A stretch of DNA of 32,000 bases, taken from assembly GCF_022348085.1 (NCBI RefSeq), contig NZ_JAKRFN010000007.1, positions 9,943 through 41,942 of the forward strand. Reading direction: 5' to 3'. Origin of the DNA: Mycobacterium sp. PSTR-4-N (GTDB lineage Bacteria > Actinomycetota > Actinomycetes > Mycobacteriales > Mycobacteriaceae). This document shows positions 1 through 32,000 of the stretch, in pieces. The position numbers and the translations under genes are program-made. The notes under the pieces were generated by a model. It searched no databases. It was not told the DNA's origin and saw only the letters and a list, made by a program, of their open reading frames with translations. The number at the start of each line of letters is the position of its first letter. Within the stretch, counting starts at the first letter, position 1.

Positions 1-183
1 TCACGTGACCAGCGCAGCTGCGCCAGTCGCTGATTGAGGAAAAACAGCAGACGCTCTGTGCCGTCGGTCGGTATTGCACTCACATCGCAGACGCTAACAA
101 CGGCCGAAACCTTTTAGCCATGTACCTAGAAAACCGGCAATTACCGCACTTACGCTTCCCCACAGCACCTCGAAGGAGAACTA

Positions 184-336
184 ATGTCACAGAATTCAGT
201 GACCCACTCGCGGCTCCCGATCGCTGGGCTCATACAGGCGACGACGCTCAGTGGCGCAGACTGGCGAACGGTTTGCCAGCATCTGCCGCTCGCATCCGGA
301 CACGCGGCGGCAATCGGCATGGAGACGTGGCGATGA
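184..336 (+). CDS. Small leader ORF (50 aa), hypothetical; absent from supplied ORF track
   Basis: ATG at 184 is preceded by AAGGAG (173-178) with a 5-nt spacer. Translation: MSQNSVTHSRLPIAGLIQATTLSGADWRTVCQHLPLASGHAAAIGMETWR. The stop TGA (334-336) overlaps ATG 333 of the next gene (ATGA). Hand-counted third-position G+C is about 70% in this frame versus about 50% in the overlapping frame that starts at 120. Confidence 0.35.
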   Translation: MSQNSVTHSRLPIAGLIQATTLSGADWRTVCQHLPLASGHAAAIGMETWR

Positions 337-1706
337 CCGACGACCGACAGGCCCGGTGGGCGGCCACCGACCGCCTCATGGCCTACATCGACGACCCCGT
401 CGACCAGCGCTCCGACGACGTCGAGGAACAGTTCTCCCCCGCCGACGACAACCCGGCTCCCGCCTGGGACGGCGATGAGGACCGCGACGACGAGCGCGGC
501 TACCGACACAGCGCCGGACAGCCGCCAGCACCCCCGGCCCGAGAGGTCACCCACACGGGCCGCGGGGAGGGTTGGGACGAGGTCCCCACGGACGACTATT
601 ACGCGGGCGCGCCGCAGGGCGACGAATACGACGACCAGGCACCCTACGATCACCTCCGCGAGGATCGTGGAGACGGGTACGGCGACGCCTACCCGGACAC
701 AGCCGAAGCGGTCGAGGTGGGCCACCCCCACCTCGACGACACCGACCGCAGCAGCGGCACGGTCGACGTCTTCGACGACAAGCCCGCCCCCGAGGCCGGC
801 CCCGTCGACCTCGACGACGACGTGACCGCAGGACTCGACACCGACAGCGACGAGGACTCCGCTGAACTCGGTCAGAACATCCAATCTCTCATCCCGCCAG
901 CCCGATTCAGCAAGCCACTCGTCCTGGGTTTCGTGGCCGCCGTCGGGGTCGTGGCCATCGGGGGCGCCGCAGCCATGATCGGCATGCAGTCCAGCAGCCC
1001 GTCCCCGGAGGCCGGCGCACCGTCTGGAACGGTCGGCGTCGTCGCACCGCCCCCCGCGCCGCCGGCCGCCGCGCCCGTCGCCGACCCAGCACAGGATGTG
1101 CCGATTCCCTTCCAGGCGTCCTCGGCCTGCCCCCAGGCCGGATCGGGGTCCGCGCAGAACGTCGCCAGCGAGGACCCCACGCGAGCGTGGGTGTGCATGC
1201 GTGATTCCGACGGGCAGGTGATGACCCTGGATCTGGGCAAGCCAATGAAGGTCACCGCCATCGAGCTGACTCCCGGATGGGTCGGCACCGACGCCAGCGG
1301 CGCCGATCAATGGATGTCGCACCGCGTCGTGACACGCGTGCAATGGATCTTGGTCAACGGCGCCGACCGAACGGTCGTTACCCAGGACACCAAGAACGCT
1401 CACGGGCCCGTGCCGGTCGCGATGCCCTCCAACGGCCCCGACCAAGGTGTACTCGCCTCCCAGATTCAGATGGTCATCCTGCAGACCTCGCGCCCGCCGG
1501 CCGACAACCCCGCCCCCACCGCAGGCGGTCCCGGCCCGGCCGGAGGGGGACTGCTCGACGGCATGCTCGGCGCGCCGGTCGGCGAGGGCACCTCCCCAGA
1601 TGCCAGCCCAGACCCCGTCTTCGGAACCAGCGACACCTCCACCGATCCGGTCGACAACACCGTCGCAATCTCGGCGATCCGCGTCCTCGGCCACCCCCCA
1701 CTGTGA
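333..1706 (+). CDS. Membrane-anchored protein (457 aa): acidic disordered N-terminus, one TM helix, Pro/Ala linker, C-terminal discoidin/F5-8 type C-like domain
   Basis: Same frame as track ORF 120..1706. Start moved to ATG 333 (GGAGA 8 nt upstream, ATGA overlap with the leader ORF); the 120-332 part has low GC3. TM segment: LVLGFVAAVGVVAIGGAAAMIGM. The C-terminal block (EDPTRAWVC...MTLDLGKPMKVTAIELTPGW...VAISAIRVLGH) resembles the pattern of galactose-binding-like/discoidin domains. The domain call is from memory of the motif, not a search. Confidence 0.6.
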   Translation: MTDDRQARWAATDRLMAYIDDPVDQRSDDVEEQFSPADDNPAPAWDGDEDRDDERGYRHSAGQPPAPPAREVTHTGRGEGWDEVPTDDYYAGAPQGDEYDDQAPYDHLREDRGDGYGDAYPDTAEAVEVGHPHLDDTDRSSGTVDVFDDKPAPEAGPVDLDDDVTAGLDTDSDEDSAELGQNIQSLIPPARFSKPLVLGFVAAVGVVAIGGAAAMIGMQSSSPSPEAGAPSGTVGVVAPPPAPPAAAPVADPAQDVPIPFQASSACPQAGSGSAQNVASEDPTRAWVCMRDSDGQVMTLDLGKPMKVTAIELTPGWVGTDASGADQWMSHRVVTRVQWILVNGADRTVVTQDTKNAHGPVPVAMPSNGPDQGVLASQIQMVILQTSRPPADNPAPTAGGPGPAGGGLLDGMLGAPVGEGTSPDASPDPVFGTSDTSTDPVDNTVAISAIRVLGHPPL

Positions 1707-1723
1707 GAAAGGCCCACGACCCC

Positions 1724-2704
1724 ATGACGTCCGCACCGAGCTTGCTAACCAACACGTGGCGCCGCCGCATCGACACCAGCGGTTCCACCCTTCGAAAAGT
1801 GCTGCAAACCATCGCCTTCACTGCCTGCACCATCGTCGCCCTGAGCACGATGTGGGGCTGGATCACCGACGAACCCCTCGACATCGACGGGCCCGCAAGG
1901 GCAGCGGTCAACCGCACCGACTACATCGGCGGATACGCCGTCAACTGCGTGCGTCTCCTGCTGACCGTCACCGAAGCCCAACGCTCGGCGCTGAACACCT
2001 GTTGGGCACCCGACGAACTGCGCTCCCTGCCCACCACCCCACCCGTGGTCGTGGACTCCACCGTCATCGCCAAGATCGTGCGGACCGCCGCCTACGACGG
2101 CGTCGAGCAGTGGCAGGTCATCGTGCGTGTCAGCCAGCGCCCCTATCTCAGCGCCACCCCGGAAACCACGCTGCGCCAGATCAACGTCCTCATCAGCAGC
2201 TACGGCCTTCGCGCCTCCGGACTGCTGGCCACCATCAACGACACCGGCAGCGGCGCAACGCTTCCCCTGGCCTACACCGCCTCGCTGCCCGTCGGCGCCC
2301 CCGACGACAAGGGCCGCAACCGACCCACCGGAAACCCCCTGTCCGACACCGTCACCGGATTCCTGGTCAGCTACCTCACCCCCGCCGGCGGATTGGAACG
2401 TTACGTCAGCGCCGACTCGGGCATCAGCGCCGTCAACACCAGCCAACGGGCGCTGACGACTGCCCTGCTGGCCACCCGCACGGTCGACGCCGCCCAACAG
2501 CCAGCAGATGGCAGCACCGTGCAGGTCCTGGCCACGGTCTCAGAACTCACCAACCGCTACGCCCCCCAAACCGAGCAATACCCCCTGACCCTGACGCTGC
2601 GATCGGGCAGCTGGAGTGTCACCCGCATCGACCCCGGACCTCTGCTCGACGGCACCGCGCAACTGACCCCCGTGGCACCCAGCCCCGGTCAACCCACTCG
2701 ATAA
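1724..2704 (+). CDS. TcpC/ConB (VirB8-like) type conjugal-transfer protein candidate (326 aa), N-terminal TM anchor
   Basis: In-frame internal ATG 1724 of track ORF 1277..2704. The upstream part of that ORF is Arg-rich and overlaps the previous gene. GAGAAAGG lies upstream of the ATG. Translation starts MTSAPSLLTNTWRRRIDTSGSTLRKVLQTIAFTACTIVALSTMWGWI (one TM), followed by about 280 aa of extracytoplasmic sequence. Its position directly upstream of the small-TM/VirB4/VirB6-like genes matches ICEBs1 conB-conD-conE-conG order. Confidence 0.5.
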   Translation: MTSAPSLLTNTWRRRIDTSGSTLRKVLQTIAFTACTIVALSTMWGWITDEPLDIDGPARAAVNRTDYIGGYAVNCVRLLLTVTEAQRSALNTCWAPDELRSLPTTPPVVVDSTVIAKIVRTAAYDGVEQWQVIVRVSQRPYLSATPETTLRQINVLISSYGLRASGLLATINDTGSGATLPLAYTASLPVGAPDDKGRNRPTGNPLSDTVTGFLVSYLTPAGGLERYVSADSGISAVNTSQRALTTALLATRTVDAAQQPADGSTVQVLATVSELTNRYAPQTEQYPLTLTLRSGSWSVTRIDPGPLLDGTAQLTPVAPSPGQPTR

Positions 2705-2731
2705 ACCCACCCCACCAGAAAGAGGATCACC

Positions 2732-3049
2732 ATGAACCACCTGCCCGAATTCACCTCCACCCTCGCAGGACTGCCCGCCGACACCCGCATCGTGGCCGTC
2801 GCCGACCTCGTCCAAGGCACCCAGGGCCTCTACACCATGGGGGTAGCGATCCTGGCGATCCTGTTCCTCATCGCCGGGGGCGCTCGCGGCCTCGCCGCCT
2901 TCGGCGGCGGTCGCATCGGCACGGCGATCGGTTGGGTGGCCGCCGGCATCGTCTGCGCTGTCGTCATCGGCAGCGCCTACGCGATCTACGTCTCGACCAA
3001 ACAGACCGTCGACAGCCACACCGGCGTCACCACCGGGCAGTTCGGCTGA
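2732..3049 (+). CDS. Small 2-TM membrane protein (105 aa), VirB3/ConD-like or TrbC/VirB2-like T4SS component candidate
   Basis: ATG 2732 is preceded by AAGAGGA. Two hydrophobic helices: MGVAILAILFLIAGGA and IGWVAAGIVCAVVIGSAYAIYV. The stop lies 2 nt before the VirB4-like start. The call rests on size, topology and position only. Confidence 0.45.
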   Translation: MNHLPEFTSTLAGLPADTRIVAVADLVQGTQGLYTMGVAILAILFLIAGGARGLAAFGGGRIGTAIGWVAAGIVCAVVIGSAYAIYVSTKQTVDSHTGVTTGQFG

Positions 3050-3051
3050 CC

Positions 3052-5937
3052 ATGACTGACAGCGCACAACTCTTCACCGGGGTCCACGACACCCCCGTCT
3101 ACACCAACGTTCTGTTCGACAAGCCGCTGCGGATCTGGGTGGCCGTGCCCGCCGTCGTCGGATCGGTCACCACCATCCTGTTGGCGGTGCTCAACCTCGC
3201 CTCCGGTCACGCGCTGGCCATCCTCATCTGCGGCGCGCTGCTCACCGCAGCGCTGACAGGAATCGGGGCCCTGGTGCCCCGCACCCGCCCCAACATCGCA
3301 TTCCGGCTGCGCGCGTTCACCGCGTCCGTACGTCCGGCTGTCCGCACCAGCTACGACACGCCAATCCTGGCCCGCCCCAACCTCGTCGACAATCTGTGGT
3401 TTGCCGACAACGGCTCGGTCTTCGCCGGCTTCCTGCTGTCCGGGCTCCCCTACCATCTACAGTCATCGCGCCGAAAGACCGCAGTCGCTGACCTGCACAC
3501 CCTGCTCGGCCGGGAACTGCCCGCGGACAGCTGGCTCTACGGCCTCGGAGTAGACCAAGACCAGCGCCAACTCCTGCGAGCCATGGTGCACGGTCACCGC
3601 GACCGCGACGACTGGCTCTACAGCTGCGCCCAGGTCGCCGACCAGCTCGCCGACGCCGAGCCCAAGACGCGGCTGTACTGGCTCATGGTTCCCGTCGACG
3701 CCGGCCGCGCCGGCCACAACGTCGTGGGCCAGGCCACCAAGCTCAAGGATTGGTTCGCCGGACGCGACAAGGACTCCGACTCCTCGCTGCACGCCTACAT
3801 CGAGCTGGGCCACGACATCGCCAACTCGCTGCCCCCGGAGTTCTCCCCCACGCCGGTCACCGCGGCCATTTCGGCATGGCTCTGGCAGCACACCACCTGG
3901 CTGGGCACCTTCACCGACCCCCTGCCGCGACCGACCGCCGGCGGGTCCATCACCGCCGACCAGCTCCCCGCCGCGGCCTTCGATGAAGGAGACCAGCAGC
4001 ACAAACCCCGCCGACCCAGCATCTTCAACGCGCTGCCCTCATGGAAGAAGTACGTTCGCGTCTCGGCCACAGGGCCGCACAGCGTGATCGCAGCAGACAG
4101 CTATCAGGCCGTGCTGCCCGTGGTCGACGCCCCCGAAGGCGGCATCGTCTTCCCCGGCTCCGAATTCCTCTCCGCACTCGACGATCTCGACACCGGCGCG
4201 GTGTTCGACTTCGCCATCAACCTCACCGCCCGGCCCCGCGAAATGGAGTTCCGCCGCAACGACCGCGCACGCGGCAACATCGACGACCAGTACGACCACC
4301 GCGGCGACGTTCGCAACGGCCTGACCGAATTGCGAGCCACCGAGCGCAAGATCGCCGAATACAACAGGCTGCTGTCGGCCAACATCGACGAGCAACCCCT
4401 CTCGGCCGCCTTCTTCATCCACGTCGGTGCCGCCGACCCCCGCACGCTCGACCACAGCATCAAACGGCTGCGCGAGGAGATGACGCAGTCCGGCCAGATC
4501 GTCATCCGGCACTACCGCGGCGCCAACACCCGATTGTGGTCAGCCTTCAACCCCGGTGTGGCTCAGCACAAGAGCGCCGTCGACCAATTCGCTCACGCCA
4601 CCACCGCCTCCAAGTGGTCACGATTCGTGCCCCTGATTTCCTCGCAGCTCGGCAACGCCACCGGGATGCTGCTCGGCTTTAACAAGAGCAACGCCAATAA
4701 CTCCGCGGTGCTCCTCGACCTACCCGGCACCGCCCGCCGCAACCACAACCCCTGCCTGATCTGCGCCGGGGCACCCGGTTACGGCAAGTCCTACACCTCC
4801 AAGAAGATCGTGCGCGCCGAACTGCAGCGCGGTGCACAAGCATTCATCGTCGAACCCGACGACTATGGCGAATGGGCCACCGCCCTGGCCGACGTCCCCA
4901 ACAAGGCCGTCATCGACATGGCCGGTGGTGACTTCGGCTGCGACGCGCTGCGCATCTTCCCTGAACGTGTCGCCGGCTCCTACTGGCTCGACTACATGAT
5001 CCCCATGCTCGGACTCGACGTACGTAGCGTCGCGGTCGGGCGGCTGCGCACCCTGCTAACCCCCGCCGCCCGCGACGCGCTGGGGCTGAGCAGCACCGCA
5101 GCGCTCATGCGCTACATCCGCGACATCCAAGCCCCCCTCGGCTCCGCCGAAGACACCCGATCACCCCAAGTCGCCCAACTGGCCGAAGATCTTCGTCCCG
5201 TCCTGCTCGCGTTGGAGTCCTGGGCCACCTACGAATTCACCCAAGCCATCTTCGACGACACACTGCCCATCCCCGACCTCGCCGCCCTGGACGTGACGAT
5301 TTGGCAGACCGGCAGCCTCGACCTGCCCGACGCCGACGAAGTCGCCAACCCCCACCTCTACGCCGCCCTCAGCGACCGTCAACGCGCCTCCATCGCCATC
5401 TACGGCATGCTGGTGCGCCTCGCGCGGGTCACCTTCTTCAACAACACCAACCGATTCGGATTGATCGTGCTCGAAGAGGCAGGCCCCCTGCTCAATTCAC
5501 GAACCGGAGCCCGCGACGCACACCTGATCAGCCGCCGCGCCCGCAAGCACTACACCGGCATGCTCATCATCACCCAGAACCCAATCAAGGACCTCGCGCT
5601 CATGGGCGACGAATTCATCACCCAACAGATCATCGTGCCCTTCGAGAAGGAGGGCATCGCGCGAGCCGTCGCCGCCAGCGCGGGACTGCCCCTCGACGAA
5701 TATCCCGAGTTTCAAGACTTCTTCCTGGCCGCCGCCGGAGCCGAGGAGATGCGCGACCCCACGGCATTCGACGACGACCACACCGGACCGTCGACGACCC
5801 CGGACCGCGGCAGCCTGCAAGGACGTGCCTTCTTCATCGACGAGTTCCGCCGCCTGGGTGCGATTCAAATCGCGCGCGAGCCCAACGACATCCTGCACCG
5901 CGCCTACGACACCACACCCGACCAAGGGGCTGCCTGA
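3052..5937 (+). CDS. VirB4/ConE/TcpF-like T4SS ATPase (961 aa) with N-terminal TM hairpin
   Basis: Internal ATG 3052 of track ORF 1447..5937; the first 535 codons of that ORF are Arg/Pro-rich shadow over three other genes. N-terminal helices: IWVAVPAVVGSVTTILLAVLNL and ALAILICGALLTAALTGIGALV. Walker A GAPGYGKSYTSKK. Walker B-like FGLIVLEEAG. Downstream MLIITQNPIKDL (TQ motif). Confidence 0.8.
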   Translation: MTDSAQLFTGVHDTPVYTNVLFDKPLRIWVAVPAVVGSVTTILLAVLNLASGHALAILICGALLTAALTGIGALVPRTRPNIAFRLRAFTASVRPAVRTSYDTPILARPNLVDNLWFADNGSVFAGFLLSGLPYHLQSSRRKTAVADLHTLLGRELPADSWLYGLGVDQDQRQLLRAMVHGHRDRDDWLYSCAQVADQLADAEPKTRLYWLMVPVDAGRAGHNVVGQATKLKDWFAGRDKDSDSSLHAYIELGHDIANSLPPEFSPTPVTAAISAWLWQHTTWLGTFTDPLPRPTAGGSITADQLPAAAFDEGDQQHKPRRPSIFNALPSWKKYVRVSATGPHSVIAADSYQAVLPVVDAPEGGIVFPGSEFLSALDDLDTGAVFDFAINLTARPREMEFRRNDRARGNIDDQYDHRGDVRNGLTELRATERKIAEYNRLLSANIDEQPLSAAFFIHVGAADPRTLDHSIKRLREEMTQSGQIVIRHYRGANTRLWSAFNPGVAQHKSAVDQFAHATTASKWSRFVPLISSQLGNATGMLLGFNKSNANNSAVLLDLPGTARRNHNPCLICAGAPGYGKSYTSKKIVRAELQRGAQAFIVEPDDYGEWATALADVPNKAVIDMAGGDFGCDALRIFPERVAGSYWLDYMIPMLGLDVRSVAVGRLRTLLTPAARDALGLSSTAALMRYIRDIQAPLGSAEDTRSPQVAQLAEDLRPVLLALESWATYEFTQAIFDDTLPIPDLAALDVTIWQTGSLDLPDADEVANPHLYAALSDRQRASIAIYGMLVRLARVTFFNNTNRFGLIVLEEAGPLLNSRTGARDAHLISRRARKHYTGMLIITQNPIKDLALMGDEFITQQIIVPFEKEGIARAVAASAGLPLDEYPEFQDFFLAAAGAEEMRDPTAFDDDHTGPSTTPDRGSLQGRAFFIDEFRRLGAIQIAREPNDILHRAYDTTPDQGAA

Positions 5938-7991
5938 TGATCACCGCCGCGCCGGCGACCACCTCGAGACTGCGCGACGTCGCCGCAGAACGTCTGGGCT
6001 ACGAGCTCGCCGTACACCCGCGTCTGCGCCGACTCCTGACGTTCTGGACGATGACCCACGTCCTGGCGCTCTGGGCGGTGATCGCCGCGCCCCGGGCCGC
6101 GGCCTCCACCATGTCAGCGGCGCTCAACTGGACCGGGATCACCGACACCGACGGCGTGCCCGTCGGCGCCTACTTCCTGTCCACCGTGGACACCATGGAG
6201 GCCCTCACCGAATCCGGCCCCGACGTCAGCGTCGTCGACCCCGGCTCCTGGGTCCGCTGGGGAGCGCACGCGATCACCACCGGCCTCACCCACGAGACCG
6301 TGGCGAGCTGGGTGCAAGCGCAGGCGTCGTGCTACATCTTCCTGCTCGCCGCGGTGCTGTGGCTGCTCAAGTTCGCCATGTCGAGCACCTGGTTGTATTG
6401 GCTCGCTGCGTGGTTCCGACCAATCCTGGAAGCGCTTCGCCAGATGCTCGTCGACCTCCACTTCTTTCAGATCTGCCTGGCACTGGGCATCGGCGTCGGC
6501 GCCTTCCACATCTTTTGGCACGGCCGCCGCGGTCATGGCGCCGCCATCATCCTCACCGCATTCGCCATCGGCATGCTGGGACTGTGGCTCACCCGCGACC
6601 CGCTGGGTGAGCTGACCGGCAACGACGGACTGCTCAACCAGGCCAGGGCACTAGGTTTCAGCGTCGCCCAAGCCGCCACCAACAACGGCCCCATCGCCGT
6701 CGGCGGGACGACCGGCCAGCTCGGACACCTCACCAGTGTCCTGGCCGACGCGTTGGTGCGGGCGCCTCTGCAAATATGGAATTTCGGCACCACCGTCGAC
6801 ACCATCGGCAGCTGTGGTCACGCATGGTCGGCGGCGATCATGAGCGGTGTGCGGGATGCTCCCGCCCACGCCATGACCTCCTGCGGAGCGCCCCAAGCTC
6901 TGCGCTACGCGCAAGGCATCGACGGCACGGTGTTCGCGCTCGGCATCGGATTCTGCTTGCTGGGAATGGTTTTCGCATTCTTCGTGCTCTATGTCACCTA
7001 CAGCTACATCATGGTCTGCGGTGCAGCGCTGCTCAACGCCGTAATGGCGATCTTCGCCGCCGGGCCGGCCATGATTCACGGAGCTCCACGCCGCCGCGCA
7101 CGGCGACGCCTCGAGCAATTCTTCCGTCACGCGTTCCTGGTATTTGTCTACGTTCTCTACACCTGCGTCGCCGCCCTCCTCATCCTGAAAACCGTTGCAC
7201 CAGGCGGGCTGGCGTCCCAAGTAGGCATGACTAGCCCCGTCGCCATGCTCGTCCTCGTCGCCCTCTGGTCGGCAGTGGCCACCGGCGTCTTTTGGTACCT
7301 CAAGCGCGAAATACTCCACGACAACACCCGCCAGGACCTCGTTCAATCCGTGCGCCAGGCCGTGCACCTCGGCAACCAGGGATACCGACGCGGCCAGAGC
7401 CGCATCGGGCAAGGCAAGAATATCGCCGACAAGACCCGCGAACGGTTCTCCCGAGCATCCGACGAAACTGGAGAAAAACCAGGGTCGACGCTGACGCAAG
7501 CGCCGGTGGCTGGCCGGTCCCCCAGCGGCTCATCCGCCCGCCCCGGGCGCCTCACCCCCGCCGCGAGGTCCGGCGCGGGTGCATCGAGCAGATCCACCGC
7601 CGCTACGCGCATCGGCGGTGCAGGTGCTGGTGCCACCACGGCCGGTAGCGCCTCTGCCGCCGGCGGCGCCGCCGGGGCGGCCGAGGCCGGCGCAATGGTC
7701 CTCGCCCCGGAAGTGGCACTCCCCGCGGCCGCTGCAGGTGCCGCCGCCCACAGGATGAAAAGCAACCATCAGTCGTCCTCCGGCCGAGAAAGAGCAACCC
7801 AGGACCAGACGCCGCGCGAACGCCGCGCCGACGCCCTGCAGCCACCCCGACAGCGCGCACCGGGCACGCCACCGCCGCCGTCGGGTTTCGGGCCCGTAGC
7901 GACCCGCGGAGACCGCAATGCCGCCCCGTCCCGTGATCCCGTTCGCGCCCCTGATGAGCCTCCCGCACCCGTCCCCGGGCGAACACGCTGA
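5937..7991 (+). CDS. VirB6/ConG/TcpH-like polytopic membrane protein (684 aa) with long disordered C-terminal tail
   Basis: ATG 5937 overlaps the VirB4-like stop (TGATG). At least 7 hydrophobic helices, e.g. CYIFLLAAVLWLLKFAM, FFQICLALGIGVGAFHIFW, AAIILTAFAIGMLGLWL, GIGFCLLGMVFAFFVLYVTYSYIMVCGAALL, FLVFVYVLYTCVAALLILK and VAMLVLVALWSAVATGVFWYL. The last 220 aa or so are rich in Ala/Gly/Ser/Pro/Arg. The family call rests on topology and its position after VirB4. Confidence 0.55.
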   Translation: MITAAPATTSRLRDVAAERLGYELAVHPRLRRLLTFWTMTHVLALWAVIAAPRAAASTMSAALNWTGITDTDGVPVGAYFLSTVDTMEALTESGPDVSVVDPGSWVRWGAHAITTGLTHETVASWVQAQASCYIFLLAAVLWLLKFAMSSTWLYWLAAWFRPILEALRQMLVDLHFFQICLALGIGVGAFHIFWHGRRGHGAAIILTAFAIGMLGLWLTRDPLGELTGNDGLLNQARALGFSVAQAATNNGPIAVGGTTGQLGHLTSVLADALVRAPLQIWNFGTTVDTIGSCGHAWSAAIMSGVRDAPAHAMTSCGAPQALRYAQGIDGTVFALGIGFCLLGMVFAFFVLYVTYSYIMVCGAALLNAVMAIFAAGPAMIHGAPRRRARRRLEQFFRHAFLVFVYVLYTCVAALLILKTVAPGGLASQVGMTSPVAMLVLVALWSAVATGVFWYLKREILHDNTRQDLVQSVRQAVHLGNQGYRRGQSRIGQGKNIADKTRERFSRASDETGEKPGSTLTQAPVAGRSPSGSSARPGRLTPAARSGAGASSRSTAATRIGGAGAGATTAGSASAAGGAAGAAEAGAMVLAPEVALPAAAAGAAAHRMKSNHQSSSGRERATQDQTPRERRADALQPPRQRAPGTPPPPSGFGPVATRGDRNAAPSRDPVRAPDEPPAPVPGRTR

Positions 7992-8308
7992 TGACGACAC
8001 CGAAGCGGCCCGTGATGCACCCTGCGGCACTCTCGTCCAACCGGGCCTTGGCCGCCGCGCGTGCCGATCTGCACGAAGCCCTGCGCGCTGACGACGAGCA
8101 CCGGCGTCAGCAGTACGCGCGCTCCGCACGCGACAGCGCCGCCGAAGTCCTCTGGGACGCGTCAAGCACCCGGCTCGAGTGTGAATACGCCATCTATTAC
8201 CTCGGCGACGCGGAGGCCATGATCGCGGCGACAGCCTCGAACAAGGCAATTAACCCCAAGCGGATTGGCATGACCGGTAGGCCACGGATGAACGCGTGTC
8301 GCGCTTAG
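7991..8308 (+). CDS. Hypothetical protein (105 aa), last gene of plus-strand operon
   Basis: ATG 7991 overlaps the upstream TGA (TGATG), suggesting translational coupling. No recognisable motif. Confidence 0.4.
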   Translation: MTTPKRPVMHPAALSSNRALAAARADLHEALRADDEHRRQQYARSARDSAAEVLWDASSTRLECEYAIYYLGDAEAMIAATASNKAINPKRIGMTGRPRMNACRA

Positions 8309-8342
8309 GCAAGGGCCGGAGTATCCGGCTCGCGGGCGGTCG

Positions 8343-8371
8343 ACCCAGCGCTGGGTTTGCGCCCCCAGCGC
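8343..8371. terminator. Candidate bidirectional terminator in convergent intergenic gap
   Basis: Perfect 14-bp palindrome ACCCAGCGCTGGGT (8343-8356) followed by TT. An alternative 8-bp stem pairs GCGCTGGG (8348-8355) with CCCAGCGC (8364-8371). It sits between stop 8306-8308 (+) and stop 8378-8380 (-). The U-tract is weak. Confidence 0.3.
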
Positions 8372-8377
8372 ATCGTG

Positions 8378-8938
8378 CTAGTCGTCGCTGGCGACAATCA
8401 ACGCCAGCTCACACGACCGTCGGTCAATGGTGACGAACTCGTGGAAGCCGCTCTCACTTCCCACTGTCTGACCCCAATCGTGTTGCGCCGTGGCGCGAAT
8501 GTCGGGGAGCTGATAGATCGTGGTCGCACGCCGGAACCGCTGATGCACCTCGCGACGGGTGGCCTCCAGATCGGCATCATGCCAGCGGGCATAGGGGCCG
8601 TCCCAGGTCCGGATCGTGCGCTCGGCGAATGTGTCGATCTCTTCTGCAGCGGCATCGGGCGTGGCCTTGACGAAGGTGTTCGGTGAGATCAACGAAAGCC
8701 AGTAGGGGCCATGCCAATACGGCTCGGCTTCCTGCTGGCCGACGCCCCCCACGCCGGCGTAGGAATCTCGGTAGCAAAGGTGGGCGACCAGCAGTGCCAG
8801 CGCGGTGTCGTCGTCGACGTCGCGCCGCAGGGTGAACAATTTGACGCTGATCCATTGGTAGGTTCTGGACGGATTGATAAAGATTTCTCGCTGATACAGC
8901 ATTTGGTCGCCGCTGTCGGCGACCTTGCCTAGCGTCAT
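8378..8938 (-). CDS. Hypothetical soluble protein (186 aa) immediately downstream of eccA
   Basis: Internal ATG 8938 of track ORF 8378..9364; the upstream part of that ORF is Arg-rich and overlaps the eccA 3' end. An alternative ATG at 8989 would add 17 aa. Translation starts MTLGKVADSGDQMLYQREIFINPSRTYQW. No TM helix and no motif I recognise. Confidence 0.5.
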   Translation of the reverse strand: MTLGKVADSGDQMLYQREIFINPSRTYQWISVKLFTLRRDVDDDTALALLVAHLCYRDSYAGVGGVGQQEAEPYWHGPYWLSLISPNTFVKATPDAAAEEIDTFAERTIRTWDGPYARWHDADLEATRREVHQRFRRATTIYQLPDIRATAQHDWGQTVGSESGFHEFVTIDRRSCELALIVASDD

Positions 8939-9000
8939 GATCCGTCCGTGTCGTCTACGCCAGAAACCATGTAGGCATGCACGTGTCATCGACCGTCGAG

Positions 9001-10842
9001 TTAGCTGGTGAGTGTCTGGTCGGACTCGGCGTCGGAGACCGCGGCCGCGACGCCTTCGGCGATGTCTTCGGCGATGAGCTGTTGGAACGGCAGCAGCTGA
9101 GCCTCGGTCAGCAAGTCGTCCTGAGCCAGGAGGGCGTCGAGGTTCTCGTTGTCGACGCGGTTGTTGCGGTGATCGCGCGCCTTCTCGACGATGTTGCGCA
9201 CAAAGCCCGCGTTGCCGAGCCAATCGGTCCCTCGGATGACGTCGCCTTCGGGAGAACGGTTCTCCTGGAGGTAGAACCGCTCGAATACCGGCCGCAGTGT
9301 CGCTTCGACGTCGCCGGCCAAGACGTCCTTGTACTCTGCGGCCATCAGTTCGGTGAGCTGCCACAGTTCATCGGGGGTGTAGGACTCGAACCGGATCACG
9401 GTAGGAAACCGCCGACGCAGCCCCTGGTTCGCCGTCAGCATGCGGTCCATTGCGTTGGGATAGCCCGCACCGAACACAACGAGCTCGGCACGATCGTTCT
9501 CCAGGTAGGGCAGCAACGTCTCCAGAATGGCAGTGCCGTAGGCATCGCCACCGGAGTAACCGGTTTCGTAGAGGTTGTGCATCTCGTCGATGAACAGGGC
9601 CCCACCCATTGCCCCTTCGACGGTGGCCTCGGTGTTCTTCTCCGCATCACCCATGTGCCGGCCCAGCAGCTTGGAACGGCGCGTCTCGACAACGGTCGGG
9701 CGCCGCAGAACACCCAGCCCGCAGAGCTGCTTGGTCAGCGACCGCGCCACCGTCGTCTTGCCCGTTCCCGGCGGACCCAGCAGCAGGGTGTGCCGCGAAC
9801 TGACCGGCACCGGCAGCCCCGCCTTGGTGCGCAGCTGGTTCACCTTGGTCGTGGAGCGGATGCGCTTCACTTCACGTTTGGCAGCGTCCATGCCGAGCAT
9901 GGCATTGAGTTCGGCGTCGCCCTCGGCAAGCAGCTTCCCGGCCTGCGCGGAATGTTTGGCCGCCTCGGCGGCTTCCTTGGTCGGGGCGCTGTCGGGGTCC
10001 CACGGATCGGTCCGCGACTCGATCGCCTCGGGACTGGTCAGCACCAGCCGAATCGCCTGATCGTCGAGCGCCTCGCGAGCCGGTGTGAACTGGGAATCGC
10101 GCGAGTATGCCCGGCGCAGGAGCTGGTTGGCGTCATCGGCCTTGTCGAGGTGACGTAGGCACATCGCTTGGGTGTAGAGCCCTATGACCGCCGCTGCCGG
10201 GAGGAGATCGGATTCGACGGCCTTCTGGGCGCGACGGTAGCCGTCTTCGAAGACGCCCAGGGAGGCCAACGCGGTGGCCGCCATCGCCGAGGCCGCGGCG
10301 CCGTAGATTGGCAATCGCCACACCCGGTCGCTGGAGAACGCGGCGAGCACGTCGGGCCAGCGCTTGGTCTGAAACTGCAACAGTCCACGCGCGTAGACGT
10401 GAGAGTCGACGTCGAACGGGTCGGCGGGCGCAGCATCGGCCAGGAGCGCGTCAGCCTTCGCGAACTGTTGCTCGCGGATGAGAGCCACGGCCAGCGCGGC
10501 GCGCAGAGAATCGCGGGAGGTGATCTCCAGTCTCAAAAAGACCCCGTCGGACACCATGGGTCGAAACGCCGTGCCACGCAGATTGAGTCGCTGAATCTCC
10601 CACCCATAGGACTCGCGAGCATCCCACGCCGCCTGGACAACGTGGACGCTGTCGTCACCCGCGACGATGCGCGCCAGCCACGCATCACAGATCCCCGGAT
10701 CGAAATCGGTGGCCTTCTTGAACATGTCGGCGGCCACCCGCGGGTTGCTTCCAGCCATCACACCATCGACGTTGATGTTGGAGGCCAGGAGGCCGCGGGT
10801 CATGGCGGCGCGAGCTTGGTCGCTCGCATGCGCGGTGGTCAT
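9001..10842 (-). CDS. eccA: EccA, ESX-associated AAA+ (CbxX-type) ATPase with N-terminal TPR-like domain (613 aa)
   Basis: ATG 10842 with AAGGGG upstream. Walker A LLLGPPGTGKTTVARSL and Walker B ALFIDEMH. A long helical N-terminal half is typical of EccA. Its position after eccE fits the ESX order. Confidence 0.9.
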   Translation of the reverse strand: MTTAHASDQARAAMTRGLLASNINVDGVMAGSNPRVAADMFKKATDFDPGICDAWLARIVAGDDSVHVVQAAWDARESYGWEIQRLNLRGTAFRPMVSDGVFLRLEITSRDSLRAALAVALIREQQFAKADALLADAAPADPFDVDSHVYARGLLQFQTKRWPDVLAAFSSDRVWRLPIYGAAASAMAATALASLGVFEDGYRRAQKAVESDLLPAAAVIGLYTQAMCLRHLDKADDANQLLRRAYSRDSQFTPAREALDDQAIRLVLTSPEAIESRTDPWDPDSAPTKEAAEAAKHSAQAGKLLAEGDAELNAMLGMDAAKREVKRIRSTTKVNQLRTKAGLPVPVSSRHTLLLGPPGTGKTTVARSLTKQLCGLGVLRRPTVVETRRSKLLGRHMGDAEKNTEATVEGAMGGALFIDEMHNLYETGYSGGDAYGTAILETLLPYLENDRAELVVFGAGYPNAMDRMLTANQGLRRRFPTVIRFESYTPDELWQLTELMAAEYKDVLAGDVEATLRPVFERFYLQENRSPEGDVIRGTDWLGNAGFVRNIVEKARDHRNNRVDNENLDALLAQDDLLTEAQLLPFQQLIAEDIAEGVAAAVSDAESDQTLTS

Positions 10843-10894
10843 TGCCGTTGTGCCCCTTGCCTAGTCAAAACGTCTCTGGTGTCGACCCGTTCGT

Positions 10895-12490
10895 TCACGC
10901 CGCCCGCCGGGTAGTGGCGGCGATCTCGTTGCGTTCGGACTTCACGTCGATTTGCACGCGGTAGCGGAACTCAGCTGTGCGGACGACGGCAGTGCTGTTG
11001 GAATCCTGTTCCAGGTGCACGTCGGCGACGCTGGCCGTTCCCGCGCTCACCGCACGCATCGTGATCGCCGCACTGGGATGCGCACCGGTCGCGCCCGCAT
11101 GGTCATAGACGACGATCATCGCGCGGCCCTCATCGGGCAGCTCGTCGGGGACCTCGCGAACCACCCGCAGACCGGTGGCCGCCGCGCAGCGCCACAGCTG
11201 CGGTCTGTCGGTCACCACGGCCACCTGGTACCCCGTGGCAGCAGCGCGACGGGCGACCTGAACGAGCAGGGCAAGCTCCCCTGCCACGGTGACCAGCGCG
11301 CGGCGGCCGGGACGAGCGTCGCCGAGCGGGATCAGCATCGGGTGGTGCTTGGCGGTCGCCCCGATCAGAACCCCCGTGGCGCCGATGGGTGCGCGCAAGT
11401 TCTCACCGTCGGCCAAGACGCGGTGCGGCACCCGCAGGGCTGGTACCCGAGGCTCGAGCAGCGTCGCCCGCAGCGCCGCCTCTTGTTGGCCGGAGAGCGG
11501 GTTGAGGCCGCGCAGCGGCGGTTCCTTGAGTGCGCCGCCCGTCGCGTAGCGAACGAGCATTCCCACCGAGACCACCCCGCCTTCCCCTGGACGCAGCTGA
11601 ACGCTGGTCATGGTGGTGTCGGTGTCGGGTGCCCACAGCCGGTCGAGCGTGGCGGTGGTGATGTCAGCGGGTGACACCCAGTAGCTGGTCACGGCACCTG
11701 CCGGGTGCACCAGAGCCGACCACCGCGCAGCGGCCCCATTGGCCAGCGGACCCGCGACGGCCGCGTCGAGTTCATCGAGCTCGGCGGTGCCCACCAGGCG
11801 CGCCGGGCACCCGTGTGCGCTGAGCTCGACGGCCAGCCGGCGGGCACACGCCGCCAGGGTCGCCGCGACGGAGTCGCGGGCGGCGATCGCGCCGGTGTTG
11901 TCGCGGCTCCGCAAGCGCAGAACGCACCACGTGCTGCGCTGCCCCACCGCGCCGTAGTCGGCGACGATCCCGGAGTAGGTCTCGGAGTACGGATGATGGT
12001 CAGCCGATGCGCGTCGTCGACCCACGCTGTGCACGTCAATCCCTGCCAACTCGACGTCGAATTGGGTGACCGCGGCCGCGACCACCCCCAGCGGCAGAGA
12101 AACCCCGGACTGCACGCGGTGCTGATCGAGCACCGAAGGGGTGTGGGAGGGACCGTCGACGGCCACCACCGCCAACGCTTCGTACTCGTCGCCGCGAATC
12201 GCCACCTCCTCGTCAGTCCAACGAGGCCGATGCAAACACACCGGTGCGGTGACCGTCGTACGCGCGCCGCCCCGATGTAGCTGACGCAGCGCGAGGACAC
12301 CGAGTGTTTCCCGGCGCCACGTCACCAGCATGGCCGTGTCGACAAGGAGCGCGACCACGATGGGCGCGATCAGAGCGACCGGGCCGTGCCACAGCCGCGT
12401 TCCCGCAACGAGAAGTGCGACCGTCGCGACGAACGCCACGACGACCCTCCACCACGTGAGCCGAAGCCCCACCGCGAACGCCGATTTCAC
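10895..12490 (-). CDS. eccE: EccE, ESX membrane component (531 aa)
   Basis: Start reassigned to GTG 12490. It overlaps the mycP stop (GTGA) and is preceded by AGAGGGGGG. The N-terminus VKSAFAVGLRLTWWRVVVAFVATVALLVAGTRLW...ALIAPIVVALLVDTAMLV gives the two-TM hairpin typical of EccE. The gene follows mycP. Confidence 0.8.
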   Translation of the reverse strand: MKSAFAVGLRLTWWRVVVAFVATVALLVAGTRLWHGPVALIAPIVVALLVDTAMLVTWRRETLGVLALRQLHRGGARTTVTAPVCLHRPRWTDEEVAIRGDEYEALAVVAVDGPSHTPSVLDQHRVQSGVSLPLGVVAAAVTQFDVELAGIDVHSVGRRRASADHHPYSETYSGIVADYGAVGQRSTWCVLRLRSRDNTGAIAARDSVAATLAACARRLAVELSAHGCPARLVGTAELDELDAAVAGPLANGAAARWSALVHPAGAVTSYWVSPADITTATLDRLWAPDTDTTMTSVQLRPGEGGVVSVGMLVRYATGGALKEPPLRGLNPLSGQQEAALRATLLEPRVPALRVPHRVLADGENLRAPIGATGVLIGATAKHHPMLIPLGDARPGRRALVTVAGELALLVQVARRAAATGYQVAVVTDRPQLWRCAAATGLRVVREVPDELPDEGRAMIVVYDHAGATGAHPSAAITMRAVSAGTASVADVHLEQDSNSTAVVRTAEFRYRVQIDVKSERNEIAATTRRAA

Positions 12491-14154
12491 TGAGCCCCCC
12501 TCTTGCGAACGATCGCCGCGACCCCGACCGCAGCAGCCGACAGCAGACCCACCGCACCGATCCCACCGAGCGCCATCCACACCGGTGACATGTCCCGACC
12601 AGGGTGCGGTGGCGGCATCACCAGTCGATCCGAGATGCGTTCGGGCGGCCGGGGATCACCGTCGGGAAGGTCATAGGTCAACGCCGCAACCGGGTCCACG
12701 ATCCCAAACCCCACCTGATTGTCGACACCGCGGGCCGGCGGGCGAGCAGTGCGCACTAGACGGTTGATGATCTGATGCGACGTCAGATTCGGATACTTCG
12801 CACGCACCAGGGTCGCGACACCGGACACAATGGCGGCCGAGAACGACGTGCCGGCCGGGGAGACGAGCTGCTTGTCCTGGCCCTCAACGGCGTTCATCAG
12901 TCCGTCGTCACGCGCGGACAGGCTCTCGACGTTCGTCCCCGGCGCGGCGATCGACACCCACGGACCGGCGATGCTCAGATCGGTCAACGGGTTTGCGTCG
13001 GCGTCGACCGCGCCCACGGTGAGCACGTAGTCGGAAAACCACGCCGGGGTCACGACCGTCGAGACCCCGGCCCAGTCGCGAGAGTCGTTCGGGCTCAACG
13101 GGTTGTAGATGGGGTTCTGCTTGCAGTCCTTGTTACTGGTGTTTCCCGCGGCCGCGACGATGACCGCGTCCTTGTCCACCGCGGCGTAGCGGATCGCGGC
13201 ACCGAGCGCTTTCTGGTCGATCACGTCCAACGCACTCATGCACGACACCTCGGAAATGTTGATGACCTTGGCGCCCATATTGGCCGCGTGCACGACGGCC
13301 CTGGCCATCGTTTCGATGTCGCCGGCCTTGCGCCGGGTCACCGGGTCTTCGTTGCCAAACGCGTTCTCCGGGCTGAACGCCTGAGAGGACTGCCGGATCG
13401 AGATGATCGCGGCGTCCGGCGCGATGCCGGTATAGGCGTCCGGCGGCGGAATCACCGGTGCCGGTGGGGGTGGCGGGTCGTCGAGGGGCAGCGGGACCCG
13501 GTGGTCGACCAGCTGGACCTGCAGCGCCCCACCGTCGTTGCGCCACGCCGCCGGCGGCGCCGGTGGTGGCGGTGGCGGGGGTGGCGGAGGCACCTGAACG
13601 ATCACCGTCTGTGGCGGTGGCGGTGGTGGCGGCGGTGGCGGTGCCTCGGAGGTGGGGACGCTGTCGGGTTGGCGGGTTTGGCGCTGCGGCGGCAGAGGTG
13701 TCTTGCCGTCAGCGGGAGCGGCCCCGATGATCGACGCGACGATGGTTCCATGGGCATCGCAGTCTTGCAGGCCGTCGCCGTCGGAGACGTAATCGCCCCC
13801 GGGGATGAGGTTCGGCAGGCGCGGGTGCGGGTTAACACCGGTGTCGATGACCGCGACGGTGACGCCCGCGCCGCGACCGAATTGCCAAGCCTCCGAAAGA
13901 TTCATCATGTCGAGGTAGCGCGGCTGCACGCGGTAGTCGGTGCCCGGGAGCGTGCCCACGCGCGGGCAGTAGGCGCCCTGCCTCATCGGTTCCGGCGGCG
14001 ACGGAGGACCGTCTGGCGGCACCGCTGCCGGGTCGATCGTGGGTGGGGCGACCGCTGCTGCAGACGGCGCGGTGGCCAAGGCAGGCGCGAGGGCCAGCAG
14101 GGCGGAGGCCGCGACACACGACGCGCCGCGCACCGAGGCGGGAACCGGACTCAC
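12487..14154 (-). CDS. mycP: Mycosin MycP, subtilisin-like serine protease with C-terminal TM anchor (555 aa), Pro-rich insertion
   Basis: Start reassigned to GTG 14154 (GTGA overlap with the eccD stop), which gives a signal peptide ASCVAASALLALAPALATAPSAAA. Catalytic motifs: VAVIDTGV (Asp), DCDAHGTIVASIIG (His), AGTSFSAAIVSGVA (Ser). C-terminal TM: VWMALGGIGAVGLLSAAAVGVAAIV. Confidence 0.9.
   Translation of the reverse strand: MSPVPASVRGASCVAASALLALAPALATAPSAAAVAPPTIDPAAVPPDGPPSPPEPMRQGAYCPRVGTLPGTDYRVQPRYLDMMNLSEAWQFGRGAGVTVAVIDTGVNPHPRLPNLIPGGDYVSDGDGLQDCDAHGTIVASIIGAAPADGKTPLPPQRQTRQPDSVPTSEAPPPPPPPPPPQTVIVQVPPPPPPPPPPAPPAAWRNDGGALQVQLVDHRVPLPLDDPPPPPAPVIPPPDAYTGIAPDAAIISIRQSSQAFSPENAFGNEDPVTRRKAGDIETMARAVVHAANMGAKVINISEVSCMSALDVIDQKALGAAIRYAAVDKDAVIVAAAGNTSNKDCKQNPIYNPLSPNDSRDWAGVSTVVTPAWFSDYVLTVGAVDADANPLTDLSIAGPWVSIAAPGTNVESLSARDDGLMNAVEGQDKQLVSPAGTSFSAAIVSGVATLVRAKYPNLTSHQIINRLVRTARPPARGVDNQVGFGIVDPVAALTYDLPDGDPRPPERISDRLVMPPPHPGRDMSPVWMALGGIGAVGLLSAAAVGVAAIVRKRGAQ
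13561..13641 (-). repeat. Two 30-nt (CCN)10 tracts encoding Pro10 runs inside mycP
   Basis: The plus strand reads (GGN)10 at 13561-13590 and again at 13612-13641, separated by 21 nt encoding QTVIVQV. Protein: APPPPPPPPPPQTVIVQVPPPPPPPPPPAPP. Confidence 0.8.
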
Positions 14155-15743
14155 GAGCGGTACCTGATCGCCGAGAACACACCCATGAGCCAAAACGTCA
14201 GCGGGAACGGTGCGACGAAGAGCACGTAGCCCATCAATTCGACGACCTGCTTGAACATGGGGCTGTAGACGTGGGTGGGGATGATTGCCGCCAAGGCCAG
14301 CCCCGCGGCGGTCAGAACGAGCATGCACGCACACCCGATCAGCAGCGCGGCCGGCGACCACAGTTCGAGGACGTAGCGCAGCGGGACGGCCAGGCCGACC
14401 GCCACGGCCGCTACGGCCACCAACGTCGATTGCTGGCGGTCGGTGTAAGACCTGGCGTGCAGCAGGATGCAGCCGGCGCTGGTGGCGGCAACCACCAGCG
14501 GCAGCCAACGCGGGTCGGCGTGTGGATCGCACAGTGCAGTCGAGCAGATCACCAGCAGGATCGAGAATCCAGCGAGCAGCCCCGTCTGAAAGCCGCGCGC
14601 GCGGTCGACGGAGATGACGACGTTGCGGACAGATTCAGGGCCCTCCAAAGTGGGCGCCGTACCGCTGGGCACCACCACGGCGCTGGGAAGGTCTGGTCGC
14701 GTCTCGAAGATCCACCGACCGCTGGCTGAGGGGAACACCGGTAGCCGCAGGTTGGCCAGCATGCGCGCCAACCCGGGGGTCAGCTTGAGGCAGAAGATGC
14801 TGACCAGCAGCACGATGCCCAACAGCGACACCGCTGAGGTGACCCACAACATGCGCGCCACACCGGAGAGCAGGGTCGCGACGCTAAGTACGACCACCGC
14901 GGTGCACAGCGCGATGTGGCGACCGGTGAAGCGCATGGGGAGAATCGCCGCGGCCAGCGTCACCGCGGCGCCAAGGCCGGCGTGCACGGCGCCCAACGGG
15001 CCGGGAATGAGCACAGATGCCGCGACGGCCGTGGTGGTAGCCGCCAGGAGCAGGAACGCGTCGGCCACGAACAGTTCAGCGCGTAACACATCGGCCCGGC
15101 CGGGTTCGGCGCCGCGCAGGTCGCCGGCTGCGCGGCGGTTGCGCGTCGACCGGATTCCGGTGACCGCCGCGACGATGAGCAGGACCAGCGCACACACTCC
15201 CGCAGCGGCGCTGGCGGTCCAGTCATCGTGGCCGTAGCGCCAGCGCAGCAGCAACGCATCGACCAGAAATGTCGCGCCCGCTACCAGGATGACACCGACC
15301 CGCGCGGCCCACGGCGGGGTCACCGACGGCCAGTGCTTGCGCAGCTCGGCGGGAATGGCGCTGGTGACGTGTTCGATCACCGGAATTCGTGTCTCGACGT
15401 CGTCGATGAAGCGCAGCCACAACGTGGCGCCGTCGAGGACTGCCTGCTCGCTCAAGGAGCGCTTCGGTTTCAACGGTGTGCCGTCGACCCAGCACAACGC
15501 CCACCGGCCGCGGCCGGCGACCGGATCTCCCGGACGCACCGACAACCGCGGCTTTCCGATCTCGGCCAGACGGACGTTGAGCACGTCGACCAGCGCCGGG
15601 GTCTGGATGCCGATGGCTGCGGCAGCGTCGAGGCGCACCGCGATCGAGACGTCGTTGACCATGACCGCGACGAGCACCTGACGCAGCTGCTCGGTTTCCT
15701 CCCCCGCCCCGGCGCTAACCGCGGCGTCACGAACAGAGGTCAC
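14151..15743 (-). CDS. eccD: EccD, polytopic ESX membrane channel component (530 aa)
   Basis: Start reassigned to GTG 15743 (GTGA overlap with the upstream stop). An N-terminal soluble ubiquitin-like-type region (VSIAVRLDAAAAIGIQTPALVDVL...TLWLRFIDD) is followed by about 11 hydrophobic helices. Confidence 0.85.
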   Translation of the reverse strand: MTSVRDAAVSAGAGEETEQLRQVLVAVMVNDVSIAVRLDAAAAIGIQTPALVDVLNVRLAEIGKPRLSVRPGDPVAGRGRWALCWVDGTPLKPKRSLSEQAVLDGATLWLRFIDDVETRIPVIEHVTSAIPAELRKHWPSVTPPWAARVGVILVAGATFLVDALLLRWRYGHDDWTASAAAGVCALVLLIVAAVTGIRSTRNRRAAGDLRGAEPGRADVLRAELFVADAFLLLAATTTAVAASVLIPGPLGAVHAGLGAAVTLAAAILPMRFTGRHIALCTAVVVLSVATLLSGVARMLWVTSAVSLLGIVLLVSIFCLKLTPGLARMLANLRLPVFPSASGRWIFETRPDLPSAVVVPSGTAPTLEGPESVRNVVISVDRARGFQTGLLAGFSILLVICSTALCDPHADPRWLPLVVAATSAGCILLHARSYTDRQQSTLVAVAAVAVGLAVPLRYVLELWSPAALLIGCACMLVLTAAGLALAAIIPTHVYSPMFKQVVELMGYVLFVAPFPLTFWLMGVFSAIRYRS

Positions 15744-17260
15744 CGCTGGGCCGTCCGTCCGCTGCGGAAGCCCTGAGCCAGCCACGCCGCCACGTCCATG
15801 AAGGCGTACTGGGTGTCGCGGCGCAGCGCGTCGAAGTCGAGCTGGGGGTTGTCGCGCAGGTCCTTGTCCCACGGCACGGTGGTCACCCCGCCCACCCGCT
15901 GGCCCATGGTTTCCCGCACCTTGGCCAAGAAGTCCTTGTTGGCGCAGTTGTAGACGTCGTTGAGTACGAGCGCCGAACGTCGCAGCAGCGCCTGGTATTC
16001 GCTGCGCGCGGCGAGCCACTTAATCGTGGTCTCCGCCGCCGCCGCGCCGTCGAAGTTCATCGTGCCGACGATGATCAGCGCGTCGACCTTCGACAGCACC
16101 GCTTGCATGACCGGGTGCTCGATCTCTGGCCCACAGTCGATGAGCGCCAGCTGGTAGAACCGGCGAACGCGGTCCAGCACGGCGGTGAAGGCCTGCGGTG
16201 ACAGGTCGAACGGGTGGGCGACGTTCTGGTTGGCGCCCAGCACCTCCAGGCCCGGACCGTTCTTGCCGGTGTAGTGGCGGGCCATCGGGTAGGTGTTGAG
16301 GTTGCCGTCGGCCAGGAAGTCGCGGATCGACGCGGTGGCGGTCGGATCGATGAGGCGACCCAGGGCCCCGTAGGTCGGGTTGGCGTCGATGGCGATCACC
16401 GGTTCAGTCCGATACTTGGCGTAGGCAGTACCCACGCCGGCGGTCATCCGTGTCTTGCCGACACCGCCACGCACGCACACCACGCCGATCAGGTAGTTGC
16501 CGGGGATGTTGGTCTTGATGAGGTCGATCTGTTCGCGCAGACGCTGCTCGGCAGGGCCGGCGCCCAGGTTGATGGTCTTGCCCGACCCGACGTACACCGT
16601 TTTGCGCCAACCCATCTCGGGCGGCAGCTTGCGGGCGGCCACGACGTCCTCAGCGCGCAGCGCCGGAGCGTTCGAGAAGTCCGAATCGTTGGCCTGAGAC
16701 GGTGCGAAGCTCAGCTCGCGGGCCGCCTCCCAGCTCGCCGGCGCCTCCCGTCGTGCCACTTCGTAACCGGTGTCGGCCGGTCCCCGGCCGCGGGGCGCTG
16801 CGAACGACTGAGCGGTTGGTCGGTGACGTTCGGGGACGCGGGTGGCCATGTCCTGGCCGGCGTCTGTGACCGCCGACATCGGCCCCGACGACGGTTGAGC
16901 CAGTTCGCTGCGCTCCGGTACGGCGGGACTCTGATAACCGCGACCATCGGTGGCGGGGCCGCGATGGCGGGGTCCGTCATCCCTGCCTTCGCCCCGGCCG
17001 TCGGCCGGACGCTGCGGGGCGTCGTAGTGTCGAGCGGCACGCGCGGCTGCGAGGACCGCCGGGTCGATGGCTTGTGTCGTCTCCGCCCACCCTGGGCGCT
17101 GCTCGGCGTAGGGCACCGTCGGTTCAGGCAGCGAGGGCGTCGCCGGGGCCTGTGGTTCGCCACCGATGTCGGGCTCGTGCTCCACACTCCAGCCGGGAGT
17201 GCCCTCGTCGGCGTCGCGCTCGTCGAGATACCGCGCCTGAAAATCTGGATCCATGCTCAT
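15740..17260 (-). CDS. ParA/MinD-type P-loop ATPase with Pro-rich disordered N-terminal half (506 aa); EspI / Rv3888c-like
   Basis: ATG 17260 has GGGGTGG upstream; the track start 17269 is a GTG three codons earlier. Deviant Walker A IGVVCVRGGVGKTRMT (16451-16471), then VIAIDANPTYG. The first 230 aa or so are rich in P/A/D/E/R. Its position between espG and eccD is as in M. tuberculosis ESX-2. Confidence 0.75.
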   Translation of the reverse strand: MSMDPDFQARYLDERDADEGTPGWSVEHEPDIGGEPQAPATPSLPEPTVPYAEQRPGWAETTQAIDPAVLAAARAARHYDAPQRPADGRGEGRDDGPRHRGPATDGRGYQSPAVPERSELAQPSSGPMSAVTDAGQDMATRVPERHRPTAQSFAAPRGRGPADTGYEVARREAPASWEAARELSFAPSQANDSDFSNAPALRAEDVVAARKLPPEMGWRKTVYVGSGKTINLGAGPAEQRLREQIDLIKTNIPGNYLIGVVCVRGGVGKTRMTAGVGTAYAKYRTEPVIAIDANPTYGALGRLIDPTATASIRDFLADGNLNTYPMARHYTGKNGPGLEVLGANQNVAHPFDLSPQAFTAVLDRVRRFYQLALIDCGPEIEHPVMQAVLSKVDALIIVGTMNFDGAAAAETTIKWLAARSEYQALLRRSALVLNDVYNCANKDFLAKVRETMGQRVGGVTTVPWDKDLRDNPQLDFDALRRDTQYAFMDVAAWLAQGFRSGRTAQR

Positions 17261-17376
17261 GAAAACCACCCCAATGGCTTGAAGAACAACTATTGATGCA
17301 ATCGTAGGGCCGCCGAATACCGGTTAACTACGCCCAAAGAAGAAAGTTCGGTACAAAATTGCCAGGCGCTCAGTAA

Positions 17377-18303
17377 TTAGGCGAAGCGTTCGTGATTTTC
17401 CCAGTCACGCGCATTCACGCTGCTCAGCACCGCCTGAATCCCCTGCAGGATCTGGCCTGGCGATCCGGGCGCTATCACCATCCAGTCTTGGGTGGACCCC
17501 CGAGGTGCAAGCATCTGGTACAGCACGACCCGGCCGGCGTCGGTGTCGCGGATATTGAGGGCCGTGGCGCTGGTGTTGCTGCGGGCATCGGTGTGAACCC
17601 GGGCGTACACCACGGTCTCCACAACGGGCTCGTCGAGTAGCGCACCCAGCTCGGCGAGAGCTGCCGGTGGAATTCCCAAGGCCCGCAACGGAAGTTCGCG
17701 TTGTGGGTCGTCGCCGGCATCGGCGCGCTGCGCCGCAGCGCTCACGATGTCCTCATAGGGCAGGTTCATGGGTTCGATGCGGGAGGCCTCGACGGGGTGC
17801 ACGGCGTTGAGCTGCTCGACCAGGACGTCGCGCAACCATGCAGCCGACCCGCCGTCGAATCTCACGTCGTCGATGGTGATGTCGTCACCAGCTCGCGCCG
17901 CCGACACCCAGCGACCGTCACGGCGCGCGAGCACGATCTGTAGCTGATTGTCGGGAATGTCGCGCCGCCAGGTGGCCGGGTCGTTGACGTCGATGCGGCC
18001 CTTCCACGACAACGCCCCTCGCGCAATGAGTATGGCCACCTCGACATCAGGGGCGGCCAGAACGCGCATGCGGGCCGCGACCTGCGTGATGACGTGCCCG
18101 TCCTGACCGACTACTCCCGCGGCCTGAAGCTGCTCGATGCGGGGGTCACCGGAGATCCAGGTGCTCTCACGCGGGGCTCCGTACGGTACCGCGCTCAGTT
18201 CTGGCGCCACAGTGGCGATGTCGAGCATCGCTTGCAGCATCCACATGCCGTGCAGGTTGACCGTCACGTCGCCGACGTGTTCGGTGCTTCGTGCGGGGAT
18301 CAT
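17377..18303 (-). CDS. espG: EspG, ESX-specific PE/PPE chaperone (308 aa)
   Basis: ATG 18303 is preceded by GGAGAAGGA with a 10-nt spacer. The track start 18471 is a GTG without an RBS. Size, lack of TM helices and position after the esx pair fit EspG. The N-terminal VTVNLHGMWMLQAMLDIATVAPELSAVPYG resembles the EspG N-terminal pattern. The start codon remains uncertain. Confidence 0.65.
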   Translation of the reverse strand: MIPARSTEHVGDVTVNLHGMWMLQAMLDIATVAPELSAVPYGAPRESTWISGDPRIEQLQAAGVVGQDGHVITQVAARMRVLAAPDVEVAILIARGALSWKGRIDVNDPATWRRDIPDNQLQIVLARRDGRWVSAARAGDDITIDDVRFDGGSAAWLRDVLVEQLNAVHPVEASRIEPMNLPYEDIVSAAAQRADAGDDPQRELPLRALGIPPAALAELGALLDEPVVETVVYARVHTDARSNTSATALNIRDTDAGRVVLYQMLAPRGSTQDWMVIAPGSPGQILQGIQAVLSSVNARDWENHERFA

Positions 18304-18511
18304 CGCCAGCGGGTCCTTCTCCGGTGTGTCGGGTTGGTCGACGGGTGTGCGTCCTGTGTGGGTCAAACCGAGAGCGGCGGCACCCTCGGTGAGGGTGCCG
18401 CCGCAAGAATTCGCTCGGAGGACTTGCCGAAACGAACTGCGCCGCAGAGCCGATGGCGAAGGGGCCGCCACGCGGCACGGCGATTAGGTGCGCACCTTCG
18501 CCAGTCGGTCC

Positions 18512-18802
18512 TTAGACCGACCAGGTGCCGCCGACACCGCTGTCGGTGTGCTGGGTGTTGTGGCTGGCCGTGCCGACCTTGCCGCCGTGCTCGTCAAGCT
18601 GCTCGAAGATGACCCGGAAGTTGCGGTTGAGCTCATTGACGAACTCCTGGTAGCCGGTGCTACCCACGCCGCCCCACATTTCGGCCGACTCCTGCAGATC
18701 CTTGAGGATCGCCTGGTGCTCGGCTTCGAGCTGACCTGCCTGGCTCCTCAGCAGGCTCGAGTGGGCTTCGACGTCGCCGTAGCTATAGCTCTGTACTCCC
18801 AT
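18512..18802 (-). CDS. WXG100 protein, EsxA-like member of the pair (96 aa)
   Basis: AAGGAA RBS. WxG motif in EMWGGVGS at mid-length. About 100-aa helical hairpin size. Second gene of the esx pair. Confidence 0.85.
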   Translation of the reverse strand: MGVQSYSYGDVEAHSSLLRSQAGQLEAEHQAILKDLQESAEMWGGVGSTGYQEFVNELNRNFRVIFEQLDEHGGKVGTASHNTQHTDSGVGGTWSV

Positions 18803-18851
18803 GATGAGTTTCCTTGTCTGTGTACGTGTTTGGAGGTGGATGGGGTGGTGA

Positions 18852-19142
18852 TCAGGCCTTGAGGGATGCGGCGTTGGCGTGTTCCTGCTGCTCGTAGGTG
18901 TCGGCCGAGGTGCGCAGGTTGTCGCTGACGAAGTGCATCTGGTTCTCGATGTTGCGGAAGGCCCGGTTCATCTCCTCCATGGTCCCCAGGGAGGCCATGT
19001 TGGCATCGCCCTTCCATCCCGCACCCGAGATGCCCTCGGCCGAGGCGTACGCCTTCTGCGCCTCGACGTGAATGTTGGTGGCGTGGTTGGAGAAGCGGCC
19101 GGAGTAGTCGCGCATCGCGGCCGGGTCGGTCATGAAAGACAT
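18852..19142 (-). CDS. WXG100 protein, EsxB-like member of the pair (96 aa)
   Basis: AGGAG RBS 8 nt upstream. WxG motif in GAGWKGDA. C-terminal YxxxE secretion motif (DTYEQQE). Confidence 0.85.
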   Translation of the reverse strand: MSFMTDPAAMRDYSGRFSNHATNIHVEAQKAYASAEGISGAGWKGDANMASLGTMEEMNRAFRNIENQMHFVSDNLRTSADTYEQQEHANAASLKA

Positions 19143-19207
19143 TCGTTTGCTCCTAGATCGTGTCGTGTAATGCTGGCCATTTGCGTGGACGGGTCAATCG
19201 TGTCCCT

Positions 19208-19245
19208 TTGGCGCTGCGTAAGCCATGCGCCAAGAAATATTCTTG
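19208..19245 (-). promoter_or_regulatory. Two adjacent inverted repeats in the ppe-esx spacer
   Basis: TTGGCGC (19208-19214) pairs with GCGCCAA (19227-19233) around a 12-nt loop. CAAGAA (19231-19236) pairs with TTCTTG (19240-19245) around a 3-nt spacer. The 146-bp spacer is AT-richer than its flanks. Confidence 0.25.
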
Positions 19246-19288
19246 AATTGAGTGCTCGACCCCCTTCGGTATCTGCCCGCATTTTCCG

Positions 19289-20473
19289 TTAGCGCGCCCG
19301 TGGCAGCACGCGGACCGGCGCGCCGTAGGACGGGCCGTTACTCGAGGAACTGTCTTTGCCCTGCATCGCGGCCATCGGGGCCGCCCCGCCGGCGCCCCCG
19401 CCCACGCTGGTCGTGGAGGGGGCCGCACCCGTGTTGGTGCCGCCCGTCGCGGAAATCGGTGTCGCACCCGCCGCGCCGGAGGGGGCGCCCGCTGCCCAGG
19501 TCGCGGGGACCGACAATCCGCCTACGCTGCGGGCGGCGCCCATGCCGGCCGAGAGGGCACCCATGCCCCCGCCGCCGAAGCCGCCGCCACCGAGGCCCCC
19601 CGCCGCTCCCATGGCCGAGGTCGCCGACGTCAAAGCCCCAGCGCCACCGACGCCCCCCATGGTGGGGTTCATCATGCTCATGAACGGCGACAGCAGCGAC
19701 TGAAAACCACCCATGGCCTGCATCGGGTTGCCCATGCCGCCCATGAGTGGCTGCGCGAGGCCCTGTAACGCTTGCGGCACCGCGCTCATGAATTGAGGGG
19801 CCATCGACATGATCGAACTGGCGTTTCCGCCACCCATGCTGGCCGTCGACTGCCCAGCGGTCGCGGCGTTCTGGCCGGCCTGCCCCGCTGCGGTACCGCC
19901 TGCCTGGGCTACCGCGGCCGCTTGGCTGGCGAAACCTCCGGGGTTGACTGTCGGCGCGGGCGCCATGAATGGCACCAGCATCCCGGTGATGCCGGCTGCG
20001 TCGGCGCTGAACCCATACATCGTGGTGGCGTCCTGAGTCCACATCTCGTCGTAGGCCGCCACGCACGCAGCGATCGCGCCGGAGTTGACCCCCATGAAGT
20101 TCGTCGAGATCAGCGTCTCGAGAAGGTTGCGGTTCGCCTCGATGACTGGCGGCGGTACAGACCCTGCGTGGGCAGCCTCGATGGCGAGGGCCGCCTGCTC
20201 CGCGGCGATCGCGGTCTGCTGGGCTTGAGTCGCCGCTTGAAACAGCCACCGCACGTTTTCCGTGGCGCCGGCGGCCATCATGGTCGACGACGGTCCTTGA
20301 AACCCGCCTGCCAGCAGCGCCATTACAGCGCTGTGCAGCGCTGCGGCGTTTGAGCCGAGGTTGGCCGCAAGGGCTTGCCACGCGGCGGCAGCTGCGGTCA
20401 GGGGCGCCGACTGCGGGCCGGCGTAGGCCCGAGCGGAGTTGATCTCGGGCGGTAGGGCTCCGTATTCAACCAC
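19289..20473 (-). CDS. PPE family protein (394 aa), SVP-type Gly/Ala/Met-rich C-terminus
   Basis: Start reassigned to GTG 20473 with AAAGGAG upstream. The N-terminus VVEYGALPPEINSARAYAGPQSAPL is the canonical PPE signature. The C-terminus has GGLSVPATWA. Confidence 0.9.
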   Translation of the reverse strand: MVEYGALPPEINSARAYAGPQSAPLTAAAAAWQALAANLGSNAAALHSAVMALLAGGFQGPSSTMMAAGATENVRWLFQAATQAQQTAIAAEQAALAIEAAHAGSVPPPVIEANRNLLETLISTNFMGVNSGAIAACVAAYDEMWTQDATTMYGFSADAAGITGMLVPFMAPAPTVNPGGFASQAAAVAQAGGTAAGQAGQNAATAGQSTASMGGGNASSIMSMAPQFMSAVPQALQGLAQPLMGGMGNPMQAMGGFQSLLSPFMSMMNPTMGGVGGAGALTSATSAMGAAGGLGGGGFGGGGMGALSAGMGAARSVGGLSVPATWAAGAPSGAAGATPISATGGTNTGAAPSTTSVGGGAGGAAPMAAMQGKDSSSSNGPSYGAPVRVLPRAR

Positions 20474-20647
20474 GAAGTCACAACTCCTTTTCGCACGAGG
20501 GATGGGTCTGGCCCGGTGGCGGCGCCGCAGGAGACCCGGCCGGGCGGACCGCCGGCGAGTCGATGTCAACGACGGGGTGCCGTCGGCGCGAAGCGTTCAT
20601 CTCCAAACGTGCTGAACGATGATCCACGACGGGCCCGAGACGAACCG

Positions 20648-20944
20648 TCAGAGCGTTGCGGCGACGTTGAAGGCCTCGGTCGCGGCGTAACTTGCACCGG
20701 AGGTACCCATGGCGCTGGCAAACATCCCATGCCAGGCCGAGGCCATGGCGGCCATGGACTGGTACAGCGAGCCGTGGGTGCCGAAGGCCGCCGAGAGAAG
20801 CATGGCAGTTTCGTTGGCCTGGCCGGGCGCGACTGCGGTCGTGGGCGCTGCGGCGGCAGCGTTTCCGCTGGTGAAGGCAGATGTCAGCGCGGTCAGGGTG
20901 CCGGCTGTGCCACCCATTTCCAACGGATCAGCTGTAAGGAACAT
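20648..20944 (-). CDS. PE family protein (98 aa)
   Basis: ATG 20944 with GAGGGG upstream. Translation MFLTADPLEMGGTAGTLTAL...AAPTTAVAP...SYAATEAFNVAATL. It has PE-domain length and helix pattern and a YxxxE motif (YAATE). It lies directly upstream of ppe. Confidence 0.8.
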   Translation of the reverse strand: MFLTADPLEMGGTAGTLTALTSAFTSGNAAAAAPTTAVAPGQANETAMLLSAAFGTHGSLYQSMAAMASAWHGMFASAMGTSGASYAATEAFNVAATL

Positions 20945-20971
20945 TCGTTATGACCCCTCTGTTGTGCCGAT

Positions 20972-20997
20972 AATGCCAATACGAGTGTATAGGCATT
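20972..20997 (-). promoter_or_regulatory. 11-bp imperfect inverted repeat between eccC stop and pe start
   Basis: AATGCCAATAC (20972-20982), loop GAGT, GTATAGGCATT (20987-20997). 10 of 11 positions are complementary. AT-rich for this locus. It lies 27 nt upstream of the pe ATG. Confidence 0.3.
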
Positions 20998-21021
20998 CAG
21001 GTGTGGTCGCGGTGCGCCAAA

Positions 21022-24000
21022 TTAGTTGGCAACGGATTCCGGCGAAGTATCGAGCCCGATTTGAACGTATCGTCCCGATTCACCGGTACTTACGAAGAAT
21101 CCGCGTCCAGGTGGCATCGGATGGCCCTTCCACCGGCCCCGAACGAACCCCTCCTCCCCGTCGGAGTCCATGACGAGAAGCGGTGCGTTCGCCTGCTTCA
21201 TCGCCCCCAGCAGCGGGTCGGCGCGGTCTGAGCCGGCCCAGCCGCCGAATCGGCGCGCGTAGACCACGCGCAGACCAACGTCGGTGGCGGCGTGCGCGCT
21301 GGGCACCAGTTCACGTAGCGGGGCGTCGTAGCCCGGCGGTAGTCGATCGGCGTCGTCGACGATCAGAAAGATCTCCGGGCCCGACCACCGCTGGGCCAGG
21401 CTGGTGTCGACGTCGAGACCGGCCTCGGGCAGCCTGGCGGTCAGGATGCGGTTCAGCTCGGCAGCCCACGGCCCCATCTCGTCGTTGCGGTAGGTGAACC
21501 GTTCCAGATAGTCCTTGCCGAGGACGCGCAAGAGTTCTCGGCGCGGGTTGACCAGCCACACCTGAGCGCGGGGACGCGGGTCGCCGGGATCTGGTGTCGC
21601 CGTGCTGGCGCCGGGTGCGTAGGTCCTCGCAATCTCGCGCATGATCGCCGACAGTGCGTTCGTGCGTCCGCAGTCCTCGCGGCCGGTAATGATCAGGAAC
21701 GGAGAGTCGCGTTCCAGGCCGACCAGCTCGTCGCGCTCGTCGACGGCCCATGCCATTCCGGTGTGGTAGTCACGCTGCGCGCGTGCTTGCAGATCAGCCA
21801 GCGTGACGTGGCTGGGCAGCGCCCGGACCCGAGGAGCTGGGCGGTATCGGGCCGCGGCCCGGCGGACCGCCTCGACCACGCTGTCGGACTTGAACTGGGC
21901 GGTGGGAGTTCCCCGCAACGCCGGCCGCGCGATCTGAGTGTGCAGGCCTTCTTCCTCGGCTCCGAGGCGTACGTAGTTCTGAGCAACCATCCCTCGGCCG
22001 GGCTTGCCCGACGGCACGGCGTCGGTGAGCTTGCCGCGTAGCAGCTTGGCGTCCTCGGGGCCCTGCAGCTTGAGCTCGATGCGTTGCGGCCAGGAACCGC
22101 GCATGCGTGGCGGCAGCTCGATGTCGCGGGCCACACTGACGATGACGTGGATGCCGAAGCTGCTGCCCTCGCCCACGATTTTTTGGATCTGCGCCGAGAG
22201 CAGGTCCTTGTTGCGGATCGTCGATGCTTCCGCGGTCAGCGCGGCGTAGTTGTCGATCACCAGGTAGACGTCGCCGAAGGGGTCGTCAGGCACTGCGCCT
22301 GGCGCGCCGCCGAATTTCCGATCACGCAGGTCCTGGACGGAGCTAATTCCGCACGCCGGGAAGCTGCGTTGTCGGCGTTCGAGGAGTTCGAGCATCTCGG
22401 AGATGGTGCGTCGGATCCCGTCTTCGTCGAGAATTCCGGCCACGCCGCCCACGTGGGGCAGGCCGGCAATGGTTTCCAGCGCGGTCGACGACAAAGCCAG
22501 GCAGTAGAACTGCACCTGCTCCGGGGTGTGGGTCATAGCCGCAGCGCAGATGATCGTCTGCAGGGTCGTGGTCTTGCCTGAGGAGCGCACGCCGACAACG
22601 AGCTGATTGGCGCCGTCGGCGCGGGTGTCGACGAGCAGAGGGTGCTGGTCTTGTTTGTACGGCCGGTCCACGATGCCCACCGGGAACACCAGATTTGGTG
22701 TGGCGGCGTAGTTTTCGTCCCAGCGGTGCCCCAGGTGGGCATTGACGATGTCGTCGATGGTGTGCGGGACGTCTAGGGGCGGTTGCCAGAGAACCTGCGG
22801 CTTGAAACCGTAGTTCCGCAGCTGATCCAGGATGACTGGGCCGACCTTGGGTTTGCGCAAAGCGTCGTCCTCGTCCTCCTGTTCCTCGACGGTTTCCGCA
22901 GGCTGGGCGGCAGCATGGTTGATCAGATGCTCGGGAATCTCGACCCATGACGTCGTGAACAGTTGTGGTTCGAGATAGCGATCGGAGGTGGACGTGGCTT
23001 CGATGACGTCATCGTTGTCAGGGCTGGGTCGGCGGTAGTCGCGCCACAGCGACTCGGCGCGGAACCGGGTCAGTTCGTCGGCGGACCCGGTACGCATGTA
23101 CCCCACGCCGACTTCTCGGGGCAGGTTCACCGCCTGCGGAACGCCCGCCGCCGACGCGCTGGCCGAGGTGTTCTGCCGCAACACCAGCCGGTACCCGACG
23201 TTCTCGAGCAGCTTCTCGGCTCTCGAGTCGATGTCTTGGCTGGCCAGCAGCTGGTGGACCCACAGCGATCGCCCCTGTCGGCCGATCTGGTCCAACACCT
23301 CGGGCAGATCCGGCTTGATGCGGAATGCTTCCTTGAACTCGTCGAGCACGACCAGCAGACGGGGAAGTGGCTCCAGATGCTCGCCGCGCAATGAACGTTC
23401 GGAGCGGATCTGGTTGTACTCATAGGCGTCATCGGCGCCCACGGAGTTGCACACCTGCTTGCGTCGGGCGATTTCACCCCACATCGCGGTAATGAACCGG
23501 TCCATGAGGACCTGGTCGTCTTCCAGGTCGGTGATGATGTGCGGTACGTGCGGGGTGCCCTCGAACGGTTTGACACCGGCGCCGCCCTTGCAGTCAGCCA
23601 GGATCATCTGCAGATTCTCCGGGGGGTGGCCCAGGATCGCCGCCAACAGCACGGTACGGATGGCCGTGGTCTTGCCCGACCCGGTGGTTCCCGACATCAC
23701 CCCGTGCGGCCCGTCACCGCCCTGGTTCATGTCCTTCATGTCGACGAAGACCAGCTCGCCGTTGTCGGCGCGGACACCATAGGGGATGCGCAGATTCGCG
23801 GCGGCGTTGATGTCGCGGTGCGGACCCCACAGCGCCTCGAAGTCGATTGCAGCGGGGTCTTTGACCCCGTAATAGGCCAAGATGTCGCGAGGGCGGCGGA
23901 AATCCCCGAGATCCTCGGCGATGTCCTCATAAGGCTCGGCGATCCGCGACCGCGCGATGGACTGGGCCAGTTGCTCGGCCTCGAACCGATCGAGGTGATC

Positions 24001-25221
24001 GCCGATCGCGAAGAACTGGAAACCCTCCTCTGAATCAGGCGCCCACGTGCCGTCCCGCGGTACCGCGTCGATCACGCCGTCATCCTTGAGGCGCAGCGTC
24101 CGCACGCCCCGATGGTCCTGACAGGCCGGCACGCCACCTTGCACGTCGAAGAACGTCCACCCCTGCACGCCAGTCGAGGTCATCACCGAATACCAGCCCC
24201 CGGGCGCGACGTCGCTGACCACGATCGTGTGGGGCATCGGCGCGACGGGGTCGCGGCTGGCCGCGTGGCGGGCGACGAACGCGCCGCCGCGGCGGACCGC
24301 ATCAGTGAACTGCCGATCAGCGAATTCGGCGACCGATGTATACACCATGCGTGCCGGACCCGCACCGTCGTCCTGGTGCGGATTGCCGTTGTGCGGCAAC
24401 CACTTCACCCAGTCCCATTCAGCGACATCGTCGGTGACGACGACCAGCCTCAAATGATCCGGGCCGTGGGAGAACACCAACTGCGCGATGATCGCGCGCA
24501 TCAGCCCCAGCGCTTTGTCGCGATCGCCGTCAATGCGATACCCCGGCTCCACCAACAACGAGATGAGCGCCGGTGTGCCGTAGGCAACGCTCTGGTAGCG
24601 GACGAACTCCTGCAACGCCTTGCCCGTCGCCGGTTCGAGCTCCACTTCGGTAGGCATGTCGTCGGGCTCACTGAAGGTCACGGCCCCGCCCTCCACCAGG
24701 GAGGTCATGCCGACCCCCACCCGGGCGACGCCGAACCAGGTGTCCTTACCGTTGGGGTTGCGTTCCCACATCCGCGGGCCGCCCGCCTGGGCGAGCAGCG
24801 TGTCGGCCGGAGGGTGGTACCACCGGTAGTTTCCGTCGAGTTTGTCGGCGGCATCAGAGACCCGGTCACGCATCTCGTCGAGGACGAGCAGGAAACGAGC
24901 CCGCATCGCGTCGAGCTTGCCGCGACTCATCTGCTGATTGCCGCCGCTGAATCGGCCCGAGAACAGCATTGCGCCGATTCCGAGAATGCTGAACACCGGG
25001 AAAATCGCCCCGACACCGTTGAAGGTGCGTGCGCCCGAGGCGAACGAGACCGCGACCATGCCGACCACCAGGCCGATAACCAGGATGCCGACGACGATGA
25101 GCCATGGCGACTTTCCCTCGGGGGGCGGGACCTTAAGAGGCGTCAGGAGTTTGATCGGTTGCGGCTTGAGGTCACTTCCCGGCGGTGGGGTGGGCTTCGG
25201 CCGGACGAAACCTTGCTTCAC
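21022..25221 (-). CDS. eccC: EccC, FtsK/SpoIIIE-family T7SS ATPase, single polypeptide (1399 aa)
   Basis: GTG 25221 overlaps the eccB stop (GTGA). Two N-terminal TM helices. Three P-loops: GTTGSGKTTAIRT, GVRSSGKTTTLQT and GREDCGRTNALS. Walker B-like LLVVLDEFKE, VYLVIDNYAAL and IFLIVDDADRL. Confidence 0.95.
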   Translation of the reverse strand: MKQGFVRPKPTPPPGSDLKPQPIKLLTPLKVPPPEGKSPWLIVVGILVIGLVVGMVAVSFASGARTFNGVGAIFPVFSILGIGAMLFSGRFSGGNQQMSRGKLDAMRARFLLVLDEMRDRVSDAADKLDGNYRWYHPPADTLLAQAGGPRMWERNPNGKDTWFGVARVGVGMTSLVEGGAVTFSEPDDMPTEVELEPATGKALQEFVRYQSVAYGTPALISLLVEPGYRIDGDRDKALGLMRAIIAQLVFSHGPDHLRLVVVTDDVAEWDWVKWLPHNGNPHQDDGAGPARMVYTSVAEFADRQFTDAVRRGGAFVARHAASRDPVAPMPHTIVVSDVAPGGWYSVMTSTGVQGWTFFDVQGGVPACQDHRGVRTLRLKDDGVIDAVPRDGTWAPDSEEGFQFFAIGDHLDRFEAEQLAQSIARSRIAEPYEDIAEDLGDFRRPRDILAYYGVKDPAAIDFEALWGPHRDINAAANLRIPYGVRADNGELVFVDMKDMNQGGDGPHGVMSGTTGSGKTTAIRTVLLAAILGHPPENLQMILADCKGGAGVKPFEGTPHVPHIITDLEDDQVLMDRFITAMWGEIARRKQVCNSVGADDAYEYNQIRSERSLRGEHLEPLPRLLVVLDEFKEAFRIKPDLPEVLDQIGRQGRSLWVHQLLASQDIDSRAEKLLENVGYRLVLRQNTSASASAAGVPQAVNLPREVGVGYMRTGSADELTRFRAESLWRDYRRPSPDNDDVIEATSTSDRYLEPQLFTTSWVEIPEHLINHAAAQPAETVEEQEDEDDALRKPKVGPVILDQLRNYGFKPQVLWQPPLDVPHTIDDIVNAHLGHRWDENYAATPNLVFPVGIVDRPYKQDQHPLLVDTRADGANQLVVGVRSSGKTTTLQTIICAAAMTHTPEQVQFYCLALSSTALETIAGLPHVGGVAGILDEDGIRRTISEMLELLERRQRSFPACGISSVQDLRDRKFGGAPGAVPDDPFGDVYLVIDNYAALTAEASTIRNKDLLSAQIQKIVGEGSSFGIHVIVSVARDIELPPRMRGSWPQRIELKLQGPEDAKLLRGKLTDAVPSGKPGRGMVAQNYVRLGAEEEGLHTQIARPALRGTPTAQFKSDSVVEAVRRAAARYRPAPRVRALPSHVTLADLQARAQRDYHTGMAWAVDERDELVGLERDSPFLIITGREDCGRTNALSAIMREIARTYAPGASTATPDPGDPRPRAQVWLVNPRRELLRVLGKDYLERFTYRNDEMGPWAAELNRILTARLPEAGLDVDTSLAQRWSGPEIFLIVDDADRLPPGYDAPLRELVPSAHAATDVGLRVVYARRFGGWAGSDRADPLLGAMKQANAPLLVMDSDGEEGFVRGRWKGHPMPPGRGFFVSTGESGRYVQIGLDTSPESVAN

Positions 25222-26765
25222 TTCGGCTGCTCCAATGCTCCAGGGTTCTGACCCGCCGGCAGTGTGTTGTAACGCAATTGGGCATCAGACCGCGCCAACG
25301 TCGGGCCGGCGACGAACAACCGCAACACCGACCATGGGGCCGGTTTCGGTTCGGTGTTGAGCCCCAACGCCGTCAAGGTCTGATTGTCTCGCTCCACCCC
25401 GAACCGAATTCCGAAGTCCGAGAGCCACCACACCGACTCCTTCGTCGACGCGGTCTGGCCATTGCCGGTGCTGACGACGTAGTTGGCGTAATCGGGGGCG
25501 AAGTAGATCTGGTCGGCCACCTGACCACCGGTGTCGGCCGACGTCACCAGCTTGACGATGTGGCTGGTTTTGTCCGTGGGGACCGGGATGCTTGCTCCCG
25601 ATACCACCGAGGTCGTACTGCGGTCCTCGCCGCTGCCCTTCTGCCACCACCAGCAGGTGGCCGGGTTGGCTTGCGTGTCGACCACCTTGAGGGGCTCATC
25701 GGGGTAGATCGACGTGTCGATCACATTGACCGACGGCAGTTCTGCCAGCTTGGAGCCGGCGATGACTGCGATCGCGCCCGAAGGATTCCCGCCGGCGTTC
25801 TGCAGGATCTGGGCCACGATTGGGGAGACGGTCTGCATGCCGGAGAGCAGCACCACCGAGTACGTGGTGTTGCCTTCGACCTGTGGAGTGGAGATCACTG
25901 TTCCCACCGGCCCGGGGGCGCCGGGGAACGGAGCGGGAACGCCCAGACCGGCGATGGCCGGGACCGTCAGCGGCGGCGCCACCGGGATGGCGTTCAACAG
26001 TGCCTGGCTGATCGGTCGGGCCGACGCGAGGTCCTCGGCGGTGACCCCCAACGCCAGCAGAACCGGCCGCTGGCTGGCATCCACCAGCGAGCGGCGGCCA
26101 TCGCGGATCAGCCACACGTCGGTGCCGAAGCGCAGCAGGACACCATCGTCTTTGTCCAGGACGCGTCGGCGATCTGACAGATCGGGTTGTCCGTCGATGA
26201 CCGTCACCGTGACCGGTTCGGGTGCGCCGGCACCGAACGCCTTGGTGACCGCATCGCAGACCAGCCACGACGAACCTGCTGGCGAGGTGGCGTTCATGGA
26301 ATCCGGAGCCCCGGGGATACCCACCCACACACCGTGCGGTCGGGAGTCGATCTCGCTGCGCCGCACCGGAACCGGGTCCAACGCCTGACCGGCGATCAGA
26401 CGCGCCGAGGACAGGTTGAGCGCCGGGTACAACACGTTGTTGACATTGACGAACAGGTCGTCGGTCTTGTTGTCGGCGATGATCTTGGAGTCGCTGATCG
26501 AACCGGCGGGCCGGATGAACGACCAGAACAGCGCACCAAGGCAGATGACGATGACCAGGGAGAGGCCGGCGAGGATGGCCATCCATTCCCGCCGCCCGGG
26601 CTCGGCTTCCATCCGCACCTGCCGGCGGGTCATCCCCAGTGCAGCCCGCCGCGCCATGAACTGGTGAGCAGTGACCTGGACGCGCGTCGCGTACCCCAGG
26701 CCGCGGCCCAGCCGTCGTCTGGCGACCTCTTTGTCCTCGACGGCGCTGCCTCGTTCGCCTGCCAT
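25218..26765 (-). CDS. eccB: EccB, ESX membrane component (515 aa)
   Basis: ATG 26765 with GGGAGCGGAG upstream. The N-terminus ATRVQVTAHQFMARRAALGMTRRQVRME precedes a single TM (WMAILAGLSLVIVICLGALFWSF) and a large extracytoplasmic domain. It is the first ecc gene. Confidence 0.9.
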   Translation of the reverse strand: MAGERGSAVEDKEVARRRLGRGLGYATRVQVTAHQFMARRAALGMTRRQVRMEAEPGRREWMAILAGLSLVIVICLGALFWSFIRPAGSISDSKIIADNKTDDLFVNVNNVLYPALNLSSARLIAGQALDPVPVRRSEIDSRPHGVWVGIPGAPDSMNATSPAGSSWLVCDAVTKAFGAGAPEPVTVTVIDGQPDLSDRRRVLDKDDGVLLRFGTDVWLIRDGRRSLVDASQRPVLLALGVTAEDLASARPISQALLNAIPVAPPLTVPAIAGLGVPAPFPGAPGPVGTVISTPQVEGNTTYSVVLLSGMQTVSPIVAQILQNAGGNPSGAIAVIAGSKLAELPSVNVIDTSIYPDEPLKVVDTQANPATCWWWQKGSGEDRSTTSVVSGASIPVPTDKTSHIVKLVTSADTGGQVADQIYFAPDYANYVVSTGNGQTASTKESVWWLSDFGIRFGVERDNQTLTALGLNTEPKPAPWSVLRLFVAGPTLARSDAQLRYNTLPAGQNPGALEQPK

Positions 26766-26942
26766 CTACTCCGCTCCCGCGTTCCCGCTATGTACTGCGA
26801 CTCGATCAACTCCGGTCACTGAACCAACCTAAATTGGCCTCATCGGCTCAGCGACGCCCCAAGATGGGCAATCTCGGAATTCATCATGCCTGGTCTACGA
26901 GGTGGGCTGATGCACCAAATTAGTGGGGGGACGACCGCGAGG

Positions 26943-27980
26943 TCACGCCACGCGGCGGATCTCCAGGTGCCCTTTGGGCAGCGAACTCAGGTGCACGCGC
27001 TCACCTCGGTTGGGGGCTTCGATCACCATGTCCGGAGACACGGCCATCACGACGTGCTCGGGACGCCCGCGCTGCCAGTTGCACAGAATCAGGTCACCTG
27101 CCCGGATGTCGTCGCGGCTGACGCGGGCACCCGAGTTGACAAGGTCGTAGGTCGTCCGCGGCAACTCGATACCCGCTTGGCGATACGACCACTGCACCAG
27201 CCCGGAACAGTCGAACGCGCTGGGACCGGTCGCGCCCCACACATACGGTGCGCCCTGCCGGGTCTTCGCCGCGGCCACCGCCCGGTTGGCGCGATCACTG
27301 CCGTTGCCGTCGTGCCCGAACAGGCCGGCCGTCAACCGACTCGCGTCTCGGTTGTTTGGGCTGGTGAGGCGGCCGGGAAGGCGGGAGAACATTCCCATGC
27401 CGGGGAAGCCGCCACCGCCGCCGCCCATCCCCATCGAGGGCATCCCGCCGCCCATGCCCGCACCGCCACCCATCCCGCGGAACATGCCCGCCGGGGACGC
27501 CTGGCCGGCCTGGCGGTAGGCCATCGCCATCTGGCGCATCCGGGTCGCGAGCAGCTGATTCTGAGCCTTGGTGGTGTCGAGTTGGCGCTGCATCGCGGCC
27601 ATCCGGTCATCCATGCTGGTCACCAGCGTCCGCACTCCGGCCGGTGACCCCGTTGCCGGTGCGATCGCCGCCGCGGTGCTGGCGGCGCTTTGCCGCACCC
27701 CGGTTGCATTCGCGCGGCCGTTCTGACCCTCGGCCGTCCCGGCACTGGAGGTGCCGTTGGTTTGGGCGTCCAGGGCGCTCACCGCGCCCCAGGTGCGCTT
27801 ATAACCGTCGCCGGCGGTGCTGGCCCCGGTACCCAGTGCTGAGTCGGCAGGAGCGGCCGGGACCCCGGGCCCACCGGTCTGCACAGACCCTGGACCGCCC
27901 GCGGTGGGAAAGACCCCCTGAGCGGCGCCCAACACCCGGTCTACCTGCGCGATATACGCGCCAACACCCGAGCCGCCCAC
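26943..27980 (-). CDS. NlpC/P60 peptidoglycan endopeptidase with helical N-terminal domain and Gly/Met-rich linker (345 aa)
   Basis: GTG 27980 is the first possible start after an in-frame TAG. The C-terminus QGAPYVWGATGPSAFDCSGLVQWSY...GDLILC...PEHVVMAV contains the NlpC/P60 catalytic Cys/His pattern. The N-terminal 190 aa or so are homologous to the adjacent 171-aa protein. Confidence 0.8.
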   Translation of the reverse strand: MGGSGVGAYIAQVDRVLGAAQGVFPTAGGPGSVQTGGPGVPAAPADSALGTGASTAGDGYKRTWGAVSALDAQTNGTSSAGTAEGQNGRANATGVRQSAASTAAAIAPATGSPAGVRTLVTSMDDRMAAMQRQLDTTKAQNQLLATRMRQMAMAYRQAGQASPAGMFRGMGGGAGMGGGMPSMGMGGGGGGFPGMGMFSRLPGRLTSPNNRDASRLTAGLFGHDGNGSDRANRAVAAAKTRQGAPYVWGATGPSAFDCSGLVQWSYRQAGIELPRTTYDLVNSGARVSRDDIRAGDLILCNWQRGRPEHVVMAVSPDMVIEAPNRGERVHLSSLPKGHLEIRRVA

Positions 27981-28045
27981 CCGCTCAAACTAACCGGCCG
28001 ACAACCCCACAACCACGCCCCAAGACAACCAAAAACAGACAACCA

Positions 28046-28561
28046 TCAGGCCTGCCGAAGAGCCGCCATCTCCGCACCACGGGCGGTGATCTGCTGGGCC
28101 GACACCTCCAGTTGCTGCCGCGTGTGCCGAATGTGTTCCTGCATCGCCGCCAAGCGGCCGTCCATTTGGCGCACCAGCTGAGTCAGGTCATGTGGCTCCG
28201 GGCGCTCCCCCAGTGCGACTATGGCCTGGGCGCCGGCGGCCCGGGCTATGCCCCGCGCAGTCTCCCCAGCGCGGGTTGCAATCGCCGCGGCATCGCGCAC
28301 CGCCTCCTGGAATGCATCGGACAGCGCCGCAGCCCTGGCGTCGTCGCTGCGATAGCGCGCCGCCGCGTCCTCGGCGGCCGCGGCCATCCCGCTAGCGCCT
28401 TCGGGAACGCCCCCGCCTGCCACCCCCGCCGGGGCGGACAGCGCGGCGGGAGTCGAGGCCCGATCGGGAAACAACGAGACCGCGGTGGCGAGGATGCGAT
28501 CCACCTGCGCCACGTAGTTATCCCCAATGCCCATACCCGCAAGGATATGCGCCGCGATCAT
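28046..28561 (-). CDS. Helical Ala-rich protein (171 aa), paralogue of the N-terminal domain of the NlpC/P60 protein
   Basis: ATG 28561. GIGDNYVAQVDRILATAVSLFP aligns with GVGAYIAQVDRVLGAAQGVFP. LVRQMDGRLAAMQEHIRHTRQQL aligns with LVTSMDDRMAAMQRQLDTTKAQN. Contains YRSDD (YxxxD). Confidence 0.6.
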   Translation of the reverse strand: MIAAHILAGMGIGDNYVAQVDRILATAVSLFPDRASTPAALSAPAGVAGGGVPEGASGMAAAAEDAAARYRSDDARAAALSDAFQEAVRDAAAIATRAGETARGIARAAGAQAIVALGERPEPHDLTQLVRQMDGRLAAMQEHIRHTRQQLEVSAQQITARGAEMAALRQA

Positions 28562-28900
28562 GGTTCGACGGCGCCGGTCAAACCGGGCTGCGGCGCCCCG
28601 CTTCCCATCTGATCAACAGGACACCCGAAGTACCGGGCCGTTCCTACGCAGATGCCGAACCGAGCGGTGCGCTATTGGATCGTCACGGGCAGGGCAGTGT
28701 GTCGCTGTGCTTGGCCCTGAGTCCTTCGTCATCGCCACGGTGTAGTTGCCGACTAATTGTCGAGGAACCTGGAGTCATCCCCACGCGATCGGTGCTGTCG
28801 GTTGTGGCCACCGGCGGCCGCCGATAGCGATGCTGGGAAGCGTTGCGCGACAGCGGGTGTGGCGGGGTGCCTGGCGCCTTCGAGCTGTCCCCGCGAACGG

Positions 28901-30700
28901 TCAGCGGAACAGCACGGAGGCCAGTGACGGGCTGTCGTAAAAAGCCAGCGCCGCGAGCACGAACAGGGTTACCGCCATAGCGACGATGAGGGGCCAGGAC
29001 GTGGTATCGCGTCGCCGCGTCCACAAATAGCCAATGACTGCGATGGCAATCAGGGGCGCCACTTGAGCACCCAGGGCAATGGAATACACCCAACCACCGG
29101 CCAGGAAAGTAGCCACCACACACACCAGGTACAGCCCGAAGGCCGCGAGGATCCCCAGACCGATCAGGCCGGTCATCGACAGGGTGCGCTTCATGACTTC
29201 ATTCGGGTGACCACCGACGACATATCGTGGCAGCGCTTCATACCCTTTGGCCTGCACGACGTGGGTGACGACGTTGTCGATGGAGGGCTGCCAGACCATC
29301 TTGGCCAAAGCGGTGTATCCCAGGCGTTCCGGTGCGGCGAAGGGGCCATCGTCAGAGCCCGGTCCTTCGGTGATATAGCCGCGGATATCGAGGTGCGGGG
29401 TACCTGCTTGTTCGGTCCAGCGGAAGTGGATGGTGCTCCCTGGGCCGTCTTCATGCCCGGGCAAGGTGGCGAACTCGATGTCGATGGCATCAGCGGTGCG
29501 TTGAATCTGAGTGACCTGGACCGGCAGGTTGGCGAGTTGGGCGCCGGCTACCTTCATCTCCAGCGGCAGCTGGTCCCCGACCGCAGGAAACGCCTGGGGC
29601 GCACCGCCAATGGGGAAGTTGCAGTTGAAGCAGCGATGCAGTTCCTTCCACACGTCGTCCAGGGAGACCAGGCTGCCGCCATCGACAACAGTGCCGTCGG
29701 GACCGCGGGCGTGCACTGTGGTGGTGTAGCCGTTGTTGTACTCCCACGGCGCTTTTGGCAGGGGACCCGGCGGGGCCTCTTTGATCGTGGAGTTGTCCAG
29801 GGCTTGCACGGTCTGCGGGGGTGCGGCCGCGGTGTCGGCGACCAGATCCGCAGCGCGGGTCGTGTAGTCGGCGTAGGCAGTGACCGCACGGCTTTGCAGC
29901 GCGGCGAGTTGGGTTTGCAGAGCGGTGATGACCGAGGCGTAGCGGCCGCCGCTGGCGGTGTTGGCTTGGCGGGCAGCGATCAGACGTCGCTCCAGCTCGG
30001 CGAACTCTTCCAGGTGCGGGGTGGCCGCGCGGGTGCTGGTGAATACCTCGGCCTGCTGCGCGCAGATCCGCCCCGTCGCGGCGGCGCAGGCGGCGTGATC
30101 GACGTACCACCGCTCCAGCATGGCCAACCAGGTCTGAGCATTCTGCGCCGCCGGGGACTGCCAACTCCGCGCCAATTGTGAACGACCGGAACGGATATCG
30201 TTGCCGACATTGCGCAACTCGGCAGCGTGCGCGCGAGCGGCGTCGGCGGCCGCGAGCAGTGAGGCGGGGCCAGGTCCACAGTGGATGAGGGCCGCGATGG
30301 ACTTGCCGTCGGTAGGAGTCACCCCCGCCGGCATGGCGGCACCCGTGGGCGCCACCGCGGCAACGAGAGATAACCCCACCCCGGCAGGGGCGGTGGTCGT
30401 GCTGGGTGCTGGGGCGCTTGTCGAGCCCAGGGCGGCTGCGTTGAGCTCTTCCTGGTCGCGGTAGGTCGAAGCGTTGGCGTGCAGTCTGACCGCGGCCGCA
30501 GCGGTGATGGAAGCCGCCTGGGTGCTGTAACCGCTGATGACCGCCAGGCGGGTCGACACGACGCCGGCCACCGTGGCCGACACCTGATCCGCCGCCGCGG
30601 CCGCCACGGTCACACCGCTCAGCGCGTGCGGCGTGCTCACCGATCGGGTGATCGTGGCGGCTGCGCCGTGCAGCTCGTCGCCCTCAACGTACAGACCCAC
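28901..30700 (-). CDS. PE-PPE single-chain fusion (EspB-like N-terminus), unknown globular domain, 3 C-terminal TM helices (about 599 aa)
   Basis: The track start 30790 is a TTG. I prefer GTG 30700, which has GAGGGG and a 6-nt spacer. PE-like part: AAAADQVSATVAG...STYRDQEELNAAALG (YxxxE). PPE-like part: HCGPGPASLLAAADAARAHAAEL...SWQSPAAQNAQTWL. Middle domain: WEYNNGY...FATLPGHEDGPGSTIHFRW. TM helices: GLIGLGILAAFGLYLVCVVATFL, VYSIALGAQVAPLIAIAVIGYLW and WPLIVAMAVTLFVLAALAF. Confidence 0.65.
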   Translation of the reverse strand: MGLYVEGDELHGAAATITRSVSTPHALSGVTVAAAAADQVSATVAGVVSTRLAVISGYSTQAASITAAAAVRLHANASTYRDQEELNAAALGSTSAPAPSTTTAPAGVGLSLVAAVAPTGAAMPAGVTPTDGKSIAALIHCGPGPASLLAAADAARAHAAELRNVGNDIRSGRSQLARSWQSPAAQNAQTWLAMLERWYVDHAACAAATGRICAQQAEVFTSTRAATPHLEEFAELERRLIAARQANTASGGRYASVITALQTQLAALQSRAVTAYADYTTRAADLVADTAAAPPQTVQALDNSTIKEAPPGPLPKAPWEYNNGYTTTVHARGPDGTVVDGGSLVSLDDVWKELHRCFNCNFPIGGAPQAFPAVGDQLPLEMKVAGAQLANLPVQVTQIQRTADAIDIEFATLPGHEDGPGSTIHFRWTEQAGTPHLDIRGYITEGPGSDDGPFAAPERLGYTALAKMVWQPSIDNVVTHVVQAKGYEALPRYVVGGHPNEVMKRTLSMTGLIGLGILAAFGLYLVCVVATFLAGGWVYSIALGAQVAPLIAIAVIGYLWTRRRDTTSWPLIVAMAVTLFVLAALAFYDSPSLASVLFR

Positions 30701-31173
30701 CAGCACCCCCTCAGCTGAGTCGCAGGACTTCAGTATGCCGCCGCACCACCGCGCAGCAACCACAAACCCGCGCGCAGTCCGATAGGTCAATGGTGTTGGC
30801 GATGTCGGCGGTGACCGTTACCCGTTGGCCTACGACCGCGATGTTCCGCCGCCAACTATCCCTACGGGGATCGTGCGCGTTCCGACTTCATTAGTCGTGA
30901 TCCCCGACGCCTAGTCCGTTGCCGACGCGTACGGGTCATCGAGCTTTGCTAGGCCCGGGAAGAGATCGTTGAGAGCTCGGGTACGTCCAAATCGACTGCC
31001 GCGGAGCGGAACTGCTGTTTCAAATCATCACCGAATGTGAGGAACGCGCCTCGGTGGCGAATCGCGACCAAGCTGCCGTTCATCGAATTGGGCACCGTGT
31101 TCCCCGACCCGCGCCTGGTCGCTGCGATCGTCGACAGGGTCCGAGCCGCACCGCTTGCTGCAATGCTCGGGTT

Positions 31174-32000
31174 ATGACCTACGACCAAAACATCGACGTC
31201 TACGAGCACGGCATCGTCGTGTCAGACGGGGAACGTCCGCCTTCCGGCCTTTCGCTCATCGCAACGACTCGCCAGCCGATCTACAACTCCTACTCGCTTA
31301 CGCTCGTCGACCGCGACGGAACATCCCTTAATCACCGAGCGGTTCACGCGCTCGACGTACCGGGGGCGCACGCTGTCGTCGACTATCACGAGGAGAGTGA
31401 TGCTCGATTCTTCCTGCGCGAGTCGCTCTACCACCTCAACAACGTGATCGATAAATACATTTGGGCATGTCAGCTCTTTGAAGAGCTCCATGGCCATTAC
31501 GAGGGGCCGCGGAGCGGAAATACCGGTGACTCACGGGTGCTATTCGAGATTGACGCCTACCTCGGCGCCGCACGTCGCGTATACGAGGCGATCTCCAAGG
31601 TGCTCTGGAAGCACTACCACCCGGGCGAGAAAGGTCGTTGGGACTCAATACGCACCGCCACGAGAGCGATTGCATCAGGAAACTCGAAGGTGCCGGCCCA
31701 GCTCGGCGGCCAAATCGTCGACAGCTGGAACGCCTACGGCGCCAAACTCGCGGACTATCGAAATTTCGTCGCCCACACCGGCGCCTTGTCCGAGGGTGAA
31801 ACCTGCTGGTTGCACCGTTACGACAGACGGTGGGGCGCATCGGTCATGCTGCTTGAAAACCCCGAAAACAAGAAGCGGGTGCCGTTAAGGCCCGATGTGG
31901 GAATAGATGCACTCGCATACTGCTATGAGGTGGCAATCCACCTGGTAAAGCTGTGCGAACAGGTGGCGGCCACTGATGCCGTCGCCGACTATCTTGCGAA
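31174..32000 (+). CDS. Hypothetical protein with HEPN-type RNxxxH motif, 3'-truncated by window end (more than 275 aa)
   Basis: Hand-translated frame 1 is open from the in-frame stop at 30970-30972 to the window end, and the first ATG is at 31174. Translation: MTYDQNIDVYEHGIVVSDGERPPSGLSLIATTRQPIYNSYSLTLVDRDG...YLGAARRVYEAISKVLWKHY...AKLADYRNFVAHTGALSEG...IDALAYCYEVAIHLVKLCEQ. The RNFVAH motif is at 31759-31776. The ORF track lacks it because no stop falls inside the window. Weak RBS. Confidence 0.5.
   Translation, partial: MTYDQNIDVYEHGIVVSDGERPPSGLSLIATTRQPIYNSYSLTLVDRDGTSLNHRAVHALDVPGAHAVVDYHEESDARFFLRESLYHLNNVIDKYIWACQLFEELHGHYEGPRSGNTGDSRVLFEIDAYLGAARRVYEAISKVLWKHYHPGEKGRWDSIRTATRAIASGNSKVPAQLGGQIVDSWNAYGAKLADYRNFVAHTGALSEGETCWLHRYDRRWGASVMLLENPENKKRVPLRPDVGIDALAYCYEVAIHLVKLCEQVAATDAVADYLA

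Follow-up and report, generated by a model that had tools for sequence, protein, structure and literature searches.

Gene content and organization of the locus

Profile searches across the window (the whole stretch of DNA analysed here, 32,000 nt) returned family hits for each ESX core gene as well as for TcpC and VirB4, with family E-values for both gene sets far beyond chance (Table 1). The block combines type IV-like with type VII (ESX) secretion genes, the conjugation set of pRAW-kind large mycobacterial plasmids. As proposed by the first-pass annotation, a plus-strand VirB4-like operon converges on a minus-strand ecc/mycP/esx/pe/ppe/espG set, near positions 184–8308 and 26765–8378, respectively. 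Some of these boundaries had to be revised: the operon does end at 8308, its start at 184 is doubtful, and the first well-supported gene begins at 333. The ESX set is complete, yet it runs from eccB to eccA (26765–9001) rather than to 8378, since 8378–8938 is cargo, and the convergent stop codons lie 69 bp apart (8309–8377) instead of 70 bp.

Table 1. Features of the window, with amino acid identity to the pRAW counterpart where given.
Feature	Position	Strand	Evidence or remark	pRAW counterpart
HTH (Xre-type) regulator, first 27 codons	1–83	-	heads divergent HTH-hyp224-VirD4 unit cut by window edge	
Leader ORF, 50 aa, doubtful	184–336	+	GAAGGAG ribosome-binding site 172–178; ATGA overlap with next gene	
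457-aa protein, first T4SS-like operon gene	333–1706	+		41%, same position
TcpC-family (VirB8-like) conjugal transfer protein	1724–2704	+	PF12642 TpcC 29.2 bits (cut-off 27)	43%
105-aa two-TM protein directly upstream of VirB4	2732–3049	+	TM 33–51, 69–87	55% (94 aa), same position
VirB4-like conjugation ATPase, 961 aa	3052–5937	+	AAA_10 50.7 bits (cut-off 27.5)	58%
Polytopic membrane protein, 684 aa	5937–7991	+	at least 7 TM helices; long disordered Ala/Gly/Pro-rich tail	52%, same position
105-aa soluble protein, last operon gene	7991–8308	+	ATGA overlap with upstream gene	
Convergent intergenic gap, 69 bp	8309–8377	.	GC-rich 8-bp hairpin 8348–8371	
Cargo gene, 186 aa, variable slot between both systems	8378–8938	-	absent from closest plasmid	
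eccA, cytosolic AAA+ ATPase of T7SS	9001–10842	-	T7SS_EccA1_N 5.6e-73; AAA 8e-16	62%
eccE, T7SS membrane component	10895–12490	-	PF11203 EccE 5.5e-15; two TM helices	46%
mycP, mycosin subtilisin-like protease	12487–14154	-	Peptidase_S8 2.2e-32	65%
eccD, polytopic channel component of T7SS	14151–15743	-	EccD 3.4e-30; YukD 6.6e-10; 11 TM segments	
MinD/ParA-family (EspI/Rv3888c-like) gene, espG-eccD interval	15740–17260	-	CbiA 5e-06; Ssd/CpaE_hom_Actino 1.8e-14; MinD/ParA models	same position, annotated MinD/ParA
espG, PE/PPE chaperone	17377–18303	-	ESX-1_EspG 1.3e-26	
EsxA/EsxN-like WXG100 protein	18512–18802	-	WXG100 1.1e-11; WGG at residue 43	
EsxB-like WXG100 protein	18852–19142	-	WXG100 2.1e-17; WKG at 43	
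PPE protein, PPE-SVP type	19289–20473	-	PPE 4.7e-47; PPE-SVP 1.3e-09	
PE protein	20648–20944	-	PE 1.1e-16; YxxxE motif YAATE at residue 86	
eccC, single-ORF FtsK/SpoIIIE-type T7SS ATPase, 1399 aa	21022–25221	-	FtsK_SpoIIIE 1.7e-61	52%
eccB, T7SS membrane component	25218–26765	-	PF05108 1.2e-138	58%
NlpC/P60 (C40) peptidoglycan hydrolase, ESX locus head	26943–27980	-	NLPC_P60 7.1e-22; RipC-like 1.3e-25	41% (C40 peptidase), same position

The T4SS-like operon (~333–8308) is of a minimal, Gram-positive style and encodes, in order, the 457-aa, TcpC/VirB8-like, two-TM, VirB4-like, polytopic and 105-aa proteins. The preceding ORF (184–336) is shared with just the two closest relatives, showing 78–80% amino acid vs. 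~93% nucleotide identity, and its coding status is therefore doubtful. When the plus-strand genes were searched against T4SS-family profiles, TcpC (PF12642) and AAA_10 both scored above their cut-offs. The 457-aa protein has an acidic disordered N-terminus and, in a TM scan, one TM helix (residues 196–214), and its outer domain is weakly discoidin/glycan-binding-like (F5_F8_type_C, 20.8 bits; NADase_discoid, 23.8 bits; both below cut-off). The tcpC gene starts with an ATG at 1724, and the small two-TM protein encoded downstream occupies the usual spot of VirB3/VirB2-type proteins, to which it would correspond by position. The VirB4-like ATPase carries two N-terminal TM helices and a Walker A motif (GAPGYGKS, residue 573), also weakly matches the VirB4_plasma, TcpF, TraC and CD1110 models, and had VirB4 4AG5 as its sole PDB hit (E 1e-3).

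For the 684-aa polytopic protein, an AF2 model (pLDDT 76, pTM 0.69) retrieved R388 TrwI/VirB6 (8rt9_F) as the best meaningful Foldseek hit (probability 0.99, TM-score 0.30/0.44); the match is statistically weak (E 0.084) and marks the protein as a candidate VirB6/TcpH-like channel subunit. Pfam TrbL was not hit in any of its 36 homologues. The soluble protein encoded at the operon's end (7991–8308) is poorly conserved, with 51–64% identity in relatives, and a family profile search with it returned no hit.

The intergenic hairpin, whose arms form the inverted repeat GCGCTGGG/CCCAGCGC, is possibly a bidirectional terminator. A terminator scan found no canonical terminator within 8309–8377; its single terminator-like match lay at 8622–8637, inside the cargo ORF, a count that equals chance expectation. 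The region 8153–9013 has no match in the closest plasmid, that of Mycolicibacterium rufum (see below), and 8378–8938 was rejected as an ESX/ecc gene, representing unrelated variable cargo. Its 186-aa product belongs to a conserved mycobacterial family (113 homologues, every one annotated as hypothetical), had no Pfam, NCBIfam or PADLOC hit, and matched a Maf1-like fold weakly. Where the two systems converge, a slot occupied by Pycsar in pRAW and by this orphan in the window holds exchangeable cargo and is a recombination breakpoint.

On the minus strand, EccA and EccC display Walker A motifs (GPPGTGKT in EccA; at residues 511 and 877 in EccC), MycP has a long poly-proline insert, and the MinD/ParA-like protein combines a disordered N-terminal half with a deviant Walker A motif (VRGGVGKT). 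The EsxB-like protein carries a C-terminal YxxxE secretion motif (YEQQE at residue 83). The NlpC/P60 gene at 26943–27980 is part of the module though it lies beyond 184–26765, such a gene being a hallmark addition to plasmid ESX loci (PMC4173767, PMC4779608).

A probable pRAW-type transfer module from fast-growing mycobacteria

The closest known replicon is a circular 264-kb M. rufum plasmid (NZ_CP092428.2), which shares 95.5% nucleotide identity with the left and 99.4% with the right part of the window. EccB is 100% identical to that of this plasmid and 85% identical to that of M. crocinum. The best matches to the window were short metagenome contigs (99.95–99.99%). A convergent eccA-T4SS layout is kept at seven genome loci (six organisms, fast-growing/environmental mycobacteria) and on the M. 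crocinum plasmid.

The window itself encodes neither a relaxase nor a coupling protein, and it has no oriT and no gene for replication or partition. The first-pass annotation had advised inspecting the flanks for a coupling protein and a relaxase, and in related replicons both are present. On the M. rufum plasmid and at 18 of 18 related genome loci, a VirD4 gene adjoins the position that corresponds to the left edge of the window. The M. rufum HTH protein, which contains HTH_3, matches window positions 3–83 at 96% identity (tblastn); the neighbour of its gene is VirD4 (PF02534, 66 bits), and this HTH-hyp-VirD4 unit flanks the operon in pRAW and M. rufum as well as at the 18 genome loci. Another ~22 kb to the left, the M. 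rufum plasmid encodes a MobF relaxase with 64% identity to its pRAW counterpart; this plasmid is typed as MOBF by PLSDB and, together with pRAW-type relatives, classed by MOB-suite as 'mobilizable', not conjugative.

The pRAW family, comprising pRAW itself (Mycobacterium marinum E11), pMK12478, pMAH135 and pMyong1, carries ESX-P1 together with a T4SS-like locus (Ummels et al. 2014, PMC4173767). From the NlpC/P60 gene through the 457-aa gene, content, order and orientation in the window are identical to those of pRAW: NlpC/P60 and eccB-eccC-PE-PPE-esx-esx-espG-MinD/ParA-eccD-mycP-eccE-eccA face a convergent T4SS side comprising small protein-polytopic membrane-VirB4-2TM-TcpC-about 440 aa. The divergent HTH-hyp-VirD4 unit and a MobF relaxase situated elsewhere are likewise shared. 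However, the proteins are only 41–65% identical (EccB 58%, EccC 52%, VirB4 58%), one NlpC/P60 gene is found in the window vs. two reported for pRAW, and pRAW is restricted to slow growers, whereas the named isolate hosts of the window's lineage are mostly fast-growing Mycolicibacterium (rufum, crocinum, vinylchloridicum, rhodesiae JS60).

The M. rufum plasmid match, VirD4, MobF and the collinearity with pRAW support the initial reading of the block as a plasmid-type conjugation module, as does the requirement for both systems in pRAW, stated correctly in the first-pass annotation: transposon insertion in either virB4 or eccC abolishes conjugation (PMC4173767). Very probably, the block is the transfer core of a large mycobacterial plasmid of the pRAW type whose lineage lives in fast-growing Mycolicibacterium. 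The paired design is already known, and the window adds a member from a little-studied, distinct clade found in fast-growing soil mycobacteria.

By homology to pRAW, the MobF relaxase would nick oriT in the donor, and VirD4 would pass the relaxase-ssDNA complex to an inner-membrane channel powered by VirB4. The NlpC/P60 enzyme could open the peptidoglycan, and EccB/C/D/E-MycP, the ESX machine, would work with EccA and EspG to secrete Esx and PE/PPE substrates, which may be needed for crossing or remodelling the mycomembrane or for establishing mating contact. For fast-growing hosts, a conjugation function would be an extrapolation, as pRAW does not enter fast growers.

Alternatively, the T4SS-like genes might move DNA while the ESX system secretes competition or host-interaction effectors and is dispensable for transfer in this lineage. 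Other ESX systems have non-conjugative roles, and the shift in identity where the halves meet (95.5% vs. 99.4%) shows that both can recombine independently. Nevertheless, linkage and orientation are kept across clades merely ~58% identical, every surveyed ESX plasmid has its ESX and T4SS loci contiguous (PMC4779608), and the eccC phenotype of pRAW speaks against dispensability, making such a division of labour improbable.

It is also quite unlikely that the block is chromosomal in its source organism, whether integrated in ICE-like form or left as a decaying plasmid relic, instead of lying on a free plasmid. A precedent exists in a pRAW-like T4SS operon with VirD4 on a 4.99-Mb M. interjectum contig, Dumas et al. 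derive chromosomal ESX-2/5 from such plasmid loci (PMC4779608), and none of the retrieved records was identical to the window. Yet all 22 genes are intact (22/22), synteny with the circular M. rufum plasmid spans the entire 32 kb except the cargo slot, the window contains no integrase, tRNA or att-like repeat, and its nearest relatives with a known replicon are plasmids.

Relationship of the ESX locus to ESX-5 and ESX-P1

Having assigned the locus to ESX-2, the first-pass annotation was right about gene order, which equals that of M. tuberculosis ESX-2 (Rv3884c–Rv3895c) down to the MinD/ParA-like gene that separates espG from eccD. By sequence, however, EccB, EccC and EspG are far nearer to ESX-5. 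PDB searches matched EccC to EccC5 with 1575 bits, and its ATPase3 domain scored 248 bits against M. tuberculosis EccC5 as opposed to 72 against EccC2, 36 against EccCb1 and 33 against EccC3. Likewise, the top match of EccB was EccB5 (600 bits vs. 290 for EccB3 and 160 for EccB1) and that of EspG was EspG5 (215 bits vs. 23 for EspG3). The PDB match profile of EccC is that of pRAW EccC. A single-ORF eccC, shared with ESX-2 and initially taken as its mark, is not diagnostic, since each of the genes eccC2 to eccC5 consists of one ORF.

Among plasmids, EccB is 58–62% identical to pRAW-family proteins and at most 38% identical to those of every other ESX plasmid type. The window's clade is about equally far from pRAW (58%) and from chromosomal ESX-5 (54–56%). 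In the EccB tree, this clade separates from that of pRAW, and the chromosomal ESX-5 clade excludes the window's EccB (100% bootstrap each); the split between plasmid types and ESX-5 received just 60% support. Judged by sequence, the ESX part of the window is related to ESX-5/ESX-P1, not ESX-2, and the supposed less-studied ESX-2 version of the T4SS pairing has to be abandoned.

An ESX-2-type system, be it a plasmid or relic form of chromosomal ESX-2 or a member of the sister plasmid clusters ESX-P2/P3, is hardly tenable and on these comparisons largely refuted, even though fast-grower ESX-P clusters 2 and 3 branch at the ESX-2 root (PMC4779608): an ESX-2-like order with ESX-5-like sequence was described earlier for ESX-P1 (PMC4173767), and M. 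tuberculosis ESX-2, a chromosomal locus of slow growers, lacks an adjacent T4SS and is distant in sequence.

Comparison with other secretion and transfer systems

According to Dumas et al. (2016), plasmid ESX loci are embedded in synteny blocks that also hold VirD4, TcpC and VirB4, have eccA at the downstream end and, in most ESX-P systems, include NLP/P60 (PMC4779608). In their survey, ESX-P cluster 1 is sister to ESX-5, and M. aromaticivorans, a fast grower, had already contributed a contig that grouped with it (PMC4779608); the cluster was defined on slow-grower plasmids, unlike the fast-grower clade of the window. Chromosomal ESX-5 of M. tuberculosis/M. xenopi (PDB 7NP7, 7B9F, 4KXR) provides the nearest solved relatives of EccB, EccC and EspG and shares the downstream-end eccA. 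It differs from the window type, which is plasmid-borne and T4SS-linked, encodes just one PE/PPE pair and contains MinD/ParA and NlpC/P60 genes.

Like the window type, the Tcp locus of Clostridium perfringens pCW3 (TcpA, TcpC, TcpF, TcpH, TcpG), a minimal Gram-positive T4SS, has a VirB4/TcpF-type ATPase next to a polytopic membrane protein, together with a TcpC-family protein, a peptidoglycan hydrolase and a coupling protein. However, the matches are weak (TcpF model, 28 bits vs. a cut-off of 1100), the coupling protein of the window type is VirD4/TraG-type, and its NlpC/P60 hydrolase is sited in the ESX locus. By analogy to pRAW, the window system would additionally need its T7SS.

Plasmid context of the block

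A megablast search of PLSDB matched the window, at 97% query coverage, to the circular 264-kb plasmid of Mycolicibacterium rufum JCM 16372 (NZ_CP092428.2; MOBF relaxase type). Identity was 99.4% over positions 9014–32000 and 95.5% over positions 1–8152; positions 8153–9013 had no counterpart on this plasmid, which carries a DUF732 gene there. The closest records were short metagenome/SRA contigs, 99.95–99.99% identical over parts of the right half. The left part was 96.5% identical to a MAG contig, and none of the records retrieved was identical to the full window. In essence, an annotated GenBank entry for the block already exists in the form of the M. rufum plasmid.

Genes for VirD4 and a MobF/TraA relaxase are absent from the 32-kb window; both are present on the M. 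rufum plasmid. Just left of the window-equivalent region, the latter encodes an HTH regulator, a 224-aa protein and the VirD4 coupling protein (PF02534, 66 bits, plus TraG-D_C), followed ~22 kb further left by a MobF relaxase that shares 64% identity with its counterpart on pRAW, the conjugative plasmid of M. marinum E11. Window positions 3–83 correspond to the first 27 codons of the HTH gene heading this VirD4 unit, which is cut by the window edge. Rfam (gathering thresholds) and tRNA scans of the 32 kb returned no hits, and a long-repeat search within the window revealed no att-like or IS-like repeats. A housekeeping chromosomal ESX locus was rejected on the grounds of plasmid identity and T4SS linkage. 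The plasmid-conjugation reading proposed in the first-pass annotation is supported by the identity to the M. rufum plasmid (95.5–99.4%), collinearity with pRAW and the presence of VirD4 in 18 of 18 related loci.

The PLSDB records NZ_CP092428.2, NZ_CP092363.2 and NZ_HG917973.1, which include the experimentally conjugative pRAW, are typed as 'mobilizable' by MOB-suite. Perhaps, we infer, its mating-pair-formation models miss atypical T4SS-like/T7SS transfer genes.

Gene content of the two convergent machines

Long ORFs in the window, which is high in GC (60–72%), were scanned with Pfam and NCBIfam. The plus strand carries a tightly packed T4SS-like operon that converges on a minus-strand ESX locus, confirming both gene sets anticipated by the first-pass annotation (see table).

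Features of the window and cargo slots of related loci (L-numbers denote genome loci or contigs compared with the window; L001, M. rufum plasmid)
Feature	Position	Strand	Support or remark
457-aa single-pass protein	333–1706	+	First well-supported operon gene
TcpC-family (VirB8-like) protein	1724–2704	+	TpcC (PF12642), 29.2 bits (cut-off 27)
105-aa protein with two TM helices	2732–3049	+	TM scan
VirB4-like ATPase	3052–5937	+	AAA_10, 50.7 bits (cut-off 27.5)
684-aa polytopic membrane protein	5937–7991	+	At least 7 TM helices, long disordered tail
105-aa protein, last operon gene	7991–8308	+	ORF
186-aa orphan (cargo)	8378–8938	−	
eccA	9001–10842	−	Pfam; Walker A
eccE	10895–12490	−	Pfam
mycP	12487–14154	−	Pfam
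eccD	14151–15743	−	Pfam
MinD/ParA-like gene, between espG and eccD	15740–17260	−	CbiA/Ssd/MinD matches
espG	17377–18303	−	Pfam
WXG100 gene, second	18512–18802	−	Pfam; WXG
WXG100 gene, first	18852–19142	−	Pfam; WXG
PPE	19289–20473	−	Pfam
PE	20648–20944	−	Pfam; YxxxE motif
eccC, single ORF	21022–25221	−	Pfam
eccB	25218–26765	−	Pfam
NlpC/P60 hydrolase gene, head of ESX locus, directly upstream of eccB	26943–27980	−	NLPC_P60, 7e-22
Cargo slot, window	8153–9013		
Cargo slot, L001	20137–20752		
Cargo slot, L013	15200–16600		
Cargo slot, L018	15170–16140		
Cargo slot, L025	14670–18880		
Cargo slot, L029	2920–10400		
Cargo slot, L030	25810–28800		
Cargo slot, L032	37630–39260		

Both the VirB4-family ATPase and the VirB8-like/TcpC protein of a minimal Gram-positive T4SS are encoded, with T4SS-family Pfam scores above cut-off, just so in the case of TcpC. 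The ATPase matched solely VirB4-type NCBIfam models (VirB4_plasma, TcpF, TraC, CD1110), far under their equivalog cut-offs, and its sole match in the PDB was VirB4 (4AG5, E 1e-3); a PDB sequence search with the TcpC-family protein gave no match. VirB3 and VirB6 homologs were not found in pRAW by Ummels et al. (PMC4173767). In the window, the 105-aa protein encoded just before VirB4 has two TM helices, as does the N-terminus of the VirB4-like protein itself, and this topology makes the former a VirB3-like candidate. For the TM region of the 684-aa protein, an AF2 model (pLDDT 76, pTM 0.69) returned R388 TrwI/VirB6 as the best meaningful Foldseek match in the PDB, with a probability of 0.99 but an E-value of 0.084 and TM-scores of 0.30/0.44. 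None of 36 homologs matched TrbL/VirB6 in Pfam, and one bears a UniRef name beginning 'TrbL/VirB6'. A VirB6-like identity is plausible but unproven.

A 50-aa ORF at 184–336 (+), where the first-pass annotation had placed the operon start, has a strong ribosome-binding site (GAAGGAG) and overlaps the 457-aa gene at an ATGA. Only the two closest relatives have it, with 78–80% amino acid vs. ~93% nucleotide identity. As the former is the lower of the two, the ORF is probably without coding constraint and doubtful as a real gene.

On the opposite strand, the ESX core is complete, comprising eccA, eccB, eccC, eccD, eccE, mycP, espG, PE, PPE and an esx pair, all above Pfam cut-offs. The encoded proteins show the motifs expected of them: both Esx proteins carry WXG, PE and the EsxB-like protein have YxxxE, and EccC, EccA and VirB4 contain Walker A motifs. 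The MinD/ParA-like and NlpC/P60 genes occupy the same positions as in pRAW. The MinD/ParA-like protein has a disordered N-terminal half (~250 aa) and a deviant Walker A motif (VRGGVGKT) in which the signature lysine is replaced by arginine, and the mycosin MycP contains long poly-proline runs (PPPPPPPPPPP) inside its protease domain.

The ESX locus falls in the ESX-5/ESX-P1 superclade

The order eccB-eccC-PE-PPE-esx-esx-espG-parA-like-eccD-mycP-eccE-eccA in the window is that of ESX-2, as is established and depicted by Ummels et al. (Fig. 2; PMC4173767). However, ESX-P1, the ESX type of pRAW, has the same order, and ESX-P1-like loci consequently look like ESX-2, so that gene order is not diagnostic and the ESX type should not be called from it alone.

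Sequence comparisons, which for ESX-2 were based on the solved EccC2 ATPase3 domain and published trees, did not support the ESX-2-type label of the first-pass annotation, with EccC, EccB and EspG all favoring ESX-5. They agree with the earlier description of ESX-P1 as ESX-2-like in gene order but ESX-5-like in sequence. In the PDB, EccC matched EccC5 with 1575 bits, and its C-terminal ATPase3 domain scored 248 bits against M. tuberculosis EccC5 (6J18) vs. 72 against EccC2 (6JD5), 36 against EccCb1 and 33 against EccC3. pRAW EccC shows the same profile (1580 bits overall; ATPase3 237 vs. 59). EccB likewise matched EccB5 best (600 bits; EccB3, 290; EccB1, 160), as did EspG with EspG5 (215 bits; EspG3, 23).

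Among all PLSDB plasmids, EccB was 100% identical to that of M. rufum, 85% to M. crocinum, 58–62% to the pRAW family and at most 38% to other ESX plasmids; identity to EccB5 from named and long-contig chromosomes was 54–58%. In a neighbor-joining tree of 119 EccB sequences rooted on pMYCSM01, the window, pRAW and chromosomal ESX-5 clades each received 100% bootstrap support, so the phylogeny sets the clade of the window apart and leaves it outside chromosomal ESX-5. The junction with pRAW or ESX-5 is less firm, the plasmid-type clades being united against ESX-5 at just 60% bootstrap. Gene content differs as well: chromosomal ESX-5 has an expanded PE/PPE set and no MinD/ParA gene, whereas the window encodes just one PE/PPE pair alongside a MinD/ParA gene. 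The bit scores, EccB identities and EccB tree place the locus in the ESX-5/ESX-P1 superclade, where, judged by sequence, it is a separate lineage and not ESX-2.

Likeness to pRAW and proposed transfer route

The ESX side of pRAW has the same layout as in the window, running from a C40/NlpC peptidase gene through eccB-eccC-PE-PPE-esx-esx-espG-MinD/ParA-eccD-mycP-eccE-eccA to a cargo segment. Its convergent operon encodes proteins of 86 aa, a 675-aa membrane protein, the VirB4-like protein, 94 aa, TcpC and 420 aa, with a divergent VirD4 unit and MobF beyond. From NlpC/P60 through the 457-aa protein, the window genes have pRAW counterparts in the same order at 41–65% identity, except for the last operon gene and the cargo gene. 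Within the T4SS-like operon, tblastn found five of the six genes collinear (41–58% identity) and no pRAW match for the last small one.

Contiguous ESX and T4SS loci (VirD4, TcpC, VirB4) are a feature of all ESX plasmids, most of which also carry an NLP/P60 gene, and a contig of the fast grower M. aromaticivorans has already been grouped with cluster 1 of the plasmid ESX-P groups (Dumas et al., PMC4779608). The T4SS/T7SS pairing in the window is this known pRAW-type design. pRAW is conjugative, with transfer among slow growers only, and insertions in either eccC or the virB4-like gene abolish transfer (Ummels et al., PMC4173767), a dependence on both genes that is known for pRAW alone (PMC4173767). 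Gene content, synteny and plasmid context of the block are established, as is its homology to this system requiring both machines. By analogy, MobF would nick oriT, and VirD4 would couple the nucleoprotein to a VirB4-driven inner-membrane channel, with TcpC, the small TM proteins and the polytopic protein as its subunits. NlpC/P60 would open the peptidoglycan, and the ESX machine would secrete Esx and PE/PPE substrates for passing or remodeling the mycomembrane or for forming the mating contact.

A variable cargo slot at the convergence point

The T4SS-like operon and eccA are separated by a variable cargo slot with locus-specific contents. The first-pass annotation had extended the ESX set to position 8378, but it ends with eccA at 9001; the ORF at 8378–8938 is an unrelated 186-aa gene, and the convergent gap, which contains a GC hairpin, measures 69 rather than 70 bp. 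A promoter/terminator consensus scan of the junction gave chance-level matches only. Identity to M. rufum drops towards the junction from either side, with a step from 95.5% to 99.4% across the slot, which identifies the point of convergence as a recombination breakpoint.

In place of the orphan, the slot holds unknowns of 341–343 aa and 95 aa in M. vinylchloridicum, M. rhodesiae JS60, Mycolicibacterium sp. J2 and M. crocinum, DUF732 in M. rufum and a cytidine-deaminase-like protein in Mycobacterium sp. AT1; in the uncultured bin UC10 it is empty. Several of the contents are anti-phage defense genes. The slot carries Pycsar PycTM and PycC in pRAW, an ApeA-like HEPN protein in M. aquaticum and a type I R-M system (hsdMSR) in M. 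arosiense. The 186-aa protein itself belongs to a family of ~113 mycobacterial 'hypothetical' homologs of 170–185 aa, encoded on chromosomes and plasmids, with W29, K33, HGPY76–79 and a C-terminal ASDD invariant. PADLOC, Pfam and NCBIfam returned no match for this ORF, and its AF2 model (pLDDT 77) gave only a weak Maf1-like match (E 1.6e-3, high rmsd).

Distribution and significance

Scanning one genome per species with the VirB4-like protein revealed 18 loci, all with a divergent HTH-hyp-VirD4 unit. Seven of them, from M. vinylchloridicum, M. rhodesiae JS60, Mycolicibacterium sp. J2, Mycobacterium sp. AT1, an uncultured pyrene-degrader bin and a Mycobacterium sp. MAG, encode a VirB4 83–87% identical to that of the window; in MAG contig L012, which stops inside the membrane-protein gene, VirB4 is 98% identical. 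Convergent eccA-eccE-mycP-eccD genes directly follow the operon in six of the seven, the MAG contig stopping short of that point, and the M. crocinum plasmid has the same convergent arrangement.

It is conceivable, though we hold this view only tentatively, that the block represents a distinct, uncharacterized pRAW-like subtype adapted to fast growers: its EccB is roughly equidistant from pRAW ESX-P1 and chromosomal ESX-5, it would hold a full minimal T4SS set including the VirB6- and VirB3-like parts reported missing in pRAW, and its convergence point would be a slot dedicated to exchangeable cargo and prone to recombination, with anti-phage genes as frequent occupants. As it stands, the block is a sequence-diverged pRAW-type module that adds no new kind of system. 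Three aspects give it most of its value: a host range among fast growers, candidates for the missing T4SS parts, and a cargo slot where the two systems converge. Why both T4SS-like and T7SS machines are needed across the mycobacterial envelope is still unexplained, and the sole experimental model, pRAW, is confined to slow growers. A diverged, fully syntenic version in fast-growing Mycolicibacterium shows the design to be of greater age and wider distribution than the pRAW family. Such a version could also supply an easier host for genetics, and on the tentative view above the block, if transfer-proficient, would provide a genetically tractable fast-grower model for the T7SS requirement in mycobacterial plasmid conjugation.

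A 4.99-Mb, chromosome-sized contig of M. interjectum (L026; NZ_LT546237.1, 994238–1017541) contains a pRAW-like VirD4 and T4SS operon, which could reflect chromosomal integration or a scaffolding artefact. Its VirD4 is 89% identical to that of pRAW; its VirB4 match appears interrupted or extended, with residues 328–956 alone aligning within a 3.3-kb match.

Region upstream of eccB

Just upstream of the NlpC/P60 gene, 28901–30706 (−) encodes a single-chain protein that joins a PPE domain to a PE-like N-terminus, with EspB as the best PDB match (7P0Z, E 3e-4), making it a candidate EspB-like substrate. Where M. rufum has a TAG stop, the window and metagenome contig L008 read CCG, and the gene is thereby fused in frame to the 97-aa ORF that follows. 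A 710-bp segment (27340–28049), which takes in the region upstream of the NlpC/P60 gene and the 5′ two-thirds of that gene, has a second, 99.4% identical copy on the M. rufum plasmid (46884–47593), within a 339-aa paralog whose C-terminus differs; the segment edge (~27330–27395) is a breakpoint for several metagenome contigs.

Follow-up and report, generated by a model that had tools for sequence, protein, structure and literature searches.

A gene pair at the head of an ESX-P locus

The stretch of DNA analysed here (the window; 32,000 nt) belongs to a plasmid of the Mycolicibacterium rufum type, 264 kb in size and MOBF by PLSDB typing, which has a complete ESX locus and encodes a VirB4-like ATPase. 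Two adjacent genes, a short one and a longer one encoding an NlpC/P60 protein, open the ESX-P operon of this large mycobacterial conjugative-type plasmid. An earlier note, made from the sequence alone, had described both open reading frames and placed them upstream of eccB; their coordinates were confirmed on the minus strand, and eccB begins after a gap of 177 nt. The features are listed below, with the N-terminal module that the two proteins share referred to as the N-module.

28046-28561, minus strand: short gene, stand-alone paralogue of the N-module; longest open reading frame 171 aa
27981-28045, minus strand: T/G-rich spacer of 65 nt between the short and long genes
26943-27980, minus strand: long gene, encoding the 345-aa NlpC/P60 protein (open reading frame list)
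27486-27980, minus strand: N-module of the 345-aa protein, residues 1-165 (AF2 and alignments)
27340-28049, no strand assigned: repeat segment of 710 bp, made up of 69 nt of upstream sequence, the N-module and the linker as far as about codon 213
27336-27485, minus strand: Gly/Met-rich low-complexity linker, residues 166-215 (pLDDT <50, predicted disordered)
26967-27254, minus strand: NlpC/P60 (C40) domain, residues 243-338 (Pfam PF00877)
27209-27207, 27056-27054 and 27020-27018, minus strand: triad residues C258, H309 and E321, respectively
26766-26942, minus strand: gap of 177 nt between the hydrolase gene and eccB
25218-26765, minus strand: eccB, first core gene of the ESX-P type VII locus (Pfam T7SS_ESX1_EccB, E 1e-138; RefSeq annotation)
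21022-25221: eccC, next after eccB (RefSeq annotation)

For the short gene, the second ATG (28534) is the probable start and would give a product of 162 aa, because TATCCTGGCGGGTATG is conserved just before this ATG in ten loci whose upstream frames differ. The RefSeq model of the long gene (313 aa) is 32 codons too short and loses the conserved helix 1; in M. crocinum, the annotated orthologue has 345 aa. On its coding strand, the 65-nt spacer showed neither promoter-like nor terminator-like sites in a scan, which makes co-transcription of the two genes likely. They lie in line with eccB and eccC, and the coding strand between them is free of terminator-like sites. A GGAACGG-N17-GTCCTG motif (28644-28609), considered as a SigM-type promoter, lies 110 nt ahead of the short gene. 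In related loci there is either a GGAACCT at -80 to -116, where the -10 regions are unrelated, or another gene immediately upstream. For the SigM promoter, the published text gives the -35 element GGAACCG alone.

A contig scan with a narrow peptide pattern returned 13 loci. The order short gene, P60 gene, eccB, eccC was found in at least seven loci, including the window and L002, L005, L006, L011 and L012; the P60 gene, eccB and eccC stand at a contig end in L010, and the pair of short and P60 genes is present in L008, L009 and L014. On pRAW and M. avium plasmids, an orthologous P60 gene adjoins eccB directly upstream, and the position of P60 beside eccB is conserved across distant ESX-P lineages.

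As the earlier note had read, the long protein passes through the Gly/Met-rich linker into an NlpC/P60 domain, which matched Pfam PF00877 (NLPC_P60) at E 7e-22 (77.8 bits against a cut-off of 23). The catalytic residues lie in the contexts FDCSG (C258), PEHV (H309) and IEAP (E321), with E321 twelve residues past H309, and correspond in the alignment to Cys, His and His in CD1368. The C-H-E spacing of the triad is RipA-like. Relatives of the catalytic domain in the PDB include CD1368, the C. difficile hydrolase 7cfl, RipA-family chains and the Tn916-like 4hpe and 9ubf. Judged from its sequence, the long protein is an NlpC/P60 peptidoglycan endopeptidase with an intact triad.

The shared N-module and its cargos

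The earlier note had aligned the short protein along its whole length with about the first 190 residues of the long one. The paralogy holds, but over a smaller extent: the alignments identify the 171-aa and 345-aa proteins as true paralogues over about 150-160 residues. BLASTP aligned residues 7-158 of the short protein with residues 1-148 of the long protein (30% identity, 155 columns, E 2e-9), and their Smith-Waterman score was 139, compared with 50.5 ± 8.4 (maximum 96) for 500 shuffles (z = 10.5). A compositional artefact as the source of this similarity was ruled out by the shuffle test. An HMM of the family matched both proteins at 1e-58 to 1e-64 (1.6e-64 for the short protein), and the motifs singled out in the earlier note proved to be the conserved columns of the family: VDRxL...LFP in helix 1, an aligned Tyr (Y70 in the short protein, Y60 in the long) and LV..MD.RxAAMQ. 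The short protein scored above threshold for no Pfam or NCBIfam family. It evolves under purifying selection (dN/dS 0.14-0.31), and the P60 cargo shows strong conservation, not diversification (dN/dS 0.05-0.18).

AF2 modelled the short protein alone with high confidence (mean pLDDT 90.4, pTM 0.77), predicting helices at residues 3-28, 58-117 and 123-170, so that no partner is obligatory. In the model of the long protein, the N-module opens with a short helix (5-21), continues through a disordered Gly/Pro segment (22-47) and ends in the two helices of the hairpin (48-109 and 113-160); pLDDT in the helices is 73-88. Both models thus contain the helix-turn-helix hairpin of T7SSa substrates, and the predicted fold, a long helical hairpin with a leading helix, is compatible with T7SS-type helical bundles. 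Foldseek searches with the high-confidence short model returned no match with E < 1; the best geometry was that of LapD2 (TMt 0.81, rmsd 2.2 Å, E 4.2, not significant). Geometry of the LapD2 type is generic among helical hairpins. The 345-aa model returned NlpC/P60 structures alone; their scores were weak, a consequence of the poor model of the catalytic domain. A profile search of the PDB gave nothing but Ala-rich or coiled-coil noise.

The N-module defines a small mycobacterial family of 195 representatives, about half of which are stand-alone proteins of 150-175 aa. In other members it is fused to NlpC/P60, SLT-like or Phage_lysozyme2-like domains, to a metallopeptidase-like domain with the pattern 'WHPNG..D...HxDHVH', to Abhydrolase_8, or to Pro/Tyr-rich, Cys-rich and unknown domains, with a sharp recombination joint between N-module and cargo past the linker. 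Some family members terminate in Gly-zipper-like hydrophobic tails, and Gly-rich tails are also carried. Because it is fused to varied wall-cutting enzymes that carry no ordinary export signal, the N-module probably serves for delivery or docking, and would thereby enable the secretion machinery of the plasmid to open the wall.

The family appears to be remotely related to DUF4226 (PF10774), an uncharacterised actinobacterial helical domain, and may represent a divergent DUF4226-like domain. Two stand-alone members, P0183 and P0284, scored 30.2 and 29.5 against the gathering score of 23.5 and a third, P0141, scored 23.1; the Pfam model, which spans the hairpin without the conserved helix 1 of the N-module, matched neither of the window's two proteins. 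By hhalign, the N-module profile aligned with the plasmid's own annotated DUF4226 protein at a probability of 94.9% (E 4.5e-8). The literature search on DUF4226 found one study naming it, an unrelated work on reverse vaccinology.

A second wall-degrading gene on the same plasmid carries nearly the same N-module. The 710-bp segment recurs at 99.4% identity in a gene for an SLT-like protein of 354 aa (blastn, window against L001), which lies about 7 kb past the end of the window; within the RefSeq record the repeat measures 707 nt at 99.86%. The N-modules of the P60 and SLT proteins are likewise 99.5% identical in amino acids in M. crocinum and 100% in M. avium pHP17a, so that identity is 99.4-100% within each of three plasmid lineages as against 43-80% between lineages. 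dS is low in the N-module. This homogenisation within a plasmid fits a need to share one partner or receptor.

Export signals

The earlier note had named a Sec or Tat signal as an observation that would speak against export through ESX. By simple heuristics, neither protein has a transmembrane segment, a basic N-terminus or an N-terminal twin-arginine, and the hydropathy maximum over 19 residues is below 1.0 in both. The canonical T7SS marks were also sought. No WxG was found in the hairpin turn: its sequence, P-A-T-G-S-P-A-G in the long protein and E-R-P-E-P-H-D in the short, has no Trp in either. At the end of the hairpin, the canonical place of YxxxD/E, the long protein has a Tyr (Y155) that is invariant among cargo-bearing members; it is followed by RQAG, and position +4 from this Tyr is G, A or S in 29 of 35 members and an acidic residue (E) in one.

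The YRSDD sequence that the earlier note had proposed as a YxxxD signal does not hold up as one. It begins at Y70 of the short protein (codons 28354-28340), close to the beginning of helix 2 instead of behind the second helix of the hairpin, and is confined to the close clade of the short protein, without conservation in the wider stand-alone family. Neither protein gave a Pfam hit to WXG100, PE, PPE or Esp families, and hhalign comparisons with the locus's own WXG100-family Esx protein and PE-PPE protein gave probabilities below 1%. The proposal that the two form an ESX substrate pair is partly supported: by the paralogy, the intact triad, the lack of a transmembrane segment, basic N-terminus or twin-arginine, the helical hairpins, purifying selection and the in-line position with eccB and eccC, but not by WxG, YxxxD/E or a relation to WXG100 or PE-PPE proteins. 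Since these motifs are absent and YRSDD is clade-specific and misplaced, we grade ESX export of a heterodimer of the short and long proteins as no more than plausible.

A candidate mechanism and its alternatives

The explanation that we favour takes the N-module as a common carrier, joined by a flexible linker to interchangeable wall-degrading domains: NlpC/P60 in the long protein and, on a virtually identical N-module, the SLT-like transglycosylase of the same plasmid. A cargo protein would pair through its hairpin with the divergent stand-alone paralogue, and the adjacent ESX-P machine would recognise and export the paired complex. Once outside, the enzymes would cut peptide and glycan bonds locally, letting the large T7SS and T4SS-like conjugation apparatus span the wall. 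Export as a heterodimer through ESX-P appears the most likely mechanism because the cargo enzymes act outside the membrane and a Sec/Tat signal is absent; we infer that the two proteins form a heterodimer, that their export depends on ESX and that they have a part in conjugation. Taken as a whole, we give this explanation an even chance of being correct. Its more specific form is possible but rather doubtful, namely that the N-module is a new T7SSa carrier family, the counterpart of LXG, with a non-canonical signal (VDRxL..LFP in helix 1 and a terminal Y-R-x-x-G), export as a heterodimer, interchangeable peptidoglycan-cleaving cargos, and gene conversion that would keep the N-modules of different cargos on one plasmid identical, so that a single partner and receptor is shared.

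The idea of a wall-opening NlpC/P60 enzyme on ESX-P plasmids is not new. Ummels 2014 (PMC4173767) and Dumas 2016 (PMC4779608) already describe NlpC/P60 genes at the start of ESX-P loci and propose a VirB1/CwlT-like role for them; on M. marinum pRAW, two 'NLP/P60' genes, mmarE11p_00580 and mmarE11p_00590, start ESX-P1. The shared module, the DUF4226 link, the variable cargo and the P60/SLT homogenisation were not found in the literature searched, which included what these two papers say about the genes. Like our plasmid, pRAW is a MOBF plasmid with ESX and T4SS-like loci and has the P60 gene directly upstream of eccB, and the long protein is a full-length orthologue of the mmarE11p_00590 C40 peptidase (41-43% identity over 98%). 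The pRAW gene numbering was fixed by its eccC (67973-72190), which contains the published transposon site 68840. The two plasmids differ in the upstream paralogue, a bare N-module here and a 324-aa protein with a Pro/Tyr-rich C-terminal domain on pRAW; Pfam detected no NlpC/P60 domain in the latter (mmarE11p_00580), which therefore shares only the N-module with the P60 proteins. In pRAW, eccC-P1 and the virB4-like gene are each essential for conjugation; transposon hits were obtained in eccC and virB4 and none in the hydrolase genes.

Pairs linked to ESX-4 offer a further comparison, made here by description. An NlpC/P60 protein of the SigM/ESX-4 regulon is reported as required for conjugation in M. 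smegmatis (Canestrari 2026, PMC13491425), and Mab_3663 (PE-like) and Mab_3664 (NlpC/P60) of M. abscessus were modelled as a T7SS-type helical bundle of partner and NlpC/P60 protein (PMC13491425). As in the window, a small helical protein stands beside a signal-less NlpC/P60 protein with a link to conjugation. The ESX-4 pairs, however, are chromosomal, SigM-controlled and PE/PPE-like, with YxxxD/E scored as present in Mab_3664, whereas in the window the putative partner is paralogous to the N-domain of the cargo itself and the canonical motifs are absent.

Alternatively, the hydrolases could serve the T4SS-like machine as analogues of VirB1, CwlT, TraG and TcpG, exported or positioned by the conjugation machine or another route, with the N-module as a coiled coil that docks to the mating channel, not a T7SS targeting domain, and the adjacency to eccB reflecting co-regulation only. 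We consider this unlikely, although several observations point towards it. NlpC/P60 and SLT form the activity pair of Gram-positive conjugation hydrolases, as in CwlT (ICEBs1), Orf14 (Tn916), TraG (pIP501) and TcpG (pCW3), which join NlpC/P60 or CHAP to a muramidase or SLT domain on conjugative elements, and 4hpe and 9ubf are among the PDB relatives of the P60 domain. Canonical T7SS signals are absent from both proteins, a VirB4-like AAA_10 open reading frame lies in the window (1447-5937), and Ummels 2014 (PMC4173767) noted that the T4SS-like locus lacks a VirB1 equivalent. Yet the gene pair belongs to the ESX operon, some 20 kb away from the VirB4-like gene, which lies on the other strand, and its place beside eccB is kept across distant ESX-P lineages. 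Known conjugation hydrolases also have a signal peptide or transmembrane anchor and unite two activities in one bifunctional chain; here the long protein has a single catalytic domain and no N-terminal signal or anchor, the short protein lacks these as well, and the two activities reside on two proteins that share an identical N-module.

A regulatory role of the N-module, as a coiled coil of the CwlO/RipC/PcsB type, also seems improbable. In that case the hydrolase would stay inactive until released by a membrane partner, and the short paralogue would be a competing regulator or inhibitor instead of a secretion partner. The succession of N-terminal helical hairpin, flexible linker and C-terminal NlpC/P60 domain is indeed that of these FtsEX-controlled enzymes; the long protein partially matches the NCBIfam RipC model (residues 91-330), several homologues are named 'CwlO' by JGI, and there is a weak SlyX-like coiled-coil signal. 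The RipC score of 90.6 bits is nevertheless far below the cut-off of 425, and RipA, RipC and CwlO have Sec signals and act with FtsEX, whereas heuristics found no Sec signal here and no ftsEX is annotated in the region. Regulation would leave the exit of a signal-less enzyme from the cytoplasm unexplained, and the same N-module also bears non-P60 cargos and Gly-rich tails.

By analogy with polymorphic toxins, the N-module might instead deliver wall-degrading or membrane-active domains into neighbouring mycobacteria, whether competitors or recipients, with the short paralogue as adaptor, a reading that we regard as quite unlikely. The highly variable C-terminal domains on a constant N-module, the sharp joint after the linker, the Gly-zipper-like tails of some members and the LapD2 geometry of the short model, not significant as it is, would suit such a system, and the LXG toxins of firmicute T7SSb with their Lap (DUF3130-type) partners likewise combine a constant helical N-domain, variable enzymatic C-terminal cargo and small helical neighbours. 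We found, however, no sequence relation to LXG and no LXG Pfam hit, and the match to LapD2 (7uh4) had an E of 4.2; the locus is T7SSa and not T7SSb, and the cargos are mainly wall hydrolases. There is no immunity-gene candidate behind the P60 gene, since the 177-nt gap before eccB holds no open reading frame of at least 60 aa on the coding strand. The P60 cargo is strongly conserved, and conjugation is the known phenotype of these plasmids.

The last alternative, that the short gene is a decaying and functionless remnant of a tandem duplication that lost the catalytic domain, gains something from its greater divergence (53% identity to the M. crocinum orthologue, against 80% for the long protein) but is very unlikely and largely refuted by the purifying selection on it, its intact reading frame in at least 10 loci, its conserved start region, its very confident AF2 model and the many family members that stand alone at the same size.

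If the N-module should not be an export signal, the finding would reduce to the published NlpC/P60 gene beside eccB on ESX plasmids. Two annotations are corrected, the truncated RefSeq start of the long gene and the pRAW '00580' gene, which is not an NlpC/P60 enzyme, and DUF4226 proteins become linked to ESX loci. A portable module of 160 residues that marks signal-less wall hydrolases bears on how large secretion and DNA-transfer machines cross the peptidoglycan-arabinogalactan layer of mycobacteria, and on the need of pRAW-type plasmids for a T7SS as well as a T4SS-like system. If this module is indeed the carrier that we propose, the long-missing wall-breaching enzymes of mycobacterial ESX/T4SS-like conjugation would be identified, and it might also account for the alanine-rich genes, so far little characterised, that lie upstream of eccB2 in chromosomal ESX-2.

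Two paralogues in a plasmid ESX-P locus

Positions 26000-31000 of the window were 99.8% identical to the 264-kb circular plasmid of Mycolicibacterium rufum JCM 16372 (NZ_CP092428.2, MOBF relaxase). Identity to this plasmid was 99.4% across 9014-32000 and just 93.3% across 5737-8152, so the window is a close relative of NZ_CP092428.2 and not that record. The drop at 5737-8152 suggests a mosaic or recombinant history on the T4SS-like side of the element. This segment adjoins the gene for a VirB4-like protein. RefSeq annotation and our own scans agreed on a complete plasmid type VII secretion (ESX-P) locus on the minus strand, in the order eccA, eccE, mycP, eccD, a MinD/ParA-like ATPase, espG, two esx genes, PPE, PE, eccC, eccB, the long and short genes, and a PE-PPE fusion.

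Features of the window
1447-5937, plus strand: VirB4-like AAA_10 ORF, from our scan
15740-17269, minus strand: MinD/ParA-type ATPase, 509 aa, with CbiA/AAA_31 matches, between eccD and espG; hypothetical in RefSeq
21022-25221, minus strand: eccC, from RefSeq and scans
25218-26765, minus strand: eccB, from RefSeq and scans
26943-27980, minus strand: long gene, 345 aa
28046-28561, minus strand: short gene, 171 aa
28901-30790, minus strand: PE-like plus PPE protein in a single 629-aa ORF, carrying three hydrophobic segments in its C-terminal region

For linear plasmids of M. avium, PMC12803027 also lists a MinD-type ATPase within the T7SS/T4SS cluster. The window and the RefSeq record differ at two adjacent bases, 29205-29206, where the record has a stop codon and, in place of the 629-aa ORF, encodes a PPE protein of 500 aa and a separate membrane protein of 97 aa.

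The earlier note had taken the short and long proteins for paralogues, which was confirmed by 30% identity over 155 columns (E 2e-9). Their Smith-Waterman score was 139, compared to 50.5 +/- 8.4 for 500 shuffles (z = 10.5), which rules out Ala-rich composition as the cause of the similarity. The motifs singled out at the outset (VDRxL...LFP, an aligned Tyr, and LV..MD.RxAAMQ) were the top-conserved columns of the family alignment, and the homology did lie along the N-terminal part, extending over ~150-160 residues rather than 190. As had been described, in the long protein a Gly/Met-rich linker (residues 166-215) leads into an NlpC/P60 domain (residues 243-338; PF00877, 77.8 bits), with C258, H309 and E321 as the catalytic residues by alignment to solved hydrolases.

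Both gene starts appear to need revision. The RefSeq C40 peptidase (MJO55_RS29575, PGAP; 313 aa) begins 32 codons 3' of the GTG at 27980, which, judging from sequence, is 32 codons too late and results in loss of the family's most conserved helix (AYIAQVDRVLGAAQGVFP; window 27885-27980, the first 32 codons); the M. crocinum orthologue is annotated at its full length of 345 aa. Directly 5' of the short gene's second ATG (28534) lies TATCC(T)TGCGGGTATG (the TATCCTGGCGGGTATG motif; window 28532-28561). Since it is kept in ten loci with differing upstream frames, the true start is probably the ATG at 28534, giving a protein of 162 aa rather than 171 aa. On the minus strand at 28609-28644, 110 nt upstream of this likely start, we observed GGAACGG-N17-GTCCTG, whose first part is a possible match to GGAACCG, the published SigM -35 element; at comparable distances, related loci carry GGAACCT but share no conserved -10 element.

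The gene order was conserved. Short gene, P60 gene, eccB and eccC follow each other in the window, the M. crocinum plasmid (L002), a metagenome (L005), M. aromaticivorans (L006) and two further loci (L011, L012). P60, eccB and eccC were found at the contig end in L010, the short-P60 pair in L008, L009 and L014, and a P60 gene directly upstream of eccB also in the M. marinum conjugative plasmid pRAW and in M. avium plasmids. The gaps in the window, 65 nt between the short and long genes and 177 nt between the long gene and eccB, contained no terminator-like site on the coding strand. In M. crocinum-type loci, a gene for a multi-pass membrane protein with a weak DUF2339-like match separates the SLT-like gene from the short paralogue (L002 13543-14607; L005 9233-9904); it is absent at that position in the window.

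A predicted helical carrier module with variable cargo

The domain common to both proteins, the N-module, matched no Pfam or NCBIfam family above threshold in either of them. A profile search retrieved just 195 sequences at E <= 1e-3 among 1.84 billion representative proteins, and all named members were from Mycobacteriaceae except for one Gordonia metagenome bin. By tblastn, the module was found in 23 plasmids, every one mycobacterial and 21 of them MOBF-mobilizable. Two stand-alone members passed the gathering score of Pfam DUF4226, and hhalign matched the N-module profile to the plasmid's own annotated DUF4226 protein (94.9% probability, E 4.5e-8). These profile matches identify the N-module as a putative divergent branch of the uncharacterised DUF4226 domain, with an additional conserved helix at the front.

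AlphaFold2 predicted three helices for the short protein (3-28, 58-117 and 123-170; mean pLDDT 90.4, pTM 0.77) and the same layout for the N-module of the long protein (5-21, 48-109 and 113-160; pLDDT 73-88). No significant neighbour was found among solved structures. The best geometric fit was LapD2, a T7SSb partner protein (TMt 0.81, rmsd 2.2 A), yet with an E of 4.2, a level of similarity that any helical hairpin would be expected to reach.

Going by predicted domain content, the N-module is a carrier of interchangeable cargo.

Domains joined to the N-module
NlpC/P60: window, M. crocinum, pRAW, M. avium
SLT-type lytic transglycosylase: M. crocinum (354 aa), M. avium (383 aa)
Phage_lysozyme2-like domain: related elements
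Zinc peptidase-like domain (signature WHPNG..D...NHxDHVH): related elements
Abhydrolase_8 domain: related elements
Pro/Tyr-rich domain: pRAW (324 aa), M. avium (326 aa)
Cys-containing domain of ~100 residues, or Gly-rich hydrophobic tails: related elements
None (module alone, 150-175 aa): roughly half of the family

The Pro/Tyr/Gly-rich C-terminal domain (~165 residues) of slow-grower plasmids (L003, which is pRAW, 4954-5928; L004 2997-3977) had no Pfam match. The pRAW protein, mmarE11p_00580, is called a second NLP/P60 family member in Ummels et al. 2014 (PMC4173767). Pfam detected no NlpC/P60 domain in it; the common part is the N-module only, and this shared module is apparently the reason for the published name.

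Homogenisation within each plasmid

The M. rufum plasmid (L001) has a third N-module gene ~7 kb past the window end, labelled 'hypothetical protein' in RefSeq, whose 354-aa product shares 82% identity with the SLT-like protein of M. crocinum. A 710-bp repeat of 99.4% identity links the P60 gene (window 27340-28049) to this SLT-like gene (L001 29145-29854), covering the N-module with 69 nt upstream of it, and the linker as far as codon 213 or so. The repeat stops sharply past the Gly/Met linker, like a cassette joint. P60 and SLT proteins were likewise 99.5% identical over the first 211 residues in M. crocinum and 100% identical over 175 residues in M. avium pHP17a, while N-modules compared between lineages were just 43-80% identical. 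Between-locus dS in the long gene was 0.4-0.7 in the N-module, about half that of the P60 domain (1.0-1.5), which recurrent gene conversion could explain, as could constraint at the nucleotide level on the gene's 5' half.

A divergent paralogue, either a bare module (fast-growers' plasmids) or a Pro/Tyr-rich protein (pRAW-type plasmids), showed no homogenisation, with 30% and 55% identity to the cargo module, respectively, and is under purifying selection (dN/dS 0.14-0.31). We infer that a single partner or receptor has to accommodate every cargo protein of a given element, and see the divergent paralogue as the strongest candidate for this partner.

Export and proposed role

Neither protein showed a TM-like segment (maximum 19-residue hydropathy < 1.0), a basic N-terminus or an N-terminal twin-arginine motif, as judged by simple sequence heuristics. 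Since the cargo acts on peptidoglycan, export would need some non-classical route, most obviously the ESX-P machine encoded alongside. The cargo protein hairpin would pair with the stand-alone paralogue, and the pair would leave the cell via ESX-P. The P60 enzyme would then cleave peptide bonds locally and the SLT-like enzyme, carrying an identical module, would cleave glycan strands; together they would open the wall to the T7SS and the T4SS-like apparatus. We give this four-step model an even chance of being right. The two activities of CwlT would here be split across two proteins sharing one address label.

Several observations count against the model. First, AlphaFold2 gives a confident fold for the short protein by itself. 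Second, canonical T7SS signals are absent: there is no WxG in the hairpin turn, and Y155 at the hairpin end, invariant in 35 diverse cargo-bearing members, is followed by R-x-x-G/A/S, with an acidic residue at +4 in 1 of the 35. Third, YRSDD, which the earlier note pointed out as a YxxxD in the short protein, proved to be misplaced, lying near the start of helix 2 and kept only in that protein's close clade. Lastly, the N-module has no sequence relation to the WXG100-family Esx protein or the PE-PPE protein of the locus. Because of these points, ESX export and short-long pairing are both matters that we infer.

Each of three other explanations accounts for part of the data: the hydrolases may be exported or docked through the T4SS-like system; the N-module may be a CwlO/RipC-style regulatory coiled coil; or the proteins may be polymorphic effectors directed at other cells, although no ORF fit to be an immunity gene was found in the gaps around the long gene.

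The ESX-P context of the export model is supported by published work. Conjugation of pRAW requires eccC-P1 as well as the virB4-like gene, and Ummels et al. (PMC4173767) and Dumas et al. 2016 (PMC4779608) suggest ESX-P NLP/P60 genes as VirB1/CwlT stand-ins. Canestrari et al. [quoted passage not shown]

An NlpC/P60 gene heading ESX-P loci, with its proposed role, is thus already known, and the window locus is a new member of the set. In our literature searches, we found no description of a DUF4226-like carrier module common to these proteins or of the range of cargo joined to it, nor of a conserved stand-alone paralogue accompanying them or of N-module homogenisation within plasmids. 'BssS' homologues are restricted to ESX-2 loci and plasmids according to Dumas et al. 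(PMC4779608), and the M. tuberculosis genes upstream of eccB2 are described as encoding poorly characterised alanine-rich proteins; both may belong to the N-module family.

Follow-up and report, generated by a model that had tools for sequence, protein, structure and literature searches.

The window, that is, the whole stretch of 32,000 nucleotides of Mycobacterium sp. PSTR-4-N DNA that was analysed, encodes on its minus strand a protein of 599 aa. All four parts distinguished in the sequence-only reading of this DNA (a PE-like helix pair, a Pro/Thr/Ala linker, a PPE-like segment, and a non-repetitive region followed by three hydrophobic helices) lie in a single frame in the list of open reading frames (ORFs), and each was located there, with domain matches far beyond chance. 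The mechanical ORF spans 28901-30790 and opens with TTG; judged from the sequence, the true start is likely the GTG at 30700, 5 nt 3' of GAGGGGG. This GTG was favoured over the one at 30706 (601 aa, in one NCBI record) because the latter directly abuts the G-run. The 599-aa product is 100% identical to NCBI WP_241204897.1 of PSTR-4-N, where the ORF is annotated as one protein, and is also present in a Logan assembly. The whole protein matched zero NCBIfam families, and a scan for promoters and terminators at the locus was uninformative. Small upstream ORFs (30949-31497), considered as partner genes, belong to no family, are unannotated in the reference plasmid, and were rejected. The features of the locus are collected in Table 1.

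Table 1. Features of the effector locus, in window coordinates.
Feature	Position	Strand	Basis or remark
Effector gene reading through into small membrane-protein gene, 599 aa	28901..30700	-	ORF list; GTG after GAGGGGG; WP_241204897.1
PE-like helix pair	30425..30700	-	Pfam PE 21.2 bits (cut-off 22); YxxxE aligned with EspB
YxxxE motif YRDQE	30449-30463	-	After PE-like helix 2; matches EspB YxxxE in alignment
Pro/Thr/Ala-rich flexible linker, PE-like to PPE-like part	30311..30424	-	Variable in alignment; low pLDDT
PPE-like helical domain	29837..30295	-	Pfam PPE E = 3.6 × 10−13; contains GPGPASLL
W-x-S motif WQS, at site of WxG	30155-30163	-	W and S invariant in 22 relatives
Junction PPQTVQALD, carrier to variable C-terminal domain	29795..29821	-	Conserved in family
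C-terminal effector domain, 194 aa, unnamed actinobacterial family	29207..29788	-	Signature; predicted fold
TCC (Ser) replacing TAC (Tyr) of all close alleles	29282..29284	-	Long C-terminal helix; derived change
CCG (Pro) at stop-codon site of effector gene	29204..29206	-	The M. rufum JCM 16372 plasmid has TAG
Small membrane protein, 97 aa from ATG at 29194	28901..29194	-	Own CDS in JCM 16372
Membrane protein TM1	29096-29173	-	Hydropathy
Membrane protein TM2	29021-29089	-	Hydropathy
Membrane protein TM3	28934-28999	-	Hydropathy

A 264-kb MOBF plasmid of M. rufum matches the window with 98.9% identity. On the same strand lie eccA, eccE, mycP, eccD, espG, PPE, PE, eccC and eccB, and genes for a C40 peptidase and a VirB4-like ATPase are found nearby. 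The adjoining ESX locus is ESX-P/ESX-2-like, not ESX-1. In plasmids of this type, type IV and type VII secretion are both required for conjugation (PMC4173767). An EspK-like chaperone beside the gene was considered and rejected: weak EspK_C matches near two sibling genes failed in hmmscan, and the neighbour in the window is unrelated.

An EspB-like single-chain PE-PPE domain makes up the N-terminal 300 aa, as had been proposed from the sequence. The Pfam PPE family (PF00823) was matched with 50.3 bits (cut-off 26), over profile positions 11-162 of 165. The Pfam PE family (PF00934) scored just below its gathering cut-off in the window protein (E = 3.5 × 10−4), and above it in eight siblings (22.8-32.4 bits); the EspB PPE family (PF21856) reached 14.6 bits, below its cut-off of 27.7. 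The best match of this carrier among PDB sequences is EspB (E = 3 × 10−4), and the alignment places YxxxE on YxxxE and WQS on WEG. The WxG that PPE proteins have between helices 2 and 3 is absent; W-Q-S stands there, aligned to the W-E-G of EspB, and both WQSPAA and GPGPASLL are found in the PPE-like part. In an alignment of 22 homologues, the Y, Q and E of YRDQE are nearly invariant, and the YxxxE of the PE-like part is a putative export motif. The end of this part had been likened to that of the canonical PE protein encoded at 20648-20944, which does end with YAATEAFNVAATL.

Predicted structure gives the same picture. In the AlphaFold model of the carrier (pLDDT 81.6), the PE-like and PPE-like parts of the one chain form a single elongated helical bundle, and the linker between them is of low confidence (pLDDT < 50 at residues 95-120). 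When the PDB was searched with this model, ranks 1-11 were all EspB (about 295-316 aligned columns, target-normalised TM-scores of 0.65-0.82), followed by PPE41, PPE15 and PPE4. A junction of the form PPxTV[QH]A[LV]D precedes all types of C-terminal domain on the PE-PPE carriers, and a similar VQA[LV]D stands just before the domain in WXG100-like carriers of the C-terminal domain found here.

The three hydrophobic helices at the C-terminus had been taken for a membrane anchor belonging to the protein family, a view that comparison with homologues overturns: in the near-identical alleles and in all distant homologues they are encoded by a separate downstream gene. In the M. rufum JCM 16372 plasmid (NZ_CP092428.2), whose effector gene encodes 500 aa and is 99.7% identical to that of the window, TAG stands where the window reads CCG, a difference of two adjacent substitutions (TA to CC) with no indel; the two effector genes differ at four further positions. 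The three near-identical alleles (M. rufum, P0238 and P0239) all stop at GGH, so that the window allele alone among the four is fused; the effector ends at GGH or GGR in all more distant homologues, and its stop codon is also present in orphan loci. The spacer between the effector stop site and the ATG of the membrane-protein gene is 9 nt and in frame in the window, because of which the two genes would be read as one 599-aa protein in PSTR-4-N once the TAG-to-CCG change had erased the effector stop. The possibility raised at the outset, that the ORF is a fusion of separate genes, thus holds for the transmembrane part, since homologues keep that segment as a gene of its own, and the cause is natural loss of a stop codon rather than a frameshift. 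The Tyr-to-Ser change in the long C-terminal helix of the domain affects a position at which 44 of the 45 diverse sequences compared across the family have F, Y or L, Ser being found in the window alone. Because the stop codon is lost and a conserved core position has changed from Tyr to Ser, the window allele is probably a disabled effector copy, although the fused protein might retain some function.

Two other explanations of the fused ORF have to be weighed against these data. That the 599-aa protein is a purposeful polypeptide, anchored in the membrane by its three C-terminal helices as part of the secretion or transfer machinery in the envelope, is favoured by an ORF that is unbroken in the assembly and in the independent Logan assembly, a single NCBI protein, and an in-frame spacer. 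We nevertheless consider this quite improbable: the fusion is confined to one strain of four with near-identical alleles and is absent from all homologues, in which the small gene is initiated separately after the GGH stop; in M. vanbaalenii and Mycobacterium sp. MFM001, the effector and membrane genes overlap or lie in different frames; and the fused allele carries a non-conservative core substitution. Furthermore, the tail begins in the cytoplasm by the positive-inside rule, so that fusion would tether the effector at the cytoplasmic face and not display it. For the related suggestion of a component inserted in the outer envelope, no support was found. A sequencing or assembly error in PSTR-4-N, the true sequence having the stop, would explain why the fusion is seen in one strain only, but is very improbable given that an error would have to comprise two adjacent substitutions without an indel, that the protein is identical in NCBI, ENA and the Logan assembly (which may, however, derive from the same reads), and that the four other differences from the M. 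rufum allele are as for a genuinely different strain.

Homologues of the membrane protein are encoded by a separate gene, are 97-102 aa long and have three membrane helices; hydropathy and the charged loops (positive-inside rule) suggest an N-in, C-out topology, which would place the conserved DSPS..F[RH] tail in the periplasm. Comparison to Pfam gave nothing meaningful. In each of the 6 loci where the domain is present as a type VII-type copy, this gene lies directly downstream of the effector. Between loci, the domain and the membrane protein are 79% vs. 57% identical in one comparison and 69% vs. 45% in another, so the membrane protein is diverging faster than the effector domain at the sequence level. 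In contigs of the M. obuense group, an intact 97-aa membrane gene stands beside 3-30 residual effector codons, and M. hodleri chromosomes likewise contain an orphan intact membrane gene beside an effector remnant. One of the M. obuense-group orphan genes directly follows an IS3 transposase. This gene is likely the cognate immunity gene of the effector; an immunity-like gene downstream in homologous loci had been anticipated, and the transmembrane tail of the window protein itself corresponds to it.

The C-terminal effector domain is a non-repetitive segment of ~190 aa that contains HRCFNCNFP and LPGHEDGPGSTIHF; its signature is CFNCxFPxxGAP ... GHxDGxGS ... W, and its family comprises 197 representative clusters at E ≤ 10−3. 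When the domain alone was searched against Pfam, nothing meaningful was found, with no match to any named toxin family and none to DUF1990 at E ≤ 1, and a profile built from 45 domain sequences retrieved only chance matches among PDB sequences. The AlphaFold model (pLDDT 87, pTM 0.81) has the order strand-helix-helix-strands-long helix. A Foldseek search with it yielded 139 PDB matches at E ≤ 10−3 with TM-scores of 0.4-0.55, and those listed were all of the Bet v 1, PYL, CoxG, MLP or polyketide-cyclase type. The model thus shows moderate similarity to the Bet v 1/START-like helix-grip fold, with a predicted antiparallel sheet around a long C-terminal helix. DUF1990 (PF09348) was the sole recurring Pfam family among the 45 domain relatives, 7 of which matched it weakly (best E = 3 × 10−5). 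The effector domain is accordingly a remote relative of DUF1990, set apart as a family of its own by the CFNCxFP and GHxDGxGS signature, and the earlier impression that the middle domain recalls DUF1990 holds in this sense, from the weak matches together with the Bet v 1-like model.

The distribution of the domain and of its carrier is modular. After the conserved junction, 22 aligned carriers with the common N-terminus split into at least 5 unrelated C-termini, and in the three sibling neighbourhoods examined (L007, L008 and L009) each effector is followed by a different downstream gene. One of these is LpqN-like, and LpqN-like genes are part of toxin-immunity cassettes of M. abscessus (PMC8092301). 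Conversely, the same C-terminal domain is also found behind WXG100-like, DUF4226, WXG100 plus EspC-like, and PT-HINT N-termini, one relative being C-terminal to a pretoxin HINT domain. Some sibling C-termini are Pro/Trp-rich repeats and not enzyme-like; searches of the sibling C-termini against Pfam and PDB sequences gave proline-rich compositional matches only and no toxin family. A PD-(D/E)xK nuclease motif suspected in two siblings (P0028 and P0033) was unsupported by these searches. The swapped C-termini on a common carrier, with a different gene downstream in each of the three siblings, the occurrence of the domain behind other N-termini and the intact orphan membrane genes beside effector remnants together point to a polymorphic effector of the type VII kind and an immunity protein cognate to it.

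On these grounds, our preferred explanation, to which we assign a probability of roughly 0.6, is that the locus forms an effector-immunity module of two genes beside the ESX-P/ESX-2-like genes of a large conjugative plasmid, fused in PSTR-4-N. A secreted effector or toxin, one of the alternatives originally proposed, is likewise the best reading of the locus. Under this scheme, the single-chain PE-PPE bundle with its YxxxE and W-x-S motifs would serve as the export handle for the plasmid ESX system, and a flexible hinge ending in PPxTVQALD would join it to the swappable 190-aa domain. The Bet v 1/START-like domain, which is probably toxic, might act on the membrane or envelope of the target cell, for example by binding lipids or disturbing the bilayer, and the 97-aa three-helix protein in the inner membrane would shield the producer and its kin. 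What the analysis shows are the domain identities and folds, the swapping of modules, the separate genes of all relatives and the orphan membrane genes; ESX-dependent export, toxicity, a membrane target, protection by the second gene and loss of function in the present allele are what we infer. The PSTR-4-N allele, most likely disabled or decaying, could still be a source of membrane protein, in the form of the fused tail or as a product of the internal ATG.

The same locus can be read without toxicity: a lipid-binding domain exported by ESX-P could aid conjugation or envelope remodelling, for instance, mating-pair formation or entry exclusion, with the membrane protein as its receptor, anchor or exclusion factor. 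The gene lies between the ESX and the type IV-like transfer genes and adjoins the C40 peptidase gene, on a plasmid of the type that needs both secretion systems to conjugate (PMC4173767), and proteins with a Bet v 1-like fold typically bind ligands. Moreover, some domain relatives are fused to CHAP, NlpC/P60 and peptidoglycan-binding domains, and fusions of this kind would fit envelope remodelling as well as attack. Many others, from Streptomyces and Microbacterium, are ordinary Sec-signal proteins without an adjoining small membrane gene that could protect the producer, from which it follows that the fold either is not intrinsically self-toxic from outside or has other roles. However, the pair of domain and membrane gene also occurs in chromosomal or prophage-like contexts, behind WXG100-type N-termini and away from plasmid transfer genes, and a WXG100-type N-terminus with a downstream gene is the layout of mycobacterial toxin-immunity cassettes (PMC8092301). 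In addition, orphan membrane genes outlast the decay of the effector, which is hard to square with an obligate partner, and a pretoxin HINT domain precedes one relative. We therefore regard a non-toxic role as unlikely and the effector-immunity module as the better explanation.

A broader proposition, which we put forward tentatively and with more doubt than confidence, is that environmental mycobacterial plasmids use ESX-P to deliver EspB-like single-chain PE-PPE polymorphic toxins at other bacteria, the START/DUF1990-like cassette attacking the membrane or a membrane lipid and being blocked by the 97-aa three-helix protein. Bacterial antagonism is established for the type VII systems of Bacillota; for mycobacterial type VII systems, no report of it came up in our searches of the literature. 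If true, the proposition would give actinobacterial (type VIIa) secretion its first interbacterial toxin system and describe a new class of toxin fold, and fusion of toxin and immunity protein by stop-codon loss would be one natural route of disarmament. To our knowledge, EspB has so far been treated as a one-off fused PE-PPE substrate, and plasmid ESX systems have been tied to conjugation only. The present comparison points to a rare family of single-chain PE-PPE carriers, each with different cargo, on ESX-encoding plasmids of environmental mycobacteria, and offers a testable link between plasmid ESX systems and effector delivery, possibly in bacterial antagonism. It also defines an unnamed actinobacterial family of secreted domains, whose fold is predicted with confidence and for which a membrane antidote is proposed, along with a natural allele series consisting of the intact two-gene form, the fused and mutated form, and orphan antidotes.

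Among known systems, the closest counterpart of the carrier is EspB (Rv3881c, an ESX-1 substrate; PDB 4XXX, 4WJ1 and 7P0Z), which likewise combines a PE-like pair, a linker and a PPE-like domain in one chain, has YxxxE and W-x-[G/S] at nearly the same positions, and ranks first in the sequence comparison as well as in the structural one. The two proteins are, however, only ~16-17% identical; EspB has WxG and the window protein WxS; EspB belongs with ESX-1, whereas the window gene stands beside an ESX-P/ESX-2-like plasmid system; and in place of the low-complexity tail of EspB, the window protein has a C-terminal domain that is predicted to be folded and is swappable. The overall layout resembles the prophage WXG100 toxin-immunity cassettes (Dedrick et al. 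2021, PMC8092301), in which a type VII-type N-terminus is followed by a variable C-terminus and then by a downstream gene specific to that C-terminus. This same pair of C-terminal domain and membrane gene is found behind WXG100-like N-termini, and the LpqN-like downstream gene of one sibling is a further likeness. In contrast to those cassettes, the carrier here is a single-chain PE-PPE protein, so that a small WXG100 partner encoded by a gene of its own is not to be expected, the module lies at a plasmid ESX locus and not at a prophage end, and a search of the phage collection with the domain plus the membrane protein gave no match.

With respect to the C-terminal domain, DUF1990, which includes the chloroplast protein Oep23, recurs weakly among the relatives but, in the absence of a match to the window domain itself at the threshold given above, is a remote relation. 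In bilayers, Oep23 acts as an ion channel (PMC4331141), an activity that would fit a membrane-acting effector by analogy, although function is not transferable with confidence over this distance. The CpnT/TNT toxin of M. tuberculosis and its immunity factor IFT (PMC8092274) also differ: the N-terminal domain and toxin fold are unrelated to those of the window protein, and IFT is soluble and cytoplasmic, whereas the candidate immunity protein described here is a membrane protein. The LXG toxins of type VIIb systems, such as TspA with TsaI in Staphylococcus aureus (PMC7456083, PMC10765036), belong to another phylum and secretion subtype and have no sequence relationship to the window protein, and the predicted fold of its C-terminal domain is beta-rich and Bet v 1-like, not that of a helical or glycine-zipper channel former. 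They nonetheless resemble the proposed module in joining a helical export domain at the N-terminus to a polymorphic toxin at the C-terminus, with an immunity gene alongside, and a membrane-acting toxin is countered there by an immunity protein that also resides in the membrane (PMC7456083, PMC10765036).

We read the PE-PPE gene and the membrane-protein sequence behind it as a toxin-immunity module, consisting of a candidate effector and a candidate membrane antidote, with a probability of about 0.6. The 599-aa product of the window ORF is identical to WP_241204897.1 (Mycobacterium sp. PSTR-4-N, "PPE domain-containing protein", on a 247.8-kb contig) and is present in a Logan assembly too; a sequencing error behind the fusion is extremely improbable. 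All sequence strings quoted in the sequence-only reading were found at their expected places in the ORF, and its "triple-TM anchor" is not part of the protein in any relative, where the tail is a separate gene. Over the window, identity to the MOBF plasmid of Mycolicibacterium rufum JCM 16372 (264 kb) is 98.9%, and this plasmid has two annotated CDS in the same region, one for a PPE-domain protein of 500 aa and the other for a hypothetical protein of 97 aa. Aligned with this allele, the window ORF shows 6 differing bases in 1890; at codon 529 it reads CCG against TAG in M. rufum, and at codon 503 TCC (Ser) against TAC (Tyr). All more distant homologues of the C-terminal domain end in GGH or GGR, homologues of the tail are separate genes (97-102 aa, three membrane helices) downstream of the effector in 6 of 6 type VII-type loci, and database homologues of the tail are small stand-alone proteins in all cases. 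The single ORF thus arose when this strain alone lost the stop codon ahead of an in-frame 9-nt spacer. Hydropathy and charge distribution suggest a cytoplasmic N-terminus and RRRD loop for the membrane protein, with the conserved tail DSPS..F[RH] outside; a fusion would therefore hold the effector at the cytoplasmic face. A purposeful membrane-anchored fusion seems distinctly improbable.

Features of the window and positions of the membrane-protein gene in relatives
Feature	Position	Strand	Remark
Mechanical ORF	28901-30790	-	TTG start; 629-aa translation
Likely GTG start	30700	-	5 nt after GAGGGGG; product 599 aa
Junction motif PPxTV[QH]A[LV]D	29795-29821	-	Junction also in P0004-P0010 and L015, L017, L019; VQA[LV]D in WXG100-like carriers
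C-terminal domain	29207-29788	-	Residues 335-528 of the 629-aa ORF translation
171-aa Ala-rich helical protein, no family	28046-28561	-	Between module and eccB
C40/NlpC-P60 peptidase, long N-terminal extension	26943-27980	-	Between module and eccB
1496-aa ORF, VirB4/TraC-like AAA_10 ATPase domain	1447-5937	+	Window end opposite to the module
Membrane-protein gene, M. vanbaalenii			1-nt gap after effector gene, out of frame
Membrane-protein gene, M. wolinskyi			9-nt gap after effector gene
Membrane-protein gene, Mycobacterium sp. MFM001			Overlaps effector gene
Membrane-protein gene, metagenome contig			Separate, after effector gene

The proposal of an EspB-like single-chain PE-PPE in the N-terminal 300 residues is borne out by Pfam, by a sequence match to the PDB and by the PDB matches of an AlphaFold model. 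The carrier matches Pfam PPE (E = 3.6e-13, 50.3 bits vs. a cut-off of 26) and scores 21.2 bits for PE vs. a cut-off of 22, which is passed by eight siblings (proteins of the same family). Of the solved structures, M. marinum EspB matches best in sequence (E = 3e-4), in an alignment that spans both halves and places YRDQE of the carrier on YxxxE, and WQS on WEG, of EspB. In the AlphaFold model, built from 22 homologues (pLDDT 81.6), disorder is confined to the Pro/Thr/Ala linker. EspB entries make up the 11 highest-ranking PDB matches of the model (target-normalised TM 0.65-0.82), with PPE41, PPE15 and PPE4 from PE-PPE heterodimers next. These sequence and model matches therefore place a PE/PPE-like bundle in the carrier, contrary to the refuting condition set in the sequence-only reading. 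The carrier differs from EspB in falling outside the EspB_PPE sequence family (14.6 bits vs. a cut-off of 27.7; identity about 17%) and in having WxS where EspB has WxG (WEG). The carrier family is uncommon. A search of 185,579 species-representative genomes gave 6 loci, each in Mycolicibacterium or an actinobacterial MAG, and PLSDB contained two plasmids with it. Two sibling loci share a conserved 282-aa neighbour (L007:5909-6757 and L008:1069-1917, 82% identical) with a weak precomputed match to EspK_C, the EspK C-domain being the chaperone of EspB; hmmscan gave no EspK_C match for this protein, and the neighbour on the window plasmid is unrelated to it. Two distant PE-PPE carriers, from an actinobacterial MAG (L018) and Mycolicibacterium sp. 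J2 (L019), have Pro/Trp-rich repeat C-termini resembling ELVPGSGxWVP, which have the look of repeats for binding or adhesion and not of enzymes.

The C-terminal domain matched no family in Pfam or NCBIfam. An exhaustive HMMER search identified 197 representative clusters of relatives (E ≤ 1e-3) across Actinobacteria, all annotated as hypothetical, with the signature CFNCxFPxxGAP ... GHxDGxGS ... W. In the confident AlphaFold model (pLDDT 87, pTM 0.81), strands come first, then two short helices and a six-stranded sheet, and the C-terminus is formed by a long helix. The listed Foldseek matches of the model in the PDB are all Bet v 1, PYR/PYL, CoxG, MLP and polyketide-cyclase type structures (probability 1.0, moderate TM of 0.4-0.55). 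When 45 diverse domain sequences were scanned singly, DUF1990 was the sole recurring Pfam family (7 members, best E = 3e-5), and one member touched Polyketide_cyc2; the resemblance to DUF1990 named in the sequence-only reading is thus upheld as a remote relationship and not as membership. Chloroplast Oep23, the one DUF1990 member known to have been studied, forms an ion channel in bilayers (PMC4331141). On the M. avium plasmid p1-JPH1 (L002:3073-3890), a DUF4226 N-terminus precedes a fragment of the same domain (residues 34-125), split over two annotated CDS and followed by no membrane gene; this copy looks decayed.

Five lines of evidence point to an effector-immunity module. The carrier is conserved in 22 proteins as far as the junction motif, beyond which lie at least five unrelated C-terminal types, and a short form, VQA[LV]D, precedes the same cargo in WXG100-like carriers; the motif may serve as a hinge for recombination or as a site of processing. 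The same domain stands behind WXG100-like domains (about 190 aa), DUF4226, WXG100 plus EspC-like domains and a pretoxin HINT domain. The three sibling neighbourhoods checked, on plasmid-like contigs with TrwC relaxase or eccB/eccC, each have a different gene directly downstream, one of them weakly LpqN-like, a kind of immunity protein described in M. abscessus prophage toxin-immunity cassettes (PMC8092301). The membrane protein diverges faster than the domain (identity 57% vs. 79% in one comparison and 45% vs. 69% in another). The strongest point is provided by orphan membrane genes, whose 97-aa copies are intact behind 3-30 residual effector codons (L020-L026). In M. obuense-group contigs (L020-L023) no more than the last 12-30 effector codons persist (...YEALPRYVVGGH-stop), at L022 directly after an IS3 transposase, and in M. 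hodleri chromosomes (L024-L026), where the flanking genes are metabolic and unrelated, the effector gene is reduced to GGH-stop. A membrane protein that outlives its effector fits an antidote, not an obligate anchor or receptor. P0238 and P0239, two more near-identical alleles found in other samples, end in ...VVGGH and keep Tyr at codon 503. This position lies on the long C-terminal helix, and 44 of 45 diverse family members have Phe, Tyr or Leu there; the lost stop and the Ser are thus two derived changes of the window allele, absent from three near-identical alleles. Together with the orphan loci, these changes suggest that the allele in the window has been disarmed and is on the common path from toxin plus antidote to antidote alone.

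A role in conjugation, which we consider unlikely, stays in play because neither the C-terminal domain nor the sibling cargo domains matched named toxin families, many domain relatives in Streptomyces or Microbacterium are simple proteins with a Sec signal, in surroundings that look like housekeeping genes and with no small membrane gene, and a few carry a fused CHAP, NlpC/P60 or peptidoglycan-binding domain; the fold may have been recruited as cargo from a general module that binds the envelope or lipids.

The window covers a type VII secretion locus of a plasmid, with eccA, eccE, mycP, eccD, a ParA-like gene, espG, PPE, PE, eccC and eccB on the same strand, and the AAA_10 ORF points to type IV-like transfer genes of the ESX-P/ESX-2 plasmid class. 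The order of the genes, in which eccA comes last, and the presence of type IV-like genes fit this class of conjugative plasmids. Their transfer requires both type IV and type VII systems (PMC4173767, PMC4779608). Just past the window end, the M. rufum plasmid encodes an 823-aa hypothetical protein (L001:470-2941) in which a WXG100-like domain is weakly matched (E = 7e-4); the same plasmid may thereby encode a further large substrate of type VII secretion.

The literature searches returned no description of single-chain PE-PPE carriers with polymorphic cargo, of the C-terminal domain or of the membrane partner. PPE is already listed among the domains that traffic polymorphic toxins by type VII secretion (PMC3482391), and WXG100-type cassettes are known from mycobacterial prophages (PMC8092301). 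The module is best classed within the known polymorphic type VII effectors, from which it stands out by its unusual carrier, by a cargo fold that has no name and by a candidate membrane antidote.
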